Shown: positions 1-64,000 of the stretch, in pieces
Layout of the letters: each line of letters starts with the position of its first letter
How positions within the stretch are numbered: the stretch's first letter is position 1
From: Candidatus Danuiimicrobium aquiferis
GTDB taxonomy: Bacteria > Omnitrophota > Omnitrophia > Omnitrophales > Danuiimicrobiaceae
Assembly: GCA_001804285.1 (NCBI GenBank)
Contig: MHFR01000068.1
Location: forward strand, 103,230 to 167,229
Direction of reading: 5' to 3'
DNA length: 64,000 nucleotides
Translations under genes and position numbers: made by a program
The notes under the pieces: model-generated
The model's input: the letters and a program-made list of their open reading frames with translations, nothing else
What the model was told of the DNA's origin: nothing
Database searches by the model: none

Positions 1-1
1 C

Positions 2-949
2 CGGCTTCAAATCAGCAATGTCCGGTTTATCAAACGTGCGGATCCGCCCATGTCTCCGAGCGGGCCCGACCGTAAGAAGCTTCTTCTCATTGTCGTTTTA
101 GGATACTTATTTGCCAGCAGTTTGATCGTTATTTTGTTGGATCAATTTGATGATCGGATTAAAGGGCAGGAAGATATTGAAAGATATTTGCATCTTCCGT
201 ATTTGGGACATCTGCCACTTATCCGGAAACAGGATGTAAAGTCGAATCAGGAAAGAGCGCTTTATTCGCATCACAAACCGGATTCGGAAGTGGCCGAAGC
301 GATTCGATATATTCGTGTTGGAATTAATTTTTCTGCGCCGCCTGAAATATTAAGATGCTTACTTGTAACCAGTTCACTTCCGCAGGAAGGAAAATCGTTT
401 ACGGCCGCGAATCTTGCGGTATCCATGGCGCTTGATGGCAATAAAGTGCTTTTAATTGATGCAGATTCGAGGCGACCGGTTGGGCATCGGATTTTTCAAC
501 TTCGTAACGAGGTCGGTTTGATTAATTTCTTAACTTCAAATATTTCATTCGAATCTGTCATCCAACCGTCCGGGGTGAATGAGCATTTGTTTGTTATGCC
601 AAGTGGGCCCACCTCACCCAATCCTTCCGAGCTTTTTGCATCGGGCCGAATGAAGGAACTTGTTCAGTTGGCCCGGACTCAATATGACCGTGTTGTGATT
701 GATGCGCCGCCTTTAACCGGCATTGGTGACGGGTTTGTTTTGGGCGGGGTGGTGGGGCATTTGATTCTTATCGTGATGGCGGGAAAGACAAGCCGTTATG
801 CGGTTTCTGCGATTAAACATCGATTAGTTGATTCCAATATTAAAATTGTCGGTGTGATACTCAACAGTTTGGATGTCGAGCGAGAGCGCTACGGCTATTA
901 TCGTTACCATTATTACACTTACCAGCGTTATTACGGGAAGAAAAAATAA
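2..949 (+). CDS. Wzc-like polysaccharide co-polymerase / BY-family tyrosine kinase, C-terminal part; the 5' end lies outside the window.
   Basis: The frame is open back to base 2. A transmembrane segment (LLLIVVLGYLFASSLIVILL) is followed by a Walker A-like SLPQEGKSFTAANLA motif and a Walker B-like VLLIDADSRRP motif. The C-terminus is a Tyr-rich tail (YGYYRYHYYTYQRYYGKKK), typical of BY-kinase autophosphorylation clusters. Confidence 0.8.
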   Translation, partial: RLQISNVRFIKRADPPMSPSGPDRKKLLLIVVLGYLFASSLIVILLDQFDDRIKGQEDIERYLHLPYLGHLPLIRKQDVKSNQERALYSHHKPDSEVAEAIRYIRVGINFSAPPEILRCLLVTSSLPQEGKSFTAANLAVSMALDGNKVLLIDADSRRPVGHRIFQLRNEVGLINFLTSNISFESVIQPSGVNEHLFVMPSGPTSPNPSELFASGRMKELVQLARTQYDRVVIDAPPLTGIGDGFVLGGVVGHLILIVMAGKTSRYAVSAIKHRLVDSNIKIVGVILNSLDVERERYGYYRYHYYTYQRYYGKKK

Positions 950-961
950 GCCAGGCTCTGT

Positions 962-1197
962 AAAACAAAACGACTTCGCTTTCGTCAGCAAGTTTTGTTT
1001 TGCCGTAATCTAACCCGCCTTTCTCATCGATTTTGTGAATCGACGAGAAAGGCGCTTTGGGCGCAATCAGTTGCGCCCAAAGTTTTGCGCCCTTGTTAAA
1101 TCAGGGCGCAAAAGATAAGCCCTGCGTCGCAAAGATGCAAATCATCTTTGCGCCACAGCTCTTGCGTGCGGAATTTCTCATTAGCGATGAGAAATCC
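962..1197. repeat. Cluster of six consecutive stem-loops in the wzc-ligase intergenic region (962-1001, 1018-1052, 1055-1082, 1084-1112, 1130-1152, 1171-1197).
   Basis: The inverted repeats were read directly, for example ctttgggcgcaa/ttgcgcccaaag, ttttgcgccc/gggcgcaaaa, cctttctcatcgat/atcgacgagaaagg and gcaaagatg/catctttgc. Confidence 0.55.
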
Positions 1198-1219
1198 GGG
1201 CTAAACTTCTCAATCACAT

Positions 1220-3223
1220 ATGTTTATTGAACGCCTATTGATCCATTTTGCATTATTCGAAATTTCCATTTTGATCTTGGTCCTCCCCATTTCTTATGGC
1301 TGGAATCATCTTTTCCGGCTTTCAATCACAAGCTTTATTTTAACTTTGCCGGCTTTTTTGTTGTGTCTCCGGATGGCTTTAAAGGGCAGGTTCCTTTGGT
1401 ATCGGTCTGCTTCAAATGTCTGGTTTACCTTACTTCTCATCGTTGGATTTTTTCAGCTGTCCGGGGCATTTATATTTCCTACGGGAACCAAGTGGTTTCC
1501 GGCATCCTTATATGCTGAAGCTACGGTTGTCGAAACGATAAAATGGTTTTCATTCGGCTCTTTGATTTTCCTTTTTTCAACGTGTTTGCGAGAACGAAAA
1601 GATATTCAGCAGCTTATTCGAGTTTTATATTTTTCAGCCTATGTGGTCGCTCTTATTTTTTTGCTGCAATTTATCGCAGGGAAGTCATTTGTTCGCGGAT
1701 GGGTCATCCAATATCCTTGGCTTTCGTTTTTTGGGATTCATTCCAACCGGAATTATTTAGCTGCTTATTTCGGAATGATGATTCCGATGGTTGTGTCGGG
1801 GTTGATTTATCGTATTCTTCGGCATGAGGATCGTTTGCACGCGGGGAGTTTGCATTATTTAGGCGATTCTAAATTGTTGTTTCAATTTTCGCTGCTGATT
1901 TTTCTCACGGCCTCATTTTTTCTGACGGGTTCCAGAACGTCAGTTTTCAGTTTTGTGATTATGGTTTTGTGTTTCGGGTTGCTGTCTGTTTTGAAAAAAC
2001 AAAAGAAAAAAAATATCGCCATTGTTTTGATGATTGGGGCAGTTTTGTGCTTTATTTTACTGTTGTGGCTCGGAAAGACTTTTTTGATTCAAAGTCATCG
2101 GATTTTAGGAGATCTCGATGCCTACCGACATTTGCATGGACGATTTCCGATATGGAATAATGCATTTCAATTGTTTAAAGTGTTTCCGGCATTTGGTGTG
2201 GGACTTGGTGTTTTTTCTTCAGCATTTTCCAACTTGCATATCATTCGATCCAATGTATTAACTCAGCATGTGTTAAACGATTACTTGGAAATTTTGACAG
2301 AAACAGGACTGATCGGTTTTTTGTGTATTGTATTTGGTTGTTTCTTTATGGTTGTGAAAGGGATTTTTGCTTTTCGGAAAACAGAAAGCCGGTTTAAAGG
2401 AATAATGGGAGCGGGTTGCTTGTTCAGCTTGATGATGTGTGCGATTCATGGCATGACCGTGTCGAATTTTTATGATTTAAATAATTCCTTTTTCATTTTA
2501 TTGATCTTATGCCTCTTTATGAATTTGCCCACGCTATCAAGACGTCCGATCAATGATGATTATGAAGTGGCGCAAAATAATGTACGGCATATCGATATTC
2601 CTTCCCGCGCGATGCGGGGAATCCTTTTAATTTTTCTTGTTGTAGGGTTTTGTTTTTTTTCTTACCAGGTTTTTAAGATTGGGGTGAGCGATTATTTTGT
2701 GAGCCGCGATACGATGGATGACTTAAAAAAAGCATCGCGAATTAATCATCATGATGCCGAAATTCCAGCGCGTATCGCAGAGAAATATTTTATCAAATCG
2801 AATTTGGCAGGGGGAATGCCCGAAGAAAAAAGCCGGAATTGTGCACTTGCGAGATCTTATTTCGAAGAAGCGCGAAAATTGAATCCGTATAATAGTCACT
2901 ATTGGTTCCGTGTTCTGGAAATGGATCGAGAGCTTGGACAGTTTGAAGTCGGCCTTATGGAGTTCGAAAAATATTTTCAACTGGTTCCGTTTGATGTGAA
3001 AGCGTATGTTGATTATGCAACAATGTGTTTTGCATATTCGTCAGGTTTGAATATTAAAGAGAATGAAAACGTTTATTTCGATAAAGGTCTCTGGGCTGTT
3101 CGCAAGGCTCTGAAGCTCGATGTGTCCCGCTCAATTTTATTTTTTAAAGATGTTTCGAATACATGGCCATCTGAGATTATGTCCCGAGTTCAGGAATTGA
3201 CACGGCTTAAAATTATGAGATAA
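1220..3223 (+). CDS. O-antigen ligase/polymerase (Wzy/WaaL-like) polytopic membrane protein with a C-terminal soluble TPR-like domain.
   Basis: The 667 aa ORF has about 12 hydrophobic helices in the first ~430 aa. The tail is hydrophilic with TPR-like helices (RSYFEEARKLNPYNSHYWFRVLE...). It sits in a glycan-biosynthesis locus. Confidence 0.65.
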   Translation: MFIERLLIHFALFEISILILVLPISYGWNHLFRLSITSFILTLPAFLLCLRMALKGRFLWYRSASNVWFTLLLIVGFFQLSGAFIFPTGTKWFPASLYAEATVVETIKWFSFGSLIFLFSTCLRERKDIQQLIRVLYFSAYVVALIFLLQFIAGKSFVRGWVIQYPWLSFFGIHSNRNYLAAYFGMMIPMVVSGLIYRILRHEDRLHAGSLHYLGDSKLLFQFSLLIFLTASFFLTGSRTSVFSFVIMVLCFGLLSVLKKQKKKNIAIVLMIGAVLCFILLLWLGKTFLIQSHRILGDLDAYRHLHGRFPIWNNAFQLFKVFPAFGVGLGVFSSAFSNLHIIRSNVLTQHVLNDYLEILTETGLIGFLCIVFGCFFMVVKGIFAFRKTESRFKGIMGAGCLFSLMMCAIHGMTVSNFYDLNNSFFILLILCLFMNLPTLSRRPINDDYEVAQNNVRHIDIPSRAMRGILLIFLVVGFCFFSYQVFKIGVSDYFVSRDTMDDLKKASRINHHDAEIPARIAEKYFIKSNLAGGMPEEKSRNCALARSYFEEARKLNPYNSHYWFRVLEMDRELGQFEVGLMEFEKYFQLVPFDVKAYVDYATMCFAYSSGLNIKENENVYFDKGLWAVRKALKLDVSRSILFFKDVSNTWPSEIMSRVQELTRLKIMR

Positions 3224-3254
3224 TAAGATCAAGAAATTTTGTTAATTTTGTAAG

Positions 3255-4199
3255 TTGTTGTCAATAAACAAGTTAAGATATTTCGCTCCTATAAAGTTAC
3301 CTCCAGAATTATATTTCCGGGGTTGTATGACTTCAAAATGTAAAGAAAAATTTATTACTAATCCACCGGATCTTCTTTCCGGTGTAAGATATATTGTTGC
3401 AGTCGCAAGCGGGAAGGGCGGCGTTGGTAAATCCACCGTAGCGTCAAATCTTGCGCTTGGCGTGTCGAAATTCGGCTCGAAAGTGGCGATTCTTGACTGT
3501 GATATTTATGGGCCTAGTATTCCCTTAATGTTTGGCTTATTGAATAGCTCGGTGAAAATGAATGCAGAACAAAAAATGTTTCCGCTGGAATCACACGGTG
3601 TTAAATTGATGTCACTGGGATTTGTTTCTAATGATCAGACCCCGATCATTTGGCGCGGGCCGATGGTTCACCAAATTCTTATTCAATTTCTATCGTCTAT
3701 TGTGTGGGGCGATTTGGATTATTTATTTTTGGATTTACCTCCCGGAACAGGCGATGCGCAATTGACGATTACGCAGTCAATCCGGTTGAGCGGGGCCGTT
3801 ATTGTAACAACGCCTCAAGAAGTGAGCCTGATTGATGCGCGGAAGGCTTTAAAAATGTTTCAGAAGGTGAATGTGCCGGTTTTGGGTTTGATTGAAAATA
3901 TGAGTTATTTTATTTGTCCAGATTGCGCAAAGACTTCTGAGATTTTCAAACGCGGCGGCGGCCGTCGAATTAGCGAAGAACTTCAAGTGCCTTTTCTCGG
4001 AGAAATTCCGATTGATTCTGAGGTTGTGAAATCGGGGGATGAGGGAACCCCGATAGTTGCCAAGCAACCCGATTCGGTGGTTTCGAAAAGATATTCAGAA
4101 ATTGGGATTGCGATCGGAATACAACTTAAAGTCATGGAGCGTAATCGTCATCGCGACAAGAATGATTTGGTCCAGATTGAAATGAAGAAAAATAAATAA
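3255..4199 (+). CDS. apbC: Mrp/ApbC/NBP35-family Fe-S cluster carrier ATPase. The likely true start is the ATG at 3327 (MTSKC...).
   Basis: It has a deviant Walker A (VAVASGKGGVGKST) and the CPDC metal-binding motif (ICPDCAKTSEIF). Confidence 0.88.
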   Translation: MLSINKLRYFAPIKLPPELYFRGCMTSKCKEKFITNPPDLLSGVRYIVAVASGKGGVGKSTVASNLALGVSKFGSKVAILDCDIYGPSIPLMFGLLNSSVKMNAEQKMFPLESHGVKLMSLGFVSNDQTPIIWRGPMVHQILIQFLSSIVWGDLDYLFLDLPPGTGDAQLTITQSIRLSGAVIVTTPQEVSLIDARKALKMFQKVNVPVLGLIENMSYFICPDCAKTSEIFKRGGGRRISEELQVPFLGEIPIDSEVVKSGDEGTPIVAKQPDSVVSKRYSEIGIAIGIQLKVMERNRHRDKNDLVQIEMKKNK

Positions 4200-4223
4200 A
4201 TCATATTTGACGAAGAGGGCACT

Positions 4224-4796
4224 ATGTCTGACGAAACGAATGAACTTAAAATAGAATCTTTAATCAAGGAAATGTTGGTTCAATTGGGAGAAAACCCGAA
4301 TCGTGAAGGATTGCTCAAAACGCCAAAGCGTGTTGCGGCCTCTTTCAAATATTTAACACGCGGGTATAGGCAAGATATTGATCAGGTGGTGAACGGCGCC
4401 ATTTTTCAGGAAAATTATGATGAAATGGTGCTCGTGAAAGAAATTGATCTTTTTAGTTTGTGTGAACATCATCTCCTTCCGTTTTATGGGAAAGTACATG
4501 TTGCGTATTTTCCGAATGGCAAAGTGATCGGACTGAGTAAAATCCCCCGGATTGTTGATGTTTTCGCCCAGAGGTTACAACTTCAAGAGCGGCTGACGAG
4601 TCAAATTGCAGACTGTCTGATGCATTATTTGAATCCCAAAGGGGTCGCAGTTGTGATTGAAGCTTACCATTTATGTATGGCCATGCGGGGGGTGGAGAAA
4701 AAGGATGCATTTTGTACGACGAGTGCCATGCTGGGTATGTTTCGCAAAGATCCGCGCTCGAGAGCGGAATTTTTGAATTTAATTGCGCGGAAATAA
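4224..4796 (+). CDS. folE: GTP cyclohydrolase I.
   Basis: It carries the FolE signatures [19 protein letters not shown] and [46 protein letters not shown]. Confidence 0.92.
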
Positions 4797-4815
4797 TTCT
4801 TAGGAAATCAACGGT

Positions 4816-5913
4816 TTATTGTTTTGTTTCTTCTTTTTTTAAATTTTCAATCTGTTTTTCAAGTTCTTCTACGCGTTTTTTGAGCTCCCTTACCGTTTGT
4901 GTTGTTTCTGCGATTCGGAGTTGTGCACCGACTTGTTTTCGCATTTCCTGATAAGGCCGGGCAGGTGTGCCGATCCATATTTGCTTGGGCGGGATTTTCT
5001 TTCCGGGCGGAACGCCGGATTCCGCTCCCAGCATGACTTGATCTCCGATTTCGACATGATCCGCTAAGCCGACACGGCCGCCCATGGTGACAAAATTTCC
5101 GACTTTCGAACTTCCTGCGATTCCGGTTTGAGCGGATAAACAACTGTGCTGACCGATCTCGACATTATGTGCGATTTGAACAAGGTTATCGATCTTTGTG
5201 CCCTTACCGATGATCGTTGAGCCGATCGTAGCGCGGTCGATTGTCACACAACCGCCGATTTCGACGTCGTCCTCAATAATTACATTACCTACTTGCGGAA
5301 CTTTTAAATGTTTTTGACCGTCAAAAACATAGCCAAACCCGTCTGTCCCAATCACTGTGCCCGCATGAATGGCAACGTTATGGCCAATCTTTGTGTTTGG
5401 ATATAGCACGACGCCGGGATGAATCACCGTATTTTTACCGATGGAAGTTCCTTCATCGATATACGAATGGGAGCGGATGACAGAATCCTCATCTATTGTC
5501 ACGTTTTCGCCGATATATGAAAATGGTTCAATCGTGACATTTTTACCGATTTTAGCGCTTTTAGCGATAAATGCTTGATTGGAAATGATTTTCGGAAATG
5601 TACGGGCTGGATTAAAAAGACCAAGCACAATAGCCCAAGCCACTTTTGGGTGAGGATGTTGGATAACAGGTTTTACGGTCGATTGAATTTCTGGAGGAAC
5701 AATTAAGGCCGCAAGACAGGTTTTCTCGATTTCAGATAGTTTTTTTGCATCCGTGATATAAGCAAGGCAACCTTCTTTAGGAGATTCAATGCTGGTGATG
5801 CCGATAATTTCGATATCACCATTACCGACAATGGTTCCTTTGATTAGGATAGCAATCTCATTTAATGTTTTTTCCATGAGGGACATTATAAAGGGCATGT
5901 TTCTTCTTGTCAA
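4816..5913 (-). CDS. lpxD: UDP-3-O-acylglucosamine N-acyltransferase.
   Basis: An N-terminal LpxD-type domain is followed by a long run of hexapeptide left-handed beta-helix repeats and a C-terminal coiled-coil tail. It is convergent with folE. Confidence 0.88.
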
Positions 5914-6097
5914 ATCCGGTCGGAAGCTAAGACGATCTGCGATTATATTGATTTTTAGCCAATTTCCGAGAAAAGAGAGGAAGAATTCAAGGGCGATACT
6001 GAAGATAATTTTTTGAAAGCGGAATGAAAATGTTTAATTTCAAGTGTTTGATAAATTTAAAAGCAACTTATAAATTGTATCATCCGGATGTTTTTAT

Positions 6098-7273
6098 ATG
6101 AAAAAAATTCTGGCTATTTTAGGGCGGGTCGGGACGACATATGGTGGTGCCGAACTTCATATGCTGGAACTCTGTTCGTTTTTGAAACTCAAGTACGAAA
6201 TAAGAGTAGCGGCGGAGTTTGTTCAAGATGAATATCGTCATGTATTTTCGAGCTTAGTGTTTCGTCGTCTAAAAATCACCTCATTTTTTTATTTTTTGCG
6301 CCAAAAACTGAAATTTCGTGGATTCGGAAGATTAGGCATGTGGGTTGATGCTTGCTATAAATTCTTTCAATTGATCAAATATAGCAAAGGTTCTGACGCG
6401 ATTATGACTCCCTATTATAGCTATGATAATTCATTGGTTTTAGCTGCTGTTTGGTTGTCGAAATTAATCAAGAAGCCCCTTATTTTACGGCTGTTTGCCC
6501 ATTTTTCAACTTTCGGAAGTGATGAATTCAAAAGAAGATCGAAAGCTTTTTGGGAAAGTTCATTTCTTAAATACATTTATAAGAATTCAAATTTTATTAT
6601 AGTTTGCACGCAAGCAGAGAAAAAGTGGCTTTCTCAATTTGTGTTGCCGTCGAAACTTGCTATCGTTGGAGTATCGCCCTATTTGGTTGAGTCGGGACAG
6701 CGTATTTCGGTTAGAAAAAAATTAAATATTGAGAAAGAGATGGTGCTGTTCATTGGCCGGAAACAGTTGTACAAAGGATTCGGGGTATTATTGGAAGCGG
6801 CTCAATTAGTCTGGAAATCATTCGATCGATGTTGTTTTGTTTTTATAGGGGCTGATACGGTTGATTCTCATTGTTTGTTTGAGAACGTTTGTGATACAAG
6901 GATTATCAATTTAGGTCTTGTGTCGCAAGAGGATAAACTTGCGGCATTATCCGAATGTGATATTTTTTGTATGCCTTCGCAAGCCGAGAGCTTCGGGATT
7001 GTCTTTTTGGAGGCATGGGCTTTTAAGAAGCCCGTTATTGCGGCTGAATTAGAGCCGTTACGTGATATCATTAAGCACCGAGAGAACGGTTTCCTAATTC
7101 AGCCTGACGCTGTGAGCGTTGCCAATGCGATCATAGAATTGCTTAAAGATTCCGGCTTGCGGAATCGACTGGGAGAAAACGGATATCGATTGTTTCACGA
7201 AGAATATTCTTCTGACGTTATTTCGCGAAAGTATTTGGCCTTGTTTGATGAATGGTTGAATAAGGAAAAGTAG
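6098..7273 (+). CDS. Glycosyltransferase family 1 (GT4-type).
   Basis: The C-terminal GT-B motif FCMPSQAESFGIVFLEAWAFKKPVIAAE is present. Confidence 0.8.
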   Translation: MKKILAILGRVGTTYGGAELHMLELCSFLKLKYEIRVAAEFVQDEYRHVFSSLVFRRLKITSFFYFLRQKLKFRGFGRLGMWVDACYKFFQLIKYSKGSDAIMTPYYSYDNSLVLAAVWLSKLIKKPLILRLFAHFSTFGSDEFKRRSKAFWESSFLKYIYKNSNFIIVCTQAEKKWLSQFVLPSKLAIVGVSPYLVESGQRISVRKKLNIEKEMVLFIGRKQLYKGFGVLLEAAQLVWKSFDRCCFVFIGADTVDSHCLFENVCDTRIINLGLVSQEDKLAALSECDIFCMPSQAESFGIVFLEAWAFKKPVIAAELEPLRDIIKHRENGFLIQPDAVSVANAIIELLKDSGLRNRLGENGYRLFHEEYSSDVISRKYLALFDEWLNKEK

Positions 7274-7411
7274 ATAATTCATAGAAAATGACGTGGTGCA
7301 AATGAAAAATATTCCAAAACAAGAAGTTTATTTACATTGAGGGAAATCGTATTCACAAAGGCGTAAAGCGTAGTTGCTCATGTCTTTTGAGGGAACACTT
7401 GGGTGTGAAGA

Positions 7412-8329
7412 ATGAAATTTAGTATTATTATTCCAGTTTATAATGGGCTTGATTTTTTGAAAGATGCTATCGATAGCGTTATTGAGCAGACATTTTCTGA
7501 CTATGAAATCATTATCGTCGATGATTTTTCAGAACAGGATATTGAGGAGTTCCTCAAAAGCAACTACTCTGAATTCCTTGCGAAACAGGCAGTCCGATAT
7601 TTCAGGAATTCAAAAAGGATGGAGCGGTCTTTTAGTCGTAATTGCGGTGTCGAATATGCGCGGGGAGAAATTTTGGCATTTCTTGATCACGATGACTGTT
7701 TTAAGAAAAATCATTTATCGGAAGTTTACGAGGCCTTTTTAAAATACCCCGACATAGAACTAGTTTATTCTGTCCTTGAAGAATTGATTGATTATTCAAA
7801 TCGCGTTGTGTCTTTTAGCCCACACAAATTCAAAGATCAAGATCTAATTCAAGCAGCTTTGCAAGCTTCGTTTATTACATCGGGTATTTCTATCAAAAAA
7901 AAATCTTTCTTTCGAATCGGCCGGTTCGAAGAACGTTTAACTCAAAGAGAAGATTATGAGTTGCTGTGCCGCGGATTGATGGAGTGCGACTTAAGGGTTA
8001 TGTTGTTATGGGGGAATTCAATTCAAGTCAGGAGAGTCAAAAAGCCGGGGCGGTCATCAAGGAAATACATTCCAGACGATCCGTATCTGGAAAATACAAA
8101 GTTAGCAAAAAAAATCATCGGACAATATCAGTTTATGCATGATTGCCAGAAAGCAAGGCACTATCTTCCATATTTATATTATGAAGTAGCGAACGTTTCC
8201 ATTACCTATCACGATTTGAGCTATGCTTTTAGGGTGATATTGAAATTAATAATGATGAAACCTTTTGGCTTCGGTTATATTAAACTTGTCATGCGCTGGC
8301 TATATCATCGATTAGCGTTAGAAGCCTAA
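7412..8329 (+). CDS. Glycosyltransferase family 2.
   Basis: The N-terminal GT-A signature KFSIIIPVYNGLDFLKDAIDSVIEQTFSDYEIIIVDDFS and a DHDD motif are present. Confidence 0.8.
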   Translation: MKFSIIIPVYNGLDFLKDAIDSVIEQTFSDYEIIIVDDFSEQDIEEFLKSNYSEFLAKQAVRYFRNSKRMERSFSRNCGVEYARGEILAFLDHDDCFKKNHLSEVYEAFLKYPDIELVYSVLEELIDYSNRVVSFSPHKFKDQDLIQAALQASFITSGISIKKKSFFRIGRFEERLTQREDYELLCRGLMECDLRVMLLWGNSIQVRRVKKPGRSSRKYIPDDPYLENTKLAKKIIGQYQFMHDCQKARHYLPYLYYEVANVSITYHDLSYAFRVILKLIMMKPFGFGYIKLVMRWLYHRLALEA

Positions 8330-8345
8330 TTGCCGATAAATAGTA

Positions 8346-8497
8346 TTTGTTTAGCGCTTTGAAGTGATTATCTATAAAAGGTCGTCCGCTTTTTTGTCAT
8401 TCCCGCGAAAGCGGGAATCCAGCAACTATGGATGCCCGCTTAAAGCATGCGGGCATGACACGAACTGGCGTGTTCACCACTTCAAAACGCTAAATAG
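8346..8497. mobile_element. MITE-like element. Imperfect ~17-bp terminal inverted repeats (8350-8366 and 8478-8494) flank two internal hairpins.
   Basis: The terminal inverted repeats were read directly. The core contains the GTCATTCCCGC-GCGGGAATCC hairpin (8396-8420) and a second hairpin, ATGCCCGC/GCGGGCAT (8430-8459). The same core recurs at 37281 inside the giant ORF. Confidence 0.5.
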
Positions 8498-8543
8498 ACA
8501 CGATAAATAAGGATTGTGGGTTTAAATAAGGAAAGAAAGGAAA

Positions 8544-10364
8544 TTGATGAGAAGACAGTATTACAGGCTAAAGAGGTATCTCCAATTTTTAAATTCTTTA
8601 TCAGTGAAACCCGTTTATTTTTTGATTCCTGCCTTTTTTGCTTTATTGGCTTCATTGTTTGAAGGGATTAGTGTCGGATTGCTTGTCCCTTTGGCTCAGT
8701 CAATTATTAGCAGAGATTTTGAATCTATCCAAAATATCCCCGTATTTTCTAATTTAATTAAACTAATTCCTTTTATTTCATTAAAACAGTCGTATTTATT
8801 TTCGTTTTTGATCGGGGTTATTTTAATTGCGGCAATATTTAAAAACATTTTGCAATACGGTTCAGTTGTGTCTGGCGCCTTTGTCGTTCGACGTTTTGCG
8901 AACAATCTTAGGAAGCTCATTTTTGGCCGTTATTTGAGTTTTGGAAAATTATTTTTTGATCGAAATAACACCGGCCAACTTCATCATATCCTCATGGCGT
9001 TCACACAGGAGATTGCGGCAAACTTGTTGGAATTGGTCCATATGCTTAATTCTTTATTTATGATGGTTGTATATTTAGTGATTATGTTTTTAATTTCTTG
9101 GAAATTAAGCTTGATTACTATATTTTTGTTTCCTGTTTTGCACTTTAGTTTGGAGTGGATTATCAAAAAAGTAAATATTGCTTCAGAGGCATATGCGCAG
9201 TCTCAGAAAGCGCTTAGTGAGAAGATTTATAATGTCCTCTCGTGTATCCCTCTCGTTAAATCGTATGCCTGTGAGGCGGATGAGTCGAAACGCTTTGGAG
9301 AAATGAGCAATTCAGTGGAATGCTTGCAATTGAATATCGATCGAAAACATAAGCTTATTCAACCTTTGCAGGAAATTATCATGTTATTGGCTTTTATTTT
9401 ATTAATCATTGGAATGGCTTTTATGATGATGACGAGGGCGGAACATCGTTCGATCGGTAGTTTTTTAATTTTCTTTTATGTGATTCGCCGAGCATCTAAT
9501 TGTTTTGGTGTGGTTGAACGGATGCGTTCCTCTATGGCTGTCGTTCGCGGTGCGCTATCTTCAGTCGCTAAAATATTTGACGATAAAGATAAACATTTTA
9601 TTCCCAACGGGACGGTGATTTTCGATGGAATTAAAAAGAATATGATGATTGAAAATTTAAATTTTGCTTATGATGAGAAAATCCCTATTTTAAAAGGGAT
9701 GAATCTTACGATTGAAAGAGGGAAAATGGCGGCGATTGTCGGCCCAACAGGTGTCGGGAAAACGACACTTATTCATTTGATGATGCGTTTTTATGATAGC
9801 ATGCCCGGCGAGATTAAAATTGATGATATAGACATACGCGAGTTCGATCTAAAGTCCCTCAGAAATAAGATTGCAATCGTAAGCCAGGACGTGCATTTAT
9901 TTAATGATACCATCCGAGCAAATTTAATTTACGGATTGCCACGGGAGGTAGGTGAGGATGAACTGGTTGAAGTAGCCAAAAAAGCAAGGCTTTATGAATT
10001 TATTGAAAAATTGCCACTGCAATTCAATTCATTCGTGGGTGACCGCGGAGTCCGTCTGTCAGGGGGTGAGAAACAGCGGGTTTCCATAGCCCGAGCGCTT
10101 TTAAAACACGCTGATATTCTCATTCTTGATGAAGCGACAAGTGCGCTGGATACCGCTACTGAGAAATTGATCCAACGAGCGATCGAAGAGTTGATCTGCG
10201 ATAGAACCACCATTGTTATTGCACATCGGCTTTCAACGATTAAGAATGCGGACAAGATAGTTGTGATGGAAGGTGGTGCTGTAGCTGAAGAAGGAACTCT
10301 TGAGGAATTGCTTAAGCGGAAAGAGAAATTTTATCGTTATTGGGAAGAACAAAAGTTTTATTAA
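8544..10364 (+). CDS. Fused TMD-NBD ABC exporter (MsbA/PglK-like), a candidate lipid-linked glycan flippase.
   Basis: Six N-terminal TM helices are followed by Walker A (GPTGVGKTT), the ABC signature (LSGGEKQRVSIARAL) and Walker B (ILILDEATSALD). The gene is embedded among glycosyltransferases. Confidence 0.88.
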   Translation: MMRRQYYRLKRYLQFLNSLSVKPVYFLIPAFFALLASLFEGISVGLLVPLAQSIISRDFESIQNIPVFSNLIKLIPFISLKQSYLFSFLIGVILIAAIFKNILQYGSVVSGAFVVRRFANNLRKLIFGRYLSFGKLFFDRNNTGQLHHILMAFTQEIAANLLELVHMLNSLFMMVVYLVIMFLISWKLSLITIFLFPVLHFSLEWIIKKVNIASEAYAQSQKALSEKIYNVLSCIPLVKSYACEADESKRFGEMSNSVECLQLNIDRKHKLIQPLQEIIMLLAFILLIIGMAFMMMTRAEHRSIGSFLIFFYVIRRASNCFGVVERMRSSMAVVRGALSSVAKIFDDKDKHFIPNGTVIFDGIKKNMMIENLNFAYDEKIPILKGMNLTIERGKMAAIVGPTGVGKTTLIHLMMRFYDSMPGEIKIDDIDIREFDLKSLRNKIAIVSQDVHLFNDTIRANLIYGLPREVGEDELVEVAKKARLYEFIEKLPLQFNSFVGDRGVRLSGGEKQRVSIARALLKHADILILDEATSALDTATEKLIQRAIEELICDRTTIVIAHRLSTIKNADKIVVMEGGAVAEEGTLEELLKRKEKFYRYWEEQKFY

Positions 10365-10369
10365 TTTAG

Positions 10370-11461
10370 ATGACCATGAAAATACTTGCGCTTGTGACGG
10401 ACGCTTTTGGCGGCGAATTCGGGATTGCAGAATACAATCGCTGTCTTTTAGAGGCGATGGCTGAGGTAAGTGAAGATGCTGAAGTTATTGTTTTGCCGAG
10501 GTTGAAACAGAGATTTGCGAGTGAAATTCCGGGGAGAATTTCGCAAAAAGATGTGATTTCGAATAAATTTCTTTATGTCATCAATGTCATAAAAGTACTT
10601 TGCTTGGACGGTCCATTTGACCTTGTTTTTTGCGGGCATATTCATCTATCTTCAACTTCAATGTTTATATCAAAAATTTTCAGAATTCCTTTTTGGATTC
10701 AACTGCACGGTGTTGAAGGATGGGAGAAACACGGCTTTTTTCAAAAACTTGCGGCGAATTGTGCCGATTTGATTTTATCGGTAAGTCAATATACGAAGGA
10801 GAGATTTTTACAGTCAGTTCCTATTAGCTCGGAAAAGGTCAGGGTTCTCCCAAACATGGTGAGAAAATGTTTTATTCCTGGGGTCAAGCCTGTTCAATTG
10901 CTCGAAAAATATGGCTTGAAAGATAAAAAAATTATTTTGACGGTCGCCCGGCTCGACCGGAAAGACCGCGACAAAGGAATTGCGCTTATGATTGAAATCC
11001 TTCCCGAGCTTATTAAGCATTTCCAGGACTTGGTTTATGTTGTTGTCGGCGATGGGGACGATCGTAGCTATTTGGAAAGCCTGTCAAGAAAGCATAATGT
11101 TTCAGCATGCGTTGTTTTCGCAGGGAAGATAACAGAAAGAAGTTTGCCCGATTTTTACCGGATGGCGGATCTTTTTGTTATGCCAAGTACCAAGGAAGGT
11201 TTTGGGATCGTCTACCTTGAATCGATGGCCTGCGGGATTCCTGCGATAGGGAGCGGGGTTGATGGGAGTCGCGACTTATTAAAGCATGGTTTAATAGCAG
11301 GATCTGCCGATCAAGGAGCTTTGTGCCGTTTGATTCTACAAAAATTAAGCGAAGGGCATTTGCCTGATTTTTTAATGTCGGAACGGATCCACCAGGAATT
11401 CGGAAGAGAACAATTTTTAAGCCGTGTAAAAAAAATATTCCATGAACAAAGGCTGATTTAA
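10370..11461 (+). CDS. Glycosyltransferase family 1.
   Basis: It has the GT-B C-terminal motif (FVMPSTKEGFGIVYLESMACGIPAIGS). Confidence 0.8.
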   Translation: MTMKILALVTDAFGGEFGIAEYNRCLLEAMAEVSEDAEVIVLPRLKQRFASEIPGRISQKDVISNKFLYVINVIKVLCLDGPFDLVFCGHIHLSSTSMFISKIFRIPFWIQLHGVEGWEKHGFFQKLAANCADLILSVSQYTKERFLQSVPISSEKVRVLPNMVRKCFIPGVKPVQLLEKYGLKDKKIILTVARLDRKDRDKGIALMIEILPELIKHFQDLVYVVVGDGDDRSYLESLSRKHNVSACVVFAGKITERSLPDFYRMADLFVMPSTKEGFGIVYLESMACGIPAIGSGVDGSRDLLKHGLIAGSADQGALCRLILQKLSEGHLPDFLMSERIHQEFGREQFLSRVKKIFHEQRLI

Positions 11462-11477
11462 TAGAATTGCCACTATC

Positions 11478-12977
11478 TTGTTTGATTGGAGCAATATGAG
11501 AATAAAAAAATACAAAATGTCGCAATTCATAACAACGATTATTATAGGGTTTTTGCTCAATATTATTTTCATTCGTTATGCGTCAAAGAACACGGGAGCG
11601 ATTAATAGTTCCAATCTGACAGAAATTCAGTTTCTATGTATTCTTGCCGCCATTGCTGCCATTTTTGGGGTTTGGAATTGGAGGCTTAATGTCAAGTTTG
11701 TGCTTTTCTTGTTGTTATTCGAGGGTGCGTTAAGAAAATGGGTTTTTTTATCTTATTCTTCGAGCATTTATATGGCAAAAGACATATTTATCATTTTAGC
11801 GTATTTGGGATATTTTTTCTCGTCTTTGAAAAATAAGAAAAAAATAAAGATAAAGATGAACTTGACAACATGGCGCATTTCAAATTATTTATTGGCCGTT
11901 TTTCTGCTTTATGGAATTGTTGAATTATTCAACCCGCGAACGCCTGTTTTATTAGGCCTATTTGGATTTAAGGCTTATTTTCTTTATATTCCATTAACAT
12001 GGTTAACATTTCAAATGTTTGAAACTTCGGAAGATCTCATCAATTTCTTGTATCAAATTCTGCTTCTTGCGATTCCAATGGGAGTTCTAGGCGGGATTCA
12101 GTTTTTTGAAAGTCCATTGCATCCATTGAATCGTTATGCGGCTGAGGGAGTGATCGCTACCTTTGGGGCCGGGGGAAAAGCGAGAGTTTCGGGCACGTTT
12201 GCTTTTGTGACGGGGAATGGCGTATTTTTCTTTTTTGTTTTTTGCCTTGTTATCGGATTCATTATTTATCGTAGGAATAAAAGCCTTAAGATGATTCCGA
12301 GTTTAATCGTATTAATATTTTCGGTCGGGAATATATTGATGACAGGGTATCGTGCCTATGTTTTACAATCGATTGTTGCAACAGTCTTTTTCTTGCTTTC
12401 GTTGATTGCCGGTTCGATAAAATTTATTCGGGCGCATTTCTTGAAAATGGTAATCGTCATTGCAGTCATTGGAATTTCTTTATCGCGTTTTTTTCCGAAC
12501 GCGCTTGAGATGTTTCAAATGCGGTTAGATAGCTTAGGTATGGAAGATCTATCGGATCGAGTGAAGGAGAGTACAAGATTTCCTTCGGAAGAAATGGAAT
12601 TGGCGGGTGGTATTGGGTTTGGGTTAGGTTCAACCCAGCATGGAAAGGACGCAATTTTAGATAAGATGGGAATAAGTACGGATATTATACCAACCGGCAT
12701 TGGATACGAAGAAGAACCGGAGCGAATTATGCTTGAATTAGGTTCGGTTGGTTTTTCGATTTATTATTTGTTCCGGGTATTTATATTAATTGGAATGTTT
12801 AATCTGCTCAAATTGCTTTTACGATGCGAGACTTATCCCATTGCCTTTGGTTTATTTATGTTCATGTTGTTGAATGGCTTGACGCCGCTTGTGTTTAATC
12901 ACATTTTTAATGTTTTATTTTGGTTCTCAGCAGGTGTGATTCTTGCCCTTTATCAATTTAATCAACAAAAAACCTGA
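11478..12977 (+). CDS. Polytopic membrane protein, possibly an oligosaccharide repeat-unit polymerase or ligase (Wzy-like).
   Basis: The 499 aa ORF has about 10-12 hydrophobic helices, sits in the glycan locus and carries no enzymatic motif I recognise. Confidence 0.5.
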   Translation: MFDWSNMRIKKYKMSQFITTIIIGFLLNIIFIRYASKNTGAINSSNLTEIQFLCILAAIAAIFGVWNWRLNVKFVLFLLLFEGALRKWVFLSYSSSIYMAKDIFIILAYLGYFFSSLKNKKKIKIKMNLTTWRISNYLLAVFLLYGIVELFNPRTPVLLGLFGFKAYFLYIPLTWLTFQMFETSEDLINFLYQILLLAIPMGVLGGIQFFESPLHPLNRYAAEGVIATFGAGGKARVSGTFAFVTGNGVFFFFVFCLVIGFIIYRRNKSLKMIPSLIVLIFSVGNILMTGYRAYVLQSIVATVFFLLSLIAGSIKFIRAHFLKMVIVIAVIGISLSRFFPNALEMFQMRLDSLGMEDLSDRVKESTRFPSEEMELAGGIGFGLGSTQHGKDAILDKMGISTDIIPTGIGYEEEPERIMLELGSVGFSIYYLFRVFILIGMFNLLKLLLRCETYPIAFGLFMFMLLNGLTPLVFNHIFNVLFWFSAGVILALYQFNQQKT

Positions 12978-12988
12978 TAAGTGAAAAT

Positions 12989-14158
12989 ATGAACGTCTTG
13001 CATGTGATCCCTTCCGCGGATATCCATCTGGGTGGGCCTGTTAATGTGATTAAACCAATGCTCGCCGCATTAATTTCGTTAGGGATTCGGATTGCGTTAG
13101 TTGCTACTTCGCCTGCAAGAGGAATTGACAACTGCTATCCTTGCGAAGTTAAATATCCAGTGTATAAGTTTCCGAGCATATTGGGGCATCAGTGGGGAAT
13201 TTCGCCGGGATGTGCAAAATGGTTAAATGAGCATGTCCAGGATTATGATTTGGTGCATATACATTCAATTTTTACTTTTACAACGTTAGCAACAAGTCAT
13301 GCCTGTCAAAAACGAAAAGTTCCCTATTTAATACGTCCTTGTGGGGTATTGAGTTATATTGGGCTCCATCAAAAACAATTTAAAAAGATGCTGTATATGA
13401 AATTGTTGGAGAGAAATAACTTAAACAAAGCATCTGCTATTCATTGCGCATCGGCATCCGAGGCTGAGGCTGTTTCGCGGTGGGTGCCCTGCCGGAAAGT
13501 TAAAATTGTTCCGCTGGGAACTGCCGAACCGCATCTCTTAGCCAGCCAAGCGACATCACCTTTTGAATCACTGAAAGCGGGTCGGAAACAACCGATTGTT
13601 TTTATGAGCAGAATTGCTCCCGGGAAGGGAGTTGAATTGTTAATAGAAACAGCAGATATTTTAAGAAAAAGACGTTCGGATTTTATTTTTGTCATTTGCG
13701 GAAGCCAAAACTCTCTTTATGAGAGGCGGCTAAAAAAGATGATTTATGATAAAGGTCTTTTAATGTACTTTAAATTTTTGGATTTTTTGGATGGCCCTTT
13801 GAAATCACGAGTATTACAGGACGCCGTATGTTTTGTATTGCCATCGATAAACGAAAGTTTTGGTGTTTCCGTTATTGAGGCAATGGCATGCGGGGCTCCG
13901 GTTGTTATATCAAAACAGGTTGGAATTGCTGAGCAAATCAGTGCTTCGGGGGCTGGGCTTGTCGTTGATTGTAATCCGAACGAGTTTGCGAATGCTGTCG
14001 AACTTTTGTTGGTTGATCCTCAAAAACGTTTATTGTTTGCAGACCGGGGGAAAACGTTGGTGAGTGAAAAGTTCCGTTGGGAAAAAGTAGCTCCTCAGAT
14101 AGTTGACATGTATCGCGAAATATTGAATGAAAAAGGCGGAAAGGTGACCGATGCCTGA
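12989..14158 (+). CDS. Glycosyltransferase family 1.
   Basis: It has the GT-B motif (FVLPSINESFGVSVIEAMACGAPVVIS). Confidence 0.8.
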   Translation: MNVLHVIPSADIHLGGPVNVIKPMLAALISLGIRIALVATSPARGIDNCYPCEVKYPVYKFPSILGHQWGISPGCAKWLNEHVQDYDLVHIHSIFTFTTLATSHACQKRKVPYLIRPCGVLSYIGLHQKQFKKMLYMKLLERNNLNKASAIHCASASEAEAVSRWVPCRKVKIVPLGTAEPHLLASQATSPFESLKAGRKQPIVFMSRIAPGKGVELLIETADILRKRRSDFIFVICGSQNSLYERRLKKMIYDKGLLMYFKFLDFLDGPLKSRVLQDAVCFVLPSINESFGVSVIEAMACGAPVVISKQVGIAEQISASGAGLVVDCNPNEFANAVELLLVDPQKRLLFADRGKTLVSEKFRWEKVAPQIVDMYREILNEKGGKVTDA

Positions 14159-15002
14159 CCTTTCGGTGATTGTAATTACCTATAATGAAGAAAAAAATAT
14201 TGAAGCGTGTTTGAAAAGTGTGCAAGGTTTGGCTTCGGAGATTTATATCGTTGATTCGTTCAGCAGCGATGGAACACTATCGATCGCAGAGAGATACAAG
14301 GCTAAGGTTTGCCGGCATGAATTCAAAACGCATGCGTGTCAGTGGCAGTGGGCCTTGCAACATTTACCGTTACAAACGGAATGGGTATTGGCGCTTGATG
14401 CCGATCAAAGATTGTCAAATGAGCTTCGGGATGAGATTTGTTTGTTTTTCAATCAAAACATTTCAGATTATGACGGGATCTATATTAACCGGCGCAATTA
14501 TTTTTTCGGTAAATGGATCCGGTATGGTGGATACTATCCAAAATATATGCTAAAACTTTTTCGGCGCAGCAAGGTTTTTATGGATCCATCTGAGTATGTT
14601 GATGCGCATTTTTATTTAAATTCCGGAAAAGTTCTGTGCCTTAAAAATGATTTAATCGAAGAAAATTTAAAAGACGATCGGTTAGCCGTATGGATTGATA
14701 AACATAAAAAATATGCCAAGTTGCAAGCCCGTGAAGAATATGAGGTCACATGTTCAGGGGGGCGGAAGTGGCCTGTTGAGCCCAGAATGGCTGGAAATCC
14801 AAATGAAAGGACCCTGTGGTTGAAAAAAGGGTGGTACGCATCACCGCGGTACTTGAGAGCATTTATATATTTTTTTTATAGATTTTTTATTCGATTGGGC
14901 TTCTTAGACGGTTTCGCTGGCGTTATTTTTCATGTTTTGCAGGGATTATGGTATCGGTTGCTTATTGATTATTATATTGGGCAAATAAAAAGAACATCTT
15001 AA
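14151..15002 (+). CDS. Glycosyltransferase family 2 with a C-terminal membrane anchor.
   Basis: The N-terminus reads MPDLSVIVITYNEEKNIEACLKSV. A DADQ motif is present and the C-terminus is hydrophobic. The start overlaps the upstream gene by 8 nt. Confidence 0.75.
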   Translation: MPDLSVIVITYNEEKNIEACLKSVQGLASEIYIVDSFSSDGTLSIAERYKAKVCRHEFKTHACQWQWALQHLPLQTEWVLALDADQRLSNELRDEICLFFNQNISDYDGIYINRRNYFFGKWIRYGGYYPKYMLKLFRRSKVFMDPSEYVDAHFYLNSGKVLCLKNDLIEENLKDDRLAVWIDKHKKYAKLQAREEYEVTCSGGRKWPVEPRMAGNPNERTLWLKKGWYASPRYLRAFIYFFYRFFIRLGFLDGFAGVIFHVLQGLWYRLLIDYYIGQIKRTS

Positions 15003-15015
15003 CAAAATTGATTTT

Positions 15016-16749
15016 ATGATTATTCTCGGTGTTAATATTTTTCATGGGGATGCGGCGGCTGTATTGTTGAAGGACGGCAAGCTGATTGCCGCGGCGGAAG
15101 AAGAACGGTTTACGCGAATTAAACACTATGCCGGATTTCCAACATACGCCATCCGATATTGTCTTCGGGAAGCAAATATTGATTTTAATGATATCGACTA
15201 CCTTGCTATTTCAAGAGATCCAAGTGCTCATTTAGCGAGTCGCATTTGGTTTAATTTAAAAAAGGCCATTCAAAATCAATCCCTCTCATGGGCTACTGAT
15301 CGTTTGCGTCAAGTCGTGAGATTATCAAACATAGCCGGATTGATCAGAAAATCGTTTAACCTGAAATCGATTAAAGCGAAAATACATTATGTTGAACATC
15401 ACCTTGCCCATGTCGCTAGCGCTTTTTATGCTTCTGGTTTTTCAGAAGCCGCCGTGATGTCTATAGATGCCTTTGGGGATTTTGTTAGCACAAAATGGGG
15501 GATCGGCAGCAAAGGGAAAATTCATATTCAGGGTGAAGTGACTTATCCTGATTCTCTCGGGATCGTTTATACGGCATTGACACAATTTCTCGGATTTCCT
15601 AATTACGGAGACGAATACAAAGTCATGGCATTAGCCTCTTACGGGAAACCTGTCTATGAAAAAGAATTTCAGACGATATTGAAACTGAAAGCAAACGGCC
15701 GTTTTTCAATAGGCTTGGATTGTTTCCGCCACCATTCCGAAGGGATTGAGATGGAGTGGGAAGACGGAGCTCCCGAACTTGGGAGAATTTATTCCGATAA
15801 ATTAATCGATTTGTTAGGGAAGCCAAGGAATCCGGAAGATCCAATAGAAAGAAGGCATCAAGATATTGCCGCTTCTTTGCAGTTCAGTGTGGAAAATGCG
15901 GTCTATCATTTACTTAATCATCTTCACAAAAAAACGGGAATGACTAAATTATGTTTGGCGGGCGGAGTGGCTTTTAATAGCGTTGCAAACGGGAAAATTT
16001 GCAAGCGCACGCCTTTTTGTGAGATTTTTATTCAGCCTGCGGCGGGTGATGCTGGTACGGCTTTAGGAGCAGCGCTATATACGTCCCATGAATTGTTACA
16101 TGCTCATCAGGGCTGGAGAATGGATCATGCTTATTGGGGGGCAAAATATTCGGCAAGGGATATTCAAGTTTATTTAGCTGAGAACGGTATTGAATTCCGG
16201 CAACTGAACGATGAAGAGCTTTTACCATGGCTAGCGGGAGAGCTTGCGGGTGGGAAAATGATTGGTTGGTTTCAGGGAAGAATGGAATGGGGACCGCGAG
16301 CGCTTGGTAATCGCAGTATTTTGATCGATCCGAGAAATGAGGTGTTGAAAGATGAATTAAATAGGCGAATTAAGAAACGGGAAACATTTCGTCCTTTTGC
16401 GCCGGCCGTTTTACAAGAACGGGCAAATGAATTTTTTGAAATGGATGTGTGGGGGTCGCCTTTTATGCTGGAAGTTTATCCCGTCCGTAAACAGATGCGC
16501 GAAAAAATCCCTGCGGTGACGCATATAGATGGGACCGCACGCGTTCAGACAGTTAATCATTATCAAAACCCACGCTTTTATGATTTGATTAAGAAATTCG
16601 GAGAAAAAACTGGAATTCCAGTTCTACTCAATACATCATTTAACGAAAATGAGCCGATCGTTGAAAATCCGGGTCAAGCGATTGCGTGTTTTAAACGGAA
16701 TGCCTTGGACATTCTTATTTTAGAAGATTGCGTTATTGAGAAAGTATGA
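15016..16749 (+). CDS. Carbamoyltransferase (NodU/CmcH family).
   Basis: The N-terminus (ILGVNIFHGDAAAVLLKDGKLIAAAEEERFTRIKHYAGFP) is characteristic of NodU-family O-carbamoyltransferases. The length is 577 aa. Confidence 0.88.
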   Translation: MIILGVNIFHGDAAAVLLKDGKLIAAAEEERFTRIKHYAGFPTYAIRYCLREANIDFNDIDYLAISRDPSAHLASRIWFNLKKAIQNQSLSWATDRLRQVVRLSNIAGLIRKSFNLKSIKAKIHYVEHHLAHVASAFYASGFSEAAVMSIDAFGDFVSTKWGIGSKGKIHIQGEVTYPDSLGIVYTALTQFLGFPNYGDEYKVMALASYGKPVYEKEFQTILKLKANGRFSIGLDCFRHHSEGIEMEWEDGAPELGRIYSDKLIDLLGKPRNPEDPIERRHQDIAASLQFSVENAVYHLLNHLHKKTGMTKLCLAGGVAFNSVANGKICKRTPFCEIFIQPAAGDAGTALGAALYTSHELLHAHQGWRMDHAYWGAKYSARDIQVYLAENGIEFRQLNDEELLPWLAGELAGGKMIGWFQGRMEWGPRALGNRSILIDPRNEVLKDELNRRIKKRETFRPFAPAVLQERANEFFEMDVWGSPFMLEVYPVRKQMREKIPAVTHIDGTARVQTVNHYQNPRFYDLIKKFGEKTGIPVLLNTSFNENEPIVENPGQAIACFKRNALDILILEDCVIEKV

Positions 16750-17954
16750 AAATTTTATTGATTAATCAGGTTTTTTATCCCGACTGTGTATCGACGGCGC
16801 AGCATTTGACGGATCTCGCACTTTACCTGGTTTCACACGGGCACGAGGTGACGGTTTTGTGCGGAAATAGGGCTTATGCTGACGAGAAAAAAAAATATTC
16901 AAAATTTGAAGTTTACCGAAAAATTAATATCCATCGCGTTTCTTATTTCCCTGTGCGAAAAAATGGGAAAATTCCCCGGATTGTAAGTTCCGTGAGTTTT
17001 ATATTAACTGCGATAGGTAAACTGCTATTCACGAATAAGCAGGATGTTGTTATCTGCCTCACTTCACCGCCTTTGATTGGATTAGCAGCTGTTTTATTCA
17101 GCCGTTTAAAAGGTGCAAAGTGTGTTGAATGGGTTATGGATTTAAATCCCGACGAGGCGATTGCAGCAGGCTGGATTCAGTCCGATTCGTTGCTCACCGT
17201 CTGGCTTCGACGGATGACACGTTTTATTTTTCGCAGTAGCCAAAAAATCATTGTGCTTGATCAGTTCATGAAAGAACGGCTTGCGGCAAGCGGTGTTCCG
17301 GAAAATAAAATTCAAATTATTTCACCCTGGGCACATGACGCAACAGTTCATCCGGTCAATCATGAGGAGAACCATTTTAGAAAACAATATCAACTCGAGA
17401 ATAAATTTGTGGTGATGTATTCCGGAAACCATAGTTTGTGTCATCCGTTGGATACCTTGCTTGGGGTGGCTTTGCGTTTGAGAAATGAGCCCGCTATTTT
17501 GTTTTATTTTATCGGTGGCGGCGCGAGAATATGTGATGTGCGTGATTTCAAATTGAAACACGGGCTTGATCATATCATTCAACTTGACTATCAGCCGATG
17601 GAAGGCTTGAGTGAATCGCTTTCCGCAGCTGATTTGCATGTTGTGACCATGGGGGATGAATTTGTAGGAATGGTCCACCCCTGTAAAATTTATGACATTT
17701 TAGCTGTTGGCCGGCCGTTTATTTTTATCGGGCCGTCGAAAAGCCACATTGGAGAAATAGTTTGTGAACATCGAATTGGATATCATGTTGAACACGGAAA
17801 TATCGACGGCCTTGTCCAAATTATTCAAAAAGTTCGCACATTAAGAATTGAAGAAAAAGCGGAAATCTTACGCACAAGTATGTCGATAATCAATAATAAA
17901 TTCAGCCAAAAAAAAATGTGTGAAACAATTGAAAATTTAATTCAACAAATATAA
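16746..17954 (+). CDS. Glycosyltransferase family 1 (WcaI-like).
   Basis: It has a GT-B architecture and its start overlaps the previous stop in an ATGA. Confidence 0.75.
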   Translation: MKILLINQVFYPDCVSTAQHLTDLALYLVSHGHEVTVLCGNRAYADEKKKYSKFEVYRKINIHRVSYFPVRKNGKIPRIVSSVSFILTAIGKLLFTNKQDVVICLTSPPLIGLAAVLFSRLKGAKCVEWVMDLNPDEAIAAGWIQSDSLLTVWLRRMTRFIFRSSQKIIVLDQFMKERLAASGVPENKIQIISPWAHDATVHPVNHEENHFRKQYQLENKFVVMYSGNHSLCHPLDTLLGVALRLRNEPAILFYFIGGGARICDVRDFKLKHGLDHIIQLDYQPMEGLSESLSAADLHVVTMGDEFVGMVHPCKIYDILAVGRPFIFIGPSKSHIGEIVCEHRIGYHVEHGNIDGLVQIIQKVRTLRIEEKAEILRTSMSIINNKFSQKKMCETIENLIQQI

Positions 17955-17975
17955 TTTCCCGGGATTTTTCTTTAC

Positions 17976-19004
17976 ATGGGTATAGACTTTCCGATTTTCT
18001 TATGCGTGGCTGCGGGCCTGTCAGCACTCTCAACCTATGGACTCATTTTGCTATTTCGAAAAAGGGGATTGCCCCGCCGCTTGACTGAAAAAACGGCATA
18101 TCGGAAAAAGAAAGTGATTCCTGCTTATGGCGGGATAGCGATTTATTTATCAGTATGGCTGACTTTGGGAATCATTTCATTAAAAAATGGTTTTTTTCCG
18201 CGCGAAATGATGGGGCTGTGGATTGCTTCCTCTTTGATTCTATTACTTGGAATTTGGGATGATACTTGTAAGGTGAATTATTTTATCAAGTTTATTTTTC
18301 AGATCTTTTCTGCGCTTATTCTTTATTGCTATGGTTTCCGCGCGGAATATTTTACGCATCCGTTTACCGGAGAATCAGTACCGTTGGGGTTTATGTCGAT
18401 TTTTGCTACGGTGTTTTGGTATCTTTTGATTATTAATGCGATTAATTTGATTGATGGATTGGATGGACTTGCAACCGGAGTTTCTGCCATTGCTTTTTGG
18501 GTGTTGAATGCTTTGAGCCATTTCGGAAATGTGATTACCGGTGTTCTTTTGGGAGCCCTGATTGGATTTCTACCGTTTAATTTTTTTCCTGCAAGAATAT
18601 TTTTAGGTGATACGGGCAGTCAACTGCTGGGATTGCTTCTTGCGGCGATGATTCTTCTCGGTTCTTTTAAGGCGTCGGTTTCGATTGCATTATCTATTCC
18701 GCTTTCCATCCTGATGATTCCGGTGATTAATACCCTATTAATTGCGATTGTCCGGGTCGGGCAGGGAAGGAATCCCTTTCAATCAAAAGGCGGTTTTCAT
18801 TTACATTATATGCTTATTCGCATGGGATTGACACACCGGCTGACGGTTCTGATTTTATATTTAGTTTCGCTCTTTTTCGGATATATCGCGTTGTGGATGC
18901 TCAGACATGCTTCGCGGCCGGTTTCGTTTTGGGTAACGGTTGCCAGTATTTTGTTGCTTGCGGTTGTGTATTTCGGAATTGATCGTGTAAGACAACGGCA
19001 TTAA
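17976..19004 (+). CDS. wecA: Undecaprenyl-phosphate alpha-N-acetylhexosaminyl-1-phosphate transferase (WecA/MraY family), the initiating enzyme of the glycan pathway.
   Basis: It has the MraY/WecA motifs IWDD and NLIDGLDGLA plus multiple TM helices. Confidence 0.85.
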   Translation: MGIDFPIFLCVAAGLSALSTYGLILLFRKRGLPRRLTEKTAYRKKKVIPAYGGIAIYLSVWLTLGIISLKNGFFPREMMGLWIASSLILLLGIWDDTCKVNYFIKFIFQIFSALILYCYGFRAEYFTHPFTGESVPLGFMSIFATVFWYLLIINAINLIDGLDGLATGVSAIAFWVLNALSHFGNVITGVLLGALIGFLPFNFFPARIFLGDTGSQLLGLLLAAMILLGSFKASVSIALSIPLSILMIPVINTLLIAIVRVGQGRNPFQSKGGFHLHYMLIRMGLTHRLTVLILYLVSLFFGYIALWMLRHASRPVSFWVTVASILLLAVVYFGIDRVRQRH

Positions 19005-19102
19005 ATGGCCGATATAAACTTGTTGAAATTATTTCTAAAATCGGCATAATTCGACCACTTAAGAAGATTAAACGAACATAAAGAGAGGGTTAAAGTAAAT
19101 AA

Positions 19103-19909
19103 ATGTCAAAACGAAATCATATTTCTTTTTTTCTTAGTAGATTAGTGCCTATTTTTATTCTAACGCCTATTTTATTATGGGGTTGTTCGGGATCCGGGGC
19201 TTATGCCCCACCTATCGGGCCTGAGCCAACTCAAATGGCAGCTCTTCCTGGACAGTATGGCGTTGCAGTTCAGCCGTTGGGTGACGTGTATCATGAAGTC
19301 GGACCGATGGAAACGATATGGCGGATCAGCAAAATGTATGGAGTTGAACAAGCCGATATTATGCGAGCGAACAATATTCAAAATGCGGGGAAACTCAAAA
19401 TTGGTCAGAAACTTTTGATTCCGCAAGCGGAAAGACCAAGGGATGTCGTTCCTCTCTATAATGTGCGTCCCTGGAGTTATATGATTGTTCATCACACGGC
19501 GACGGACATCGGAAATGCGAAACTGATAGATAAATCGCATCACAATCGCGGTTGGGTAGAGGGGTTGGGTTATCATTTTCTGATAGATAACGGAACGTTA
19601 GGAAAAGGCAATGGCCAGATTGAAGTGGGGCCGCGTTGGGTGAAACAAATGGATGGCGCGCACACAAAAGCCGGCAATATGAATTCAGTGGGAATTGGGG
19701 TTAGCGTGGTTGGGAATTTTTCTGAAGCGTATGTCTCGGAACAACAAATGCAATCATTGGTTTCGCTGATCAATATTCTCAGGAACCACTATCACATTCC
19801 ATTAAATCACGTGATGGGGCATAGAGATGTCCCCGGGGCTCAAACAGAATGTCCCGGCAAAATGTTTCCATGGTCCGAATTAATGCGAAGGTTGCGGAGT
19901 TCGCAATAA
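19103..19909 (+). CDS. Lipoprotein carrying a LysM domain and an N-acetylmuramoyl-L-alanine amidase (amidase_2/PGRP) domain.
   Basis: A lipobox (LLWGCSG) is followed by a LysM region (TIWRISKMYGVEQADIMRANNI...GQKLLIP). The amidase_2 domain reads IVHHTAT...GYHFLID...MGHRDVPGAQTECPG. Confidence 0.85.
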   Translation: MSKRNHISFFLSRLVPIFILTPILLWGCSGSGAYAPPIGPEPTQMAALPGQYGVAVQPLGDVYHEVGPMETIWRISKMYGVEQADIMRANNIQNAGKLKIGQKLLIPQAERPRDVVPLYNVRPWSYMIVHHTATDIGNAKLIDKSHHNRGWVEGLGYHFLIDNGTLGKGNGQIEVGPRWVKQMDGAHTKAGNMNSVGIGVSVVGNFSEAYVSEQQMQSLVSLINILRNHYHIPLNHVMGHRDVPGAQTECPGKMFPWSELMRRLRSSQ

Positions 19910-19937
19910 TTCAGCGAATTTCTCTTTAATGAACATT

Positions 19938-19967
19938 TTGACCTAACCAGCCTTCATGTAATATACT
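19938..19967 (+). promoter_or_regulatory. Candidate sigma70 promoter of the feoA operon.
   Basis: TTGACC (19938-19943) is followed by a 17-18 nt spacer and ATATAC/TATACT (19961-19967). It lies about 175 nt upstream of feoA. Confidence 0.4.
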
Positions 19968-20141
19968 CTTACCTTAAATTAACCGCGTTTTTTTTGCCAA
20001 GATCGGCTACCTATGGCAGAACTTATTGCGAAAATCTTTAATTTTTCACTTTTTCTGCCACACAGCGAAGCAGTGCTGCTTCGCAGGCAAGTTGTTGGCG
20101 GATCCGCCTCTGGCGGAAACTTTTTAGGGGCGAGTTAAACC

Positions 20142-20417
20142 ATGCCTATTCGAATCAATTTGAACAAAGAATTTCTTTCCCTCGACCAACTCAAACCGGG
20201 TGAAATCGGAATGATTCAAGATTATAAGGGGATGGGTGAGATTAGCGGTCGAATTAAAGAATTGGGTTTGATTCGGGGTTCTCTTGTACTGGTTAAAAAA
20301 TATGCACCTTTTAACGATCCATTAGAAATTGTTGTCCGAGGTTCTCATTTATCACTTCGAAAGAAAGAAGCTTCTCAAATTGTCGTTATCAAAGTCTTGC
20401 CGAAGATTGAGCCATGA
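20142..20417 (+). CDS. feoA: FeoA-domain protein.
   Basis: It is a small SH3-like protein (LKPGEIGMIQDYKGMGEISGRIKELGLIRGSLVLVKK) directly upstream of feoB and overlapping it. Confidence 0.85.
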   Translation: MPIRINLNKEFLSLDQLKPGEIGMIQDYKGMGEISGRIKELGLIRGSLVLVKKYAPFNDPLEIVVRGSHLSLRKKEASQIVVIKVLPKIEP

Positions 20418-22639
20418 TGAATAAACAACCGAAAATAAAGCGAAAAGAAATTGCACTGGTTGGTAATCCCAATTCGGGAAAAACAACGATTTTCAATGCG
20501 TTGACCGGATTGCGGCATAAAACTGCTAATTATCCCGGCGTGACAGTGGAGAAAAAAGAAGGGATTCTGGCTTTGCCATTAAGTCGCGAACAGGTGACCG
20601 TGATTGACTTGCCGGGGGCTTACAGCCTTACTCCTACTTCGACTGATGAAGAAATCGTTCACGAGGTATTGCTTGGAAGAGTAGTCGGGACCCCTCCGCC
20701 GGATCTTGTTGTGATTATCGTTGACGCAAGCAATTTGGAGCGGAATTTATTTTTTGCAGGGCAAGTTATCGAGACGAGCACGCGTGCGATTATGGTTCTC
20801 AATATGTGGGATTTGGCTTTGAAAAATGGGTTAGATATTGATCTTCAGCAATTATCACGGCGTTATGGAATTCCGGTCGTTCCGGCGATTGGCGGTCAAA
20901 AAGGAGGAATGGAGCGCTTGAAAGTTGCGATTGAAAAGCAACTTTCGCTTGAGCCCGCAAAGGCCAAAGTGAGCCCTGAAAATTGTCATCTACCGCTGCC
21001 GCTTGAAGTCAAAGATATGAGAGGAAGAATCGAACGGTTTATTAAATTTATGTTTAAGCATAATCCGCATGCTGCGCAAGGTGAGGCGTTAAGGTTAATC
21101 GGAGATAGTTATTTCCGGAGCCCTTTATTTCGGGAGATGGGTGAACAATTGAAACAGGTGGTGATAGCCGTACGCAAACGTCTTGAACATGTGCGCATAG
21201 ACTGGTCGTCAGTTGAAGCGGAAAACCGCTACGAATTTATCAAAGCGATTTATGACCAGGCGGTGCCGACGTCCGAAGTCAAGAGAGTCAAAACGTCTGA
21301 CCGGATTGATCGGATACTAACGCATCCTTTTTGGGGATTGATTTTTTTTGGTTTGATGATGGCCGCTATTTTTCAGGCCATTTTCTCGTGGGCGAATTAT
21401 CCCATGGAGATGATTTCCACTTGTATCACGAAGATGAGTGAATGGTTTGGGCAAATTCTTCCGGACGGACAGTTAAAAAGCCTTGCGATTGACGGAATTA
21501 TGGCGGGAGTCGGAGGGATTGTTATCTTTTTGCCGCAGATTCTTTTTTTATTTTTTTTTATTGCGTTATTTGAAGATTCCGGATACATGGCGCGCGCGGC
21601 GTTTCTGCTTGACCGGATTATGAGAAGTGTCGGGTTGAGCGGGAAATCATTTATTCCGCTTTTAAGTTCTTTCGCCTGTGCTGTTCCCGGAATTATGGCA
21701 ACACGAACGGTTGAAGATAAAAATGACCGGCTCGCGACCATTCTGGTTGTGCCGCTCATGAGCTGCAGTGCGAGGCTTCCCGTTTATACATTGATGATTG
21801 CTGCCTTTATTCCGCCGGCGAAAATATTAGGTATTTTTGATTTAAAAGGAGTGACGTTGTTTTCCTTGTATGTTTTAAGTGTTGTTGCGGGTTTAATAGC
21901 AGCTTGGATTTTTAGAAAAACAATTCTCAGGAAAAGTTTGACGCCATTTATTTTAGAATTGCCTCCGTATCGCATTCCGCAATGGAGAACCGTCCTGCAT
22001 CTGATGTGGGACCGGGCGAAAGTTTTTTTGAGCCGTGCCGGTACGATTATCTTTGCTTTTTCGATCATTTTATGGTTTTTGATCAGCTATCCGCGGAATC
22101 CGGCGGTGGAGCAACGTTTCGACTCTGCAAGAGTTGCTGCGAGCCAGACTCTTCAGGGTGATGAATTAGCACATCGGTTGTCTTATATTGATGCCGAACA
22201 AAAAGGCGAGGAAATTCGGATCAGTTTTGCGGGTTGGATCGGCCGCTCCATTGAGCCTGTTATCAAACCTCTTGGTTTCACTTGGGAAATAGGGATTGGG
22301 TTGGTCGCTTCTTTCGTCGCCCGAGAATTAATGGTGAGTACGCTTGCAATTTTAAATCATGTTGAAGATAAAAGTGGTGGTGAGTCGAGAGAGCTTGTTC
22401 AGGCGTTGCAAGAACAAGTGTCGATATCGAGCGGGAAACGGGTTTATACACCGCTTGTAGCGGTATCGCTGATGGTGTTTTTTCTTTTTGCATGCCAATG
22501 TATTTCAACGCTTGCGATTGTCAAACGTGAAACAAACGGTTGGCGTTGGCCCCTTTTTATGGTGGCTTATATGACGACGCTTGCGTGGGTGGCTTCTTTT
22601 CTTGTTTATCAAGGCGGTAAAATATTGGGGTTTGAATGA
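20414..22639 (+). CDS. feoB: Ferrous iron transporter B.
   Basis: An N-terminal G-domain (VGNPNSGKTTIFNALTG) is followed by a polytopic membrane domain. The length is 741 aa. Confidence 0.93.
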   Translation: MMNKQPKIKRKEIALVGNPNSGKTTIFNALTGLRHKTANYPGVTVEKKEGILALPLSREQVTVIDLPGAYSLTPTSTDEEIVHEVLLGRVVGTPPPDLVVIIVDASNLERNLFFAGQVIETSTRAIMVLNMWDLALKNGLDIDLQQLSRRYGIPVVPAIGGQKGGMERLKVAIEKQLSLEPAKAKVSPENCHLPLPLEVKDMRGRIERFIKFMFKHNPHAAQGEALRLIGDSYFRSPLFREMGEQLKQVVIAVRKRLEHVRIDWSSVEAENRYEFIKAIYDQAVPTSEVKRVKTSDRIDRILTHPFWGLIFFGLMMAAIFQAIFSWANYPMEMISTCITKMSEWFGQILPDGQLKSLAIDGIMAGVGGIVIFLPQILFLFFFIALFEDSGYMARAAFLLDRIMRSVGLSGKSFIPLLSSFACAVPGIMATRTVEDKNDRLATILVVPLMSCSARLPVYTLMIAAFIPPAKILGIFDLKGVTLFSLYVLSVVAGLIAAWIFRKTILRKSLTPFILELPPYRIPQWRTVLHLMWDRAKVFLSRAGTIIFAFSIILWFLISYPRNPAVEQRFDSARVAASQTLQGDELAHRLSYIDAEQKGEEIRISFAGWIGRSIEPVIKPLGFTWEIGIGLVASFVARELMVSTLAILNHVEDKSGGESRELVQALQEQVSISSGKRVYTPLVAVSLMVFFLFACQCISTLAIVKRETNGWRWPLFMVAYMTTLAWVASFLVYQGGKILGFE

Positions 22640-22818
22640 TGAAAACGGATTTATCAGAAATCATTGCACTGATGATTGTTGGCATTGCCGTTTATTTTGT
22701 GATTCGCAGGTTTGTATCAAAAAGAAAAAAAGGAAGCTGTTGTGACGAGGGTTGTCATCCGGCAAAGCAAAAAAATCCTGATGGCAAGTTATATCAAATA
22801 ATGGATAACGAATCATGA
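22636..22818 (+). CDS. FeoB-associated Cys-rich small membrane protein.
   Basis: The 60 aa ORF has one TM helix followed by CCDEGCH. Both its ends overlap the neighbouring genes in an ATGA. Confidence 0.65.
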   Translation: MMKTDLSEIIALMIVGIAVYFVIRRFVSKRKKGSCCDEGCHPAKQKNPDGKLYQIMDNES

Positions 22819-24266
22819 AACGGATTGTCATTGTCGGCGGTGGAATTTCCGGCCTCACGGTTGCTTACCGTTTGCACGAGCTCAGTTGCGAGAAAGAGAT
22901 CCCGATCGATATGACGCTTCTTGAGGGCAGAAGTCGATTGGGCGGGGTGATCGAAACGCAATCGAAGGATGGGTTTTTACTGGAATATGGTCCTGATGCT
23001 TTGATGACCGATAGACCTTGGAGTATCAATTTGTGTAAGCGGCTTGGAATAGAGTCCGAATTAATCGGAATGCAAAAAGAAGCCGATCATAGTTACATTG
23101 TTTGCAAAGGAAAGATGTGCAGGATTCCCACCGGCTTTTATCTGCTTGCACCTTCCAATATCAAAGCCTTGGTGCAAAGTCATTTCCTTAGCTCGGCGGG
23201 AAAATTGAGGCTTGCCGCAGAACTCTTTATCCCAAAAAGAAAAAGCAAAGATGACGAAAGTGTCGGATCTTTTATCAGAAGGCGTTTTGGACGTGAAGTC
23301 CTTGAGCGGTTAGGCGAACCGCTGCTCGCAGGAATTTATACGGCCCATCCGGACCAACTCAGTATGCAGGCAGTCCTTCCTCATTTTCGGGAAATGGAAT
23401 CCAAATATGGAAGTGTGACCCGCGGTTTGTGGGCGCTCAGGGAAAAGCATGGCATGAAGGATTGCACTGAAGAAAATTCGCGAAAAATGTTTGTAACTTT
23501 TAAAGATGGCATGAGACGACTCATTCATGCATTGATTGAAAATATGCCCGACGTTTCTTTCGCGACTTCTACACCCGTTGAAAAAATCGCTTTCGATCAT
23601 ATGCGTATATTAGAAGTGACAATTCAAGGCGGAGCTGTTATTGAAGCCGACGCGGTTTGCTTGGCCCTTCCGGCAATGCGTTCATCTGAAATTGTAAATT
23701 CATTTTCGCCCCGGCTTGCGGAAAAACTTGCCGATATAAAATATGAGTCCGTTGTGACGGTGAATGTTGCGTATGACGAGTTGGCATTCCCGAAACGGCT
23801 TGATGGGGCGGGTTTTGTCATTCCGTCTGTTGAAAACCGCCGCCTCGTTGGTTCTATTTTTTCGAGCATAAAATTTGACGGCCGTGCTCCGAAGGGAGCG
23901 GTTTTGATTCGCACTTTTCTTGGAAACGCGATTCAGCGAAATAATGTCGATTTGGATGATCAAGAAATGAGACAGCTTGTGACGGAAGAACTGAGGGACA
24001 TTCTTGGCGTAACTCGCGAGCCTCTTTTTATTGATATTCAGCGATATGAAATGTCGATACCGCAGTACGGGCTCAATTATCAGAAGCTTTTAAAAGCGAT
24101 AGAATCTGAACGGGCGGAATGTCCCGGCCTTTTTCTGACCGGGAATGCTTTTGCGGGCGTCGGATTAACATCTTGTATTCACCAGGCAGAGTTGATAGCC
24201 GAAAAAATGTTTTTACAATTCTGCGAAACAACCGAAAATCATGTGCAAACTGTCGGACAGGTCTAA
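22815..24266 (+). CDS. hemY: Protoporphyrinogen/coproporphyrinogen oxidase (HemY-type FAD amine-oxidase fold).
   Basis: An N-terminal FAD Rossmann motif (IVIVGGGISGLTVAYRL) is present and the length is 483 aa. Confidence 0.75.
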   Translation: MKRIVIVGGGISGLTVAYRLHELSCEKEIPIDMTLLEGRSRLGGVIETQSKDGFLLEYGPDALMTDRPWSINLCKRLGIESELIGMQKEADHSYIVCKGKMCRIPTGFYLLAPSNIKALVQSHFLSSAGKLRLAAELFIPKRKSKDDESVGSFIRRRFGREVLERLGEPLLAGIYTAHPDQLSMQAVLPHFREMESKYGSVTRGLWALREKHGMKDCTEENSRKMFVTFKDGMRRLIHALIENMPDVSFATSTPVEKIAFDHMRILEVTIQGGAVIEADAVCLALPAMRSSEIVNSFSPRLAEKLADIKYESVVTVNVAYDELAFPKRLDGAGFVIPSVENRRLVGSIFSSIKFDGRAPKGAVLIRTFLGNAIQRNNVDLDDQEMRQLVTEELRDILGVTREPLFIDIQRYEMSIPQYGLNYQKLLKAIESERAECPGLFLTGNAFAGVGLTSCIHQAELIAEKMFLQFCETTENHVQTVGQV

Positions 24267-24269
24267 GGG

Positions 24270-25223
24270 ATGTTAAAAAGAAGAATCCTTATCATTTTTC
24301 TGGTTCTATGTATTGCAGTGTTTTTTTTCTATATCTTATGGTCCTATGGTTTAATTTTAAAACCGAAAAGCGTGCCGAAAAATGGGGCTTCGCTAATGGC
24401 TACCGGACAGTTGAGCCGGATTGATTTTAACCAACCGGACGAATTGAAAAACTGGAAAGAATACAAGTCGAGCGGAAGTACGACCTATGAGATAAAACCG
24501 AATCCAGAAGGAGAAATGGTACTTTACGCCGAAAGTCACGGGAAATCATCGGCGCTTTGTAAAGAGATGCGTGTTTCGGTTCAGAGCAATCCGCAACTGA
24601 TTTGGGAGTGGCGGGCGCTGAAATTTCCGACGAATAAGGAAAATAAAACATTTGGCGCATCGAAAGATAGTGATTATGCGGGACGTGTGTATGTGATGTT
24701 TGATGGCTTGAATCCTTTATTTTCTGAGATCATTCAGTACATCTGGGATGACCATTTTCCCGAAGGAACGCAGACTTCAAGTCCTTATACAAAGAGGGTC
24801 AAGCTGCTTGTTGTGCGAAGTGGGCCGTCCAGTGAATGGAAGACAGAAAAGCGGGATATCGTCAGCGACTATAAAATGCTTTACGGGAAAACACCAAAAT
24901 CGAATATCCGGGGAATTGCGGTGATGACCGATTCGGATGATACGGGAACCGATTCCGCTCTTGAAGTGCGATATATCGGGATTGAGAAAAGCATGGAATA
25001 TTTAACGAAAGAAGCCGAAACCGAAGAGAAAAGAAAACATAAATTTGATTTTTTAATGAAAATCGTAGATACGGTAAAGGATATAAAACTGCCGAAAATA
25101 GAGATTCCCGCAGCATCGAAAATTTCTTTACCTGCAAATCCGTTTAAGGGGCTTTTTCGATCAAAACATACGACTCAAACTGAACTTTCCAGTCCAAGAT
25201 TACCCGAACCGTCAGAATCGTAG
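24270..25223 (+). CDS. Hypothetical membrane-anchored or secreted protein.
   Basis: An N-terminal TM or signal anchor is present. I recognise no catalytic motif. Confidence 0.55.
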   Translation: MLKRRILIIFLVLCIAVFFFYILWSYGLILKPKSVPKNGASLMATGQLSRIDFNQPDELKNWKEYKSSGSTTYEIKPNPEGEMVLYAESHGKSSALCKEMRVSVQSNPQLIWEWRALKFPTNKENKTFGASKDSDYAGRVYVMFDGLNPLFSEIIQYIWDDHFPEGTQTSSPYTKRVKLLVVRSGPSSEWKTEKRDIVSDYKMLYGKTPKSNIRGIAVMTDSDDTGTDSALEVRYIGIEKSMEYLTKEAETEEKRKHKFDFLMKIVDTVKDIKLPKIEIPAASKISLPANPFKGLFRSKHTTQTELSSPRLPEPSES

Positions 25224-25533
25224 GCTCTTCAACGGCAAATTGTGTGGGAAATAGATGTTTGTGCCAGCGAAATAAGACGTTGTTAGTCACGGGCTCAATA
25301 TCCATGGGAGGGCTTTTATAGGATTTTCCGTTTGCTGTGGTGTATTCAATCACTTCTTTATGAAAACGTTTGTCCTTCCGCCAACAGGTGATGACGTATA
25401 GTTGGTTGAAATAATGAGGGAATTGCGTAATATAAAGATTGCTTAAGACTCCCTCAACCGTGTATTGGTCTTGGTCTTTCTGCTGGAAATCTTTACAGAT
25501 GATAAATTGAAGAAGCTGGATTTCATTGTTCAT
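25144..25533 (-). CDS. Hypothetical small protein. It is convergent with, and overlaps by 80 nt, the 3' end of the upstream gene.
   Basis: The 129 aa ORF has non-repetitive composition and fills an otherwise ~450 bp gap. An AT-rich region lies upstream of its start. Confidence 0.4.
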   Translation of the reverse strand: MNNEIQLLQFIICKDFQQKDQDQYTVEGVLSNLYITQFPHYFNQLYVITCWRKDKRFHKEVIEYTTANGKSYKSPPMDIEPVTNNVLFRWHKHLFPTQFAVEEPTILTVRVILDWKVQFESYVLIEKAP

Positions 25534-25675
25534 AAGTTTATTATACTCAAAATTACGTTGGCTTCAACAGAGCTATTTTGATTGAATTTAGTTTTGAATG
25601 CATTACGAAAATAAGCATAATCAAGAGTCCATTATGCTATGATTAATAACGTGAATTTATTTAAGGAGTGTTATT

Positions 25676-27439
25676 TTGAAAAAGGTCATTGTTGTTTCAG
25701 GGATCATTTTTTTCCTCTTGATTGCGGCCATTGCAGCGTTTGTTTTAACTTTTAATGTTGATCGGTATCGTCCTTTGCTTTGCACAAAACTGGAATCCGT
25801 TTTAGGAAATCCTGTTCAGCTTGATTCTGTCAAATTGGGATTCAGGGGAGGGATCGCGCTTGAGCTGAAGGGGTTGAGGCTCTATCCCGGTTCTACGCAG
25901 AAGAGTCGTCCTTATTTTCAATTAAAAGCTTTAAGCGCCCGACTCAAGTTAGAACCCCTTTTGCGAAGAGAAATAAAGGTAGGTTCCGTTCTGCTGGATG
26001 AGCCGGTTTTTTCATTAGTCCGTCAAGGGGATGGAGGCGTAGAACCCTTGGACGGATATAAAGGTTATTCTGGTAATATAAGCAATACAAGTCATCCAAA
26101 AAACAATTCCAACAAGCCATTGGCGGTTTCACAGGCAGCTTCGCTATCGTTGTTTGTTGATGAAATTAAAATCAGAAATGGCATCGTTAGTTTTATTGAT
26201 TATTCTTCAAAGACTCCCGCCCCAATTACGATGGATCGTATCGACATTGACTTGGCAGACGTTTCCCTCATGCAACCGATACAGGCGAAAGGCAAAGCGG
26301 CATTTTACAGCACTGAACAAAATGTAAATGCTGAAGTTGAGATAGTGCTTAAGCTGGCTGAAAAAATGGTTGTGTTGCGTAATCTGAATGTCAAAAGCGA
26401 TTTGAAGAGTTTGAGCCTGGAAACATTAGCGGAACGGTTTCTGCCGGTTGAGAAGATGAGTTTGCGCGATCCCGTTGAAGGGGTGCTGACGATTGCTGCG
26501 AAAGAGATTCAAATTCCTTTTTCGGAAAAAGCAGATTTTAATTTGTTAGGACACCTTGCGGACGGAAAAATTGTTTCTAACTTGATTCAGTCACCGTTTA
26601 AACACGTGACGGCGGATTTCACCATTGATCCGCAACAAATTCATCTATCGCGCTTTTCCGGGGATTTTTCGCGGGGCTTGGTTCATGGAGAAGGAAGATT
26701 TTTCTATTCGGCGAAAGAACCAAGCGTCGCGATCGATTTAGCTGCTGAAAATATTGATATGAGCACATTGCTGCCGCCGTTTCCGGAAAATGCACCTCAA
26801 CTAAAAGGCGGTTTGTCGGTTTCGGTTCGAGGGATTGCCTCCTTGGCGGAAAATGCTACGATGGGCCAAGCTTTCGATGGGCAAGGGGTGATTTCTCTTC
26901 GAGATGGTGTTTTGACGAATTTCAACTTACTAAAAGAAGTATTCAGTAAGCTTTCGATTATTCCGGGAGTCGTGGACACTTTGAAATCCCGGTTAACGCC
27001 CGAATATGAACAAAAATTATCGGCGCGGGACACGGTTTTTTTACCGGTCGAATGGCCGTTCACATTGAATCAAGGCACATTTTCCTTTAAAGATGTCCGT
27101 CTGGAAACAGATTCCCTTGAATTGATCGGTTCCGGATTCTTTTCAACGAATTTATACCTCCAATTAACGAGCATTTTATTTATCGATCCGGAGCTTTCGC
27201 TTGCGATGATTAAGAGTGTTAATGAATTACAGACTCTTACGGATACGACCGGGCGGCTTAAAATTCCGGTTAAAATACAAGGCCAGGTTCCCCGTGTGAA
27301 GGTCGTTCCGGATGTCTCGTCGGTTGCGACCGCGCTTGTGGTGACAAAAGCACAGGATTTAATTGGGAATTTCCTGAAAAAAACCTTGGAAAAAGAAGGA
27401 ATAATTCAGAAGCAGGCTCAGGGAACTGCGCAAAGCTGA
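25676..27439 (+). CDS. AsmA-family protein (outer-membrane assembly / lipid transport).
   Basis: An N-terminal signal anchor is followed by the AsmA-like N-terminal region (LTFNVDRYRPLLCTKLESVLGNPVQLDSVKLGFRGGIALELKGLRLY). Confidence 0.7.
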   Translation: MKKVIVVSGIIFFLLIAAIAAFVLTFNVDRYRPLLCTKLESVLGNPVQLDSVKLGFRGGIALELKGLRLYPGSTQKSRPYFQLKALSARLKLEPLLRREIKVGSVLLDEPVFSLVRQGDGGVEPLDGYKGYSGNISNTSHPKNNSNKPLAVSQAASLSLFVDEIKIRNGIVSFIDYSSKTPAPITMDRIDIDLADVSLMQPIQAKGKAAFYSTEQNVNAEVEIVLKLAEKMVVLRNLNVKSDLKSLSLETLAERFLPVEKMSLRDPVEGVLTIAAKEIQIPFSEKADFNLLGHLADGKIVSNLIQSPFKHVTADFTIDPQQIHLSRFSGDFSRGLVHGEGRFFYSAKEPSVAIDLAAENIDMSTLLPPFPENAPQLKGGLSVSVRGIASLAENATMGQAFDGQGVISLRDGVLTNFNLLKEVFSKLSIIPGVVDTLKSRLTPEYEQKLSARDTVFLPVEWPFTLNQGTFSFKDVRLETDSLELIGSGFFSTNLYLQLTSILFIDPELSLAMIKSVNELQTLTDTTGRLKIPVKIQGQVPRVKVVPDVSSVATALVVTKAQDLIGNFLKKTLEKEGIIQKQAQGTAQS

Positions 27440-27510
27440 AGTCTATCTTCAACGCAGTCAGCAGAATCGGTTCCGGTTCGCACAACGGGCGAATAGGTTT
27501 GTTAATAAAT

Positions 27511-27555
27511 CCCCTCACCCCGCCCTCTCCCTGAGGGAGAGGGCGGGGTGAGGGG
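27511..27555. terminator. Perfect 21-bp-stem, GC-rich palindrome after the asmA-like gene. No U-tract follows, so it may be a REP-like or factor-dependent terminator.
   Basis: The sequence reads cccctcaccccgccctctccc-tga-gggagagggcggggtgagggg. Confidence 0.55.
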
Positions 27556-27611
27556 TGATAGGCAACTTCAGGACGCTAAATAGATGCGATTGATATTAAA
27601 ATAGAAATTTT

Positions 27612-28502
27612 ATGAAAAAAGAAAAATCCGGAAAAGTAAAACATAATATTGTAGCGCTGGTTTACGATTTCGACGGCACGCTTTCCCCGAACAATATGCA
27701 GGAAGACACGATTTTCAAAGCCTATAAAATCGATAAAAAGAAATTTTGGGAAAAAGCGCACAAATTAGTCGTCGAAAAAGGTTATGAACGAACGCTTGCT
27801 TATTTGAAACTGCTTATCTGGGATCCGGCTTTTCGGAAGAAGCCGATTCGGCAGGATGATTTGAGGAAACTTGCTTCGCAAATTGAATATTATCCGGGTG
27901 TTCAAGATTATTTCGACCGGATCGGAAATTTTGTCAAAAAGATTCCGGAAGTGCGCGAGTGGGATATTCAATTGGAACACTATATCGTATCCGGAGGAAT
28001 CAAAGACATATTGGATGGATGCGATATTATCAAACATTTCAAAAAAGTCTATGCCTGTGAGTATGAATATCAAAATGGAATCCCGGTTTTCCCTAAGCTC
28101 GTGATCAACGATACCAATAAAACGCAGTTTTTATTCCGGATCAATAAGGGGAAACTGAGTTTAAGTCAGAGTATCAATACCCATATGCCGGCGACGCAGC
28201 GGCGTATTCCATTCCGGAATATGATCTATATCGGAGATGGAATTACGGACGTTCCCTCGATGACGGTGACTCAAAAAAACGGCGGATCTGCTATTGCGGT
28301 GTTTGATCCGCGGAAGAAAGTTCCTTCAACGGTTCGGGATATGGTTCGGGAAAAACGTGCCGATCATTTCGCACCGGCCGATTTCCGCGAAGGAAGCCTT
28401 TTGATTAAAATTTTAAAACGGGCCATTCAGAAAGTCGTTCAACATATTTCTTATCAATCATCTGCGAATTTGTCCTACGACTGGGTGAGCCGGCACGGTT
28501 AG
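27612..28502 (+). CDS. HAD-superfamily hydrolase.
   Basis: Motif I (VYDFDGTL) and motif IV (IGDGITD) are present. Confidence 0.75.
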   Translation: MKKEKSGKVKHNIVALVYDFDGTLSPNNMQEDTIFKAYKIDKKKFWEKAHKLVVEKGYERTLAYLKLLIWDPAFRKKPIRQDDLRKLASQIEYYPGVQDYFDRIGNFVKKIPEVREWDIQLEHYIVSGGIKDILDGCDIIKHFKKVYACEYEYQNGIPVFPKLVINDTNKTQFLFRINKGKLSLSQSINTHMPATQRRIPFRNMIYIGDGITDVPSMTVTQKNGGSAIAVFDPRKKVPSTVRDMVREKRADHFAPADFREGSLLIKILKRAIQKVVQHISYQSSANLSYDWVSRHG

Positions 28503-28707
28503 CCCGGATTTCCCGTCGATTCACAAAATCGTTGAGAAAGTCGGGTTAAATGAAATCGTTGTGTTAATATAAAATATTTCTTTCGGTATAATGATATTTC
28601 CATTTTCTTATCGTTTACTGTAAGATAAAGCATAGAATTGATCAAACTTAAATCAAGGGGACGATTGATCAAAAATCATCTCCATTTATAATGACAGGGA
28701 AATAAAC

Positions 28708-30120
28708 ATGGAAGCAATACAAACTGAAATTGTCGTTATCGGTGCGGGGCCCGGCGGTTATTCGGCGGCGTTTTATGCCGCAGATCGGGGGAAAAAAGTT
28801 ATCCTCGTTGAACAAAATCAAAACTTGGGCGGTGTTTGTCTGAATTATGGTTGTATTCCGTCAAAAGCGTTTCTCTATGCCACGCAACTGATCCGTGACG
28901 CCAAAGAATCCAAGAACCGCGGGATTAGTTTTCAAGAACCAAGGATTGATCTAAGTCAACTGAATGCCTGGAAAGGTTCGGTTGTTTCAAAACTTTCTCA
29001 AGGGGTCACAAGCTTGGCTCAGAGAAGAAATATTCAGATGATTCACGGGACTGCCCGTTTCGAGCCGGACAATTTATTAAAAGTGGAAACGAGGGAAGGC
29101 GACAGGATGATTCAATTTCATAAAGCGATTATTGCCGTTGGATCCCGGCCGTCGCTTCCGAAGGCTTTTGATATCGGAAGCAAACGGGTGATGACGTCAA
29201 CGGAAGCTCTTGAAATGGCGGATATTCCCGCAGAACTTCTCATCGTCGGCGGCGGTTATATTGGAATGGAACTCGGGACGGTGTATGCGACGCTCGGAAG
29301 CCGGGTGGTAGTGGCGGAAGCGTTAAGTGACATTTTAGCCGGCGCGGATTCGGATATGGTGCGTTATGTTAAAAACAATGCGGAAAAAATATTTAAAGAA
29401 ATTCGGGTTAAAACAAAAGTGCTCGAGATGAGCCTTGCCGGAGAAAAGATTAAAGTGCTGATGGAAAAGGACGGTCAGAAGATTGACGAATTATATGACA
29501 AGGTTTTAGTTTCCGTAGGCAGGATGCCAAACGGGGACGAATTAGGTTTGGAGAATACAAAAGTGGTCCGTGATGAGAGAGGTTTCATTGAAGTGAATGA
29601 TCAACAGCGGACGGCGGAACCGTCCATTTATGCCATCGGGGATGTTGTGGGCGGAGTGCTTCTCGCGCATAAAGCTTCGAAAGAGGCAAGAATTGCGGTG
29701 GATGATATGTTGGGTGAGAATCATAGCCTGGAGGATTATGTAATTCCATCAGTTGTTTATACGGATCCCGAAATTGCGTGGTGCGGAATGACCGAAAATG
29801 AAGCGAAACAAAAAGGAATGAGAGTCGAAGTGGTCAAGTTCCCGTGGGCTGCATCAGGCCGGGCCATGACGCATGACCGGACGGACGGCGCGACGAAATT
29901 AATTGTGGAGCCGGGCACGGAACATATTTTGGGAATCGGAATTTGCGGACATGGCGCAGGGGAGTTGATTGGAGAAGCGGTGCTCGCGATGGAAATGGGT
30001 GCGTCTGCCAGAGACCTTGCGCAGACGATTCATGCGCATCCGACACTGTCAGAGACGTTAATGGAATGCGCAGAGTTGTATTATGGACATGCGACGCATG
30101 CGTTTGTAAGGAAAAGATAA
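28708..30120 (+). CDS. lpd: Dihydrolipoyl dehydrogenase.
   Basis: FAD binding (IGAGPGGY) and the redox-active disulfide motif (GGVCLNYGCIPSK) are present. The length is 470 aa. Confidence 0.93.
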   Translation: MEAIQTEIVVIGAGPGGYSAAFYAADRGKKVILVEQNQNLGGVCLNYGCIPSKAFLYATQLIRDAKESKNRGISFQEPRIDLSQLNAWKGSVVSKLSQGVTSLAQRRNIQMIHGTARFEPDNLLKVETREGDRMIQFHKAIIAVGSRPSLPKAFDIGSKRVMTSTEALEMADIPAELLIVGGGYIGMELGTVYATLGSRVVVAEALSDILAGADSDMVRYVKNNAEKIFKEIRVKTKVLEMSLAGEKIKVLMEKDGQKIDELYDKVLVSVGRMPNGDELGLENTKVVRDERGFIEVNDQQRTAEPSIYAIGDVVGGVLLAHKASKEARIAVDDMLGENHSLEDYVIPSVVYTDPEIAWCGMTENEAKQKGMRVEVVKFPWAASGRAMTHDRTDGATKLIVEPGTEHILGIGICGHGAGELIGEAVLAMEMGASARDLAQTIHAHPTLSETLMECAELYYGHATHAFVRKR

Positions 30121-30123
30121 TGA

Positions 30124-30684
30124 TTGGGGGGAACCATGGTTTCAAAGCGGCGTAAAGATAATATGATTTGGATTGATATGGAAATGACGGGACTTTTTCC
30201 CGAGAAACATCATATTATCGAAATGGCGACGATTGTGACGGATAAGGATTTGAGCATTCTTGCGGAAGGGCCTCATATTGCGATTTATCAGCCGCCTAAA
30301 ATTCTTGCGGACATGGATAGCTGGAACCGAAAACAGCACGGGAAATCGGGGTTGATTGATTTAATTCAAGAGTCGAAGATCGGTCTCGCAAAAGCGGAAG
30401 ATTTGACGCTTCAATTTTTGAAAAAGTATTGTTATTTCCACGAGTCCCCGCTCTGTGGTAATGCGGTTCACCACGACCGGCGGTTTATCAAAAAATACAT
30501 GCACCGCCTTGACCGGTTTCTTCATTACCGGCACGTTGATGTCAGTACCGTTAAGATATTGGTAAAAAACTGGTATCCGAAAATCAAAAAACGTCATTCG
30601 AAAAAAGATGCCCATCGCGCGCTCGATGATATTCGTGAATCCATTGAAGAATTGAAGTTCTACCGGAAACACTATTTTGTGTGA
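30124..30684 (+). CDS. orn: Oligoribonuclease.
   Basis: DEDDh exonuclease motifs are present (IWIDMEMTGL, the H of HRALDDI). The length is 186 aa. Confidence 0.9.
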   Translation: MGGTMVSKRRKDNMIWIDMEMTGLFPEKHHIIEMATIVTDKDLSILAEGPHIAIYQPPKILADMDSWNRKQHGKSGLIDLIQESKIGLAKAEDLTLQFLKKYCYFHESPLCGNAVHHDRRFIKKYMHRLDRFLHYRHVDVSTVKILVKNWYPKIKKRHSKKDAHRALDDIRESIEELKFYRKHYFV

Positions 30685-30723
30685 AATGACAAATATCAAA
30701 ATTGTTCAAGTTGAGCGCTTTGG

Positions 30724-30832
30724 TGTCATTCCCGCAAGCCGTAGGCGGGAATCTCATGCCTTTGGATTCCCGACTACCCCGGAAAAGCTGGGGCCGGCCC
30801 TTTCTTTCCCAAGGGAAGCATTCGGGAATGAC
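30724..30832. repeat. Structured palindromic element of the GTCATTCCCGC family, in the orn-helicase intergenic region.
   Basis: It has a local hairpin (attcccgc-aagccgtag-gcgggaat). It also has a long-range inverted repeat (gtcattcccg at 30724, cgggaatgac at 30823). Confidence 0.5.
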
Positions 30833-30910
30833 AAGAAAACATTGAATTTGTTTCATATTCTTTGTCATTTGCGCTTTGATATTGGTCATTTGGAATAAAG
30901 CGAACGATCC

Positions 30911-32845
30911 ATGTCCGACAAAATTGTCATCACAACCGAATCCGATCAATATTTTGACCGACTCACCGATCTTCTGCGTCTCGAAGAGGTAGAAGAAAAG
31001 CGTGAGTATGAAGAACAGTTTCTTAGAAAGAGTCCGGATCAGCGGGAAAAAGCGGGAAAGTCTCTTCTGAAATTAGTCGTCAGTGATATTCATTTTAGCG
31101 GCGGCGGACATCAATTGGTTTCATTCGGGTATGAAAATGGAAGGCCCCTCCCGATCTACTCGTTTGATGTCGGTGATGTTGTCAGTTTATCGCGAGAGCT
31201 GAAAGCGCTTGAAAATCTTCCGGTTGGAACGGTTTATGATAGAACATCGTCTGAAATCACACTTGCGTTCAACCGGCGGCTTCCCGATTGGATTAATGAC
31301 GAAAGCCTTTTCTATTTGAATGAAGCTTCTCCTCGGGAATCATTCCAAAAAATGTTCGATTCGATCAAAAGAGTGAAAGAAGCGCAGCATGATCGCTTGG
31401 CCTATTTTAGAAATTTAAGTTTCGGAGAAAAAAAACCGATGACGGGCGATCCGATTCCGATCGATCGCATCCGGTTTAATAATCCCGGTTTAAATCAGTG
31501 GCAAAAAATAGCGGTTCAAAAAGCGCTCGAGGCGTTGGATATAGCGGTGATCCACGGGCCGCCGGGAACCGGGAAGACAACGGTTCTCGTCGAGATTATT
31601 CGCCAGGCCGTCAGCGCCGAACAACTGATATTTGTGACAGCGCCCAGTAATACGGCTTGTGATCATCTTCTCAACTGCCTGGTTCGGAGTGGGATCAAGG
31701 CGGTTCGTTTAGGCCATCCTGCACGGATTATGGATCATCTTAAAGTACATACGCTTGATTTTAAACTCGCGAATCACGTTTATTCCAAAGTGGCAGACGA
31801 TCTACTCGGAGAGTTAAAAAGATTATTCAGGCAGAAGGCGCGGAAAAAAGAAAGGCGCCCGTTAACAACGGAAGAAAAAATTGAATTGGATGAGAAAATC
31901 CGGAGCACACGGAACGAAATTGATGCGCTCGAAGAAAATGTGTGGAGCCAGGTTGTTGACGGTGCTCAAGTATGGGTTGGAACGCATACGAGCGGCAATG
32001 ACCGGGTGTTTGAAAACAAAACATTTGATTTACTGGTGATTGATGAAGCGACGCAGGGCGTCGAGCCGAGCACCTGGATTCCGATGGCGAAAGCGAAGAA
32101 GGTCATTCTCGCCGGTGATCACAAACAACTTCCGCCGACGGTGATGTGCGAAGATGCGAAGCGGAAAGGTTTGGATGTGACGCTTTTTGAACGATTCAAA
32201 AAAATACTCGGACCTGATCATCAGATGATGCTCAAGCTTCAATACCGGATGCATGAGAAAATTATGAGCTTTTCATCGAAGAAGTTTTACGGCGGGGAGC
32301 TCGTTGCCGATGAATCTGTGCGTTTGCACACGCTCGCGGATTTAAGTGGAGTCAAGCGAACTCCTGAGATTGAACAACCGTTTGTTTTTCTGGATACAGT
32401 CGGACGCGGATTTGAAGAAAAATTAGAGCCGGGAAGCGGAAGTAAATTTAATATTGAAGAGGCAGCCTTTGTTGTCGGAGAATTAAACCGCTTAATTGAT
32501 GCGGGTGTAAAAGCGGAGGATATTGCCGTTATCAGTCCATATAGTGCGCAGGTCCGTCTGCTGGAAAGTCAGATACAAATTTCTGGTGTTGAAATCGCAA
32601 GCATCGACAGTTTCCAAGGCCGCGAAAAGGAAGCCGTCATTATTTCCCTTGTCCGGTCGAATACCGAAGGCAAAATGGGATTTCTTACGGATGTCCGGCG
32701 AATGAATGTGGCGCTGACCCGTGCGAGGCGAAAACTTTTTGTGGTCGGCGATAGCGGAACGCTCGCGACGATTCCGTTTTATAAAGCTTTTATTGAATAT
32801 GCCGAGGCTGTCGGCGGTTACAAGAGTTCGTGGGAAGAAGTATAA
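30911..32845 (+). CDS. Superfamily-1 helicase of the Upf1/IGHMBP2-like family (AAA_11/AAA_12).
   Basis: Walker A (IHGPPGTGKTT), Walker B (LLVIDEATQ) and C-terminal SF1 motifs (QGREKEAVIISLVRSN, VALTRARRKLFVVGD) are present. Confidence 0.85.
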   Translation: MSDKIVITTESDQYFDRLTDLLRLEEVEEKREYEEQFLRKSPDQREKAGKSLLKLVVSDIHFSGGGHQLVSFGYENGRPLPIYSFDVGDVVSLSRELKALENLPVGTVYDRTSSEITLAFNRRLPDWINDESLFYLNEASPRESFQKMFDSIKRVKEAQHDRLAYFRNLSFGEKKPMTGDPIPIDRIRFNNPGLNQWQKIAVQKALEALDIAVIHGPPGTGKTTVLVEIIRQAVSAEQLIFVTAPSNTACDHLLNCLVRSGIKAVRLGHPARIMDHLKVHTLDFKLANHVYSKVADDLLGELKRLFRQKARKKERRPLTTEEKIELDEKIRSTRNEIDALEENVWSQVVDGAQVWVGTHTSGNDRVFENKTFDLLVIDEATQGVEPSTWIPMAKAKKVILAGDHKQLPPTVMCEDAKRKGLDVTLFERFKKILGPDHQMMLKLQYRMHEKIMSFSSKKFYGGELVADESVRLHTLADLSGVKRTPEIEQPFVFLDTVGRGFEEKLEPGSGSKFNIEEAAFVVGELNRLIDAGVKAEDIAVISPYSAQVRLLESQIQISGVEIASIDSFQGREKEAVIISLVRSNTEGKMGFLTDVRRMNVALTRARRKLFVVGDSGTLATIPFYKAFIEYAEAVGGYKSSWEEV

Positions 32846-32976
32846 GCGAAGAGCGTCAAGCCGTACATTTGGTACGGGGTACCGGGTTATGTTATAAATC
32901 AGTGCATCGCAATATGCCGGACACTTTATTGTGGGCCATTTAATGCTACCTTAACAACGGGTGGAAAAATAGCGGT

Positions 32977-34482
32977 ATGGCAAGATATAAACTGCGGAAA
33001 TTGATGGTTTATCTTTTTATTTTTATTGCGATGGGATACCTTTTTTTTGTCAAAGGATTACCGTGGGTGGAAGCGGATTATCAGCTTACAGTCGCAAAAA
33101 ATTTTGTGCAAGGAAAGTCCTTTTTACTTGCTGAGAAGTTTTCGGACATTGCCGTTCAACACGGTAATGAATGGGGCGATTTTCATGGTTTGGTTAATGT
33201 GCTGTCGTTTATTCCGTTTGCATTCATCGATCATGGGTTGCCGAAAAATTTCATTTCGAATCATGACCAACTTATTTCATTCCTCGTTGCCTTATCGGGC
33301 GTATTTATCAATGCAGCGACATGTGTCGTGTACTTCCGGTTTTTAGTGGTTATTTTTGGGGTGGCAGTGCCCCGGTCGGTTTACAGTGCGTTGGCGCTTG
33401 CTTTTCTTACCATTTTATTTCCATATGCATCGACAAATTACGAAGGAAATTGGGAAACTTTGTTTCTGCTGTGTGCTACGTATTATCTTTTTTCGTATCA
33501 CAGGGATCTCAAATTATCAAAAGCGGTTAAGCTTGGAATCATGCTTGGCGTGCTCCTTAATACCCGGGAGACGGCGCTCATTTTTGTTCCCATATGTGCA
33601 ATTTGTTTTCTTTTTAACGCATTTCACGAGAAAAGAACAAATCACAGTATAGGGTGGGTGCTTGGCTGCGCTCCAGGGGTCGTACTTTGGTTGTATTATA
33701 ATTGGGCCAGAACGGGAAATGCATTTTTATCACCGCTGATGGATGGAATTATTTTTCACAAGCCATTGGTGCAGGCGCGGATGCCGACCTCTCATATTTT
33801 TCGAGGGTTTTTTGGGATTTTGTTAAGCCCGGGTGGAAGCATGTTTATTTATTCTCCTATCTTTTTAGTTGCGCTGATGGGCTGGAAGAACTTAATGATG
33901 CGATTTAAATTTGAGACCTTCTTTATCCTCAGCTATGTTTTATTTTCCATCGTCTGCAATGCTTCTGTCAAAGAATGGTTTGGTTTGTTTGGATGGGGGC
34001 CGCGTTACACGTTACATTTGACGCCGCTCGTCATGTTAGCACTGCCGTTTGCTCTTCATTATTTCATGAGTCAGGTATTGAGAAAGCTCATTTTGATAAT
34101 GATAAGCATATCCGCGGTTGTCATCCAATTAGCGGGAGTATTAACAAACTGGCACGCCAGGCTGGGGCTTTTGCTTGCCCGGTGCGGCGAGAAGGATTTA
34201 TTTTACACGGTAGCATGTTCTCAATGGTGGGACAGTGTGAAGATTCTTTTTATCAATGTGTGGAATTTATGGTTCGGCCGGTTGTTGTTTTTTAAAAGCC
34301 CCGAATACGACAGTCATTTGTCTTGGGTGAGTTTGCAAACATCCCAAACAGTAAGCGCCTGGTGGAACCGACTGATGGTCATGGGCGTTGATCCGCGAGG
34401 AGTAGGTTTTTTGATGTTGGTTGGAGCTTTTATTTTTGTGATTTGCTGGGTTCGAATTTCTTATTTGATAAGAAGCGAATAA
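32977..34482 (+). CDS. Polytopic membrane protein, possibly a GT-C-like glycosyltransferase.
   Basis: The 501 aa ORF has at least 10 hydrophobic helices and no soluble-enzyme motif. Confidence 0.5.
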   Translation: MARYKLRKLMVYLFIFIAMGYLFFVKGLPWVEADYQLTVAKNFVQGKSFLLAEKFSDIAVQHGNEWGDFHGLVNVLSFIPFAFIDHGLPKNFISNHDQLISFLVALSGVFINAATCVVYFRFLVVIFGVAVPRSVYSALALAFLTILFPYASTNYEGNWETLFLLCATYYLFSYHRDLKLSKAVKLGIMLGVLLNTRETALIFVPICAICFLFNAFHEKRTNHSIGWVLGCAPGVVLWLYYNWARTGNAFLSPLMDGIIFHKPLVQARMPTSHIFRGFFGILLSPGGSMFIYSPIFLVALMGWKNLMMRFKFETFFILSYVLFSIVCNASVKEWFGLFGWGPRYTLHLTPLVMLALPFALHYFMSQVLRKLILIMISISAVVIQLAGVLTNWHARLGLLLARCGEKDLFYTVACSQWWDSVKILFINVWNLWFGRLLFFKSPEYDSHLSWVSLQTSQTVSAWWNRLMVMGVDPRGVGFLMLVGAFIFVICWVRISYLIRSE

Positions 34483-34636
34483 GAGCGAGAGGTGTTACTG
34501 TGGGTACCACGCTGATGTGAAAAAGTAAAAACAGCCTGGCACTTGATAGTAACGCCGCCAACCATTATGTAAGCAAAGAGCGTTAAGCGTATAGCGGATA
34601 GATGTGGAAAAGAAATCTTTCCGGCCATGATTTTTC

Positions 34637-35617
34637 CTAAACGCTATCCACTGCCGGTTCAAATTCCTCGAGAAATTTACTTATATCTGCTGCTGAATGA
34701 GCGCGGTTGACTTTGTCCCGGAGACGCGCGATGCCCGGTGTTTTTTTGAAATACCAGGTTACGAGTTTTCTTGCGAGAAGTACGCCGATCCGATCACCCA
34801 TCGTTTCTATTTCCAATTTAAAATGATCGAGTGCTGCTTTCTTTTGTTCCGCGAATGACGGAGCCGGGGGGATCGGGCGTTTGTTAAGTGCCGCATCAAT
34901 CGCTTTATAAATCCACGGATTTCCGAGAGCTCCCCGTCCGATCATAATGGCATCACAGCCGCTGATATCAGTGATTTTGATCGCATCTTGCGGAGTGATC
35001 ACGTCTCCGTTTCCGATGACCGGAATTTTGACAGCTTCTTTCACGTGCCGAATCGCTTGCCAATCGGCCTTGCCGGTATATCCTTGCGATTGAGTTCTGC
35101 CGTGAACGGTAATTGCTGCGAGTCCGGAGTGTTCAGCGATTTTCGCAATGTGGACCGCTTCTTTTCCCGTCGGATCTTTGAAGCCAATCCGCATTTTGCA
35201 GGTGACCGGAACCCGTTTGACGCTTTTGACGACTGCTTCAAAAAGTTTCTCTGATAGATCCGGTTGCGCGAGCAGTGCCGAACCTTCGCCTCTTCTGACC
35301 ACCTTTTTAACAGGGCAACCAAGATTAAGATCGACAACTTCGAACCCCATTTCTTCAAGCAGGCATGCCGCGATTGCCATCGACTCAGGGTCTTTTCCGA
35401 TTAACTGAGCGCCGAGCGGAGAGTCACCGGGTACTGTTTTTAAAACCTCAAAGGTTTTTCTGTGCCGTTTGGCAAGAGGCGTTGCATGCACCATTTCCAG
35501 AAAAGCGAATTCCATCCCGTAATGGCGGGCAATCAGGCGAAACGCTAAGTCGGTGCATCCGGCCATCGGCGCCTGAATCACTTTTGATTTGAGTTTTAAA
35601 GTTCCTATTTTAAACAT
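34637..35617 (-). CDS. dus: tRNA-dihydrouridine synthase.
   Basis: The N-terminus (LKSKVIQAPMAGCTDLAFRLIARHYG) and a TIM-barrel FMN-binding pattern identify it. Confidence 0.9.
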   Translation of the reverse strand: MFKIGTLKLKSKVIQAPMAGCTDLAFRLIARHYGMEFAFLEMVHATPLAKRHRKTFEVLKTVPGDSPLGAQLIGKDPESMAIAACLLEEMGFEVVDLNLGCPVKKVVRRGEGSALLAQPDLSEKLFEAVVKSVKRVPVTCKMRIGFKDPTGKEAVHIAKIAEHSGLAAITVHGRTQSQGYTGKADWQAIRHVKEAVKIPVIGNGDVITPQDAIKITDISGCDAIMIGRGALGNPWIYKAIDAALNKRPIPPAPSFAEQKKAALDHFKLEIETMGDRIGVLLARKLVTWYFKKTPGIARLRDKVNRAHSAADISKFLEEFEPAVDSV

Positions 35618-35857
35618 AACTCAAATAGTATATCATGTAGTGGGTAAACACGCGTCAAAACCCCAATAGTCAATTACGCAATGACCAAATAAATCCCAAA
35701 CGGAATAATTCCCAATTGTGATTTGACAACTTGAAACTTTCTTGGTCATTGCCTGCCCGCCATGTTTTTTGGCGGGGGATTTGGTCATTGAAATTTTCTG
35801 TATATTACCAATAATAAATGATAGCAACATAATTATTTTTCAAGTAAAGGACCCCTT

Positions 35858-36163
35858 ATGAAACCTATTGATCTTAAAAATGATGTGAAATATTCCAAAA
35901 ATTCAATTGTCAGCAAAACATTGGTTGATAAAAAGGCGGGAACGCTCACATTATTTGCCTTTGATGTCGGGCAAGGGCTAAGTGAACATAAAGCTCCGTA
36001 CGATGCTATTGTCCAAGTTGTGGACGGAAAAGGTGAATTTTTTATCGCAAATAAGAAGACAGAGGTAACGGCCGGCGAGTTGATGATTATGCCAGCTAAT
36101 ATACCCCATTCCGTTCGAGCCAAAGAAAAGTTTAAGATGTTGCTGACAATGATTAGGTCTTAA
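35858..36163 (+). CDS. Cupin-domain protein.
   Basis: The 101 aa ORF carries a cupin_2-like G(X)5HXH...E motif region (GQGLSEHKAPYDAIVQVVDGKGEF). Confidence 0.7.
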   Translation: MKPIDLKNDVKYSKNSIVSKTLVDKKAGTLTLFAFDVGQGLSEHKAPYDAIVQVVDGKGEFFIANKKTEVTAGELMIMPANIPHSVRAKEKFKMLLTMIRS

Positions 36164-36243
36164 AGCCATAAGTTGTTTGCCTGATTATAATTAAGATAAA
36201 AAAGGAATTAGGCAAAAAAACACCTAAAATATAGCCCGTTCCA

Positions 36244-36272
36244 TTGCAAAATAACACCTTATCTGGTATACT
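36244..36272 (+). promoter_or_regulatory. Candidate sigma70 promoter of the giant gene.
   Basis: TTGCAA (36244-36249) is followed by a 17 nt spacer and TATACT (36267-36272). It lies about 147 nt upstream of the ATG at 36419. Confidence 0.4.
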
Positions 36273-36418
36273 TTCTTCACGCCTTTAAAAAGGCTCACGC
36301 CAAGGTTTAAAAAAGGGTTATCAAAATTATTAATTTCTCACAGGGGGAAATTTTTTTACTTTTTTATTGTTTATTGGGTGAAGAATTTAACGAAAGGACT
36401 ATTTTGTAAATATCCTTC

Positions 36419-39400
36419 ATGGCAGGTTCGACGAAACAGTTTATCTTAAGAATTATTGCGGGCGTTACATTATTGGCATTTTCAGTCAACCAAATTGGTT
36501 ATTCCAACCCAAGCCCGACTAATTTTTCAGCCCAACCGGTTACAGAGGTTCCGCTTCCGAATCCGGGATTCCAATTTTCGATTCCTCCAGAATTGGGGAC
36601 CGTTCAAAACCTGACATCCGGGTCGGGCGGCACGATCGTTCACATTCAAACCGCGCACGGAAATTACGAAGCCGAGAAACAAATTCAAGCGATTCTTCAG
36701 CATCTTCATGATCATTACGGATTTAATCTTTTACTTCTTGAAGGCGCCGGTGTCAAACTGAAACCGGAATTACTTCAATTTTTTCCTCAGAACAAAATCA
36801 AGACGTTTGAGCTTGCCGACAAGTTAACACACAAATCGCTCATGAAGGGTGCTGAACTATTTCTCATGCGGGCAAAGCGCGCGAAAGCATTCGGAATCGA
36901 AGACCTTAAAATATACCGGAGGAACCGGCGCGCCTTTTCGAGAGTCATGATGCGGAAAAAAGAAGCCGACGGGTTTTTGGAACAAATTGACCGGGGGATT
37001 AAACATTTTTCAGCTTTGTATTTGAATAAAGAACTGAGGACATTTTTAAATGAGTCGGAAGATTATGAAATGGGCAAGACGCCGCTTTTAGCATGGATCC
37101 GGTCGCTACAAAAAAATGCGGAGATTTTTTTAGATCTGGATTTATCCGATCCGAAAAATCAATTTCATTGGCCGATGACGCTTCGCCTGTTGAAATTGCA
37201 GGAGCTTGAGTCAAAGATTGATACGGAAAAGCTGGCGGAGGAGAAACGGAATTTTTTAAAGAAAATAAAACCTTTATTTGTGTCATTCCCGCAAAAGCGG
37301 GAATCCAGAATGATGGATCCCCACTTTCGTGGGGATGACAAGCAGTCTCGGATTGCATCGCCAATGTCCGGGACGACGGCTCGCAATGACGGCCGTCAGA
37401 ATAGGGGACAGGCAGTTCATCTGCCTGTCCCCTATTCTGGCCTGTACACCCAAATCGAATCCTTGCTCACGTCTCCCGCAAATATCCAGAATGAATTACC
37501 GGATCCCGAAACCGGACTTCTGTTCGAGAGGATGGCATCAAAACTTCCGAGGAATTTTAATTATCGCATGTACCCAAACCTGAATTATTTCATCGGCCGG
37601 TTAATTCTCCAAAGTGAAATTAAGGGGGAACTGTTACTTGCGGAAACCAATCATCTCGAAGAGTTGATTGTGAACCGCTTAGCGCAAAAAGAAGACGAAA
37701 AACAGCTTATGGAATTGCTCCGCGATTTTCATCTTTTAAAACGGTTATTCGCTTTAGCGCTTACGCCGGAAGATTACGAACAAATGACGAGCGATATCGT
37801 CCGTCATCCTGAGCCCCCAAAGGGCGAAGGATATGAGGAAAAGAGATTCTTCGCACTTCGCGCTCAAAATGACAGATTTCGTCCGAGAAACATGCTGCAA
37901 TCTTTTAACGCTTTAAACAAGGATAATCATGTTCAGAATTTACAAGTTGCTGGAATAAAAGATATCGATCTGCTCTATGAATCGGCTCTCGAATTTTATC
38001 GAATAGCGAAAAACCGTGATTGGGAAATGCTCGAAAATATTCAGAAGCGGATGAATCGGCTCGGTGAACGAAAAGCGATTGTCATTACTGGCGGTTTTCA
38101 TGCAACACCCTTCAAGAATTTCTTTTCTGAACACGGATATAGCTATGCGCAGGTTCGCCCCAAAATTTCCTCAACGGACGGATTCCAATCCTACATCGAC
38201 GCCATGCTTCAAAAATCCACGCTCGAGTCCCCGTATGTTTTCAGTATTCCGCCGGCAGAATGGATAAGGCACGGAATCAATCCAAGTTGGGTGAGACAAC
38301 AATTTTCTGCTGCGATGCGGGGGATGGCGGAGCGAAATCGGTCTGAAACGCGAAACAAAACAGGTTTACAAAAAGGGGACAGGCAATTGCTCAACAGGAG
38401 TCATATGCCTGTCCCCTTTTTGACTGACCAAAGCGCGCAAGAGTCCTCGATACGTTCCAAGGAGCATGTATCGAGGGCCGAAGCGCGCGGAAGAGAAGTC
38501 ACCAGTCGCCAGTCACTGGTCAATAGTGTTCCAGTGTCTAGTGATTTAGTATTTCAGGTAAGGGCTGAAGATTCCCGCCAGGGGCATGCGGGAATGACAG
38601 TAGAGCTCCATCGCAATGACGGTGCGTCAAGGGCCGAAGTCCGTCAGACGAAACAGGCGGAAATTGATACCCCGGCGTTTTATGCGGAATTGCCTAAAGC
38701 GCAATTAAGAAAAGTGGCATTTGCAATTCAGTTTTTGTTTGAAGATTCGTTTGCATGGCTTCCTCACGAAAAAACAGACATCAGCATCCCCAATATTGAG
38801 TCCGAACTGAAACGTTTACCGAATTACAAACTTAGGAACGAAGAAGAACTCGAGCGGATGCTTCCCAAACTGCGCCTCACAAACAGGGCAGCGCTTGTAC
38901 AATTTCTGGCGGTGTTAGTTGCATTGTTTGACAAAAAGGATGAAGAACGTGAGGCGGCGGAAAAGGCTGTGACGGAAACGGCTGAGGTGAAAAGCATAGA
39001 TGCTTCTACAGATGTTTCTCCTGAAGCGAAAAAATCGAAGTTATTCCATTTCGCTTTGCGTTTTATGGGGTTGGAAGAGCTTGTGCGATTTCGGACGATG
39101 AGGCGGACGAGCGGAGCGAGTAAGGAAGAGGAGAGGGCAGAAGATAAAAAAACGGATGCTTCGGTTGAAGCAGGTGAAGGAAAAGAACCGGATCAACCCG
39201 TTGACCGGCGGCCAACGAACGAAAAAGACGCTGCATTTTATACTCGAGATCTATATTTAACAGGCGGGCTGTCCCATCAAAACGCCTTGTCTAAAATTCT
39301 TGCATATCTTAAGGCCGGAATCGGTGATGTTGAAAGTGATTTGTTAAGGCAGCCGGTGTCGGATGTCCTTAAAACCTATGAGGATGATTTTCATCAGCGG

Positions 39401-42400
39401 GTTTTGAGCAGGGAGAAAATGCCATATTTTCAGGAAGTGGTTCCGGGTTTTGAGTGGCGCACTACCGTCCGGGATTTTCTTACATTGCATTGGAACCGGA
39501 TTCATTGGCCCGTTGTTTTATATCGTTTTATAGGATCGGATCCGGGCCGTTTTTTATTTTCAGCGCCTGTTTGGTTCATGATCGGTTCCTTTATCGGAGG
39601 GCTGACTGTCGCCGCTGCCTTTGCCGTCATTGTCAGGTATGTCTTGCGGCCGCTCTATGAAGGCGTGCTGTTTAACTTGGAAGCCAAAGCGATGAAACGC
39701 TATCGCGCAATGGCGTATGAGCCTTTTCCATACGGCCCGCATTTTATTTTTCAAGGAGATGATCTTTGGCGGAATGTCCGTCAAACCTATTTTCAAAGTG
39801 AATCGCTGATGCTTCCTAATGAGAAAAGTAATTCAGTCTTGAAGCTTTATGCGTTGGAACATGTATTGAAAAAATATCCTGGAACAAGGAAATATCGCTC
39901 CATTGTCCGTCGAGTGCGTGAGAGATTGTCATCCTCGTCTGAGTGGCCTGATATTCATGATGCGTGGACGATGGTTCATAATGCTGCAGTGCGCCAACGA
40001 ATTCAGATGAGTGATCCGGGCGTTAAGCTTATTCTTTATGTTCTTGAATTACCGGTAAGAGCGCCGCCGGCGACAGAAGCCCAAAGTCCACAAGGAAGGC
40101 GCAATTTTTATCAGCGATTGGTGCTGTTGATCCGCCGTTTGATTTTGATTGCTATTCAAAATGCAATTCTTCAACCCTTCCGGATATTGAGATCGTCTGT
40201 CTACTCTTTGAATTTGCGCGCAACTGCCCGGTTGATTGAGAAAATCGAAAATCGCATTAAAGCGTTTTTTAAATATCCTATCCGGGAATATTCAAGTGAA
40301 ATGTTCTCAAGCCGCAGCAATACGCAGGTTAAGAGTGTCATGGGCCTCCCTGATGAAGAGAAACGAAAACAAGAACTCATTCAATACTTAAAACAATTCA
40401 ACATTTCCGAGCTTGATCCTTTGATTGCGGAAATAGATCAAAGGCTCCATCTGAAATTCGACCGGTTTTTTGACAAGGAATGGTTCTCTCAAGCATTTTG
40501 GAATACGTTAACGGGGAACAGAGTTGTTTCCAATAAGAAAAGGAAAAATAAGAGCGAGGAAGCTATTGCTGAAAAACTTAGAGTTTTAAACGCACAATAT
40601 GAGTTTGATTTAGCCAATCACACGGTACTCCTCAATACCGAAATGCCGCTTTTTCTGAATGCGTTCATTTTGGTCAAGTTGGCCTCTCAACTTTATCAAC
40701 ACCATGTTGTGCGCGGAGAACGGGAAAATATCCATCTTCCTCCCGAAGAGTTGGAAAGCATTCCGAAGAAAATGTTGATGAAACTTTTCTGGGATGCGTT
40801 TAGAAACGGTAAGAAATATTTTAGTGACACGAAACAGCCGTATATGGGCAACTTGGCGATTTTTATCCTGATGATGGTGAAAGCGTGGGGTTGTAAAGTT
40901 TACTCATCGAATGACAAGCCGGGGATTCTTTACATTAAAACACATCGCATTACGATGCGTGCCATGATCAAGGCTAAAGAAGGGTTTGTTATCGGGAGCC
41001 ATTATCTTTTAGGAAAACGTTATCTTGGGATTACAAATCAAAAAAATTATCCTTTGGCAGAAAAAAAACACGGAGTTAGCAAGAAATTAAGTGCCGTATA
41101 TTCTATCCTTAAACCATTTTTTCCGATCCTCTCACAATTTGCCTGGATGCTGGGCTATTTGACTGCGGTGGTTGCGCTATTTAGCGGATTTTTTCTGCAC
41201 CTTGATTTAAGTTTCGTGATGCACTATTTGGATCAACTTATTCAGTGGCTGTCCACCATTGATTTTTTTGATATTGGGCCGATGATTGCGGCGATCTGGC
41301 ATTCAATTCAATCTGCGTACCATGATCTTGCGGCTGCGTTCAGCCAGATCCTTCATTATTTATTCGATATTGATCTGACATGGCTGAAACAGTTTTTCCA
41401 TGACCTGTGGCAAAGCCTTGAGCCTGTCCGTGCGTTTGTTGAAGATTATCTGGTGCCGTTTTTTTATCAATTTCTCGTACCCGCCCTGATTTTTGGATGG
41501 GGAATGATTTCCGGATTTCTTGCTTATAAAGTGCAATTAAGACAAAGGTTAATTCAAGTGGGAGATTACTTTATCTCTTTCGGAGCTCCAAAGTTGATTG
41601 CCTGGTTCATAACGGTTCCCGCTGTAATAGCTGCAACAACCCTGAATTTGAATACGGATAAAATTTTTGAATTTCGGGAACGGATTGAATCCGCACTTCA
41701 GACGAAATACATCGTTAAACCATTAAGTTTGATTTGGCATATGTTGGCCAATCTATTGTATGCAGGTTCTTTTCTCTTCGGCGTTGGTCTTTACTTTTTT
41801 ATGATGTGGCTGATTATTGATCCACAGCTTGGATTGTCGGGTTTAGCGGGCGGATTGCAGAGCTTAGGTTTGCCGGTACCGCCGATTGTGTTAATTGCCT
41901 ATGTGGCCGGCGTTGTTAGTCTTCCTTTTTCTTTTGTGTATGTTGTCTCGGATTTATTGATGAAAAAATTACCGGAACGCGGATTGTTTTCGGGCCGGCG
42001 AACTGTGTGGGGAATGATTGCGTTTTTGGGCGTGTTTGCCGTGATTACGCCGGTGGCTTTGAATTATACATTTCGTTCAAATTGGATGCGGTCAGATTAC
42101 GTTGCGAAAGAAAAGGCCAGGACGCTTTATGCAAAGCCGAGTATGGTTTATCACTATAGTTTGATGGGCAAAGAAGAGGCAAAGTTGAAAATTGAAGAAA
42201 TGAAAAAGGAACAAACTCAAAAAATTGAAGAAGTGAAAAAGGAACAAACTCAAAAAATCGAAGCGTTTAAAGCACAAATAGAACAAGCAGCGAGTCAACC
42301 GGCATATCCGTCAACGATAAGCCGGTTTAAGAAAAAAATAGAAGAGTTTTTTAAGCAGGACGACAAGAAAAAAAAGGTGAACGCGGTTGAAAGCAATAAA

Positions 42401-45400
42401 ACCGCAGAAGATATGCAAGCCTTCGTCCATTTCTTTTTCGAACGATTTTATCGATTTCAGAAGTATAAGGGTATGGAAAATATTGTTGATCCGGAAAACG
42501 GCATCCTGCTGGTCAAGACTATAGACGAGTTGAAATTGCATAAACAGGATATTTTGACAGCGATACAAAATAAGAATCGCGCAGTATATGGCAATATGCT
42601 TTTTTGGGAAGGACTATTCCGAACATTTGCTGTAAACGGTCCTGGTTTTTATGATGCGTTTACACCTGACGAATGGAAAACCGTTCTCAATCATGTTTTT
42701 GATGTGTTGGAGGGGAAAGTGCATTATCGGCATTTTCGCCAGCGTTATTTTGAAGAGAGGAAAGCACTCAATGTTATTGATTATTTTCTGTGGGGTAATT
42801 TATCGAGCTTGCACCGATTGCATCTTTATTTTGAGGGTGTTGGGACGGTGAAAGGCGATTTTCAGAAAGTATCCATTCTCTATCTAATGATGGCTGATAG
42901 TCCGTGGGGGTATGTTTTCCCAAGTGCGGATCATTTTACCGTATTAGATCCCGATCGTTCGGGTCTATATCTATCATTTTTTGAAGATCCGTCGATTGCG
43001 GTGGGGATTCCGGAAAATCCTTGGGCAAAATCCAATTCTAAGGGGGGGCTTCCTACTGCAAAAGCACCGCGTGTTGCCGTAAACGTTTCACCGGAAATTC
43101 GGAGTTTAATGGTTGAAACGATTGAGCGCCTTGTCAAAACAAAAACAGGGGATCAAGATGTTCAGTCTTTTATTTATTCCAGAAACCTTTGGTTTAATGG
43201 ACACAATACTGCCGATTTTTTGAAATCAGATCTGTTAAAGCAGGCTGCTCCGGTGAGGCCGAAACCGCTCAGCACAAAACCTTACACAACAACCAAGCCG
43301 GCAGAACGATCCGGAAACGTTCAGAGCCAGGGGCGGGCTGAAGTGCGCAATGTCACGCCAAAAACGGGGACAGGTTCTGTATCAGTGAAACCAGAACCTG
43401 TCCCCGTTCTGGCGAGGGCTGAAACTCGCGACGAAGCGTTGGGAGGGCGAGTGAGCGTGAAGGAAGAAGATGTCTTTAAAGGATCGAAACTTCTTAAATG
43501 GCTTGGTGCCGCGTTTTGGGGGTTGGGTTGTGCGGCGTTTCTTTATGGCGCATACGGCGTTATTTCGCTTTCGGATCTTTTTGTTTCCTACTTGCCGGTG
43601 CTTCTTGAGGGCTGGCTTATTATTGGAACTGCCGTGCTTGTCAGCCATTACAAAAATCAGTTGCAATATTGGACGCGGCTTTCATTGATGACCGGTGCAA
43701 CCGTGTCCGTTTTCTTGCTCTTTCACAAACTCGCCGCTTACTACTGGCCGGTGTTTGGTTTGAATCCCGACATAAAGCTGTCAACAAGCATGATCGTCCG
43801 CTTGCCATCTATCTTTTGCGGAGTTTTTATCAACGAGTTGATTCGGGTAAAAAGATTTTTTAATTTCGAATTCAAATTAGGCTGGGAAGAAGCGAAGCCC
43901 CATTTTATCAAGGCATTTAAATGGGCGATTTCTTACGGAGCGATTACGGGATATTATTTTTATGTTGTTTTGTACGGCTTTATCGGACCGTATATTCCAC
44001 AGGCGAATTATTTTCCGATGATGACACCTGATATGGGGACGGCGATGATGAAAATGTTTTTTGACCTCGCGGTGACGACGCCCCTTGTCAATATTTGGAC
44101 CGTAAGTGCGGTTAGTGTGGCCTTCGGAGAAGAGGTGGATGTTGCCCAAAATTGGAGAAACCAGCTGGAGGGTTTTCTGTTATTTTATCCTTTAACATCT
44201 CTTTATTGGATGGTCGCGCTTTCTATATCATGGTTTCTCTTCCCGGATGGCCTGGATGGTTTTCAGGCCTCTCATGCGCTTTTTTCCACTCTTTGGCAGA
44301 TAGCATTGCCGGTATTTATTGTTAAGTTTTATATCGGAAACGGAAAACGCGGCAAGTTGACCGGTCAAAAGCCTGCTCCGGTTCCTCATCTCATATGGGA
44401 AAACCAATCGGTTTCCGCAATATCCCGCAGAGTGGACGTGCGTCCCAAGAACGCAAACACAGGAATTACGGTAAACCGCAGCCATCTTCGTGCTTTGGCA
44501 ATCAATATGGTATTTGCCGGAGGAGCTGTGGCGGATAAAGCGGCTCAATGGGCGCTGAGTAAAACATTGCCTGTAGCGGCGAAATTGCTTTGGCCCGGAA
44601 AACCGCGGCGATCAAAGACGTCAGACCGTTCCGAAGTTCGCAACAATGAAAATAATGCCAAAACGATTGTTGATCGAGGCGAACAAGAGTCCTCGATACG
44701 TAGAGGGCTTGTATCGAGGGCCGAAGCGCGGCAGGAGGAATATGAAGTCGCGAGTCAACCGGCGGCTCCACATATCAGGAATTTGAAGCAAGTAGTCACT
44801 GATGTTCAAACAGCGGTTTCCGAACTCAATATTCGCGGCCTGGAGGTTTTTGTTTTCGGTTCGCGGGCAAATGGGAAACCAAGGGATGGTAGCGACTTGG
44901 ATTTGATCGTTTTAGTTTCCGAGACCATGGATCAGGCTGCTGCCATGGCGATTATTTGGCAAAATGATGAAATTGAAAAACGACTTTCAGAAAAGCTTAA
45001 AACAAAAAGAGATTACCGTGTGCAATTTCACGATATTAATCCGGCAACCCGGCGGCACTATTTTTATTTGTGGAAGACTCGACAGTTTTTTAAAAAAAAT
45101 ACCTATCTTTGGTTTGTTCAGGCAAATTCAATTCAAGGGTTTGAATTGCATGCAGATGGAGTTGTTCCGGTGGATCTTGATCGACTGGAAAGTTTAACGC
45201 CGCTGCCGATCAATCTTGCGAACGATATAGCAGGCTTATCTCCTGAACAATCTCGGAGTGAAACGCGGCAAATGGGATTCGCAGAAGAGGACGAGGAAGA
45301 CTCTGACGATGACTTCATGCTCGATGGTGAAGACCTGGATATAATGCCTGGCGAATTTTCAGTGAAGCCCCAACCGCCTTCCGGGGCTGCCAATCAATTG

Positions 45401-48400
45401 AGTGGCGGCAAAGAAGAAAAAAATAAGGGAAAAAGATTTCCAGCGGCGCGTCCTGATGATTATCCCTCTCCGGTTCGATCCATCATTTCCAGTGGACTTA
45501 AAATTGACGAGGACACCTCGCTTCCTTCTGCCCGACGGTCCGAAGTTCGCCTCAAAAAAGATAGTACAGAAGCGATGCTTCATCAAGGCGCACGAGTGTC
45601 CTCGATACATCCCAAGGGGCCTGTATCGAGATCCGAAGCGCGCAACATTTTACAAAAAGGGGACAGGCATATGACTCCTATTGAACAATTGCCTGTCCCC
45701 TTTTTGACTGACCAAAGCGAACGAGAGTCCTCGCAGTTGCGGCGAGGGCCAAAGGATGCCGCTGCGAGGGCCGAAGTTCGGTCGGATTTCAACAACGCGA
45801 CAGATGAACAAATCATGACTGCGCTAAAACAAATCGGGTTATCCGAGCGGCAAACCCGGAACCTTTCCACTTATCTTTCGAAAATCAAACGCGTTTTGGC
45901 ATCGGGCCGGCGGTTTCGATCGCATGAAGAACTCCGCGTATTCATGGCGGGTGTTTTGGGGGTGCCTGAATTGGCGGCGAAATTCGCAGATCATTTCTTT
46001 GAAAAGTCTGCTTCTCAGCCTGCGGCAAAGCCCAACAAAGCTCCTTCAAAATCATTTCAATTTAATAGAACAGTTGAACAGGTGATCGGCAAGATGCCTT
46101 TTAGCGTGAATGTTTTGTCAGGTCCGAACAGGAAAAAACTTTATGACGGAAAATACGTTCCCAATGTTGTTCAGGTTGCCAGCCTTGGCGTGAGAGAAAG
46201 AATAGCAGCAAGGCACATCGTCTATTCTAAATTTCTTGATGTGTTGGAAGAGTATACACACCTGACAGAAGCAGAATTGCTTCATATGGGTTTTGTCTAC
46301 AGGCAGGGACCTTCATCTTTATATCTTTCAGAAGTGGTTCGTCCTATTCTCCAATCAACCGGAGCAAGTCATGAAGCGCAATCGGCTTTGGCTCCGGCTA
46401 TTCTGGAAATTGCCAAAAGCATGCGCGAAGCCAAAGCGCTCAGCGGGGATGAAGTGCTTAAAGCCATTTTTTCTAATTTGGGTGGGATCGATGGACAATT
46501 CAGCCAGCTCATCGCCTATTTGAACCACATTCAATTTAACAAAGGGAAAAATCCGCGGCTGAAAGTGCCGGATGAGAAAGTACAAGAAATAAAATCCATT
46601 GGTGAAGTGGAAGAGATAACGATTTGGTTTGTTAAAGCCGGGTTCCTTACGAGTGTCGCAATGGCAGAAGTTAAATTCAAAAGTAGTACAAATCGAGCGC
46701 CCATTCGTTTTGCGATTAATGTCGCTAACGATAGAACGATTTCCGCGGAGAAAGTGAGGAATGCATATCGTCATATGCGAGCTGATTATGATTTAGATTC
46801 CCGGTTTGTTGCTGAACCGATTGGGTTGGGAACCGAGATTGCGCCGGTGATCATCAGTGAGTGGGTCGAACAGAGTGACGAACTTCATTTGTATGCGGAT
46901 ACCGGATTTCAGCAATTCCAGGTTTGGAGCGGCCAAAATATGCACAACAACCAAAAAGTTTCGCTTCAGGACTCCCGGAAAATTTGGCGACAAATTATTC
47001 AGATACAAACGATGTATTCCGGGGTGAGGCCTGACGGTGCCGGGATGTCACGGCCATGGATCAATCGCGGGGATTTTGTGCTGACGCGTGATTCGCAAGG
47101 GGAACCGCGTGTTGTATTAATTTGGGATGACAGAAGTAATCTTGTTACGGGACAGAAGATTCCGTGGGACGCTATTGATAGCGTTGTCAACAGTTTGATT
47201 TGGGGGGAAGTTGACCCGGACAGCGGAAAATATATTTGGGCAGATGATCCGGAATTAGCGATTCGAGCGATTGAAGACGGGTATTTAGAGCATAGGCAAG
47301 ATAAGATGGAGGCGAAAGCTGAACTGATCGAAATTCTTAAGATGGTCTATAGAAATAGACTTCCTGAAATTATTAGGCAGCCTTCTGTCATTTCGGCGGG
47401 TTTTGATGATTTTGATCCTGCTGAACTGGATCATTTTATTTCTGTCGCTAAGCATGCACACAAAGTGCTGGGCGAATTTTTGCAGCAACGTTCTGAAGTT
47501 CGGGAAGAATCTTTTGCGGTTGACGGTGAAAAAGACCTCACCATTGAAGAAATCGATGCGCAAATGAAGACGGACGGCTTTCCGGAAATGGAATGGTTAT
47601 GGAAGACATTCAAAGGGATGAAAATATGGAAGGGCGTAAAACTCCGGCGTATCAACTTAGCCGATATTGATCCCGGAAAAATTCAAGAGATGCGCACCAG
47701 GCATATGGGCGGTTTATTGGCGCGTCCTTTGGTCATGGCTTTGATGTCGGTTTCCATTATGTGTATTGCACTGTCCGTTTTTATGCTTTCCGTTTCTGCT
47801 CTGCAAGATGTCATGCTTTCGCTGCAGGGCTATCCTGTGGGTGATTGGCATAGTTTCTGGAAGAATAATGTCGAACCGATTTTTCGGATGTTTCGCAATC
47901 CGCTGATATGGATGGCGCTTTTATTTTCAACGCCGGTGGTTTTTTTGCCGGCAACGGCAATCAAGCGGGCGTTTCTGCTGTCCTGGAAGAAAATTTCCGC
48001 ATTGGACCTTGCGTTTATGTTAAGCAAACGGAATTACCGGGAATGGTTCGAGCAGACGCCGGGGGCGCAACAAACGGTCGCCAAACTTCGCGGCATGGGA
48101 ATCAATGAAAACTTTGATAATCCTGATTATGCTCGCCGCTATCGCGCCACGACCAAAGGTGTTGTGGAAGTGCCGATTCCTGCTGTCCCCAACGTTCATG
48201 CCGTTCTGAAGGAGGTACTCGGGGAAGTGCGTGATGGAAAATACGAGCGGGGCAACTACACGACCAGTCTAAAACACGGAAGGAAATCCGTGACGGCTTT
48301 TGTCGCGCAGAATAAAAGGGAGGTTGAGCTCAGCAAGCCGCCGAGGCCCAGGTATGCGTGGCCTATCCCTACGTTCATCGGCTTGCTCATGGGTTTTTAT

Positions 48401-51400
48401 TCGATCGTTTATTTCCCGAGGACGCCTATGTGGGGTCTTTATTTGGTCGTGATGTCCATTATAGCGCCCGGAATATATTTTGTAAGTACTGCGCTTAACA
48501 TTGCTCCCGGAATTTTATATTACAAAAGAACGCGAACCTACTTGTCTCAAATCATTGCGGGAAACCGCCCCAAGTCTGGAATTGAAATTAACATGGAACA
48601 ATTGGGGATTAATGTTCTGGAATATGAAAAAGAAAAAGTGTATGAAAATCGCGAAGCAGGGACGCGAATTGTTATCAGAAATAAGAAGACATTGGAAGGA
48701 GCCGTTAAATTTTTAACTTCGAGTGAGGATATCGGCAACTGTATTGCGCTTCATAATTTTGTGTCATGGGTCCTTCCGACTTTACTTGATGATGATGGCA
48801 TTCAACTGGCCGACATCTATTTCAAAGGGACGCACGATGTTTATACTCATCGGGCCCAAATGTGGATGGTCGCGGCGCAGGAAAATGGGGTTCCCGTATT
48901 AACGGTGAATAGTTTTGAATTCAATAATGACGGTTCCACACACATTAACCGCTTAATGCCGGAAGCGATTAAGGCGTTACAAGATGTTGCGGTAAGGACA
49001 GGGTTCAAGAAGCACATTTATGTGGGAATTTCAGAATTTGGGCGCGAATATCTGGATAGTCATTTTCCCCAGGGCAAAACACAGAATGACATTGAAAAGA
49101 TTCATCATCCTGACGCCGGCTACAGATACTATTTCGATTCCTATGCGTTGAGGGGATTTCCTTGGGGCCATAGGCGATATGTGTTTTTGAAAGAGAGAAG
49201 TCTGACTAAACGAATTTACGCGGTTATCTTTGGCATCATTGAGGTGTTTAAAGGAAATTTTTCAAAGGCCAAAGCATTTATTAGCAGCGCAAAAAACGTT
49301 CATAATTTCTGGGAAATTCCGGTGGAGAATGCTGGCCAAGCCATTAAAGAAACTGAAGAGGCTCGTTCTGAAGTGAGAACGCAAAGGCTGCTGGATGATA
49401 TTGGCCAGAATTCCGGAGATATTGTTCAGCGTTTGCATGACAGCCAGATCAGATATTTGGAGAAACAGGGTGTTGAAAAAAATTTTCTTGAAAGAGTCTC
49501 AAGGCTGCCGGTCGATGAATTGTTTTCCGAAGCAATTAATTATTTATTGGCGAGGGAAATCAAAAAAACAGGGGTCCGGCTCCTTCCTCAAGCCGAAGAA
49601 ATAGTTGATTTCATTTTACGGCAGAATCTTCCCGTGTTGATGATGACAGGGACACCGCATGACTATGTGAATTTGAGAATTGCCCATCATCCTCTTGCTA
49701 AGCGGATAGCCGAAAGTGCGGGGATTTGGGGCGCTCATGAAGACGAAATTCGTATGGGTTATCCCGGTAATAAACTTGGCGGCATACGGGCCTTATCCAG
49801 GGATCCGAAATACGGGGCGGGAAGAATTCTGAGTATCGGTGACGGCGAAGCGGAGAAACAGGCGGCAAGCAAGACAGGGAATCCGTTCGTTTTGATTGAT
49901 CCTTTGGTGCAGGAAAATATGACCGCGGTGCTTCCCGAAAAACCCATGATCGTTCACGATCTCGCCCGGTGGCGCGAATGGCTTCCAAATTTATTGGAAA
50001 AGCAGAATATTAAAATTGTGGTTTTTGATTGGGATGGAACATTGTCTGACAGTCAGTCGGCCGTTGAAGAAGTTCAGACAAGGCTTCTTTACGGGATATG
50101 GAAAGGTTTCAATGATGAAGCTTTAGAAGAACCCGAAATCATAGCAGAACTTTATGAAACATCTTTTGGGAGAGAAGCTCTGCGGATGATGCAAAGTATC
50201 CGCGGACTTTCAGCGCAACGAAGTTTCAGCGAATATTTTATGCCGTTGCTGATCAAACCCGCCCGTGCCGAGGTTCGGGAAAATGAAAATGAGTTACCTG
50301 AGGTGCCTGAACCGCCATTAGAGTTGGAATTAACGGGGAGTGCTTCGGTTTCCGATGAGACAGTGATTCTTCCTCCTGATGTGACTTCTTCACAAGGTGA
50401 ACAGCCGGAAGATGTAAAATCGGCGGAAGATCAGGTCCGGTTTGAAGACGAGGTTATCGAACCGGATGGCCAGATAGATACTGAAAAGTTAAATATTCAC
50501 ACTGCGATCTACGAACCAACCGGGAGTGGCTTACTTGATGAAGTTGATGAACAACGGGAATCAGTGGCGCCCGGAAATAATGATACGGTGGTGTTGGCAA
50601 GCCCTGTTTTGGATTTGTCGGGCGATTTGCCTGCGACATCGTTGAATATTGAAAATTTTATTAAAGCAGATCTTAAGCTGGGGATGCTTTCCGACAATTT
50701 AAAACAGTATGAAATTAGACATCATCAATCGGATTGGCTGATTGAACATGAGATTCGTGTGGCGGTGCTTGTGTTTCAACTCGGCAAACAATTGAAATGG
50801 GATCCGGACGAGTTAAGAGAACTTGTTTTTGCCGCGAGATTTCATGACATCGGAAAAACCGATTCGTCTATCAATCCGCTTATTGTTAATAAACCGGAAG
50901 CATTGACGCCATCTGAGAGAGACTTGATGCGTCGGCATCCGCTTTATGGCGCCAGGATTCTGGAAGAAGCCGGTGTCGATTCCAAACAGATTTTAGATGC
51001 GATGTATATGCATCACGAGGCGCTCGACGGAACGGGTTATCCGAGCCAGCTTAAAGGAGATTTGATTGATCGGGGCGGAAGAATTCTAAAAATCGCAGAT
51101 TCATTTGACGCAATGGCATTTGCCCGCCCTTATTCACAGCCGAAATCGCTCGAAACCATTTTGAAGGAATTAGAATCCGACCGCGGTTCACATTTCGATC
51201 CGGATTTGGTTAGGGAATTTGTGAAATTGGAAACTTTCCCCGCAGGTGGACGTGCCGAAGTACGTGACATGACGCCCAAAACTGGGACAGGCAATCGTTT
51301 CCTTTTCATTGGATTGTCAGACCAAAAAGGGGACAGGCATATGACTCCTGTTGAGCAATTGCCTGTCCCCTTTTTGACTGCCAAAGAGCTTGTATCAAGG

Positions 51401-54400
51401 TCTGAAGCGCGGCAGGACCATGTTGCAGATGAAATAAGGGCTGAGTTCCAAACTATCGTAGCTGTCGCGAAAGGGAAACCGAAAAGAATCAAAGGATTGA
51501 GTTCTATTGTTGATTTTGAAAGCGGACGGCTCAGGGCCAATTTCCCGAGGCCAATCGGTGATACCGTTGGAAAGACGAAAACGATCGGCCCCGTCAAAAA
51601 CCTTGCTGATTTGGAACTTGAAATTTTCAACCTTGCGACCGGCGAATTCCGGATGGATTTCTATTATAAGAAAACCGGTGAGAAGAAATTTGAGAAGGAT
51701 CCTTTGAGGATGTATTGGGTTCCTGAAAAGAAAGCGTTTCTTGTTGAGCGTGAATATCAGCTGGAAAGAGTCAACGCGGCTTTCCGCCGGCTGCGCGAAA
51801 CGAAACAAAAGGGTACTGAAGAAATCAGAGAAACAATAGGTGACATTAGCGCGTTTATGAATTTACAGGTTGGTGGCACTCCGGAAGCATTTCAGACGCC
51901 GGATGGCGAGTCCGTGGAAAAACCATTTTTTACCGGTGCGGGTGTCGATCTCGACAGGATGTCGCTTGTGATTGTCAAGGAATCGCAGGACCGCTATCGG
52001 TTGGAATTTGGTTATGTGTATACGGTTGAGGATGAAGAAAGCCATGAAAAAATAAAAAAAGAGGGTATTGCGGTTGTCTTATGGGAACGAAACAAGAAAG
52101 CAGATGATTATAAAGGCTACATCCGCCGAAAAGATAAACAAATTGAAGAACTTCGGAATGCGTTCAAAGAATTATTAAATCCCGCATTGCCGGTTGGTTC
52201 TGCCCGCGATATAGAGGATGTGCGGGAGCTTTTTCACTTGCCGACGGGCCTCATGCAGATCGCTTTCCCGACACCCGACGGAGGAAATATTGGTGGCGGA
52301 AAATCTGAAGAGGAAGGCAGGAGAGGCATCGGGGCGTCTGCGGACCTGGAATTTATTTCGGCGCGTGTTGTTAAAACGGCCGATGAACAGCTGCGGGTTG
52401 ATTTTTATTATAAGACTCGGAAAGACAAAATTATCCGCGAGGAACCGGCAAGCATTGCTTGGGACGGACTCAGTTACATATTCCCATCGGATGACATGGG
52501 GTTGACGGACAAGGAATTTCGCATGCGTGTTCTCAAAGGGCGTATTCTCGAAGAACTTTTATATCGATTTTTTGCGAAAAAGCAGAGCGACACAATGTCA
52601 TCCTCCGGCTTGACCGGAGGATCCATGGATTCCCGCTTGCGCGGGAATGACAGAGGATCGCGGATAGAATTCGAAAGAGAGTTTCTTGTAGATGAGTTTA
52701 CGAAAGAGTACCGTTACCCGACTTTTTTTGTGGAAGGTGAGTTTGTCGGCGCCTGCAAATGGGGTCGCAGCGCACATAGCATTGTTGAGACGGTCCTGAA
52801 ATTATCCCGGCTCCAGAAGTTGAGCGGGCGCACGGAGCCCATTCGGTTGATTGTGTTTGATGCCGCGAAAGTGGACGAAGCCATGGAGGCGCTCAGAGCT
52901 ACGCAAATCAACGGAATTCCGTACGAAATTATTCCTGCCAGTGAGTTGCTGAAACGGACCGGCCCGCCGAATGGCGATGCTGTTTCGATGCTCGAGACAT
53001 TAAAGGATGTCCGTCAGAAAGAGCTTGCAGGCGATGAAACAGGTCTTGAGAAAATGTATGCGTCGTTACGTGAAGAAAGTGGTGCTCCGGTCCGCCGTTA
53101 CAAAAAAGGGCTTCAACTTCAGCATGAGGCCGACTGGCAAAGTCATTTGATCAATCATTATATCGAGGAAGGGCCGGAGAAAATTCTTTCTGTGCTTGAT
53201 TCCATTCAAGAACATCAGTCCCCATACTGGGAATGGGCCTACCATTTGCGCTTAATTGCGTTTCTTTCTTATTTGTATCAAAAAGTTGAAGACGGCCGCG
53301 TGAGAAAGCGGATTCTGGAAATTTATCCTGATATTGAAAAAGATCCCGGCGCATGGCAGAAGATCGTTCAATATTACAAACTGCGGGAATATGGCCCCGA
53401 CGCCGAGGCGCGGATTCATGCGCTTATTCGGACGCAAGAACTCGATGAGAGTGAAGACATAGAAGAGGCTGAAGAAGTTCCGGCGCCCGCGGCCGAAAGA
53501 AAATCGCGGATGACTCATGCGGCTGCGTTTGATTTTGGAAGGTTTGAAGTGACCGTTGATCGAACGATCAGCCGGCAGATGAAGCGGCACCACATCACTG
53601 ATTTAGATAAGGCCGTTCCGGCGGTCGATATGGCAGTCACGCCGGATGTCAAGGCTGCCACACTTTTGGAGACCATTGCCGAATTCCGGAAGTTATTTGC
53701 AAGAGTGACCGACCCTTACGACCCCTTCCAGCGGATGAGCCTCTTTTTGTCGCAAAAGAAGGAAGACCTCAAAGATATTCCGGCGGCCGAGAGGCATGCT
53801 TTGTTACGGCAAGTTGTGCAGGCGTTTGTCATGTATTTTATCGATGTGAAGCGGTTTAATGACAGCCGGTATAAATTTTTTACGGGATATAAAGGCGGTT
53901 TGGGGAATGTCGGATTCGGGGACTTCTTACGGTCTCTTGATGCCACCGGCAATCTTATTTTGGTCGAAGATGATTTTGGGCCCGGCGTGAGCGGCTCTCG
54001 TTTGTTAAACGAATTCGAAACCTTTGCCAAAACGCTTGGTATCCCAGTCCCTCGTCTAAGTTTCGATCCGCATGCAGCTGCAGCTTCGGGAAATGTTCCG
54101 ATTCCGGCAGCTGTTTTCTTTGCTGATGAAATTATCCGGAGAGCCGATCGCGGCAAACTTGTAAGAACACCGGAGGATCGAAGGGTGATCCTCGATTTTA
54201 TCGGGGCGATTAAAAGCGATCAACAGCGAGTGGTTAAACTTGCGGCGGCGGCAAAAGGCGGAGTCAATACGAATCAAGTCGGTTTTAATGAAGCGGTGGT
54301 CAAAGATCTCCACGATCAAGTAAAACGGACAGGACCTCAAAGTTTTCCCGAGAAGTTGGAAGAGAGAATCGTAAAGTTTGCTCAAGGGATTATTCAAATA

Positions 54401-57400
54401 TTTTCGCATGAAGGGTTGGCGCAGCCTTCGATGTACAATGCGGCGAACAATGCTTTGGATCTCCGGGTGAAAAACATAGCGCGCATGAAAGAGCTTCTGC
54501 ATGCGATTCCTCAGGATGAAATTGATGAGAAGGAACTGGAAATTCTTCTCCAGGTTTACATTGCGTCTGTCTCGACGATCTTCGGGGTGGCGTTTGGAAA
54601 AGCCTGGGACCGGGAAGATTTCGATCAACTAAAAGTACTGCTTGACGGCAAAGGGATTATTTCACGAAAAGTACTGGATCAGCTTGGTGCGGAGGGAAAT
54701 GTCCGGCCTGTCAAAGAAGCGATCCCGATCGCCGCGCTCAATGAAAGGTCCTTTGAATTTTCGCTTTCCTATTTCTTTCCCGAATTATCACCCGAACGCG
54801 TTTTGCATCTCGCGGTTTTGGGTTACGAGCTTTTTGATCGCATTGCCCGGGAAAACGTGATCGCCAACCGCACGTATGATGCCTGGCTGCTATTGAATAT
54901 GGTTTCAAGCCGTTCCTTTGATTCAAACAAAAATGTGAGAAATCACAGGGGGCTGATTAACAACCGTTTTCACACCGCGCCGATGGTTAAGGCGCTTGAT
55001 GATCTTCACGCCTGGCTGAAAAAACAAAATATAGATACCTCAACGGTAACGTATCCATTTTCCGGAACGGATTTGACCACAGCGCTTTTACTGACGGATG
55101 CATCAACTATCAGAATGTATGATGCGCTTCCGTTTGGAATGGATATGAATCCGCGTGACTATGAAGCCTATAAAATTTCCTATGTCGCGCATAAAGCGGC
55201 AAGCGGAATTATTCTCGACAATGTGGCGAGCGCGATCGGACACGCAAAAACGCCGCTCTTATGGGAGCTCGAGGCGATCGGGGCAAAAGACATTAAGATC
55301 GAGTTGGACGATGAAGACGTGAATATGTACCGCATTCATTTCAAATGGGCCTACGACAAAGATTCCCCTCTCAAGGAGCGGGTAATTGAATACCGGGAAT
55401 GGATTTTTGAAGAGCAGGAAGACTTTGACGGGGCCGTGGATCCGAAACGCGATACCGTTTATTTGCATAAAGGAACGATGGCAAGCGGGATTTATAGTTC
55501 CAAACTTCCGAACGTGATTATTTCTTTCGGCGGTGAGACCGTCAAGGGTTATCAAAAGATTCCGGTAAAGCGGATTATCCAAATTCCGGACCCGAAAAAG
55601 TTGGCGCCTGCCCACACATTCCGGTATCCCCAAATTTCGGAAGCGGCTGTGCTTATCAAATCAAAAGTTCCCCTTGAGCTTGCTTTACGCCCGGAAGAGG
55701 AAGAGGGAATTCAACCGCTGACAGCCGAGGAAAAGGACGCGATCCAAAAAAGCATTTCAATTTCTAACGGTGTCGCTGAGGTTTTGCGGGAAGACAAAGG
55801 AAGTATTTTGTTAACGGGTGAAACCGATTCGGCCCATCTTTTTGGAAAACGCCTGCAGTATCGCCAGATACCGGATGATTTAAAAGTTTCTGCGGTTCCG
55901 GCCGAATTGTACAAAGGCAAAAATGTTTTGGTGGTGCCCGGATATGGAAATCTTCCGTTCACATTAAAAGAATTGGGCGCCAGAAGTGTTGTAGCCATAG
56001 ATAAAGATCCGGGTGTTATAGCGTGGCAGCGAGCCAAACAGATTTACGCGGGCGATCCTTCAGTCCAAGCGATGAACCGCGATGAGGCCAAAGATCCGAA
56101 TGAATCACTGGAACGGCTTCACGAACTGGTCATGACGGACGCTGAGCCGATTGAGCCTGTGGACGGAATCCGTTTTGCAGCTGCTGATCTGACAGAAAGA
56201 CTACCGATTGAAGACGACAGCATGGATTTGATTGTCGTTCCTTATTTGTTTGGATTTGAGCGCGGGATTACGACGGTGGATGGTTTCGAACGCGGCCTTG
56301 CCGAAATTTTGCGCGTCGCGAAGCCGGATGCTACGATTATCATTTTGCCTTCCGGACTTTCAGACGAAGCGCAGTATGTGAAGGGAAGTAAACTTCCTGA
56401 ATTTTGTCGCTGGCTTCGGGCACAGCAGGGATTAGTCATTCAGGAAAGCGCGCCAATCCCGCTCTATAATTATTTAGATGATCCGGCACGGCAGACTACG
56501 CCGCCGCTCGGCCATTACGCGGCGATTTCCAATCAAGGGCCTTCTATTTTTTATGGAGACACCTACGGAAAGTTAACGCCTTCTGCAGGATCCTTTTTCA
56601 GGTCATTAAATCAGGAAATCGGCGGCTATCACAGCAAATTTCCGCAATATTACCGTGACCACATTGCAAACAGCCATGGTCAGATTCTGAAAGGTGCGGA
56701 AGGCTTGTCAGGGATGGCTGTGGTGCTGGGCCTCGGGAATGGAATCGATATTCCGTTGAAATTGTTGGCAAAGCAGTTTGACCGCGTCATTGTAATTGAT
56801 TTAGACGCGGAAACGGTGAAACAGACCGTGGCGAAATTGGACGAAAATCTGCGGCGCAAAATCGAAATCAGGGTGGACGACCTTTCCGGGATTCTGCCGG
56901 AATTCTCGCACGAGGTGGATAAAATTGTAGCAGAGGCTCCGAGTCCGGAGTCGGCGAGGGAACGCATTCTATCGTTGGCGAAATCGATAGAAATCAGGAA
57001 GAACGCTCTGGCGGGCGTTAAAGCATCTTATGTTACGTCGTCTGTTGTTCTTTCACAGCTTATTTTTACTGCGCATCAATATGCGGTGGATCAAATGCGA
57101 AAGCGGTTTAGCGTTGATGAATCGTTTCTGACCAGCTTTCTGGATTATCGAAAAGCATTCTTGTATGACTTAATGGTCAAGGTGGCGTCTCATTATTTGA
57201 GCAGCATTCATGGAACTGTTCAGCCTTCCGGACGTGTTTATTTTGCGGACGGGCTTCACGAAACACCCGTTGAGGAAAATGCTATAGGCGTCAGGCGCGG
57301 GCTTGCTCAGCCTGAGCCAAAGATTCCGGTTACGGTTTTTGAACTGATCGAACAATGGTTTACAAGGGACATTGCTCAGCACACGTATTGGGTGTGGGAC

Positions 57401-60400
57401 AATAAACCGCCTAAAGTAACCCAAGATCACAAGGGCTCTGTTTTGCAGGAAGTAAGCGATATCCTTTTGCCGAAACCCGCGGGCAGAACACAAACGACAT
57501 TGATCTATTCGCCTCCGGGGGGTGTTGATCGCAGCAGTGATCCCGCTTGGCAGAGTCTTAAGAAGAAAGCTGATTTGTATATTCATCTTTGGGACGAGCC
57601 GCTGGTCAAGAAATTTCAGCGTTTGAAACCGGAGCGTCTTGCGCCGACGGGCCGGAATTATTCTCATCATGACTATTCGCCCAATGTTTTTGGGGCGGAA
57701 GAAGAGAGAATCCATAAAGAGGCCATCCGGTATACGGAGAAAGGCGTGACTTTTTCAGAGGATTTTCAAGGCTCGGCCTTTGTTCTCATGGAACCGGGCG
57801 AAAATGATGTGATAGCGACGGCCATTGAACAGCCCGGTTTTGATGATCCTGAGATTGCTTTTATCGGAGAGAAAAACGGAAAATTAGTTGTCGGCGGAAC
57901 GCAATATTTTAATCCATTGTACTACCGGTACGATGACTTTCTGAAATTTCTATTAACAATGATTCAGGATCAGGGGATCCAATTGAAAGGACTCATGATC
58001 GGACATGAGGATTCGCCGAAACAGGATAACGCTGCCCGGCATTTTGTTGAAGAAGTGACTCGAATGGGAATTCCAACTGTCAGTTTTCCGCCCAGAAAAG
58101 AACCCGGTACGATTTTAGTGACGAAAGAGGGGATTGCGCGGCTTCACTTCAAAAAACGGGAGCATGCCCAGACTGTGCGAGGACCGAAAGCGGATCAAAG
58201 CGATGCTCGTTTGGAATTAGAGGTGGATCGATCGGCTACGGATCTCCGTTTGTGGAAAGATTTATTTCCTGAAGAGAAGACTTCTGACACACAACCGGTG
58301 AAACGTGACGTCTCGGGCGATGATTTGGTCAGAAAACGTTATTTGGAACTTCTCGATGACATGGAAAAAAGATTAGCTGAGCCGGTTGAATCTGAGAAGA
58401 CGTTACAGGCGCGGCTGGTCCGGGATGAAAATGAATTATCGCTTCGCGTGACCTATCAAAGAGAAGATCGCGTGTCTCATGTCGTTGTACGGTTTGATCG
58501 GCAGAAAGAGAAGGCGGAGGTGCGCGGATTTGCGGAATTGGTCGGTGAAGAGGACGTGACAGCCGCCGGAGTTAGAGGACGCATTGGCGTTCCGCTCGGT
58601 GAAGTGGATATTTTAGCGGCACGATACCGATTTGAGGGGGAAGTATCCCTGAGTGAAAGTGAAAGCAATTTTCGTAAGGGTTTAATGGACATCCTTCGGG
58701 CTGCAAGAGTAAAGGTGCTGGCGCATCTCTATCCGGAATTATCCCGCCCGCAGGATCGAACGGTAAAAGACAGTTCAGAACAGCCGAGATATCCTGTGCC
58801 TGGGAAAGAAGAAATCATCGAATTTTATGAAAAGCATGGCGATGATGGTTTTATCTATTTACCAAACGGTGCAAAGGTTCCGGTCGGAATTTATCAGCTG
58901 GATGACAAGACGCTGACGTGGTACCGGGGTTTGATTAATGAGTTCGGAAGGAATCTTAAAATTCTTTCCTTGGGTTCCGGCCGCGGAAAATTGGAATCAT
59001 TGCTCAAAGAAGACGGTCATCAAGTGACGGCCGTCGATTTAAGTCCTAAGAATGCGAGATACGCCGAAAAAGTGGGAGTTGAAACCGTCCTTGCCGATGC
59101 ACATCACCTGTCGCTTCCCGAAAAGGATTATGATTTGGTGATCGTTGTGGATTCTCTTGGTCAAATGGATCCGCCCGTCATTTTCCAACGGGCCAAAGAG
59201 CATCTCAAGGCCGGCGGATGGCTCTTTGTGACGATGGTGAGAACGGAAGCGAAACAGACACGGGAGGGATACGAAGTGACCAAATATATTCTCTACCCCC
59301 GGGGGTATCTCAATCATGAACTCACGAAAGCCGGTTTTGCCCCGACGTCAGAAGGGATGCTTCCGACGTTTGGTGATCCGCGCGGAATTACGTTTGAGTA
59401 TCACAATGCCGTGTATCAGCCTGCCCGTTCCGAAGCGCGGGCGCTTAAGCCGTTTTCCAACCTTTTTTGGTGGAGGAGTGAAAGCAATAAAAGGTTGAGA
59501 GAAGTGAAACATCAATGGAGTCGCCTTGAGCGGTTACTTATCAAGAAAGGAGCTAAACTTCAGGTTCAATTGGCGAGTTTTTGGCATGAAGAAGGCGAGC
59601 ATACGGATTTGCCGGATATGGATGTTTTGGCAGTGAAAAGTCTTTACAGCGGAACTGCTTTTGCGAGCTTTGAACTGCCGCAAGGCGCAATTACACATTT
59701 TTTGAAGGACGAAGAAACCTCGCTTGTCGCGAGGGGAAATCCGTTTTGGGCAAAATTTATGAGAGTCGCGAATGAAACTGTTTCTGAAAAAATGTTTGGG
59801 GTTGACGATTTTCGGGAAGCGTGGCGGACATTGAGAAGGTTGCGGCTCGAATATCGAAGGAAGGAAAAAAAGGAGCCGGTGCCTTTTAAAGTCAATCTTG
59901 CCGATCCGGTCATTTCCTACCGGAGTCTTGGTGTCGAATCAGATGGTTCAATTCGTCGCGATGATTTATTTGATTACTTAAAGCTCTCCGATAAACAAAG
60001 AGAGGAATTGGCCAGATATAAGATCGTCGAGATTTCTTCCGAGCAAAATCCGTCGGGCCGGGGAAAACTGATTTTATATTATCCCGTTAGCGCGGAAACG
60101 AAGAAATTAATCGAGAGGATCAAATCGCGATATAAAGAAGATTTGCGACAGCTTGGTTTTGCGGGCGGAGAAGCGGCGGATGAATTTATTCTTGAGCAAT
60201 TTCTTACGCCGGTGTTGATTGCTTTACGGGATGTGGTTCAAGTCCGCAAGCTTGCGGATGTGATTGCGCGGTATTTAAATGAACAAGGCAGTTCGAAAAT
60301 GCCGAAGGAGATGAAGGTCGTTCATGTCGGCGGGCTTTATCATTATCGAAGCTTGCAGAAAATTCTGGAGGCAACGGGGCTTTTCGAAGACGGATTGGTT

Positions 60401-63400
60401 TTTGAATTACTTGATCCTATTTTTGAATCGCGCGAACATATTCCGGATTCTGAAAAAGGAGTGCAGTTTTTTGCGGATCGAATTCCGGACTTAATTGATC
60501 ATACGTCATCAAATGGCAGTGAAATCCTTTTTGGCGATGCGTATTTTCTCAAGTTGTTCGGCGACTTCCTTAGAGAAACGGATTTTTGGTATTATCTGGG
60601 CGTTCTCAATCTGAAAGATAAACAATACGCGGCCTCCGTGAAAGCATTTGAAAAAGCGTTAGAACTTCACCCCGACGATCCGAGGATCCGGCAAGTGACG
60701 AAGACCTTCAAAAGGGCTGCTCCTGCATTCCACAACCTCGCGTTTATCGAACAAAGCCGGAAAGATTTCATCTTAGCGGCCGGTCATTATCGAACAGCCG
60801 TGGCTTTAGATCCTTCTTTGTTTCACGCATGGTTTAATCTGGGCAGAAGTTTGGGAAAATTAGAAAGGTTTCTCGATGCTGCGGAAGCGTTTCAGAATGG
60901 GTTGCGAGCTCTCAATGATCGCGAAAAAGAAGATCAAAAATTAGCAAGAGACTTTTGGGAACATCTTGCGGATGCCTATTCCCGGGCCGGAAAAGTGAAA
61001 GCAAAGGATTACATTTTAAATGAAGTACTCCGAAAGAGAACGCAACTTCCCACTAAACAAGAGTTGTCAGTCTTGTTTGAGAAATTAAATACTGTCGGCG
61101 AAAAACGTGCCGAAGTGCGTCACAATGAAAATAATGCCGAAGGGATCATTGACCAAAACGCACGAGTGTCCTCGATACGCTCCAAAGGGCCTGTATCGAG
61201 GGCCGAAGTGCGTTCGCACGCTCCTTATATTCCTATTTTTTCTACACGAACTGAAATTGCCCGTGCTCATGCTGTGATTAAACGGAGTACGGCCCGGAAT
61301 AAAAAAGTAAAAGAATCGAAAGCGATGATGGTATTGCTGCCGACAAAAGACGGGGGTGATAAGCTTCCTCTTTGGTTTGAAAGAACGATGGCGGATTTGA
61401 ATAAATTAAAAGGCTACCATATTGAATTGATGATTGCGTCGAACGGGTCCAGTCCCACGGATAACGCTCATGAAGTGATTAAAAATATAGCAGCGCAATA
61501 TATTCCCGAAGGAATTCCTGTTACATATATCCATATCGAACCGGACGTTGGCAAAAACGCCACTATTAATGTTCTGTATGAAGAAGCGTTAAAACGTTAT
61601 CAGGAAATTAAAGCGGAAAAACAAGCAGCAAAAAGTAAAAAGGGAACTTCTGATTTCAAAATGTTTCTTCATTTCCTTGATGACGATGTTTATTTTGGTC
61701 AAGACACCGAGTCGCAAATCGGAAAGAATATCAAACTTTTGGAGGATCCTGAATTCGCGCAGAAACGTACTGGTGTTGTTCCGAAGATTGTTAGTACAAC
61801 GCCTGTTTCACCGGTTATTCGCGGTGGGTGGAGTTTGTTGGACACTTGGAAATATTATTTTCAGCGCATGACGAATATCCGGAAGCAAGCTTTGGGCATT
61901 CCGCTTGTGCAAATTTACGGGCAATCATACACTATTGATATCGAAGATTTTCCCAAGAGCGGTATTCCTGACGTGCTGAGTTATGAAGACGCTTATTTAT
62001 CGGCGTTCTTTTATCCACATATGGTGACCAATCCTGATGCTACTCATGAACACGCTGAGCCTGCGACATGGGGCGTTTTTATGTCCCGTTATTTGAGGGA
62101 CGTCCGTCATCGTGCCGAATTAGGAAAGTTTTTTAGTTATGATCCGGCATTGAAAGAAAATTTTGACCGGTTTATCGAAGAGAGAAGAAAAAGCCATCGT
62201 GTACTGACCGAGGCATTAAAGCAGAAATTTCAGTTTTCTCCGATTGATCGAATGTTACTCAAGCTGAATTTGGGGTTGAAACATAGGCTTGACAAAATTT
62301 ATGCACAAGGGAAGGCGGAAAAATATTTGGAGCAAGAAGGGCCAATGATCAGAGGGACGAATGTGGGCAATGTGGACTTGATTAGCGTGAATCCAAAAAC
62401 CTATGGAATTGCCACGAAAGAAGGTGTGATTTATACGGAGCCCGAGCAGTTATGGAATACGGTTGTCGCGATGGGGCTTGATACGGATTTGAACAGACGT
62501 CTAAACATGGGCGAAGTTTTGAAAACGATTGCCGACAACCGAAATTTAAGCGAGGAAGATAAAGTTCATTTGAAGCAAACATTGGAAGAAATTTGGCAAA
62601 GCTTTGGAAGAACACCCGCGGAGGAATTGACAATTGAGGAATTTGCCGTATTTCTTAATGATCAGCGAAACCTTGGTCCGGGAGCACGGTTTCTTACCGA
62701 ATATTTAATTAATCAAAAATTATTTTTGCTTTATCATGCCAGCCATCAACGTGATGATTGGTTGCTTGCCTATTCTGCCATGATTAAATTGATCGGTTTT
62801 ATCCGTGAAGAGGCAACGATTGAAGATTTGCGTGAATTGCTTCGGATTGCAAGAAAATCAAATATTCCGATCGCATATAGATTATTGGCAGAAGTGATGG
62901 ATCGGGTCATGCAATTGGAGGAACCTATCGAAATAGCGGGACAATCTTATCGAGTCATGGAAAAAATAGAAGGCGGATTTGTGCTGGCCGATGGTGATCC
63001 TCAAAAGTTTGAGCCGACTAGGTATTATGTGGCGAGTCATATTGTTCCTGCTGAACATGCCCGGTTACAGCGGATGAGCGAATTGGAGCCCGTTCATTTT
63101 GTAAAACCCATTGTTTATGATGAAGTACTCCGAATTCAGGTGGCAGACAGAGTGAACGGTCAGGGGTTTAATGATTATGTGAATCGCTGGCACCGCGTAT
63201 GCAGCTGGCTGGAAATTGCTATTCAGATCACCAAATCGGCAATCGCTATGCATCAGCAAGGATATGTTCATGGTGATCTCGCGCGGCCGTATGGTGTTGT
63301 TACTTTGGATCCGGAGCAATCGGATCAAGTGGTGTTGACAAATACCGGTCTGGCCGAATGGGCCGGGCATTTATCCGAGCGGGCGGATGTTTATGGAATT

Positions 63401-64000
63401 GGAAGCCTGCTTTACTATGGATTTACTTACCGGTATCCGATCCTTGGAGGAGTATATCAATCAATTACGTTAGTCCCTCCGATCGTCAACGAAATTCTCA
63501 GAAAGGCGCTTGAACAGAAATCGAACGATCCCGCCGGCAAGTATGAATCTATGACAGCGTTGCTTTCAGATCTCGAAGCTGCGCAAAAAGAAATCACAGA
63601 ATGGCGAAAACAAGAGCCGGTATATACCCAGAAGCTTGTAAATCAATTTAAGAGAAATCTGGATATTTCTTTTGATGTCCGGTTTGATCGTAAAATATAT
63701 GAAATTAGTTTTTTACGTGAAAATGAAAGATTTTCTGACAGGGACCTTGATTATTTGTTGTCGATTCAAAATGATGCGTTTTGGGCTGAAAGCCGGTTTG
63801 CGGTCAGAATGCTTGTTCAATATGTTAAAGATTTCCCTTCGGAAATAGGCCGTATCATGGAAAGAGCGGTGTCGCAGCGGATACCTCTTCATGCTGAAAT
63901 TGTCAGGGATATTTTACTCAGTGCTTTTAAATCAAAAATAGAAATTACTATTAATGGGCATCGATACAGGTTAACTGAAAAAGAAACAAGATGGGCTTAT
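36419..64000 (+). CDS. Giant multidomain membrane protein of at least 9,194 codons. It is partial: the frame is still open at the window end.
   Basis: The ATG at 36419 directly follows an in-frame TAA at 36407-36409. No stop occurs in this frame up to 64000. The ORF track lists no M-to-stop ORF in this frame in the interval, and every + strand ORF listed here lies in another frame. Hand translation gives a signal-like N-terminus (MAGSTKQFILRIIAGVTLLAFSV). Recognisable domains at 41138, 44831, 50720, 58958 and 63221 all read in the same frame. Confidence 0.85.
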   Translation, partial: MAGSTKQFILRIIAGVTLLAFSVNQIGYSNPSPTNFSAQPVTEVPLPNPGFQFSIPPELGTVQNLTSGSGGTIVHIQTAHGNYEAEKQIQAILQHLHDHYGFNLLLLEGAGVKLKPELLQFFPQNKIKTFELADKLTHKSLMKGAELFLMRAKRAKAFGIEDLKIYRRNRRAFSRVMMRKKEADGFLEQIDRGIKHFSALYLNKELRTFLNESEDYEMGKTPLLAWIRSLQKNAEIFLDLDLSDPKNQFHWPMTLRLLKLQELESKIDTEKLAEEKRNFLKKIKPLFVSFPQKRESRMMDPHFRGDDKQSRIASPMSGTTARNDGRQNRGQAVHLPVPYSGLYTQIESLLTSPANIQNELPDPETGLLFERMASKLPRNFNYRMYPNLNYFIGRLILQSEIKGELLLAETNHLEELIVNRLAQKEDEKQLMELLRDFHLLKRLFALALTPEDYEQMTSDIVRHPEPPKGEGYEEKRFFALRAQNDRFRPRNMLQSFNALNKDNHVQNLQVAGIKDIDLLYESALEFYRIAKNRDWEMLENIQKRMNRLGERKAIVITGGFHATPFKNFFSEHGYSYAQVRPKISSTDGFQSYIDAMLQKSTLESPYVFSIPPAEWIRHGINPSWVRQQFSAAMRGMAERNRSETRNKTGLQKGDRQLLNRSHMPVPFLTDQSAQESSIRSKEHVSRAEARGREVTSRQSLVNSVPVSSDLVFQVRAEDSRQGHAGMTVELHRNDGASRAEVRQTKQAEIDTPAFYAELPKAQLRKVAFAIQFLFEDSFAWLPHEKTDISIPNIESELKRLPNYKLRNEEELERMLPKLRLTNRAALVQFLAVLVALFDKKDEEREAAEKAVTETAEVKSIDASTDVSPEAKKSKLFHFALRFMGLEELVRFRTMRRTSGASKEEERAEDKKTDASVEAGEGKEPDQPVDRRPTNEKDAAFYTRDLYLTGGLSHQNALSKILAYLKAGIGDVESDLLRQPVSDVLKTYEDDFHQRVLSREKMPYFQEVVPGFEWRTTVRDFLTLHWNRIHWPVVLYRFIGSDPGRFLFSAPVWFMIGSFIGGLTVAAAFAVIVRYVLRPLYEGVLFNLEAKAMKRYRAMAYEPFPYGPHFIFQGDDLWRNVRQTYFQSESLMLPNEKSNSVLKLYALEHVLKKYPGTRKYRSIVRRVRERLSSSSEWPDIHDAWTMVHNAAVRQRIQMSDPGVKLILYVLELPVRAPPATEAQSPQGRRNFYQRLVLLIRRLILIAIQNAILQPFRILRSSVYSLNLRATARLIEKIENRIKAFFKYPIREYSSEMFSSRSNTQVKSVMGLPDEEKRKQELIQYLKQFNISELDPLIAEIDQRLHLKFDRFFDKEWFSQAFWNTLTGNRVVSNKKRKNKSEEAIAEKLRVLNAQYEFDLANHTVLLNTEMPLFLNAFILVKLASQLYQHHVVRGERENIHLPPEELESIPKKMLMKLFWDAFRNGKKYFSDTKQPYMGNLAIFILMMVKAWGCKVYSSNDKPGILYIKTHRITMRAMIKAKEGFVIGSHYLLGKRYLGITNQKNYPLAEKKHGVSKKLSAVYSILKPFFPILSQFAWMLGYLTAVVALFSGFFLHLDLSFVMHYLDQLIQWLSTIDFFDIGPMIAAIWHSIQSAYHDLAAAFSQILHYLFDIDLTWLKQFFHDLWQSLEPVRAFVEDYLVPFFYQFLVPALIFGWGMISGFLAYKVQLRQRLIQVGDYFISFGAPKLIAWFITVPAVIAATTLNLNTDKIFEFRERIESALQTKYIVKPLSLIWHMLANLLYAGSFLFGVGLYFFMMWLIIDPQLGLSGLAGGLQSLGLPVPPIVLIAYVAGVVSLPFSFVYVVSDLLMKKLPERGLFSGRRTVWGMIAFLGVFAVITPVALNYTFRSNWMRSDYVAKEKARTLYAKPSMVYHYSLMGKEEAKLKIEEMKKEQTQKIEEVKKEQTQKIEAFKAQIEQAASQPAYPSTISRFKKKIEEFFKQDDKKKKVNAVESNKTAEDMQAFVHFFFERFYRFQKYKGMENIVDPENGILLVKTIDELKLHKQDILTAIQNKNRAVYGNMLFWEGLFRTFAVNGPGFYDAFTPDEWKTVLNHVFDVLEGKVHYRHFRQRYFEERKALNVIDYFLWGNLSSLHRLHLYFEGVGTVKGDFQKVSILYLMMADSPWGYVFPSADHFTVLDPDRSGLYLSFFEDPSIAVGIPENPWAKSNSKGGLPTAKAPRVAVNVSPEIRSLMVETIERLVKTKTGDQDVQSFIYSRNLWFNGHNTADFLKSDLLKQAAPVRPKPLSTKPYTTTKPAERSGNVQSQGRAEVRNVTPKTGTGSVSVKPEPVPVLARAETRDEALGGRVSVKEEDVFKGSKLLKWLGAAFWGLGCAAFLYGAYGVISLSDLFVSYLPVLLEGWLIIGTAVLVSHYKNQLQYWTRLSLMTGATVSVFLLFHKLAAYYWPVFGLNPDIKLSTSMIVRLPSIFCGVFINELIRVKRFFNFEFKLGWEEAKPHFIKAFKWAISYGAITGYYFYVVLYGFIGPYIPQANYFPMMTPDMGTAMMKMFFDLAVTTPLVNIWTVSAVSVAFGEEVDVAQNWRNQLEGFLLFYPLTSLYWMVALSISWFLFPDGLDGFQASHALFSTLWQIALPVFIVKFYIGNGKRGKLTGQKPAPVPHLIWENQSVSAISRRVDVRPKNANTGITVNRSHLRALAINMVFAGGAVADKAAQWALSKTLPVAAKLLWPGKPRRSKTSDRSEVRNNENNAKTIVDRGEQESSIRRGLVSRAEARQEEYEVASQPAAPHIRNLKQVVTDVQTAVSELNIRGLEVFVFGSRANGKPRDGSDLDLIVLVSETMDQAAAMAIIWQNDEIEKRLSEKLKTKRDYRVQFHDINPATRRHYFYLWKTRQFFKKNTYLWFVQANSIQGFELHADGVVPVDLDRLESLTPLPINLANDIAGLSPEQSRSETRQMGFAEEDEEDSDDDFMLDGEDLDIMPGEFSVKPQPPSGAANQLSGGKEEKNKGKRFPAARPDDYPSPVRSIISSGLKIDEDTSLPSARRSEVRLKKDSTEAMLHQGARVSSIHPKGPVSRSEARNILQKGDRHMTPIEQLPVPFLTDQSERESSQLRRGPKDAAARAEVRSDFNNATDEQIMTALKQIGLSERQTRNLSTYLSKIKRVLASGRRFRSHEELRVFMAGVLGVPELAAKFADHFFEKSASQPAAKPNKAPSKSFQFNRTVEQVIGKMPFSVNVLSGPNRKKLYDGKYVPNVVQVASLGVRERIAARHIVYSKFLDVLEEYTHLTEAELLHMGFVYRQGPSSLYLSEVVRPILQSTGASHEAQSALAPAILEIAKSMREAKALSGDEVLKAIFSNLGGIDGQFSQLIAYLNHIQFNKGKNPRLKVPDEKVQEIKSIGEVEEITIWFVKAGFLTSVAMAEVKFKSSTNRAPIRFAINVANDRTISAEKVRNAYRHMRADYDLDSRFVAEPIGLGTEIAPVIISEWVEQSDELHLYADTGFQQFQVWSGQNMHNNQKVSLQDSRKIWRQIIQIQTMYSGVRPDGAGMSRPWINRGDFVLTRDSQGEPRVVLIWDDRSNLVTGQKIPWDAIDSVVNSLIWGEVDPDSGKYIWADDPELAIRAIEDGYLEHRQDKMEAKAELIEILKMVYRNRLPEIIRQPSVISAGFDDFDPAELDHFISVAKHAHKVLGEFLQQRSEVREESFAVDGEKDLTIEEIDAQMKTDGFPEMEWLWKTFKGMKIWKGVKLRRINLADIDPGKIQEMRTRHMGGLLARPLVMALMSVSIMCIALSVFMLSVSALQDVMLSLQGYPVGDWHSFWKNNVEPIFRMFRNPLIWMALLFSTPVVFLPATAIKRAFLLSWKKISALDLAFMLSKRNYREWFEQTPGAQQTVAKLRGMGINENFDNPDYARRYRATTKGVVEVPIPAVPNVHAVLKEVLGEVRDGKYERGNYTTSLKHGRKSVTAFVAQNKREVELSKPPRPRYAWPIPTFIGLLMGFYSIVYFPRTPMWGLYLVVMSIIAPGIYFVSTALNIAPGILYYKRTRTYLSQIIAGNRPKSGIEINMEQLGINVLEYEKEKVYENREAGTRIVIRNKKTLEGAVKFLTSSEDIGNCIALHNFVSWVLPTLLDDDGIQLADIYFKGTHDVYTHRAQMWMVAAQENGVPVLTVNSFEFNNDGSTHINRLMPEAIKALQDVAVRTGFKKHIYVGISEFGREYLDSHFPQGKTQNDIEKIHHPDAGYRYYFDSYALRGFPWGHRRYVFLKERSLTKRIYAVIFGIIEVFKGNFSKAKAFISSAKNVHNFWEIPVENAGQAIKETEEARSEVRTQRLLDDIGQNSGDIVQRLHDSQIRYLEKQGVEKNFLERVSRLPVDELFSEAINYLLAREIKKTGVRLLPQAEEIVDFILRQNLPVLMMTGTPHDYVNLRIAHHPLAKRIAESAGIWGAHEDEIRMGYPGNKLGGIRALSRDPKYGAGRILSIGDGEAEKQAASKTGNPFVLIDPLVQENMTAVLPEKPMIVHDLARWREWLPNLLEKQNIKIVVFDWDGTLSDSQSAVEEVQTRLLYGIWKGFNDEALEEPEIIAELYETSFGREALRMMQSIRGLSAQRSFSEYFMPLLIKPARAEVRENENELPEVPEPPLELELTGSASVSDETVILPPDVTSSQGEQPEDVKSAEDQVRFEDEVIEPDGQIDTEKLNIHTAIYEPTGSGLLDEVDEQRESVAPGNNDTVVLASPVLDLSGDLPATSLNIENFIKADLKLGMLSDNLKQYEIRHHQSDWLIEHEIRVAVLVFQLGKQLKWDPDELRELVFAARFHDIGKTDSSINPLIVNKPEALTPSERDLMRRHPLYGARILEEAGVDSKQILDAMYMHHEALDGTGYPSQLKGDLIDRGGRILKIADSFDAMAFARPYSQPKSLETILKELESDRGSHFDPDLVREFVKLETFPAGGRAEVRDMTPKTGTGNRFLFIGLSDQKGDRHMTPVEQLPVPFLTAKELVSRSEARQDHVADEIRAEFQTIVAVAKGKPKRIKGLSSIVDFESGRLRANFPRPIGDTVGKTKTIGPVKNLADLELEIFNLATGEFRMDFYYKKTGEKKFEKDPLRMYWVPEKKAFLVEREYQLERVNAAFRRLRETKQKGTEEIRETIGDISAFMNLQVGGTPEAFQTPDGESVEKPFFTGAGVDLDRMSLVIVKESQDRYRLEFGYVYTVEDEESHEKIKKEGIAVVLWERNKKADDYKGYIRRKDKQIEELRNAFKELLNPALPVGSARDIEDVRELFHLPTGLMQIAFPTPDGGNIGGGKSEEEGRRGIGASADLEFISARVVKTADEQLRVDFYYKTRKDKIIREEPASIAWDGLSYIFPSDDMGLTDKEFRMRVLKGRILEELLYRFFAKKQSDTMSSSGLTGGSMDSRLRGNDRGSRIEFEREFLVDEFTKEYRYPTFFVEGEFVGACKWGRSAHSIVETVLKLSRLQKLSGRTEPIRLIVFDAAKVDEAMEALRATQINGIPYEIIPASELLKRTGPPNGDAVSMLETLKDVRQKELAGDETGLEKMYASLREESGAPVRRYKKGLQLQHEADWQSHLINHYIEEGPEKILSVLDSIQEHQSPYWEWAYHLRLIAFLSYLYQKVEDGRVRKRILEIYPDIEKDPGAWQKIVQYYKLREYGPDAEARIHALIRTQELDESEDIEEAEEVPAPAAERKSRMTHAAAFDFGRFEVTVDRTISRQMKRHHITDLDKAVPAVDMAVTPDVKAATLLETIAEFRKLFARVTDPYDPFQRMSLFLSQKKEDLKDIPAAERHALLRQVVQAFVMYFIDVKRFNDSRYKFFTGYKGGLGNVGFGDFLRSLDATGNLILVEDDFGPGVSGSRLLNEFETFAKTLGIPVPRLSFDPHAAAASGNVPIPAAVFFADEIIRRADRGKLVRTPEDRRVILDFIGAIKSDQQRVVKLAAAAKGGVNTNQVGFNEAVVKDLHDQVKRTGPQSFPEKLEERIVKFAQGIIQIFSHEGLAQPSMYNAANNALDLRVKNIARMKELLHAIPQDEIDEKELEILLQVYIASVSTIFGVAFGKAWDREDFDQLKVLLDGKGIISRKVLDQLGAEGNVRPVKEAIPIAALNERSFEFSLSYFFPELSPERVLHLAVLGYELFDRIARENVIANRTYDAWLLLNMVSSRSFDSNKNVRNHRGLINNRFHTAPMVKALDDLHAWLKKQNIDTSTVTYPFSGTDLTTALLLTDASTIRMYDALPFGMDMNPRDYEAYKISYVAHKAASGIILDNVASAIGHAKTPLLWELEAIGAKDIKIELDDEDVNMYRIHFKWAYDKDSPLKERVIEYREWIFEEQEDFDGAVDPKRDTVYLHKGTMASGIYSSKLPNVIISFGGETVKGYQKIPVKRIIQIPDPKKLAPAHTFRYPQISEAAVLIKSKVPLELALRPEEEEGIQPLTAEEKDAIQKSISISNGVAEVLREDKGSILLTGETDSAHLFGKRLQYRQIPDDLKVSAVPAELYKGKNVLVVPGYGNLPFTLKELGARSVVAIDKDPGVIAWQRAKQIYAGDPSVQAMNRDEAKDPNESLERLHELVMTDAEPIEPVDGIRFAAADLTERLPIEDDSMDLIVVPYLFGFERGITTVDGFERGLAEILRVAKPDATIIILPSGLSDEAQYVKGSKLPEFCRWLRAQQGLVIQESAPIPLYNYLDDPARQTTPPLGHYAAISNQGPSIFYGDTYGKLTPSAGSFFRSLNQEIGGYHSKFPQYYRDHIANSHGQILKGAEGLSGMAVVLGLGNGIDIPLKLLAKQFDRVIVIDLDAETVKQTVAKLDENLRRKIEIRVDDLSGILPEFSHEVDKIVAEAPSPESARERILSLAKSIEIRKNALAGVKASYVTSSVVLSQLIFTAHQYAVDQMRKRFSVDESFLTSFLDYRKAFLYDLMVKVASHYLSSIHGTVQPSGRVYFADGLHETPVEENAIGVRRGLAQPEPKIPVTVFELIEQWFTRDIAQHTYWVWDNKPPKVTQDHKGSVLQEVSDILLPKPAGRTQTTLIYSPPGGVDRSSDPAWQSLKKKADLYIHLWDEPLVKKFQRLKPERLAPTGRNYSHHDYSPNVFGAEEERIHKEAIRYTEKGVTFSEDFQGSAFVLMEPGENDVIATAIEQPGFDDPEIAFIGEKNGKLVVGGTQYFNPLYYRYDDFLKFLLTMIQDQGIQLKGLMIGHEDSPKQDNAARHFVEEVTRMGIPTVSFPPRKEPGTILVTKEGIARLHFKKREHAQTVRGPKADQSDARLELEVDRSATDLRLWKDLFPEEKTSDTQPVKRDVSGDDLVRKRYLELLDDMEKRLAEPVESEKTLQARLVRDENELSLRVTYQREDRVSHVVVRFDRQKEKAEVRGFAELVGEEDVTAAGVRGRIGVPLGEVDILAARYRFEGEVSLSESESNFRKGLMDILRAARVKVLAHLYPELSRPQDRTVKDSSEQPRYPVPGKEEIIEFYEKHGDDGFIYLPNGAKVPVGIYQLDDKTLTWYRGLINEFGRNLKILSLGSGRGKLESLLKEDGHQVTAVDLSPKNARYAEKVGVETVLADAHHLSLPEKDYDLVIVVDSLGQMDPPVIFQRAKEHLKAGGWLFVTMVRTEAKQTREGYEVTKYILYPRGYLNHELTKAGFAPTSEGMLPTFGDPRGITFEYHNAVYQPARSEARALKPFSNLFWWRSESNKRLREVKHQWSRLERLLIKKGAKLQVQLASFWHEEGEHTDLPDMDVLAVKSLYSGTAFASFELPQGAITHFLKDEETSLVARGNPFWAKFMRVANETVSEKMFGVDDFREAWRTLRRLRLEYRRKEKKEPVPFKVNLADPVISYRSLGVESDGSIRRDDLFDYLKLSDKQREELARYKIVEISSEQNPSGRGKLILYYPVSAETKKLIERIKSRYKEDLRQLGFAGGEAADEFILEQFLTPVLIALRDVVQVRKLADVIARYLNEQGSSKMPKEMKVVHVGGLYHYRSLQKILEATGLFEDGLVFELLDPIFESREHIPDSEKGVQFFADRIPDLIDHTSSNGSEILFGDAYFLKLFGDFLRETDFWYYLGVLNLKDKQYAASVKAFEKALELHPDDPRIRQVTKTFKRAAPAFHNLAFIEQSRKDFILAAGHYRTAVALDPSLFHAWFNLGRSLGKLERFLDAAEAFQNGLRALNDREKEDQKLARDFWEHLADAYSRAGKVKAKDYILNEVLRKRTQLPTKQELSVLFEKLNTVGEKRAEVRHNENNAEGIIDQNARVSSIRSKGPVSRAEVRSHAPYIPIFSTRTEIARAHAVIKRSTARNKKVKESKAMMVLLPTKDGGDKLPLWFERTMADLNKLKGYHIELMIASNGSSPTDNAHEVIKNIAAQYIPEGIPVTYIHIEPDVGKNATINVLYEEALKRYQEIKAEKQAAKSKKGTSDFKMFLHFLDDDVYFGQDTESQIGKNIKLLEDPEFAQKRTGVVPKIVSTTPVSPVIRGGWSLLDTWKYYFQRMTNIRKQALGIPLVQIYGQSYTIDIEDFPKSGIPDVLSYEDAYLSAFFYPHMVTNPDATHEHAEPATWGVFMSRYLRDVRHRAELGKFFSYDPALKENFDRFIEERRKSHRVLTEALKQKFQFSPIDRMLLKLNLGLKHRLDKIYAQGKAEKYLEQEGPMIRGTNVGNVDLISVNPKTYGIATKEGVIYTEPEQLWNTVVAMGLDTDLNRRLNMGEVLKTIADNRNLSEEDKVHLKQTLEEIWQSFGRTPAEELTIEEFAVFLNDQRNLGPGARFLTEYLINQKLFLLYHASHQRDDWLLAYSAMIKLIGFIREEATIEDLRELLRIARKSNIPIAYRLLAEVMDRVMQLEEPIEIAGQSYRVMEKIEGGFVLADGDPQKFEPTRYYVASHIVPAEHARLQRMSELEPVHFVKPIVYDEVLRIQVADRVNGQGFNDYVNRWHRVCSWLEIAIQITKSAIAMHQQGYVHGDLARPYGVVTLDPEQSDQVVLTNTGLAEWAGHLSERADVYGIGSLLYYGFTYRYPILGGVYQSITLVPPIVNEILRKALEQKSNDPAGKYESMTALLSDLEAAQKEITEWRKQEPVYTQKLVNQFKRNLDISFDVRFDRKIYEISFLRENERFSDRDLDYLLSIQNDAFWAESRFAVRMLVQYVKDFPSEIGRIMERAVSQRIPLHAEIVRDILLSAFKSKIEITINGHRYRLTEKETRWAY
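37281..37340. repeat. Class A palindromic element (GTCATTCCCGC-aaaa-GCGGGAATCC plus ATCCCCAC/GTGGGGAT hairpin), in frame within the giant ORF.
   Basis: The core is near-identical to the intergenic copy at 8396-8459, with compensatory changes in the second stem. Confidence 0.7.
37401..37435. repeat. Class B hairpin (ataGGGGACAGGCAg-ttcat-cTGCCTGTCCCCtat), in frame within the giant ORF.
   Basis: A perfect 15-nt inverted repeat was read directly. Confidence 0.7.
38371..38420. repeat. Class B hairpin (AAAAGGGGACAGGCA-20 nt-TGCCTGTCCCCTTTT). The loop is in inverted orientation relative to the copies at 45654 and 51324.
   Basis: The loop caattgctcaacaggagtcatatg is the reverse complement of the loop in the other two copies. 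Confidence 0.7.
38444..38477. repeat. Class C hairpin (TCCTCGATAC-14 nt-GTATCGAGG) followed by GCCGAAGCGCG (RAEAR).
   Basis: Read directly from the sequence. Confidence 0.7.
38571..38599. repeat. Class A hairpin (ATTCCCGC-caggggcat-GCGGGAATGACA), in frame.
   Basis: Read directly from the sequence. Confidence 0.65.
42187..42252 (+). repeat. 33-nt direct tandem repeat, two full copies plus a partial third. It encodes KIEE[MV]KKEQTQ heptad-like repeats.
   Basis: The units are aaaattgaagaaatgaaaaaggaacaaactcaa and aaaattgaagaagtgaaaaaggaacaaactcaa. Confidence 0.8.
43363..43408. repeat. Class B-variant hairpin (AACGGGGACAGGTTCTG-12 nt-CAGAACCTGTCCCCGTT), preceded by RAEVRNVTPKTGTG.
   Basis: A 17-nt perfect inverted repeat. 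Confidence 0.65.
44689..44718. repeat. Class C hairpin (GTCCTCGATAC-gtagagggctt-GTATCGAGGGCCGAAGCGCG).
   Basis: Read directly. It is part of a ~115-nt module that begins with TCCGAAGTTCGCAACAATGAAAATAATGCC at 44626. Confidence 0.7.
44790..45120 (+). other. Nucleotidyltransferase (pol-beta superfamily, MNT-like) domain inside the giant protein.
   Basis: The motif LEVFVFGSRANGKPRDGSDLDLIVLV matches the hG[GS]x9-13DhD signature. Confidence 0.6.
45598..45630. repeat. Class C hairpin (GTCCTCGATAC-atcccaaggggcct-GTATCGAG).
   Basis: Read directly from the sequence. Confidence 0.7.
45654..45705. repeat. Class B hairpin (AAAAAGGGGACAGGCA-tatgactcctattgaacaattg-CCTGTCCCCTTTTT).
   Basis: Read directly from the sequence. 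Confidence 0.7.
45727..45770. repeat. Class C variant hairpin in which both stem halves are changed (TCCTCGCAG ... CTGCGAGG).
   Basis: Compensatory substitution of the stem relative to TCCTCGATAC/GTATCGAGG. The position relative to the class B element is the same as at 38444. Confidence 0.6.
50023..50060 (+). other. HAD motif I (VVFDWDGTLSD) inside the giant protein. A GDG motif-IV-like segment (SIGDGEAE) lies about 200 nt upstream.
   Basis: Read from the translation. Confidence 0.45.
50714..51240 (+). other. HD-GYP domain (candidate c-di-GMP phosphodiesterase module) inside the giant protein.
   Basis: It shows H...FHDIGK...RRHPLYG...MYMHHEALDGTGYP...KIADSFDAMAFARPY. Confidence 0.75.
51324..51375. 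repeat. Class B hairpin (AAAAAGGGGACAGGCA-tatgactcctgttgagcaattg-CCTGTCCCCTTTTT).
   Basis: Read directly. It is preceded by RAEVRDMTPKTGTG (51250-51290), as the 43363 copy is. Confidence 0.7.
52629..52652. repeat. Class A hairpin (ATTCCCGC-ttgc-GCGGGAATGACA), in frame; it encodes DSRLRGNDR.
   Basis: Read directly from the sequence. Confidence 0.65.
58958..59255 (+). other. Class I SAM-dependent methyltransferase-like domain inside the giant protein.
   Basis: Motif I (KILSLGSGRGKL), motif II (VTAVDLSP), motif III (YDLVIVVDSL) and GGWLFVT are present. Two further Rossmann MTase-like segments lie at ~55900-56400 and ~56700-56900. Confidence 0.65.
60570..60960 (+). other. TPR-repeat region inside the giant protein.
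   Basis: It contains AFEKALELHPDDP, HYRTAVALDPSLFHAWFNLGRSLGKLERFLDAAEAFQNGL. Confidence 0.55.
61168..61202. repeat. Class C hairpin (GTCCTCGATAC-gctccaaagggcct-GTATCGAGGGCCGAAGTGCG).
   Basis: Read directly. It is part of a ~115-nt module starting at 61106 (GCCGAAGTGCGTCACAATGAAAATAATGCC) that parallels the one at 44626. Confidence 0.7.
61325..61710 (+). other. GT-A fold (family-2-like) glycosyltransferase domain inside the giant protein.
   Basis: It shows MMVLLPTKDGGDKL...LMIASNGS...FLDDDVYF with a DxD-type motif. Confidence 0.5.
63020..63590 (+). other. Protein-kinase-like catalytic-fold domain (possibly degenerate) at the C-terminal end of the visible part of the giant protein.
   Basis: HQQGYVHGDLARPYGVV is HRD-like, ADVYGIGSLLYYGF resembles the kinase DVYS(L/F)G region and KYESMTALLSDLEAA resembles the kinase C-lobe. 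Confidence 0.45.

Follow-up and report, generated by a model that had tools for sequence, protein, structure and literature searches.

The window, by which we mean the whole stretch of 64,000 nucleotides analysed, contains a single reading frame that is open from 36410 (ATG at 36419) to its end, giving 9,194 codons uninterrupted by a stop; the other stop-free stretches of the window are at most 742 codons long. This giant ORF consists of unrelated modules in series, including a head domain, TM-rich regions, nucleotidyltransferase, HAD, HD-GYP, methyltransferase and TPR modules, as well as glycosyltransferase-like and kinase-like regions. It is a member of a large Omnitrophota family of multi-module proteins, and its head domain is shared by a large family of long or giant proteins from this phylum. 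The modules are separated by a family-wide motif, R-[S/A]-E-x-R (RSExR), which also occurs in solitary form.

36419..64000, + strand, running off the window end: giant ORF of at least 9,194 codons (stop-free frame, in-frame Pfam/NCBIfam domains, Omnitrophica homologues)
36419..38338, + strand: head domain (aa 1-640) at the N-terminus, with a Tiki/TraB/ChaN/erythromycin-esterase-like fold and two element-derived inserts
47489..47503, + strand: solitary RSEVR motif, an example from the in-frame motif count
45254, 49364, 50264 and 59426 (starts), + strand: other solitary motifs from the in-frame motif count

The motif is about 90-fold enriched. R[SA]E[VAT]R occurs 19 times in the frame of the giant ORF, against 3 occurrences in all other frames across the window. 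RSExR is clearly a feature of the peptide level, and its codons vary synonymously. Spacers bracketed by two such motifs account for 5.6% of the ORF length and hold 21 of its 33 perfect hairpins (p~1e-18), a share that stands at 11 of 23 without the ascertained class C copies. At least five unrelated hairpin sequences are concentrated there, and 17 of the 30 bracketed spacers fold with z<-2, whereas solitary motifs show no excess structure. Three elements have no RSExR brackets and lie in head-domain loops or elsewhere. The sequence-only reading, which had described three classes of palindromes scattered through the ORF, missed this organising feature, namely that short spacers enclosed by R-S/A-E-x-R house most of the elements.

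Its claim that the palindromes are real holds, as they lie far above chance. The giant ORF holds 5 perfect hairpins with stems of at least 10 bp (shuffling its codons gives a mean of 0.77 and a maximum of 4); a further 32.8 kb of coding sequence holds 1, and the 3.6 kb of intergenic DNA hold 6. Single hairpins measure ~30-60 nt and composites 60-110 nt; their loops vary freely, while the stems do not. All peptides quoted previously are present in the giant-ORF translation, and the ORF copies are read only in frames that contain no stop. The division into three classes survives in part: class B and C copies were recovered, some of them as variants, the class A consensus was not, and intergenic sisters within the window belong to class A and not to B or C.

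For class A, the pattern as first written (GTCATTCCCGC-loop-GCGGGAATGAC) has 0 matches, because left-facing and right-facing units had been fused into one consensus. The true unit is an oriented hairpin, GTCATTCCCGC-loop-GCGGGAATC, and its reverse complement, with units at 37281(+), 38567(-) and 52596(+)/52625(-), and, between genes, at 8395(+)/8428(-) and 30725-30832.

8395..8460, unstranded: class A intergenic sister, a convergent SRM pair between two ordinary genes
30724..30833, unstranded: class A intergenic sister, GTCATTCCCGC...GCGGGAATC ... GGATTCCCGA...TTCGGGAATGAC
37281..37339, unstranded: class A convergent SRM/NTS-type hairpin pair, TGTCATTCCCGCAAAAGCGGGAATCCAG then GGATCCCCACTTTCGTGGGGATGAC (SRM regex match); first part of insert 1
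37803..37873, unstranded: GTCATCCTGAGC...GCTCAAAATGAC element, a class A relative; insert 2 of the head domain, aa ~463-498
38567..38599, - strand: single SRM unit, reverse (SRM regex match), within the spacer RAEAR(38474)...RAEVR(38630)
38610-38620: partial ATCGCAATGAC end after the reverse SRM unit, in the same spacer
52596..52652, unstranded: class A convergent SRM pair of 57 nt, encoding ...SSSGLTGGSMDSRLRGND, without RSExR flanks

The Ssn GIY-YIG single-strand DNA nucleases recognise NTS/SRM hairpin repeats (Neisseria dRS3/NTS; PMC11893778). Class A forms a hairpin, has an orienting GTCAT flank, agrees with NTS (CGTCATTCCCGCGMAVGCGGGAATCYRG) at 1-2 mismatches and fits the degenerate published SRM consensus 6 times (0.135 expected). 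By sequence, it matches the NTS/SRM type, the substrate of Ssn ssDNA nucleases in published work. The SRM units lie on both strands and are read in several reading frames; the pair at 37281..37339 folds with z -6.5 as RNA and -7.9 as DNA and is absent from most orthologues. In N. meningitidis just 2% of NTS are found inside genes (PMC11893778), whereas here four of the six SRM matches are translated as part of a single ORF. That paper does not mention Omnitrophota, and no ssnA homologue was seen within the window, where a regex test, a weak one, detected neither an Ssn nor a RAYT gene.

Exact class B copies (GGGGACAGGCA-loop-TGCCTGTCCCC; 0 expected in shuffles) lie at 37404, 38375, 45659 and 51329, and the copy placed at 43363 is a variant (AACGGGGACAGGTTCTG / CAGAACCTGTCCCCGTT) with a 17-bp stem.

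37397..37439, unstranded: class B short-loop hairpin, 19-bp perfect stem and 5-nt loop (dG -42.6, z -11.5); end of insert 1
38339..38488, + strand: spacer RSETR ... RAEAR with inverted class B (38369-38422), then class C (38433-38488); fold z -7.4
43334..43429, + strand: spacer RAEVR ... RAETR with the class B variant hairpin (43363-43408); spacer z -6.7
45653..45706, unstranded: class B long-loop hairpin with A5/T5 flanks, forward orientation
51251..51412, + strand: spacer RAEVR ... RSEAR with half class B (51283-51293), full forward class B (51323-51376) and right half class C (51385-51412); z -5.8

Both orientations occur in one ORF, the loop at 38375 being the reverse complement of those at 45659 and 51329. 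The arms are read in three different frames: the short-loop copy has its left arm in another frame than the long-loop copies, and the left arm of the variant is read in the third (TPKTGTGS). Class B is built on an 11-nt core that recurs in over 116 stretches from many phyla, and the core lies beside Y1_Tnp (RAYT-type transposase) genes in two genomes (L083 and L089; Niallia and Nitrospiraceae loci). Of 12 class B loci in other Omnitrophota, 8 are clearly outside ORFs, either at gene ends or between them, and distances of 2-32 nt downstream of stop codons are seen in these relatives; the short-loop copy resembles their intergenic copies, and the long-loop subfamily was found only inside giant ORFs in the sequence data searched. 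By sequence, class B is a REP/REPIN-like repeat. It shares with REP/REPIN repeats an inverted core pair that forms a long hairpin, a multi-copy presence in several genomes and the proximity to RAYT-type genes. REPs are by definition extragenic (PMC3116915, PMC3337134), whereas class B lies in frame within an ORF, and its core is common across phyla while stems and loops differ.

The exact class C pattern (CCTCGATAC-loop-GTATCGAGG) is found at 38445, 44691 and 61170; the copy at 45600 has one mismatch, and that at 45727 has a different, yet complementary, stem (CCTCGCAG / CTGCGAGG).

44627..44731, + strand: class C cassette RSEVR-NNENNAKTIVDRGEQ-hairpin(44691-44719)-RAEAR
45536..45643, + strand: class C cassette RSEVR ... 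hairpin (45600-45631, one mismatch) ... RSEAR
45718..45781, + strand: class C variant with compensatory stem (CCTCGCAGC.../...GCTGCGAGG), ending in RAEVR; 63.5 bits
61106..61213, + strand: class C cassette RAEVR-HNENNAEGIIDQNARV-hairpin(61170-61201)-RAEVR, outer helix AACGCAC/GTGCGTT; 87.3 bits

In the sequence data searched, class C comprises 13 strong copies and two weaker matches, each of them within a giant ORF, in sense orientation and in the same register, which speaks against the earlier view of a generic mobile element with intergenic sisters. Otherwise unrelated giant ORFs have only these cassettes in common. Every copy is joined directly to codons that specify a conserved peptide motif, the 3' arm encoding SRAE[V/A]R, and all exact-stem copies contain the cassette peptide R[AS]E[VA]R-x20-25-SSIRSKGxVSRAE[VA]R. 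One copy reads its left arm in another frame. In the alignment 86% of cells are paired, 8 pairs are changed on both sides and 12 of the 13 copies retain a U.G pair. The covariation score (0.158 vs 0.080) was reached by 0 of 500 shuffles, where 10 of the 13 copies come from an exact-inner-stem search, so that the unbiased covariation evidence comprises the outer helix and three copies. Scores reach 62-87 bits for the sense strand but never exceed 21 bits for the reverse strand. Given this conservation at the nucleic-acid level, class C is not an ordinary protein repeat.

Two inserts lie within the head domain, and insert 1 is a composite of class A, a further partial element and short-loop class B.

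37340..37390, unstranded: partial element ending in CTCGCAATGAC (GTCATTGCGAG family, reverse orientation); middle of insert 1

Alignment with orthologues, as the sequence-only reading had proposed, shows that aa 287-345 and 463-498 are absent from most head domains, with boundaries that are approximate because the orthologues are just 35-45% identical. One orthologue (on L002) has independent GTCATTGCGA...TCGCAATGA elements at both sites, with full GTCATTGCGAG-family elements at the insert 1 site and a different GTCATTGCGAG element at the insert 2 site. The proposed structure check likewise agrees: pLDDT is <50 at aa 290-338 (insert 1), at aa 459-483 (insert 2) and in linkers, including aa 629-700 for the spacer 38339..38488, and is low from aa 4942 on for the spacer 51251..51412.

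On balance we find it somewhat probable that DNA-level repeats accumulate in tolerant spacers of the module chain, with classes A and B passively translated and class C constituting a lineage-specific cassette. Unrelated modules are chained behind a conserved head domain, and R-[S/A]-E-x-R, an old motif of the whole family, marks their limits; in this lineage, hairpin repeats have built up in the short two-motif spacers and in two head-domain loops. Classes A and B belong to repeat families that are spread over many phyla and normally reside between genes. Their mobility might rest on multiplication at the DNA level, probably via enzymes acting on single-stranded hairpins and encoded elsewhere in the genome; for all three classes, no transposition event, nucleotide-level empty site or target-site duplication was seen. 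Within the ORF, copies would survive only if they keep the frame, add no stop and fall where extra disordered peptide is tolerated; classes A and B would therefore be passively translated, and may be neutral. Class C would spread only among giant-ORF spacers, and maintenance of its hairpin on the sense strand, overlapping the SRAE[V/A]R codons, would therefore indicate selection at the nucleic-acid level and possibly a role. The proposal that mobile or proliferating DNA colonised the gene thus fits classes A and B, with both orientations, several frames and intergenic sisters, and not class C.

The strong concentration of unrelated hairpins in bracketed spacers could instead reflect a requirement for hairpins rather than mere tolerance. 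The hairpins might be functional nucleic-acid structures for giant-gene expression and the spacers might resemble intercistronic regions within one ORF: mRNA or DNA hairpins would stabilise or process parts of the transcript, make ribosomes pause or bring uncoupled transcription to an end, and the peptide they encode would be discarded via cleavage at the flanking RSExR sites. We consider this unlikely but worth keeping in view. The spacer folding, together with the covariation, conserved U.G pair and strict orientation of class C, argues for it, as do the A5/T5 flanks of class B, which elsewhere in the Omnitrophota occupies a terminator position. In a distant relative (L001) the RSEQR codons themselves are the basis of an unrelated hairpin, and the cutting of giant transcripts or proteins is an explicit open question in the literature. 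However, classes A and B fold as well on one strand as on the other and are found in either orientation, which fits DNA repeats and not strand-specific RNA signals, a simple terminator scan gave no enrichment, and neither solitary motifs without excess structure nor the three unbracketed elements are expected under this reading. Element-type peptides are also almost absent from 154 other family members, and the architecture therefore does not require hairpins.

Slightly less probable is that the spacers are fossil intergenic regions, left when neighbouring genes were fused by stop-codon loss, with the hairpins as read-through old terminators and REP-like repeats. The position of class B just after stop codons elsewhere would suit such an origin, and the hairpin density of the ORF is nearer to intergenic DNA than to ordinary coding sequence. 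Module starts and ends coincide with those of free-standing homologues (the HD-GYP module ends ~12 aa upstream of RAEVR), a Met-Met-Val-Leu-Leu-Pro stretch follows a spacer at ~aa 8303, and a head-module homologue exists as a complete 1,055-aa gene. Yet the module-RSExR-module architecture is old and family-wide while element peptides are nearly confined to this lineage, two inserts interrupt one conserved domain, within which there was never a gene boundary, giant ORFs with unrelated modules have the same cassettes, and no orthologue with the modules as separate genes in the same order was found. That the elements are ordinary protein-level linker repeats with incidental palindromy is very improbable. 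The class C peptide and the peptide-level RSExR favour this reading, but one element gives different peptides depending on orientation and frame, copies are intergenic and cross-phylum, compensatory changes keep the stems while altering the peptide, and loops vary freely over constant stems. For classes A and B it is largely refuted, in line with the earlier rejection of ordinary protein repeats. Finally, an assembly artefact, in which repeats produced a chimeric contig resembling one ORF, has almost nothing to recommend it: the source DNA is of metagenome type and the repeats, at 50-110 nt, share 75-94% identity, but the copies are non-identical and 27.6 kb without a stop in one frame is impossible by chance joins. 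Moreover, six independent metagenome contigs share the architecture, with ORFs open across 736-3,039 codons, and another data source contains a near-identical 887-aa fragment.

MARTX toxins, with their cysteine protease domain, and viral polyproteins are processed multi-effector polyproteins. The giant protein resembles them in joining many unrelated modules in one polypeptide through short disordered linkers with a recurring short motif, and in having a hydrolase-like domain in the chain. In contrast to these systems, RSExR cleavage is here a conjecture, the head domain is merely fold-similar to Tiki/TraB/ChaN/Ere, some of which are not proteases, and no MARTX repeats or CPD were detected among Pfam/NCBIfam domains of the giant ORF. 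Rickettsia palindromic elements (RPE) lie between genes and in frame inside genes, where they are translated and tolerated at permissive places (PMC10969869). The previously drawn analogy to RPE is a fair description of how the repeats work: compared by description, the elements reported here are likewise both intergenic and in frame, and translated as extra peptide. RPE are ~100-150 bp long, however, and lie in ordinary metabolic genes, whereas the shorter elements here are assigned to other families, several of which occur together in a host from another phylum, with most copies in RSExR-fenced spacers of a giant multi-module ORF.

Giant genes of the same phylum, with the same 'multi-enzyme' architecture of very long ORFs, have been described (West-Roberts et al. 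2023; 2026 complete-genome preprint). Post-translational cleavage was proposed for them, and attention was drawn to their C39 and S8 peptidase domains. Neither domain was detected by Pfam/NCBIfam in the part of the giant ORF within the window. The words palindrome, hairpin, linker and polyprotein are absent from both papers, which also do not describe the RSExR motif or the head domain of this giant protein. The in-frame hairpins of normally intergenic kinds within the bracketed spacers hint that such giant proteins contain 'intergenic-like' spacers, and that they may be cut into pieces.

The giant ORF lies on the plus strand, where no stop codon interrupts its frame between 36410 (ATG at 36419) and the last position of the window. 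This makes 9,194 codons, compared to 742 in the longest of the other stop-free stretches, all frames considered. Its in-frame Pfam and NCBIfam matches include nucleotidyltransferase, HAD, HD-GYP, SAM methyltransferases and TPR, and the 36 kb upstream carry ordinary genes (a glycosyltransferase/polysaccharide cluster, FeoB, AsmA, Dus, cupin). Three kinds of short hairpin repeats, classes A, B and C, lie in frame within it. This observation of the sequence-only reading holds, and every peptide quoted there is found in the ORF translation; its consensus for class A was mis-stated, and the intergenic sister copies that it described exist in the window for class A and not for classes B and C. The best supported reading is that classes A and B are tolerated DNA repeats and class C a selected spacer cassette, the functional parts of which we infer.

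The class A pattern as originally given, GTCATTCCCGC-loop-GCGGGAATGAC, has no match in the window. The class itself is real, and consists of oriented hairpins of the form GTCATTCCCGC-loop-GCGGGAATC and its reverse complement, found at the ORF and intergenic places that had been named.

Class A in the window
37281-37339, giant ORF: convergent pair
38567-38599, reverse strand, giant ORF: single unit
52596-52652, giant ORF: convergent pair
8395-8460, between ordinary genes: class A
30724-30833, between ordinary genes: class A

The units, often paired convergently, occupy both strands, fold with z of -4.2 to -7.9 and are oriented by a non-palindromic 5' flank, GTCAT; TGTCAT is found at every one of them. 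The Neisseria NTS (CGTCATTCCCGCGMAVGCGGGAATCYRG) has relatives in many phyla that are covered by a degenerate 'SRM' pattern, and small GIY-YIG nucleases cleave NTS/SRM hairpins when the DNA is single-stranded (PMC11893778). The SRM consensus, HGTCWYN(0-2)YYVSBRHN(0-5)WNVSBRGN(0-2)RNCYNB, matches the window six times (8395+, 8428-, 37281+, 38567-, 52596+, 52625-), compared to 0.135 expected from first-order Markov resamples (maximum 1), and three of the six matches are one or two mismatches away from the Neisseria NTS. Judged by sequence and predicted structure, class A has the features of NTS/SRM elements, and site-specific cleavage in single-stranded form by a cognate nuclease would be predicted for it. 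In the Ssn system, repeats often flank the nuclease gene, ssnA (single-domain GIY-YIG). A GIY-YIG-like ORF was found in the 64-kb window neither by a six-frame motif regex, which is a weak test, nor among the annotated ORFs. Unlike in N. meningitidis, where 2% of NTS are located inside genes (PMC11893778), class A is present at three places within the giant ORF. In related giant ORFs, class A dimers appear as ILSSPHAVGGDPWIPASAGMT in the frame of one copy and as NVIPAKAGIQRDSRLRGND in that of another.

Class B, as first described, gave exact matches at 37404, 38375, 45659 and 51329 and none in shuffled sequence; the copy at 43363 is present as a variant with its own 17-bp stem. In total, the giant ORF contains five to six copies. 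The loop at 38375 is the reverse complement of those at 45659 and 51329, and class B therefore occurs in both orientations. Both strands fold equally well (z -7.8 to -11.5), and the arms are read in three frames (KGDR, RGQA, TGTG), stop-free frames alone being used. The 11-nt core with its inverted partner recurs in at least 116 stretches of the genome collection, with hosts including Omnitrophota, Planctomycetota, Acidobacteriota, Firmicutes, Coriobacteriia and Caulobacter; from one host to another, the loop and the outer stem vary, and several contigs of single MAGs carry the core. Across many phyla (loci L003-L118), the core GGGGACAGGCA is located in the loop or bulge of variable stems, e.g. 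CGTGCAAA-GGGGACAGGCA-CTTTTGCACG. The conserved part of class B there is the unpaired core rather than the stem, and it looks like a protein recognition site.

In other Omnitrophota, eight of 12 class B loci are clearly outside ORFs, several of them located between genes that converge or 2-32 nt downstream of a stop codon; three more overlap short doubtful ORFs only, and one is inside a 481-codon ORF. Y1 genes accompany the class B core in Niallia (L089; hairpin 26 nt from the gene end, core 250 nt upstream) and in a Nitrospiraceae MAG (L083; cores on both sides of the gene), and match Pfam Y1_Tnp (IS200-like) at E=1.9e-14 and 2.9e-10. A Y1 transposase gene flanked by repeats is the defining arrangement of REP/REPIN-RAYT systems (PMC3116915, PMC3337134). 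Recurrent neighbor genes among 116 loci form small clusters only; a Y1_Tnp cluster (three loci) is the sole mobility-relevant one among the neighbors listed, and no Y1 RAYT gene was seen beside class B in the 12 Omnitrophota loci. Class B appears to resemble REPINs: both are multi-copy, short imperfect palindromes in which inverted pairs form a long hairpin. Unlike the extragenic REP/REPIN, however, all class B copies of the window lie inside the giant ORF. The long-loop form has a 17-bp stem, including A5/T5 flanks, and a 20-nt loop. With these flanks and its position 2-32 nt after stop codons in other Omnitrophota, class B is reminiscent of an intrinsic terminator, here placed inside an ORF. 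No enrichment emerged from a simple promoter/terminator scan of 36000-55999, which also left class B uncalled, the 20-nt loop exceeding the limit of the scanner. Taken with their membership in widespread families, the occurrence of classes A and B in both orientations and several reading frames supports the earlier proposal of DNA colonizing the coding sequence, and ordinary protein repeats are effectively excluded as an explanation. So is an assembly artefact.

Class C behaves differently in several respects. The stem had been reported from five places, of which 38445, 44691 and 61170 match exactly; the copy at 45600 has one mismatch, and that at 45727 has a changed stem that is still complementary. 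A metagenome scan for the exact stem yielded seven loci, six of them from two related samples with a G+C content of 0.45-0.47. All six lie inside ORFs open over the whole fetched stretch (736-3,039 codons), in one orientation and frame, and encode R[AS]E[VA]R-x20-25-SSIRSKGxVSRAE[VA]R. A profile search, which did not select on the stem, added one copy with CCTCGAT/ATCGAGG, another with CCTCGC/GCGAGG and the left arm in a different frame (KSPRE instead of ESSI), and the window copy at 45727, with the stem CCTCGCAGC/GCTGCGAGG. When two helices were tested over these 13 copies, 86% of cells paired vs 29-46% with partners slid, the covariation score was 0.158 vs 0.080 (reached in 0 of 500 shuffles) and eight pairs changed on both sides; given that ten of the 13 copies were ascertained on the inner stem, the unbiased weight of these numbers lies in the outer helix and the three free copies. 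A U.G pair is retained in 12 of the 13 copies, and another pair (AU 4, GC 4, GU 2) joins a codon further upstream to the Val/Ala codon of RAE[V/A]R. Folding is 5-6 kcal/mol more favorable for the sense than for the antisense strand, and a covariance model scores 62-87 bits on the former and at most 21 bits on the latter. Since every unit has one or more reverse frames free of stops, the fixed orientation is not merely the result of a stop-codon filter. Class C is conserved as nucleic acid and was seen in giant ORFs alone, and its description as an element with intergenic sisters is not supported.

None of 14 further Omnitrophota loci gave a match to the covariance model; these were the 12 with class B, L001 from a distant relative and L002, which carries a head-domain orthologue. 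A protein search with the 86-aa class C-B-C spacer (45536-45793) likewise returned nothing, the index probably being poor in such giant ORFs, and Rfam at gathering thresholds reported no family in the whole window. A relationship of class C to integron attC sites was dropped, for want of both an integrase and matching core sites. The RAEVR codons flanking one class C cassette (61106-61120 and 61199-61213) have 12 identical nucleotides, GCCGAAGTGCGT, and could be a target-site duplication; in other hairpin cassettes the flanking copies share 6-10 nt only.

These flanking codons belong to a pentapeptide, R-[S/A]-E-x-R (RSExR), that recurs throughout the giant ORF. R[SA]E[VAT]R is found 19 times in frame (38339-61213) vs three times in all other frames of the window, and its codons vary synonymously (CGG/AGG/CGT; TCT/TCC/AGT), identifying RSExR as a feature of the peptide. 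Seven giant-ORF fragments together have 59 in-frame copies of the motif, compared to two in their five other frames. An exhaustive search with the conserved head domain (aa 1-640) found a wider family of 6,283 cluster representatives, of which 653 score at E<=1e-30. Across 154 family members (P0001-P0154; 438,423 aa), R[SA]E[VALTM]R is present 743 times vs 8 expected from shuffling, i.e. approximately 90-fold enriched, with at least one copy in 124 proteins and RSELR, RSEVR, RSEAR and RSEMR as the commonest forms. The first copy is located at aa ~548-667 in 80% of the proteins, directly after the head domain, and gaps between copies peak at 100-200 aa; small residues precede the motif and acidic ones follow it, the flanks being otherwise unconserved. 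It also recurs as a short feature of the low-pLDDT linkers between modules, as might be expected of a polyprotein. RSExR marks the boundaries of modules throughout a family that has thousands of members. The same 154 proteins are almost devoid of element-type peptides, indicating that the motif is old and family-wide and the hairpins a recent addition in this lineage.

The hairpins are concentrated between closely spaced copies of the motif. Perfect hairpins with stems of at least 10 bp number five in the giant ORF (codon-shuffle mean 0.77), one in 32.8 kb of other coding sequence and six in 3.6 kb of intergenic DNA. The seven giant-ORF fragments contain 33 perfect hairpins with stems of at least 9 bp, and 21 of these fall into bracketed spacers, defined as stretches between two motifs no more than 80 aa apart, which make up 5.6% of the ORF length (p~1e-18); with ascertained class C copies excluded, the proportion is 11 of 23. 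Of 30 bracketed spacers, 17 fold with z<-2, and many carry recognizable class A, B, C or GTCATTGCGAG-type peptides, as in RSEMR-NFKANKG[VIPVQTGIQLDSRFRGND]KQ[KGDRHMTQVERLPVPFF]GKLETQL-RSEAR from another organism. The metagenome giant ORFs are not orthologous to that of the window, with one weak head-domain match (23-26% identity), and are therefore unusable as empty-site controls. Otherwise the cassettes alone align between them, with up to 65% identity over 35-40 aa, which argues that cassettes spread independently of modules. RNA structure at every RSExR motif was considered and rejected, as solitary motifs are close to background (z -0.20 vs -0.11, p=0.21).

The head domain offered the orthologues in which presence and absence of the elements could be compared. 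Its homologues, annotated as Candidatus Omnitrophica, carry it N-terminally in nearly all cases and range from 1,000 to 7,800 aa. Two stretches are missing from most orthologues in the alignment, namely aa 287-345 (insert 1; a class A dimer, a partial element and class B) and aa 463-498 (insert 2; a GTCATCCTGAGC...GCTCAAAATGAC element related to the class A family). A presence/absence pattern is observed at these sites, among orthologues that are 35-45% identical; no empty site was seen at nucleotide resolution. In the orthologue on L002, whose gene is complete and encodes 1,055 aa, both sites are occupied by independent GTCATTGCGA...TCGCAATGA elements (dG -54.8 and -68.4; z -6.8 and -6.6). 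An AlphaFold model of aa 1-700 gives pLDDT <50 at 290-338, 459-483 and 629-700 and 70-90 in the core; in a second model, the HD-GYP core reaches ~90, and all residues from aa 4942 onwards, three positions ahead of RAEVR, score <50. The HD-GYP module ends where its free-standing homologues end. Both inserts and the linkers are accordingly predicted to be disordered. The head domain itself has no Pfam or NCBIfam match, and its family profile matches no PDB sequence; it shares the fold of the Tiki/TraB/ChaN/erythromycin-esterase superfamily, whose GxxH...E...GxxH motifs are resembled, by eye and in the alignment, by the conserved stretches HIQTAHGNxEAQ and ITGGFHA. That it is a protease acting on RSExR is speculation.

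We propose that classes A and B represent DNA-level repeats of known widespread families, which would have built up at those few sites of the ORF where extra disordered peptide is tolerated; copies would have been filtered for frame and stop codons and then translated passively. Class C, in turn, may be a cassette confined to giant-ORF spacers whose sense-strand hairpin is under selection. The main rival holds that a hairpin is needed in the spacers for transcript handling and that the spacer peptide is excised. While the strength of the spacer enrichment and the properties of class C fit this view well, it is weakened by the lack of structure at solitary motifs, by the absence of hairpin-type peptides from most family members, and by the symmetry of classes A and B with respect to strand and orientation. 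Alternatively, the spacers could be fossil intergenic regions, which accounts for the natural ends of the modules and the terminator-like position of class B elsewhere, but fails to explain inserts inside a single domain and cassettes common to unrelated ORFs.

Tolerated repeats together with a selected class C cassette bear on the question of how ORFs of 10,000-150,000 codons are put together in Omnitrophota, and how their expression and maturation proceed; the first survey of these giant genes explicitly raises cleavage of the transcript or of the protein as a question. Two handles on this question are now at hand: the ~90-fold enriched RSExR at boundaries, and fenced spacers that behave like intergenic DNA and gather hairpin repeats which elsewhere sit between genes. 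If the motif were a cleavage site, giant genes would be polyproteins with disposable spacers, which would explain how selfish palindromes can live inside them. An extended version, which we consider unlikely, would view giant Omnitrophota ORFs as 'operons without stop codons': RSExR would be a processing site, perhaps cut by the Tiki/TraB-like head domain or another protease, spacers with two sites would be excised and offer a translated, intergenic-like space to REP/SRM repeats, and the class C sense-strand hairpin would act on mRNA or DNA, e.g. by stabilizing or ending transcript segments as between cistrons. A more modest reading extends translated palindromic repeats of the Rickettsia type to another phylum, to SRM/NTS and REP-like families, and to giant genes. 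The suggested analogy to Rickettsia palindromic elements is apt, in that both are found in frame in coding genes with further copies between genes; membership in that family is not, since those elements are set apart by host and length (genus Rickettsia, ~100-150 bp, compared to Omnitrophota and units of 30-110 nt here). For annotation, DSRLRGND, VIPAKAGIQ and KGDR...PVPF in such ORFs should be taken as repeat-derived peptides and not as protein domains. The two Omnitrophota giant-gene papers make no mention of palindromes, hairpins, linkers or polyproteins and do not describe the RSExR motif. In the literature searched, we found neither the setting in a giant Omnitrophota gene, nor several repeat families in one ORF, nor their confinement by RSExR; the same applies to class C, the motif, and the fold of the head domain.

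Several additional observations concern the giant ORF and its surroundings. The only results of a search for orthologues of the module adjacency at aa 4740-5250 were HD-GYP proteins of a generic kind and a fragment nearly identical to part of the giant ORF. P0155, an 887-aa protein from another data source, is nearly identical to aa 5147-6033 (window 51857-54520); it begins at an internal Met, diverges in a few residues near its end and probably represents an incomplete prediction of this gene or of one very close to it. A tandem duplication at 42188-42253 has a 33-nt unit, 97% identical, encoding KIEEMKKEQTQ and KIEEVKKEQTQ. Nearly all genes of the window (1-64000) are on the plus strand, and GC skew is positive throughout, with cumulative skew climbing steadily, a pattern that fits a single replication arm on which genes are strongly co-oriented.

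Further hairpins were noted in intergenic DNA and in relatives. Between the first two ORFs of the window, five adjacent perfect hairpins (stems of 10-12 bp) within 200 nt (962-1152) look like a mosaic of REP-like units. Another intergenic stretch, 27511-27555, is a perfect 21-22-bp palindrome, CCCCTCACCCCGCCCTCTCCCT / AGGGAGAGGGCGGGGTGAGGGG; a shorter CCCTCTCCC/GGGAGAGGG hairpin is found in frame in the giant ORF of L121, and the peptide LSPSPVLSLGERDGVRG in an RSExR-bracketed spacer of P0050. On L001 (13199-13273), the spacer RSEQRQVAQT...RSEQR folds strongly into two hairpins (dG -37.6, z about -5.5 to -5.9), in which the RSEQR codons themselves form the 5' arm, and the peptide RSEQRQVAQ recurs in P0037.

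What the first reader, a model, noticed from the sequence alone, without database searches (positions are those of the whole stretch)
38371..51375. One class B element carries its loop in inverted orientation. This looks like a footprint of stem-mediated inversion or of bidirectional insertion.
Flanks and stems are co-linear in all three long class B copies (the ...acaaaaaggggacaggca and cctgtcccctttttgactg... flanks match). The 22-nt loop at 38386-38407 (aattgctcaacaggagtcatatg) is the exact reverse complement of the loops at 45670-45691 and 51340-51361 (catatgactcctRttgaRcaattg). Recombination between the 15-nt inverted-repeat arms would flip only the loop. Both orientations stay open in frame (KGDRQLLNRSHMPVPF versus KGDRHMTPVEQLPVPF). 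This could be a mechanism that generates sequence variation in the giant protein.
Basis: seen in the sequence. Interest (0 to 1): 0.6.

Follow-up and report, generated by a model that had tools for sequence, protein, structure and literature searches.

The report
Flipped hairpin repeat inside giant gene
A 54-base palindromic repeat lies three times in frame inside a 15,706-residue Omnitrophota gene and one copy has its loop reversed, but this looks like the ordinary behaviour of a selfish, terminator-like hairpin repeat that can sit in either orientation, not a programmed switch that diversifies the protein.

Summary
Three 54-nt hairpins lie at 38369-38422, 45653-45706 and 51323-51376, each with a perfect 17-bp stem (CAAAAAGGGGACAGGCA) and a 20-nt loop. 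They sit in frame in a giant ORF. The loop of copy 1 is the exact reverse complement of copy 3 and matches copy 2 at 18/20. The surrounding linker sequence is co-linear.

The interpretation as a variation-generating mechanism is not supported:
- The element belongs to a palindromic repeat family of Omnitrophota. Other copies lie in intergenic spacers at gene ends, flanked by A and T tracts like a bidirectional terminator, in both orientations.
- One copy is a 28-residue in-frame insertion in an RlmI rRNA methyltransferase that 119 orthologues lack.
- Four assemblies of the same aquifer population show copy 1 in one orientation.
- No recombinase domain is found anywhere in the 64-kb window.
- A 20-nt segment is very short for recombinase-mediated inversion.

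Most likely a duplicated linker cassette (class A + class B) suffered a single, now fixed hairpin-mediated flip, or conversion by an inverted copy. Independent insertion in the opposite orientation is the main rival. This is a new member of known kinds: REP/SPRITE-like repeats, Rickettsia-palindromic-element-like coding insertions, and plastid-type minute loop inversions. Interest is modest. The repeat-built linkers of the giant gene are the more intriguing part.

The parts
38369..38422 (.). Class B copy 1. Stem 38369-38385 / 38406-38422, loop 38386-38405 = ATTGCTCAACAGGAGTCATA (the flipped orientation). Read as QKGDRQLLNRSHMPVPFL.
   Evidence: RNA fold -40.2 kcal/mol, z -8.9. nhmmer 69.3 bits on the minus strand. 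Same orientation in 4 assemblies. Homology of module 1 to the stand-alone protein P0001 ends here.
45653..45706 (.). Class B copy 2. Loop 45670-45689 = TATGACTCCTATTGAACAAT. Read as QKGDRHMTPIEQLPVPFL.
   Evidence: Fold -30.7 kcal/mol, z -8.4. nhmmer 67.0 bits on the plus strand.
51323..51376 (.). Class B copy 3. Loop 51340-51359 = TATGACTCCTGTTGAGCAAT. Read as QKGDRHMTPVEQLPVPFL. It is 54/54 identical to L122:6215-6268 in another giant ORF.
   Evidence: Fold -39.0 kcal/mol, z -7.8.
37395..37441 (.). Short-loop relative of class B (21-bp stem with 1 mismatch, 5-nt loop, core GGGGACAGGCAG). Read in another frame as RQNRGQAVHLPVPYSG.
   Evidence: Fold -43.1 kcal/mol, z -9.7. nhmmer 23.9 bits. 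The stand-alone homologue P0001 aligns only weakly here, just after its 34-residue gap.
43361..43410 (.). Class B variant (stem ..GGGGACAGGTTCTG, 12-nt loop) lying directly between two R-A-E-x-R motifs. Read in the third frame as TPKTGTGSVSVKPEPVPVL.
   Evidence: Fold -40.1 kcal/mol, z -8.2.
51277..51299 (+). Half copy (left arm only, CAAAACTGGGACAGGCAATCGTT), 24 nt upstream of copy 3. Read as PKTGTGNRF.
   Evidence: 1 mismatch; I4; 10.6 bits.
36419..64000 (+). Giant ORF that holds all copies. It runs off the window and is 15,706 aa in the public record. It is a mosaic of enzyme-like and membrane modules joined by repeat-rich linkers.
   Evidence: no stop in 27.6 kb. (gene call). (NTP_transf_2, HAD, HD_5, Methyltransf_11, TPR).
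38423..38488 (+). Class A linker half downstream of copy 1: ACTGACCAAAGCG, hairpin CCTCGATAC..GTATCGAGG, then RAEAR. It is co-linear with 45707-45781.
   Evidence: (D3-D5), (z = 13.1).
45536..45643 (+). Complete class A linker without B (RSEVR, hairpin 1, hairpin 2, RSEAR), immediately upstream of copy 2.
   Evidence: (D1, D3, D6).
45707..45781 (+). Class A linker half downstream of copy 2, ending in RAEVR.
37281..37345 (.). Another palindromic repeat type (GTCATTCCCGC..GCGGGAAT + ATCCCCAC..GTGGGGAT) read in frame as SFPQKRESRMMDPHFRGDD. An inverted relative lies at 52626-52652.
   Evidence: (I3). It is an insertion relative to the stand-alone homologue P0001. Several contigs break here.
37802..37875 (.). 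Third palindromic repeat type (GTCATCCTGAGC...GCTCAAAATGAC) read in frame as RHPEPPKGEGYEEKRFFALRAQND. It is also an insertion relative to P0001.

Best explanation
What it is:
- Class B is a short palindromic repeat of Omnitrophota. It has an 11-nt core stem (GGGGACAGGCA), A and T tracts outside the stem, and a conserved 20-nt loop.
- It behaves like REP or SPRITE-type terminator-like repeats in intergenic DNA.
- It behaves like Rickettsia palindromic elements when it lands in genes. It is tolerated in frame in loops and linkers because it carries no stop codon in the frame used.

Where it sits in the giant gene:
- It lies inside a recurrent linker cassette: R-A/S-E-x-R, then class B in place of a small hairpin, then a second hairpin, then R-A-E-A/V-R.
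- The cassette has been copied within and between giant genes.

Why one copy looks flipped:
- The two arms are perfect reverse complements right up to the element's ends. Any event that turns the element round leaves the arms unchanged and shows up only as a reversed loop.
- The most likely event at copy 1 is a single, non-programmed flip inside an already duplicated cassette. Candidate routes are template switching or recombination across the 17-bp arms of the extruded hairpin, or short-patch conversion templated by an oppositely oriented copy such as copy 3, which is identical.
- The flip was then fixed because it keeps the frame open.

Shown:
- the anatomy;
- family membership;
- intergenic and coding contexts;
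- co-linear flanks;
- fixed orientation in assemblies.

Inferred:
- the flip mechanism;
- that the cassette was duplicated before the flip;
- that intergenic copies act as terminators.
For: Anatomy:
- 17-bp perfect stems and a 20-nt loop.
- Strong folds as RNA (-31 to -43 kcal/mol, z -7.8 to -9.7) and as DNA (-23 kcal/mol, z about -8.5).

DNA-level nature:
- The same core is read in all three frames: KGDR, RGQA and TGTG.

Family:
- Six further long-loop copies lie in five metagenome loci.
- Two lie between convergent genes (L120:721, L123:568).
- Two lie between tandem genes (L120:1805, L121:9218).
- These four have A/T tracts, non-conserved outer flanks, and both orientations occur, two of them 1.1 kb apart on one contig.

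Coding insertions:
- L124 encodes an RlmI homologue (PDB 3c0k, E = 3.7e-91). Residues 270-300, which include KGDRHMSQDDQLPVPF, have no counterpart in the E. coli protein.
- They are absent from 119 Omnitrophota orthologues, most of them 392 aa against 420 aa.
- Module 1 of the giant protein aligns with a 648-aa stand-alone protein (E = 4e-101). The alignment has gaps at two other in-frame repeats (37281-37345, 37802-37875), aligns only weakly over the short class B relative at 37395-37441, and ends at copy 1.

Same cassette elsewhere:
- L122 (= P0003) and P0005 are other giant ORFs with unrelated modules but the same linker. L122's class B copy is 54/54 identical to copy 3.

Co-linear flanks with a flipped core:
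- z = 13.1 direct, -0.7 flipped.
- Copies 1 and 2 share the junctions TTTA|B|ACTGACCAAAGCG.
- No empty TTTA|ACTGACC site exists and there are no target-site duplications.
- B-less linkers carry a different small hairpin at that place.

Not programmed:
- One orientation in four assemblies.
- No recombinase domains.

Precedent:
- Hairpin-loop 'minute inversions' recur in plastid DNA literature.
- Repeats inserting into one another, and terminator-like SPRITE repeats, are described in pneumococcus. RPEs insert in frame (PMC10969869).
Against: - No orthologous locus was found in the other orientation, so the flip was not caught in the act. Its direction and timing are inferred from four cassette copies only.
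- Insertion of this family into genes does occur (the RlmI case), so a second insertion into a similar linker cannot be excluded.
- Consensus assemblies cannot reveal minority orientations, and raw reads were not available.
- Some of the four assemblies may derive from overlapping samples. L125 is identical to the window over 20.3 kb.
- The bias among coding copies (five TATG-type in frame 0 against one ATTG-type) is not what random insertion plus a stop-codon filter predicts, which would be 1:3. Something else, such as the peptide, the RNA or cassette copying, shapes orientation, and I have not identified it.
- Terminator activity of the intergenic copies is untested. The consensus terminator scan cannot see 20-nt loops.
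Confidence: 0.62

Rival explanations
1. Independent insertion. Class B is a mobile palindrome that entered similar class A linkers more than once, in either direction. Copy 1 is simply an insertion in the opposite orientation at the same preferred site.
For: - The family inserts into new places: the RlmI insertion is absent from 119 orthologues.
- Intergenic copies have unrelated flanks and both orientations.
- In other bacteria, repeats insert into one another and cluster.
- The repeated unit ends exactly at the palindrome, since outer flanks are not conserved among intergenic copies.
Against: - Copies 1 and 2 have identical junctions on both sides (TTTA| and |ACTGACCAAAGCG). All four cassette copies have class B at the same point relative to the class A second half.
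- No empty site of that form exists in the window or held loci.
- B-less linkers have 26 nt of other sequence there, so class B would have had to replace it twice.
- Copy 1 is in frame 0 like all the others, although its orientation is open in all three frames.
Confidence: 0.25
2. Programmed or recurrent switching. The hairpin is a tiny intragenic invertible element that toggles between two peptide versions and so diversifies the giant protein within a population.
For: - Inverted repeats flank a segment that is open in both orientations.
- Intragenic invertons that recode proteins exist in Bacteroides.
- Assemblies often break at or near these repeats, which would also happen at a heterogeneous site.
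Against: - Four assemblies agree on the orientation of copy 1 and two agree on copy 2.
- No recombinase domain was found in 64 kb.
- The invertible segment would be only 20 nt. The recoding example cited in that paper is 57 bp, and that paper treats very short (7 bp) flips as enzyme-independent events.
- The same hairpin occurs in intergenic DNA and in a housekeeping gene, where diversification makes no sense.
- Contig breaks are explained by repeats alone.
Confidence: 0.06
3. Assembly or sequencing artefact. The palindrome was assembled with its loop the wrong way round.
For: - Hairpins cause library and assembly trouble.
- Two ENA contigs end inside class B stems, followed by Illumina adapter sequence (L127, L133).
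Against: - The same orientation appears in four assemblies made by different pipelines and from different samples.
- Inference: a 17-nt stem is shorter than the k-mers and reads used, so loop and unique flank are linked within single reads.
Confidence: 0.02

Closest known systems
Rickettsia palindromic elements (RPEs)
   Same: A palindromic repeat family found in frame inside unrelated protein-coding genes, adding a short peptide in a tolerated loop and absent from orthologues (description of RPEs in PMC10969869).
   Different: - Class B is about 54 nt, against about 150 bp for RPEs as reported there.
- The phylum is unrelated and no sequence similarity was tested or claimed.
- Class B is also common in intergenic DNA and looks like a terminator.
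- Many copies lie in linkers of giant multi-module ORFs rather than in ordinary enzymes.
[quoted passage not shown]
   Same: Short, multi-copy hairpins. They are mostly intergenic at gene ends, occur in both orientations, cluster with and nest inside other repeat types, and have a stem plus T-tract architecture.
   Different: - Terminator activity has not been shown here.
- No REP-associated transposase (RAYT) was seen in the window, and the rest of the genome could not be searched.
- In-frame coding copies are not a typical feature of REP or SPRITE.
Minute hairpin-loop inversions of plastid genomes
   Same: The inverted segment is exactly the loop of a hairpin bounded by perfect inverted repeats, with co-linear flanks and no dedicated enzyme. 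The topic recurs in the plastid papers found. The classic reference, Kelchner and Wendel 1996, is from my own knowledge.
   Different: - Those inversions lie in non-coding spacers and are seen to flip repeatedly between close relatives.
- Here the site is coding, and only one state per locus has been observed.
Intragenic invertons (Chanin, West et al., bioRxiv 10.1101/2023.03.11.532203)
   Same: Inverted repeats inside a gene, with inversion recoding a few residues without breaking the frame.
   Different: - Those are proposed to be invertase-mediated and are detected as mixed orientations in reads.
- Here no mixture was seen, no invertase was found, and the segment is only 20 nt.

Membership tests
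Intragenic inverton (phase-variable DNA inversion) | Inverted repeats flank a segment inside a gene | tested here: met
   17-nt perfect arms around a 20-nt segment in the giant ORF.
Intragenic inverton (phase-variable DNA inversion) | Both orientations coexist at the same locus in a population | tested here: inconclusive
   Only one orientation appears in four assemblies for copy 1 and in two for copy 2. These are consensus sequences, and raw reads could not be examined.
Intragenic inverton (phase-variable DNA inversion) | A site-specific recombinase (invertase) is available, often nearby | tested here: not met
   No recombinase, invertase or transposase Pfam domain in any ORF of 150 aa or more of window 1-36 kb, in the called genes of 24.6-36 kb, or in the giant ORF part held. 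The rest of the genome was not searched.
REP / SPRITE-type terminator-like palindromic repeat | Short multi-copy hairpin with conserved sequence | tested here: met
   Nine long-loop copies score 58-69 bits against one profile. Short-loop relatives occur in the window and in 12 Omnitrophota loci.
REP / SPRITE-type terminator-like palindromic repeat | Predominantly intergenic, at the 3' ends of genes, in both orientations | tested here: met
   Four of the six copies outside the window are intergenic: two between convergent genes and two between tandem genes. Both orientations occur. All copies in the window are coding, so the word 'predominantly' rests on a small sample.
REP / SPRITE-type terminator-like palindromic repeat | GC-rich stem followed by a T tract (and preceded by an A tract if bidirectional) | tested here: met
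   A4-6 GGGGACAGGCA ... TGCCTGTCCCC T4-7 in all nine copies. Actual termination was not tested.
REP / SPRITE-type terminator-like palindromic repeat | Associated RAYT (IS200/IS605-like) transposase in the genome (REPs only) | not testable with these tools
Rickettsia-palindromic-element-like coding insertion | Repeat present in frame inside genes of unrelated function | tested here: met
   Found in three giant ORFs with unrelated modules and in an RlmI methyltransferase.
Rickettsia-palindromic-element-like coding insertion | Insertion absent from orthologues, with the host protein otherwise intact | tested here: met
   The 28-aa insertion is found only in P0006 among 120 RlmI orthologues. The E. 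coli RlmI structure sequence lacks it.
Rickettsia-palindromic-element-like coding insertion | Sequence homology to the described RPE families | not tested
   No RPE sequences were available to compare. None is expected, given the size and the phylum.
MITE | Terminal inverted repeats plus target-site duplication | tested here: not met
   No direct repeat flanks any of the nine copies.
Hairpin-loop minute inversion | Only the loop differs in orientation while the flanks outside the inverted repeat are co-linear | tested here: met
   For copy 1 versus copy 2, the downstream flank gives z = 13.1 direct and -0.7 flipped. The loops are 18/20 reverse-complementary.
Hairpin-loop minute inversion | Orthologous sites differ in orientation between close relatives | not testable with these tools
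   Only near-identical assemblies of one population were retrievable. No orthologous giant gene from a related species was found.

The most novel reading that the evidence does not exclude
The palindromic linker cassettes (class A with its R-A/S-E-A/V-R motifs, with or without the class B hairpin) may be more than passengers. They may be the glue that builds Omnitrophota 'multi-enzyme' giant genes. On this reading, stop-free, terminator-derived repeats spread between neighbouring genes, or recombine with one another, and fuse ordinary genes into one reading frame. The conserved R-A-E-V-R peptides then serve as processing sites, so the giant ORF acts as a polyprotein that replaces an operon. 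Hairpin flips like copy 1 would be by-products of that repeat activity.
Probability: 0.12. Interest if true: 0.8.

Novelty: new member of a known kind. Interest (0 to 1): 0.35.

Why it matters
The flipped loop itself is a small, probably neutral rearrangement of a kind long known from hairpins elsewhere.

What is worth knowing:
- Omnitrophota carry palindromic repeats that are tolerated in frame inside genes, from a housekeeping rRNA methyltransferase to 15,000-residue proteins.
- The linkers between modules of their giant 'multi-enzyme' proteins are built from such repeats.
- The two preprints on Omnitrophota giant genes that I searched (bioRxiv 10.1101/2023.11.21.568195 and 10.64898/2026.06.07.730766) contain none of the words palindrome, hairpin, linker or polyprotein.

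Practical consequences:
- These repeats break assemblies.
- They inflate 'novel' protein sequence.
- They could mislead domain or disorder predictions.

If the repeats help to fuse genes, they would bear on how giant genes arise.

Tried and rejected
1. Cross-phylum homology of the stem.
I first read this as a phylum-spanning element.
- I rejected that reading. For a hairpin, only one 11-nt arm has to coincide (4^-11 per hairpin). Across 185,579 genomes, tens to hundreds of coincidences are expected.
- The loops and outer flanks are unrelated, except within a few genome-specific families. Only the 12 Omnitrophota loci look related.

2. Population fragments through protein search.
- An 801-aa query made of the three linker regions gave 2 distant hits.
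- A 72-aa peptide query gave nothing.
- The exhaustive profile search of 1.84 billion representatives gave 3 hits.
- The giant protein itself is not returned by these indexes.

3. Rfam: no family matches anywhere in the window.

4. The consensus terminator scan does not report class B, because it allows loops of 3-8 nt only.

5. Viral contigs: no long-loop copy, and one stem match.

6. Literature search for the core sequence found only unrelated eukaryotic primers.

7. No target-site duplications or empty insertion sites were found.

8. A larger inverted duplication of 12.9 kb between copies 1 and 3 is rejected. Flanks are not reverse-complementary and the ORF is intact.

9. Covariation in the weak inner stem of the loop: too few and too similar copies to say anything.

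Full report
**Where the window comes from**

- The window is part of contig MHFE01000007.1 of GCA_001805325.1, a MAG from an assembly series whose neighbouring accessions are titled Omnitrophica bacterium RIF.... Proteins of the related loci are closest to Omnitrophica proteins.
- Bases 1-36 kb hold ordinary genes: glycosyltransferases, FeoB, Dus and a helicase.
- From 36410 to the end one frame has no stop codon in 27.6 kb.
- The public record calls a single gene there from 36419, with a 15,706-aa product.
- Pfam recognises only scattered enzyme domains: nucleotidyltransferase, HAD, HD, methyltransferase and TPR.
- This matches the 'multi-enzyme' class of Omnitrophota giant proteins described in a 2026 preprint.

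**The observation**

- Each is a 54-nt hairpin: CAAAAAGGGGACAGGCA, a 20-nt loop, then TGCCTGTCCCCTTTTTG.
- Copy 1 (38369-38422) is 100% reverse-complementary to copy 3 (51323-51376) over all 54 nt, and 96% to copy 2 (45653-45706).
- A profile built from nine family members scores every copy 58-69 bits in its own orientation and 28-31 bits in the other, where only the stems match. The orientation difference is therefore real.
- Both orientations are open in the frame used.
- The folds are very stable as RNA and as DNA.

**What 'co-linear flanks' really shows**

- The arms are perfect reverse complements up to the ends of the element. Turning the whole element round is indistinguishable from turning only the loop.
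The test has to use sequence outside the 54 nt.
- The downstream flanks of copies 1 and 2 align strongly in direct orientation (z = 13.1) and not in flipped orientation.
- Both copies share the junctions TTTA|element|ACTGACCAAAGCG.
- In copies 1 and 2, and in a copy in another giant ORF (L122), class B sits where hairpin 1 would be.
- So class B lies at one and the same point of a recurrent linker cassette, and in copy 1 its core is reversed.

**What class B is**

- It acts at the DNA level. Relatives in the same gene are read in the two other frames: RGQA...LPVPY at 37395-37441, and TGTG...PVPV at 43361-43410.
- A scan of metagenome contigs for the long-loop form found six more copies in five loci.
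- Four of them are intergenic:
  - two lie between convergent genes, one 3 nt after a stop codon;
  - two lie between tandem genes;
  - all have A tracts before and T tracts after the stem, with outer flanks that are not conserved;
  - both orientations occur, two of them 1.1 kb apart.
- That is the look of a bidirectional intrinsic terminator that has become a repeat family. Pneumococcal SPRITE and enterobacterial REPs are the comparable cases.
- One copy lies in a giant ORF of at least 3,183 aa. Its modules are unrelated to those of the window, but it has the same linkers. Its class B copy is 54/54 identical to copy 3.
- One copy lies inside an RlmI-type rRNA methyltransferase gene.
  - The protein aligns with E. 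coli RlmI (3c0k, E = 3.7e-91), except for residues 270-300, IHRKGDRHMSQDDQLPVPFSIGTNGTGEGIY.
  - Among 120 Omnitrophota orthologues only this one has the insertion.
  - Several others carry different repeat-like peptides at the same loop.
- Module 1 of the window's giant protein aligns with a 648-aa stand-alone protein (E = 4e-101).
  - The alignment has gaps where two other palindromic repeats lie (37281-37345, 37802-37875) and is only weak over the short class B relative at 37395-37441.
  - It stops at copy 1.
- This is the behaviour described for Rickettsia palindromic elements.
- There are no target-site duplications, so it is not a classical MITE.

**How the flip most likely arose**

Two explanations survive.

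(a) A cassette that already carried class B was copied, and in one copy the palindrome turned round. Possible routes are template switching or recombination across the arms of the extruded hairpin, or short-patch conversion templated by an oppositely oriented copy. Copy 3 and L122 are exact matches.

(b) Class B entered similar linkers twice, in opposite directions.

I favour (a), for four reasons:
- All four cassette copies have class B at the same point.
- Copies 1 and 2 share both junctions.
- No empty site exists.
- Copy 1 uses frame 0 like every other coding copy, although its orientation would be open in any frame.

Explanation (b) stays alive because the family does insert elsewhere.

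One thing neither model explains. Among coding copies, five are TATG-type in frame 0 and one is ATTG-type. Random insertion with a stop-codon filter predicts 1:3.

**Is it a programmed switch?**

Nothing points that way:
- Copy 1 has the same orientation in four assemblies from the aquifer, made by different pipelines. Copy 2 has the same orientation in two.
- No recombinase domain occurs in the window.
- The invertible segment would be 20 nt. The paper on intragenic invertons gives a 57-bp recoding example and regards very short (7 bp) flips as enzyme-independent.
- The same hairpin occurs where protein diversification is meaningless.

Consensus sequences cannot exclude a rare minority orientation, so read mapping remains the decisive test.

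**Comparison with what is known, and novelty**

- The element works like REP/SPRITE repeats in spacers and like RPEs in genes.
- The flip is like the minute loop inversions of plastid hairpins.
- It fails the tests for an inverton (no mixture seen, no invertase) and for a MITE (no duplication).
- I file it as a new member of known kinds.
- The two preprints on Omnitrophota giant genes that I searched contain none of the words palindrome, hairpin, linker or polyprotein. The repeat-built linkers therefore appear undescribed there, though the library is not exhaustive.

**Verdict**

- Observation: confirmed.
- Interpretation: partly supported. The inversion or bidirectional insertion is supported. 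A variation-generating mechanism is not.
- Interest: 0.35.
- The more novel possibility is that such stop-free palindromic cassettes fuse genes into giant polyprotein-like ORFs. The evidence suggests it only weakly:
  - the same linkers occur in unrelated giant ORFs;
  - module 1 exists as a stand-alone protein elsewhere;
  - R-A/S-E-x-R occurs 19 times against 0.12 expected, with synonymous codon variation.

Noticed in passing
window 38339-61213 (19 sites, e.g. 38474-38488, 43334-43348, 50264-50278, 61106-61120): The peptide R-[AS]-E-[AVTL]-R occurs 19 times in the 9,197 residues, against 0.12 expected from composition. It mostly lies at module boundaries. The codons vary synonymously (Ser as TCT/TCC/AGT, Arg as CGN/AGR), which suggests selection on the peptide and not only on the DNA. 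The same motif recurs 12 times in P0003 and 19 times in P0005 (both counted), and motifs such as RAEVR are also present in P0002; all three are other long proteins. A protease or processing site is a possibility.
   Followed up: partly
window 37281-37345, 37802-37875, 52626-52652: Two further palindromic repeat types are translated in frame in the giant ORF. One is GTCATTCCCGC..GCGGGAAT, read as SFPQKRESR / MDSRLRGND. The other is GTCATCCTGAGC..GCTCAAAATGAC, read as ..RFFALRAQND. The first two sites are insertions relative to the stand-alone homologue P0001.
   Followed up: partly
window 960-1197, 8409-8441, 27511-27555, 30741-30777: Intergenic spacers upstream of the giant gene are packed with hairpins. 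There are six in a row at 960-1197, and a perfect 21-bp stem CCCCTCACCCCGCCCTCTCCC-TGA-... at 27511-27555. Copies of several of these recur next to class B in L120, L121 and L124.
   Followed up: partly
P0007, P0033, P0040, P0047, P0072, P0105, P0110, P0113 (Omnitrophota RlmI orthologues; alignment): The same surface loop of RlmI that holds the class B insertion in P0006 carries other repeat-like peptides in P0040 and P0113 (e.g. SPQPSPQRGEGESVEGE) and short KGDR/KGDP remnants in P0047 and P0072. P0007, P0033, P0105 and P0110 carry similar repeat-like insertions (e.g. PLSSPTGRGEPACRAGRGE) at other positions. These look like hot spots for in-frame repeat insertion in this phylum.
   Followed up: partly
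L127 end, L133 end, L128-L132 ends (window about 37310, 37445, 38385, 38488): Contigs from independent assemblies of this population stop at the palindromic repeats. Two ENA contigs end inside a class B stem directly followed by Illumina adapter sequence (AGATCGGAAGAG).
   Followed up: no
P0004 (219 aa): A protein made of tandem 27-residue units, FISFPGQKGDRHLTSVPR(L/R)FHAG. It looks like a translated array of hairpin repeats that share the KGDRH reading of the GGGGACAGGCA core. Its origin is unknown.
   Followed up: no
window 42188-42253: Two tandem copies of a 33-nt unit (97% identical) encode KIEE(M/V)KKEQTQ twice inside the giant ORF (D9).
   Followed up: no
L001-L115: The 11-nt stem GGGGACAGGCA / TGCCTGTCCCC forms hairpins in many phyla. 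Some are genome-specific multi-copy families, for example a Lachnospiraceae MAG and the Olsenella/Thermophilibacter group. I attribute the sharing across phyla to coincidence among very many hairpins, but this was not tested.
   Followed up: partly
window 38386-38405 and the other loops: The loop is bounded by two palindromic hexamers that overlap the stem ends, CATATG and CAATTG. Both are invariant in all nine long-loop copies, but the scan that retrieved the six non-window copies required both hexamers, so this says little. The middle of the loop varies. A flip swaps their positions but keeps both. No explanation.
   Followed up: no

Follow-up and report, generated by a model that had tools for sequence, protein, structure and literature searches.

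A pentapeptide at the domain joints of an Omnitrophota giant protein and translated structured repeats at its sites

Results and discussion

A giant ORF encodes a multi-enzyme protein with a TIKI-fold N-terminal domain

The stretch of DNA analysed here, 64,000 nt in full and referred to as the window, contains a single open + strand frame that runs from position 36410 to the window end, has its first ATG at 36419 and holds all the motif sites listed (Table 1). By gene call on GCA_001805325.1 MHFE01000007.1 the giant gene spans 15,706 aa, and the window covers its first 9,194 codons. Pfam domains in its product comprise NTP_transf_2, HAD, HD, two methyltransferase domains, TPR and a weak GT2, and homologues of the N-terminal domain carry the name Candidatus Omnitrophica. 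The invariant residues of this N-terminal domain are H75, H80, E84, E108, E161 and H561. Some members of the TIKI/TraB/Ere-fold superfamily are site-specific endopeptidases (PMC6254334), and the hydrolase domain of this fold found here may be an esterase. Other homologous giant ORFs have the pentapeptide described below in common and almost no further sequence. The protein databases searched appear to be without these giant proteins, as the query returned no self-match; statements on rarity are thus limited to this family.

Table 1 Features of the giant ORF and related repeats in the window. z, folding z.
Feature	Position	Strand	Description
C-type hairpin, intergenic	8395..8421	.	TGTCATTCCCGCGAAAGCGGGAATCCA
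C-type hairpin, second intergenic copy	30717..30763	.	
Giant ORF	36419..64000	+	Multi-enzyme protein, Omnitrophota-type MAG; runs past window end
N-terminal conserved domain	36569..38212	+	aa ~51-598; TIKI/TraB/erythromycin-esterase/ChaN fold
In-frame insert within N-terminal domain	37277..37440	+	No flanking RAEVR; C-type double hairpin (ATTCCCGC...GCGGGAAT) and A-type hairpin 37397-37439; perfect 19-bp arms; z -6.2 and -9.5; pLDDT <50 for aa 292-338
Junction cluster 1	38339..38644	+	RSETR (38339), inverted A hairpin 38369-38422, guide and P2 hairpin 38433-38488 ending in RAEAR (38474), partial RAE(D) site, C hairpin within 38560-38606, RAEVR (38630); z -9.2; pLDDT <50 from aa 645 on
Junction cluster 2	43334..43429	+	RAEVR, A-type hairpin (arms 43363-43379 and 43392-43408; frame differs from other A copies), RAETR; z -6.0
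B module, 105 nt	44627..44731	+	RSEVR; P1, GTTCGC 44636-44641 with GCGAAC 44679-44684, present in minimum-energy fold; P2, TCCTCGATAC 44690-44699 with GTATCGAGG 44711-44719; RAEAR
Lone RSETR	45254..45268	+	CGG AGT GAA ACG CGG, AGY serine; no structure after, z -0.09
Junction cluster 3	45536..45781	+	B module 45536-45643 (RSEVR...RSEAR); second unit 45629-45781 with A hairpin 45653-45706 in P1 loop and variant P2 (45718-45736 with 45762-45780), ending in RAEVR; z -6.8
Lone RSEVR	47489..47503	+	CGT TCT GAA GTT CGG; no structure after, z -1.06
Lone RSEVR	49364..49378	+	CGT TCT GAA GTG AGA; N-terminal edge of permuted HAD; z -1.38
Lone RAEVR	50264..50278	+	CGT GCC GAG GTT CGG; HAD segment on one side, acidic linker preceding HD domain on the other; z +0.83
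Junction cluster 4	51251..51412	+	Starts 14 aa after HD domain; RAEVR, half A repeat, A hairpin 51323-51376, degenerate P2 3' arm, RSEAR; z -5.7
C-type double hairpin, opposite orientation	52596..52652	+	In frame, no flanking RAEVR; z -4.0
Lone RSEAR	59426..59440	+	CGT TCC GAA GCG CGG; 26 aa after methyltransferase domain; z -0.48
B module, 108 nt	61106..61213	+	Between TPR repeats and weak GT2; RAEVR; P1, GTGCGT with ACGCAC; P2; RAEVR; z -3.5

The pentapeptide lies in predicted disordered joints between domains

A first-pass annotation of this DNA had listed 17 copies of R[AS]E[VA]R. The excess is real, with 19 sites of R[AS]E[VAT]R in the window part of the giant ORF against 0.06 expected for strict matches, and the positions given agree with ours to within about 7 nt. 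The strict form itself occurs 16 times (nt 38474, 38630, 43334, 44627, 44717, 45536, 45629, 45767, 47489, 49364, 50264, 51251, 51398, 59426, 61106 and 61199), and the copy placed at 43412 reads RAETR, one of three extra sites with Thr at position 4 (RSETR 38339, RAETR 43415, RSETR 45254). The value of 0.06 is predicted from amino-acid composition; in 500 shuffled versions strict matches averaged 0.058 and never exceeded 1. Of the 20 R.E.R pentamers that the ORF contains, 19 conform to R[AS]E[VAT]R. The five remaining reading frames yielded one match, at 24469, off-frame relative to the gene there, and no in-frame pentapeptide was found in the other 26 listed ORFs of the window. Six such giant ORFs, 20,979 aa in all, hold 64 sites against 0.23 expected.

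At the DNA level the consensus of the motif is CGK KCC GAA GYN CGG. The sequence GCCGAAGTTCGG, earlier described as near-palindromic, has a single exact occurrence (45770), and the shared core KCCGAAGYGCG is no palindrome. The idea of a near-palindrome is not supported; the codons of the motif form pairs with a hexamer some distance away rather than with one another.

Mapping of the motifs against domains and disorder placed the sites at domain boundaries: they are 8-65 aa away from the NTase, HD, MTase, TPR and GT2 matches, and none falls within a recognised domain. The inserts found at some of these sites lie in predicted disordered inter-domain segments, with pLDDT <50 for the inserts and the first cluster, adjoining a confident domain. 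Consistent with the earlier placement of a module just before the nucleotidyltransferase, the module at 44627-44731 is 8 aa upstream of that domain, and one of the segments that motif sites delimit is a HAD domain in circularly permuted form. In our reading, R-[AS]-E-[VAT]-R is probably native to the junctions of a family of large and giant multi-enzyme proteins from Omnitrophota, where it sits in the disordered joints between enzyme domains.

One role that such a motif could have is polyprotein processing, in which a dedicated protease, possibly the protein's own N-terminal TIKI-fold domain, would cut at R-x-E-x-R and release the enzymes. A pentapeptide with protein-type conservation at domain boundaries, in a gene that starts with a TIKI/TraB/Ere-fold hydrolase domain, is compatible with this role, and the fold together with its invariant His and Glu residues leaves room for proteolysis at the motif. 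On the other hand, a search for the dedicated protease that had been suggested earlier detected no domain annotated as a peptidase, and we regard processing as a tentative and rather unlikely reading. This role would fall to the pentapeptide and does not conflict with the explanation of the longer modules given below.

Conservation of the pentapeptide resembles that of a selected protein motif

Allowing one mismatch or none, we counted 45 in-frame copies of the core KCCGAAGYGCG on the coding strand, against 4 in other frames and 3 on the other strand; none was found in the 36 kb upstream, and locus L123 has a frame and strand bias like that of the window. The wobble positions of the pentapeptide are its least conserved ones (0.75-0.78 vs 0.87-0.98 elsewhere in the motif), and both codon families are used for Ser (TCN and AGY) and for Arg (CGN and AGR). 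The junction that follows the N-terminal domain carries RSETR (CGG TCT GAA ACG CGA) in the window and, at the same place in the alignment, RSEMR (AGA TCA GAA ATG CGT) in P0014, a 36%-identical homologue; the two sites differ at 6 of 15 bases. Judged from these sequences, selection appears to act on the pentapeptide at the protein level, and its conservation is of the protein type.

Two further regularities concern the end codons, both being post hoc observations. The first codon in the window is AGR at all 8 later-in-cluster sites and CGK at all 11 first or lone sites, a rule with exceptions in other loci (20/8 vs 8/30 over all loci, Fisher p = 5.5e-5). CGG is the last codon at 7 of 11 lone and cluster-terminal sites and at none of the 8 sites preceding an inserted unit.

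We also considered that the 15-nt site is purely selfish DNA without protein function, serving as the terminal direct repeat or target of an element, with lone sites as solo-LTR-like footprints after unit deletion. The motif codons are indeed far from the gene background (GCC for 22 of 28 Ala vs 24%, TCC for 16 of 27 Ser vs 19%, GAA at 52 of 55 vs 73%, CGN for the last Arg at 53 of 55 vs 72%), six of the eight hairpin clusters in the ORF are at motif sites, and inter-repeat recombination would restore exactly the CGK...CGG seen at lone sites. Neutral footprints should decay, however, yet the six ORFs contain 18 one-mismatch variants (10.9 by chance) beside 64 perfect sites. Moreover, variation falls mostly at wobble positions, including TCN/AGY and CGN/AGR switches, the junction shared with P0014 is kept despite its base changes, and the other frames, although without stops, hold just the four cores counted above. 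Purely selfish DNA thus appears unlikely as an account of the pentapeptide.

The longer modules are structured nucleic-acid repeats

The three long modules of the first-pass annotation form one repeat family with 74-86% DNA identity. Each of these modules, 36-38 residues when translated, is a nucleic-acid repeat unit of 90-93 nt that forms two helices. We term them B units and collected 11 from six ORFs (105-108 nt). Helix P1 joins the Val/Ala-Arg codons of the left motif copy to a 'guide' hexamer 38 nt downstream, and helix P2 (CCTCGATAC / GTATCGAGG) comes after it. The unit starts with the GCCGAAG of a motif copy and ends in ...TCG AGG, so that a second motif copy is regenerated after it. 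P1 pairs in 98.5% of cells, with double compensatory changes at three of its six pairs (UA:6/CG:5; GC:7/UA:2/CG:1; CG:9/UA:2), indicative of selection on pairing. The observed covariation score was reached by 0 of 500 shuffles, and sliding the partner columns abolishes pairing. When the guide is set against the right-hand copy, support at the variable columns is slight, with pairs in only 3 of 11 cells at columns 57/107, and the paired share of the helix falls to 77.3%; in two composite units of the window, 38339-38488 and 45629-45781, the guide does pair with the right-hand copy and not with the left one. Conservation inside the module is without codon periodicity, wobble positions being conserved like the other codon positions (0.97 for wobble bases of the P2 arms). 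Folding z ranges from -1.9 to -9.2 for modules and from -1.4 to +0.8 after lone sites. Structured units, compensatory changes and wobble conservation all favour an earlier suggestion that the modules are the translation of a spreading DNA element.

B units were found solely within giant ORFs, in one frame and on one strand. Together with an identity of only 74-86% between copies, this restriction is explained as well by slow duplication or gene conversion inside the gene as by transposition. No gene for a mobilising enzyme, be it a transposase, a recombinase or an HUH (IS200/IS605-type) transposase, was found in the window or the fetched neighbourhoods.

Two additional palindromic families, A (GGGGACAGG hairpins) and C (ATTCCCGC...GCGGGAAT hairpins), are unrelated to B. 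Their copies sit at some motif junctions, either within B units or next to motif sites, and at other places in the ORF. All three frames (0, 1 and 2) are represented among the A hairpins. The 54-nt copies at 38369 and 51323 are exact reverse complements of each other (100% identity), and the loop yields different peptides in the two orientations. C hairpins are found in three frames and both orientations, with two copies in intergenic DNA, of which the one at 8395 indicates that the family is not coding-specific. All inserts have a length that is a multiple of three and contain no stop codon, and are thus read through as disordered peptide. Relatives differ in carrying them: 10 of 12 homologues are without a comparable insert at the 37277-37440 position, P0014 has a bare RSEMR where cluster 1 of the window has the motif followed by A and B units, and P0003, a 1,055-aa relative, has three bare sites, all CGN...CGG.

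Selected pairing could alternatively serve the ~47-kb mRNA, the hairpins acting as domain-end ribosome pause sites, RNase processing sites or stabilisers, in keeping with the compensatory changes, the position of structures at domain ends and the coding-strand location of the B unit in all cases. Such a function is improbable in our judgement: 5 of 11 native junctions (first or lone sites) are without structure, A and C hairpins are found in both orientations and between genes, relatives go without inserts at matching positions, and the hairpins gave no Rfam match. The covariation is explained equally by a single-stranded DNA structure used in propagation.

The modules had also been likened to a flexible linker cassette, which holds only in that the inserts are in predicted disordered joints, but nothing points to peptide-level selection. 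A module selected as a protein spacer and spread by duplication would account for the constant module length and the position between domains. Yet codon periodicity is absent, the stem wobble bases are the most conserved positions, varying residues change in step with their pairing partner, the A-repeat loop encodes different peptides by orientation and the region is predicted disordered, which makes such a spacer very improbable. We likewise give little credence to in-frame cassette recombination, in which KCCGAAGYGCG plus hairpin would act like an integron attC and giant genes would be assembled by inserting and shuffling domain cassettes: single domains bounded by motif sites, giant ORFs that share the motif and little else, a permuted HAD segment as might come from a circular or tandem intermediate, and an outer stem, internal loop and inner stem attC-like in outline are matched by no integrase or recombinase seen, no cassette found in two contexts, neither the attC core GTTRRRY nor attC placement between ORFs, and a protein-type conservation left unexplained.

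Related systems and the proposed origin of the repeats

Among known elements, Rickettsia palindromic elements (RPEs) are in-frame, stop-free hairpin repeats in genes, translated where the host fold permits (PMC10969869). By description, these intragenic, MITE-like elements are alike in being short hairpin-forming in-frame repeats translated as extra peptide. They are about 150 bp long and occur dispersed in many genes unrelated to one another, whereas the 90-93-nt B unit is confined to one giant-ORF family, one frame and one strand, and is tied to a 15-nt site that looks protein-selected. REP/REPIN and IS200/IS605-type elements (Y1 HUH) share an imperfect hairpin, a short stretch 5' to the hairpin foot that pairs with the flank, and a strong strand bias; they are extragenic with a 4-5-nt guide, in contrast to the intragenic B unit with its 6-7-nt Watson-Crick helix and no Y1 transposase in view. 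The guide/P1 pairing can be likened to that between guide and cleavage site in IS608. The core of the C family, ATTCCCGC-loop-GCGGGAAT, presumably resembles the Neisseria dRS3/Correia-type ATTCCC...GGGAAT repeats; both are intergenic, but the C family is from an unrelated organism and is also read through in frame inside the giant ORF.

At the protein level, MARTX toxins and viral polyproteins, multi-domain precursors that are cut at short sites between domains, are likewise long strings of enzyme domains, with a short motif that recurs in the disordered segments joining them. MARTX toxins carry the TIKI-fold endopeptidase effector RRSP (PMC6254334); they differ in having a cysteine protease domain that cuts after Leu, no such domain being found in the giant protein here. 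The 'Archaeovorins' (West-Roberts et al. 2023 bioRxiv 10.1101/2023.11.21.568195) are Omnitrophota giant proteins with suspected post-translational cleavage, at points that the paper gives as unknown, and compare with the present protein in phylum-level source, length (>10,000 aa) and TPR, HAD, methyltransferase and other enzyme domains. A term search of that paper (10.1101/2023.11.21.568195) found no mention of linkers or palindromes.

Drawing on the observed structure, covariation, frame behaviour, presence or absence between relatives and domain positions, we consider that the locus probably has two layers, namely a protein-level junction motif and translated structured repeats that have settled in frame at the motif DNA. 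We further infer that the GCCGAAG core of motif sites already present was where B units came in or multiplied, through site-specific insertion or recombination between motif copies. Either route would preserve the original CGK first codon at the left-hand site and give AGG first codons to the right-hand copies. The A, B and C inserts would then be selfish or neutral in-frame repeats, like the Rickettsia palindromic elements, that may persist in these giant proteins because the joints between their enzyme domains tolerate them.

Distribution of the pentapeptide in the giant ORF

The giant ORF runs in a single frame beyond the end of the window. The gene call for it on the source contig (GCA_001805325.1, MHFE01000007.1, 220 kb) predicts 15,706 aa, and our analysis covered the part within the window, with the final ~6,500 aa (~19.5 kb) lying outside. 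Pfam recognized only scattered enzyme domains in it, namely a nucleotidyltransferase (NTase), a HAD-like domain, an HD domain, two methyltransferases, a TPR block and a weak GT2 match. The recurrence of a short arginine-bounded peptide, noticed in the first-pass annotation, was confirmed: the strict form R[AS]E[VA]R occurs 16 times in the ORF against 0.06 matches expected, three further sites carry Thr at position 4, and the combined form R[AS]E[VAT]R fits 19 of the 20 R.E.R pentamers present. No other ORF of the window contains the motif, and the other five frames gave one match, out of frame.

Fourteen of the sites are grouped in six clusters, within which the spacing is 81-156 nt and always a multiple of three; the other five stand alone. 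The stretches between clustered sites consist of hairpin-forming DNA, with folding z scores of -1.9 to -9.5 relative to shuffled sequence. The sequence following lone sites folds no better than its shuffled counterparts (z = -1.4 to +0.8).

The longer modules had been said to sit at domain boundaries, and on mapping, every motif site fell 8-65 aa outside the recognized domains. One site precedes the NTase by 8 aa, others follow the HD domain by 14 aa and a methyltransferase by 26 aa, and sites also lie between the TPR block and the weak GT2 match; the segment aa 2775-2948, with a motif site at either end, amounts to little more than one small NTase domain. The proposed flexibility of these regions agrees with an AlphaFold model of the N-terminal part, in which pLDDT stays below 50 throughout from the first motif site onward. 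Prediction of the linker module together with the NTase region, run without an alignment, was uninformative (mean pLDDT 46.9). A short conserved motif in inter-domain joints, as in the cleavage sites of polyproteins, is thereby present here.

The HAD-like domain, bounded as an entire unit by two RAEVR sites, is apparently circularly permuted (Table). We rejected the idea that the HD-containing segment is an insertion splitting a HAD domain, as both HAD halves lie upstream of it and are circularly permuted. A second short motif, DTP[AG][FY], follows RAEVR by 5-8 residues at four places (aa 599, 1523 and 1711 of the related giant ORF L118, and aa 753 of the window ORF) and may be the start marker of a repeated domain.

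Features of the window and of related loci (window positions unless a locus is named)
Feature	Position	Context	Description
Polysaccharide / O-antigen type cluster	50-22639	upstream of giant gene	Wzy_C ligase, several GT1/GT2/GT4 glycosyltransferases, carbamoyltransferase, ABC exporter
Several intergenic hairpins	1008-1163; 28509-28551	1008-1050 and 28509-28551 both after ORF ends	43-nt 1008-1050 is an inverted copy (91%) of 28509-28551
31-nt direct repeat ACTTCA..ACGCTAAATAGA..CGAT.ATA	8479-8509; 27565-27595	17-35 nt upstream of ORF starts 8544, 27612	
Palindrome CCCCTCACCCCGCCCTCTCCCT / AGGGAGAGGGCGGGGTGAGGGG	27511-27555	intergenic	perfect 22-bp arms
Giant ORF	36410 to past window end	+ strand	first ATG 36419
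Start of giant protein	36569-38212	giant ORF	TM or signal helix, then ~550-aa domain of TIKI/TraB/Ere/ChaN fold
C-plus-A hairpin insert	37277-37440	giant ORF, N-terminal domain	aa 292-338
Family A copies, 54 nt	38369; 51323	giant ORF	exact reverse complements of each other
33-nt tandem duplication	42188-42253	giant ORF	2 copies, 97% identical, KIEE[M/V]KKEQTQ encoded twice
HAD-like domain	49560-50263	giant ORF aa ~4385-4618	C-terminal-half motifs MMTGT, GNK, SIGDGEAE precede motif I segment FDWDGT
Scaffold gap	L123 1-840	between P0001 and an upstream open frame with two tandem B units	run of N (~760-830)
P0003 neighbourhood	L124 1194-3544	two peptidase genes (M48, MA_2 families) ~1-3 kb upstream of P0003; BatD gene after P0003	

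The motif is probably conserved as a protein sequence

Over the window ORF and its relatives we counted 64 perfect sites in 20,979 aa, compared with 0.23 expected. One-residue variants barely exceed chance beside these 64 copies (18 observed, 10.9 expected), so the motif has no decay tail. Conservation within the motif is lowest at the wobble positions, and both codon families are used for Ser (TCN and AGY) and for Arg (CGN and AGR). The corresponding DNA core KCCGAAGYGCG, allowing at most one mismatch, has 45 in-frame occurrences on the coding strand against only seven in the remaining frames or on the opposite strand; it has no match in 36 kb of neighbouring genes, yet none of its other frames has a stop. 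Codon usage at the motif is skewed all the same (GCC, TCC, GAA, CGN), indicating that a nucleotide-level influence or recent shared ancestry is also present. Taken together, the pentapeptide is most simply read as a functional junction motif of these giant proteins, with a putative role as a cleavage or recognition site.

The B unit is a structured nucleic-acid repeat coupled to the motif

The three long modules singled out earlier belong to one repeat family at the DNA level, family B, whose units are almost constant in length (105-108 nt counting both motif copies). We performed a covariation test on these units, with only 11 complete copies, from six ORFs, as the sample. In the first helix, P1, the Val/Ala and Arg codons that close the left motif copy (six bases) pair with a hexamer 38 nt downstream. 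Across the 11 units, 98.5% of cells are paired in P1 and 92.9% in the second helix, P2. Double compensatory changes occur in three of the six P1 pairs, as in GTTCGC/GCGAAC, GTGCGT/ACGCAC, GCCCGC/GCGGGC and GCGCGC/GCGCGC, so that the Val/Ala alternation at motif position 4 has its compensating base at another place in the unit. None of 500 shuffles reached the observed P1 covariation score, and sliding the partner columns abolished the pairing. The alternative pairing of the hexamer with the right-hand motif copy fared worse, the helix falling to 77.3% and columns 57/107 pairing in only 3 of 11 units.

Conservation in the P2 arms (CCTCGATAC/GTATCGAGG) is highest at the wobble bases (0.97), and codon periodicity is missing from the spacer of the B unit, which together argue for selection on pairing rather than on the peptide. 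Some composite B units carry an A hairpin inside the P1 loop. A small third helix in the spacer was poorly supported (63.6% of cells paired) and discarded. Rfam returned no family at the gathering threshold, and a relaxed threshold gave chance hairpin matches only.

Outside the giant ORFs, neither B unit nor motif core was found in the 36 kb of ordinary genes of the window or in the other 8.7 kb of L123, a locus with a related giant ORF, and a scan of viral contigs for A and B repeats gave no match. The earlier suggestion of a translated, spreading DNA element held for the modules, which are structured, in-frame DNA repeats.

Families A and C and other palindromes

Two further families of palindromic hairpin repeats occur in the giant ORF. 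Family A, GGGGACAGG...CCTGTCCCC, has perfect 17-19-bp arms and five copies in the giant ORF, in all three reading frames; because two 54-nt copies are reverse complements (Table), the element is read in both orientations, with differing loop peptides. Family C, ATTCCCGC...GCGGGAAT, appears in three frames and both orientations in giant ORFs and has two intergenic copies in the window, so that of families B and C only C is seen dispersed beyond giant ORFs. Translational bypass or frameshifting at the hairpins was rejected, since the inserts are stop-free, in-frame multiples of three without a conserved slippery site.

Other repeats lie between genes (Table). The in-frame peptide HPNPLPEGEGS of the L118 giant ORF looks by eye like the same repeat type as the perfect intergenic palindrome. 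The 31-nt direct repeat may be a promoter or 5'-UTR motif, and the inverted pair of intergenic hairpins may represent terminators or another repeat family. A link sought between the intergenic GCGCTTTG/ACTTCA..ACGC sequences and the motif core was not established. The genes upstream of the giant ORF also include GTP cyclohydrolase I, an LpxD-like acyltransferase, an amidase_2-LysM protein and FeoB; no gene upstream encodes a transposase, recombinase or peptidase.

Related loci show filled and empty sites

Scanning metagenome contigs with a specific DNA pattern recovered four real loci (L116, L118, L119 and L122), each fully open over 1,367-3,039 codons and derived from another giant ORF, with the module on the same strand and in the same frame. 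A 92-aa query from the module, run with HMMER against 1.84 billion representative proteins, yielded one true match, P0001, which is the C-terminal piece (2,618 aa) of another giant ORF (on L123, where the giant gene ends just before rplM-rpsI), and one false match, P0002, a repetitive protein without the RAEVR motif. The related loci have 8-12 motif sites each and almost no sequence in common with the window protein outside the modules. A homologue search with giant-ORF aa 2500-3700 returned no match, the query itself included, and neither did a module-alignment query; as giant proteins appear to be omitted from those databases, these negative searches say little. The looser pattern TCCTCGATACN{8,16}GTATCGAG gave 114 matches in genome contigs, about the number expected by chance and from unrelated taxa, none of them with the extended motif.

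Twelve homologues of the N-terminal part were recovered at 35-44% identity, under the NCBI name Candidatus Omnitrophica, which makes the source of the window very probably an Omnitrophota MAG. The C-plus-A hairpin insert has no comparable counterpart in 10 of the 12, and different peptides derived from palindromes are found in other loops of other homologues. At the joint that follows the N-terminal domain, RSETR of the window aligns with RSEMR of the homologue P0014, which is written in different codons (AGA TCA GAA ATG CGT) and has no hairpin unit after it. The complete 1,055-aa homologue P0003 has three bare sites, all CGN ... CGG; in homologues further removed, the motif is looser, R[SG]E[LM]R, or missing.

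The codons at the two ends of the motif vary with the position of the site. In the window, the first codon is CGK at every first-in-cluster or lone site and AGR at every later one (8/0 vs 0/11), this AGR being the end of the P2 stem. Over all loci the rule, noticed post hoc, has exceptions (20/8 vs 8/30, Fisher p = 5.5e-5). The final codon is CGG at 7 of 11 lone and cluster-terminal sites versus none of the 8 sites preceding an inserted unit. We infer, post hoc, that a unit starting GCCGAAG and ending ...TCG AGG may enter after codon 1 of a native site; alternatively, the unit would multiply by recombination between motif copies.

Comparison with known repeats

The modules are in-frame, translated copies of structured DNA repeats and in behaviour come closest to Rickettsia palindromic elements (RPEs; PMC10969869). 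Two features of RPEs and intragenic MITEs are present: a repeated short stable hairpin (the inserts fold with the z scores quoted for clustered sites), and in-frame, stop-free inserts (81-156 nt, multiples of three) lacking in orthologues, with empty sites in homologues. Dispersal over many unrelated genes and intergenic DNA is present for family C and absent for the B unit; unlike RPEs, the modules occur only in a single gene family, in one frame and at one specific site. Terminal inverted repeats are absent, the B ends GCCGAAG... and ...CGAGG not being inverted repeats, and so is a short target-site duplication, as the 15-nt direct repeats on either side show systematic differences in the first and the last codon.

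REP/REPIN and IS200/IS605 elements combine a hairpin with a short guide that pairs with the flanking cleavage or target sequence; here a 6-nt guide, which may or may not serve cleavage, covaries with the left flank, not the right. Those elements are extragenic, however, whereas all B units lie in frame inside ORFs, and no Y1 HUH transposase (RAYT/TnpA) was found in the 64-kb window or in the examined flanks. Integron attC sites have a GTTRRRY core and lie between promoterless cassettes next to an intI gene; here the core is KCCGAAGYGCG inside one continuous ORF, and no integrase (intI) accompanies the B units or motif sites in the window or examined flanks.

The N-terminal domain and possible processing

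The N-terminal domain of the giant protein is common to 12 Omnitrophica proteins, P0003 among them. AlphaFold with a 13-sequence alignment modelled it confidently (pLDDT 80-95), with values below 50 at the hairpin-encoded insert and in a second variable loop. The domain has the alpha/beta fold characteristic of the TIKI/TraB/EreA/ChaN superfamily; Pfam matches were only weak (DUF5694, E = 0.026; ChaN family of the Tiki superfamily, E = 0.12). H75, H80, E84, E108, E161 and H561 are invariant and may include the 2His/2Glu catalytic set of the superfamily. Besides site-specific endopeptidases (Tiki; RRSP of MARTX toxins), the superfamily contains esterases and a haem-binding protein (PMC6254334), and the domain could be a protease or an esterase.

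Processing by a dedicated protease, nearby or within the gene, had been raised as a possibility. Pfam detected no peptidase across the ~21,000 aa of giant ORFs covered. The TIKI-fold domain is a candidate for such a protease and no more than a candidate. The peptidase genes near P0003 (Table) may or may not bear on processing. In a combined reading that we consider improbable, R-[AS]-E-[VA]-R would be the cleavage site that divides these giant Omnitrophota proteins into individual enzymes, perhaps through their own TIKI-fold hydrolase, and the B unit would be a genetic parasite of this site whose peptide is excised after translation. The unit would then insert at the site-encoding DNA and regenerate the site on its far side, and peptide excision would make it harmless at the protein level, comparable to an intein or intron.

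Implications for giant genes

Bacterial genes exceeding 10,000 codons have come to light only recently. The main paper on them (10.1101/2023.11.21.568195) gives the cleavage points as unknown. The literature searched contains no relevant mention of the motif strings or of the assembly accession; a term search of two papers on Omnitrophota giant proteins found no palindromes, hairpins or linkers, and the RPE and MITE literature consulted describes no nucleic-acid helix that is coupled to a protein motif in this way. The repeats inflate ORF length, yield repeated peptides that could pass for linkers or domains, and might lead to misassembly. With R[AS]E[VAT]R and its DNA core KCCGAAGYGCG, the locus supplies a concrete signature of the junctions that can be searched for and that splits these proteins into domain-sized segments. 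The joints of the giant genes collect in-frame hairpin repeats, one family of which is structurally coupled to the motif's own codons.
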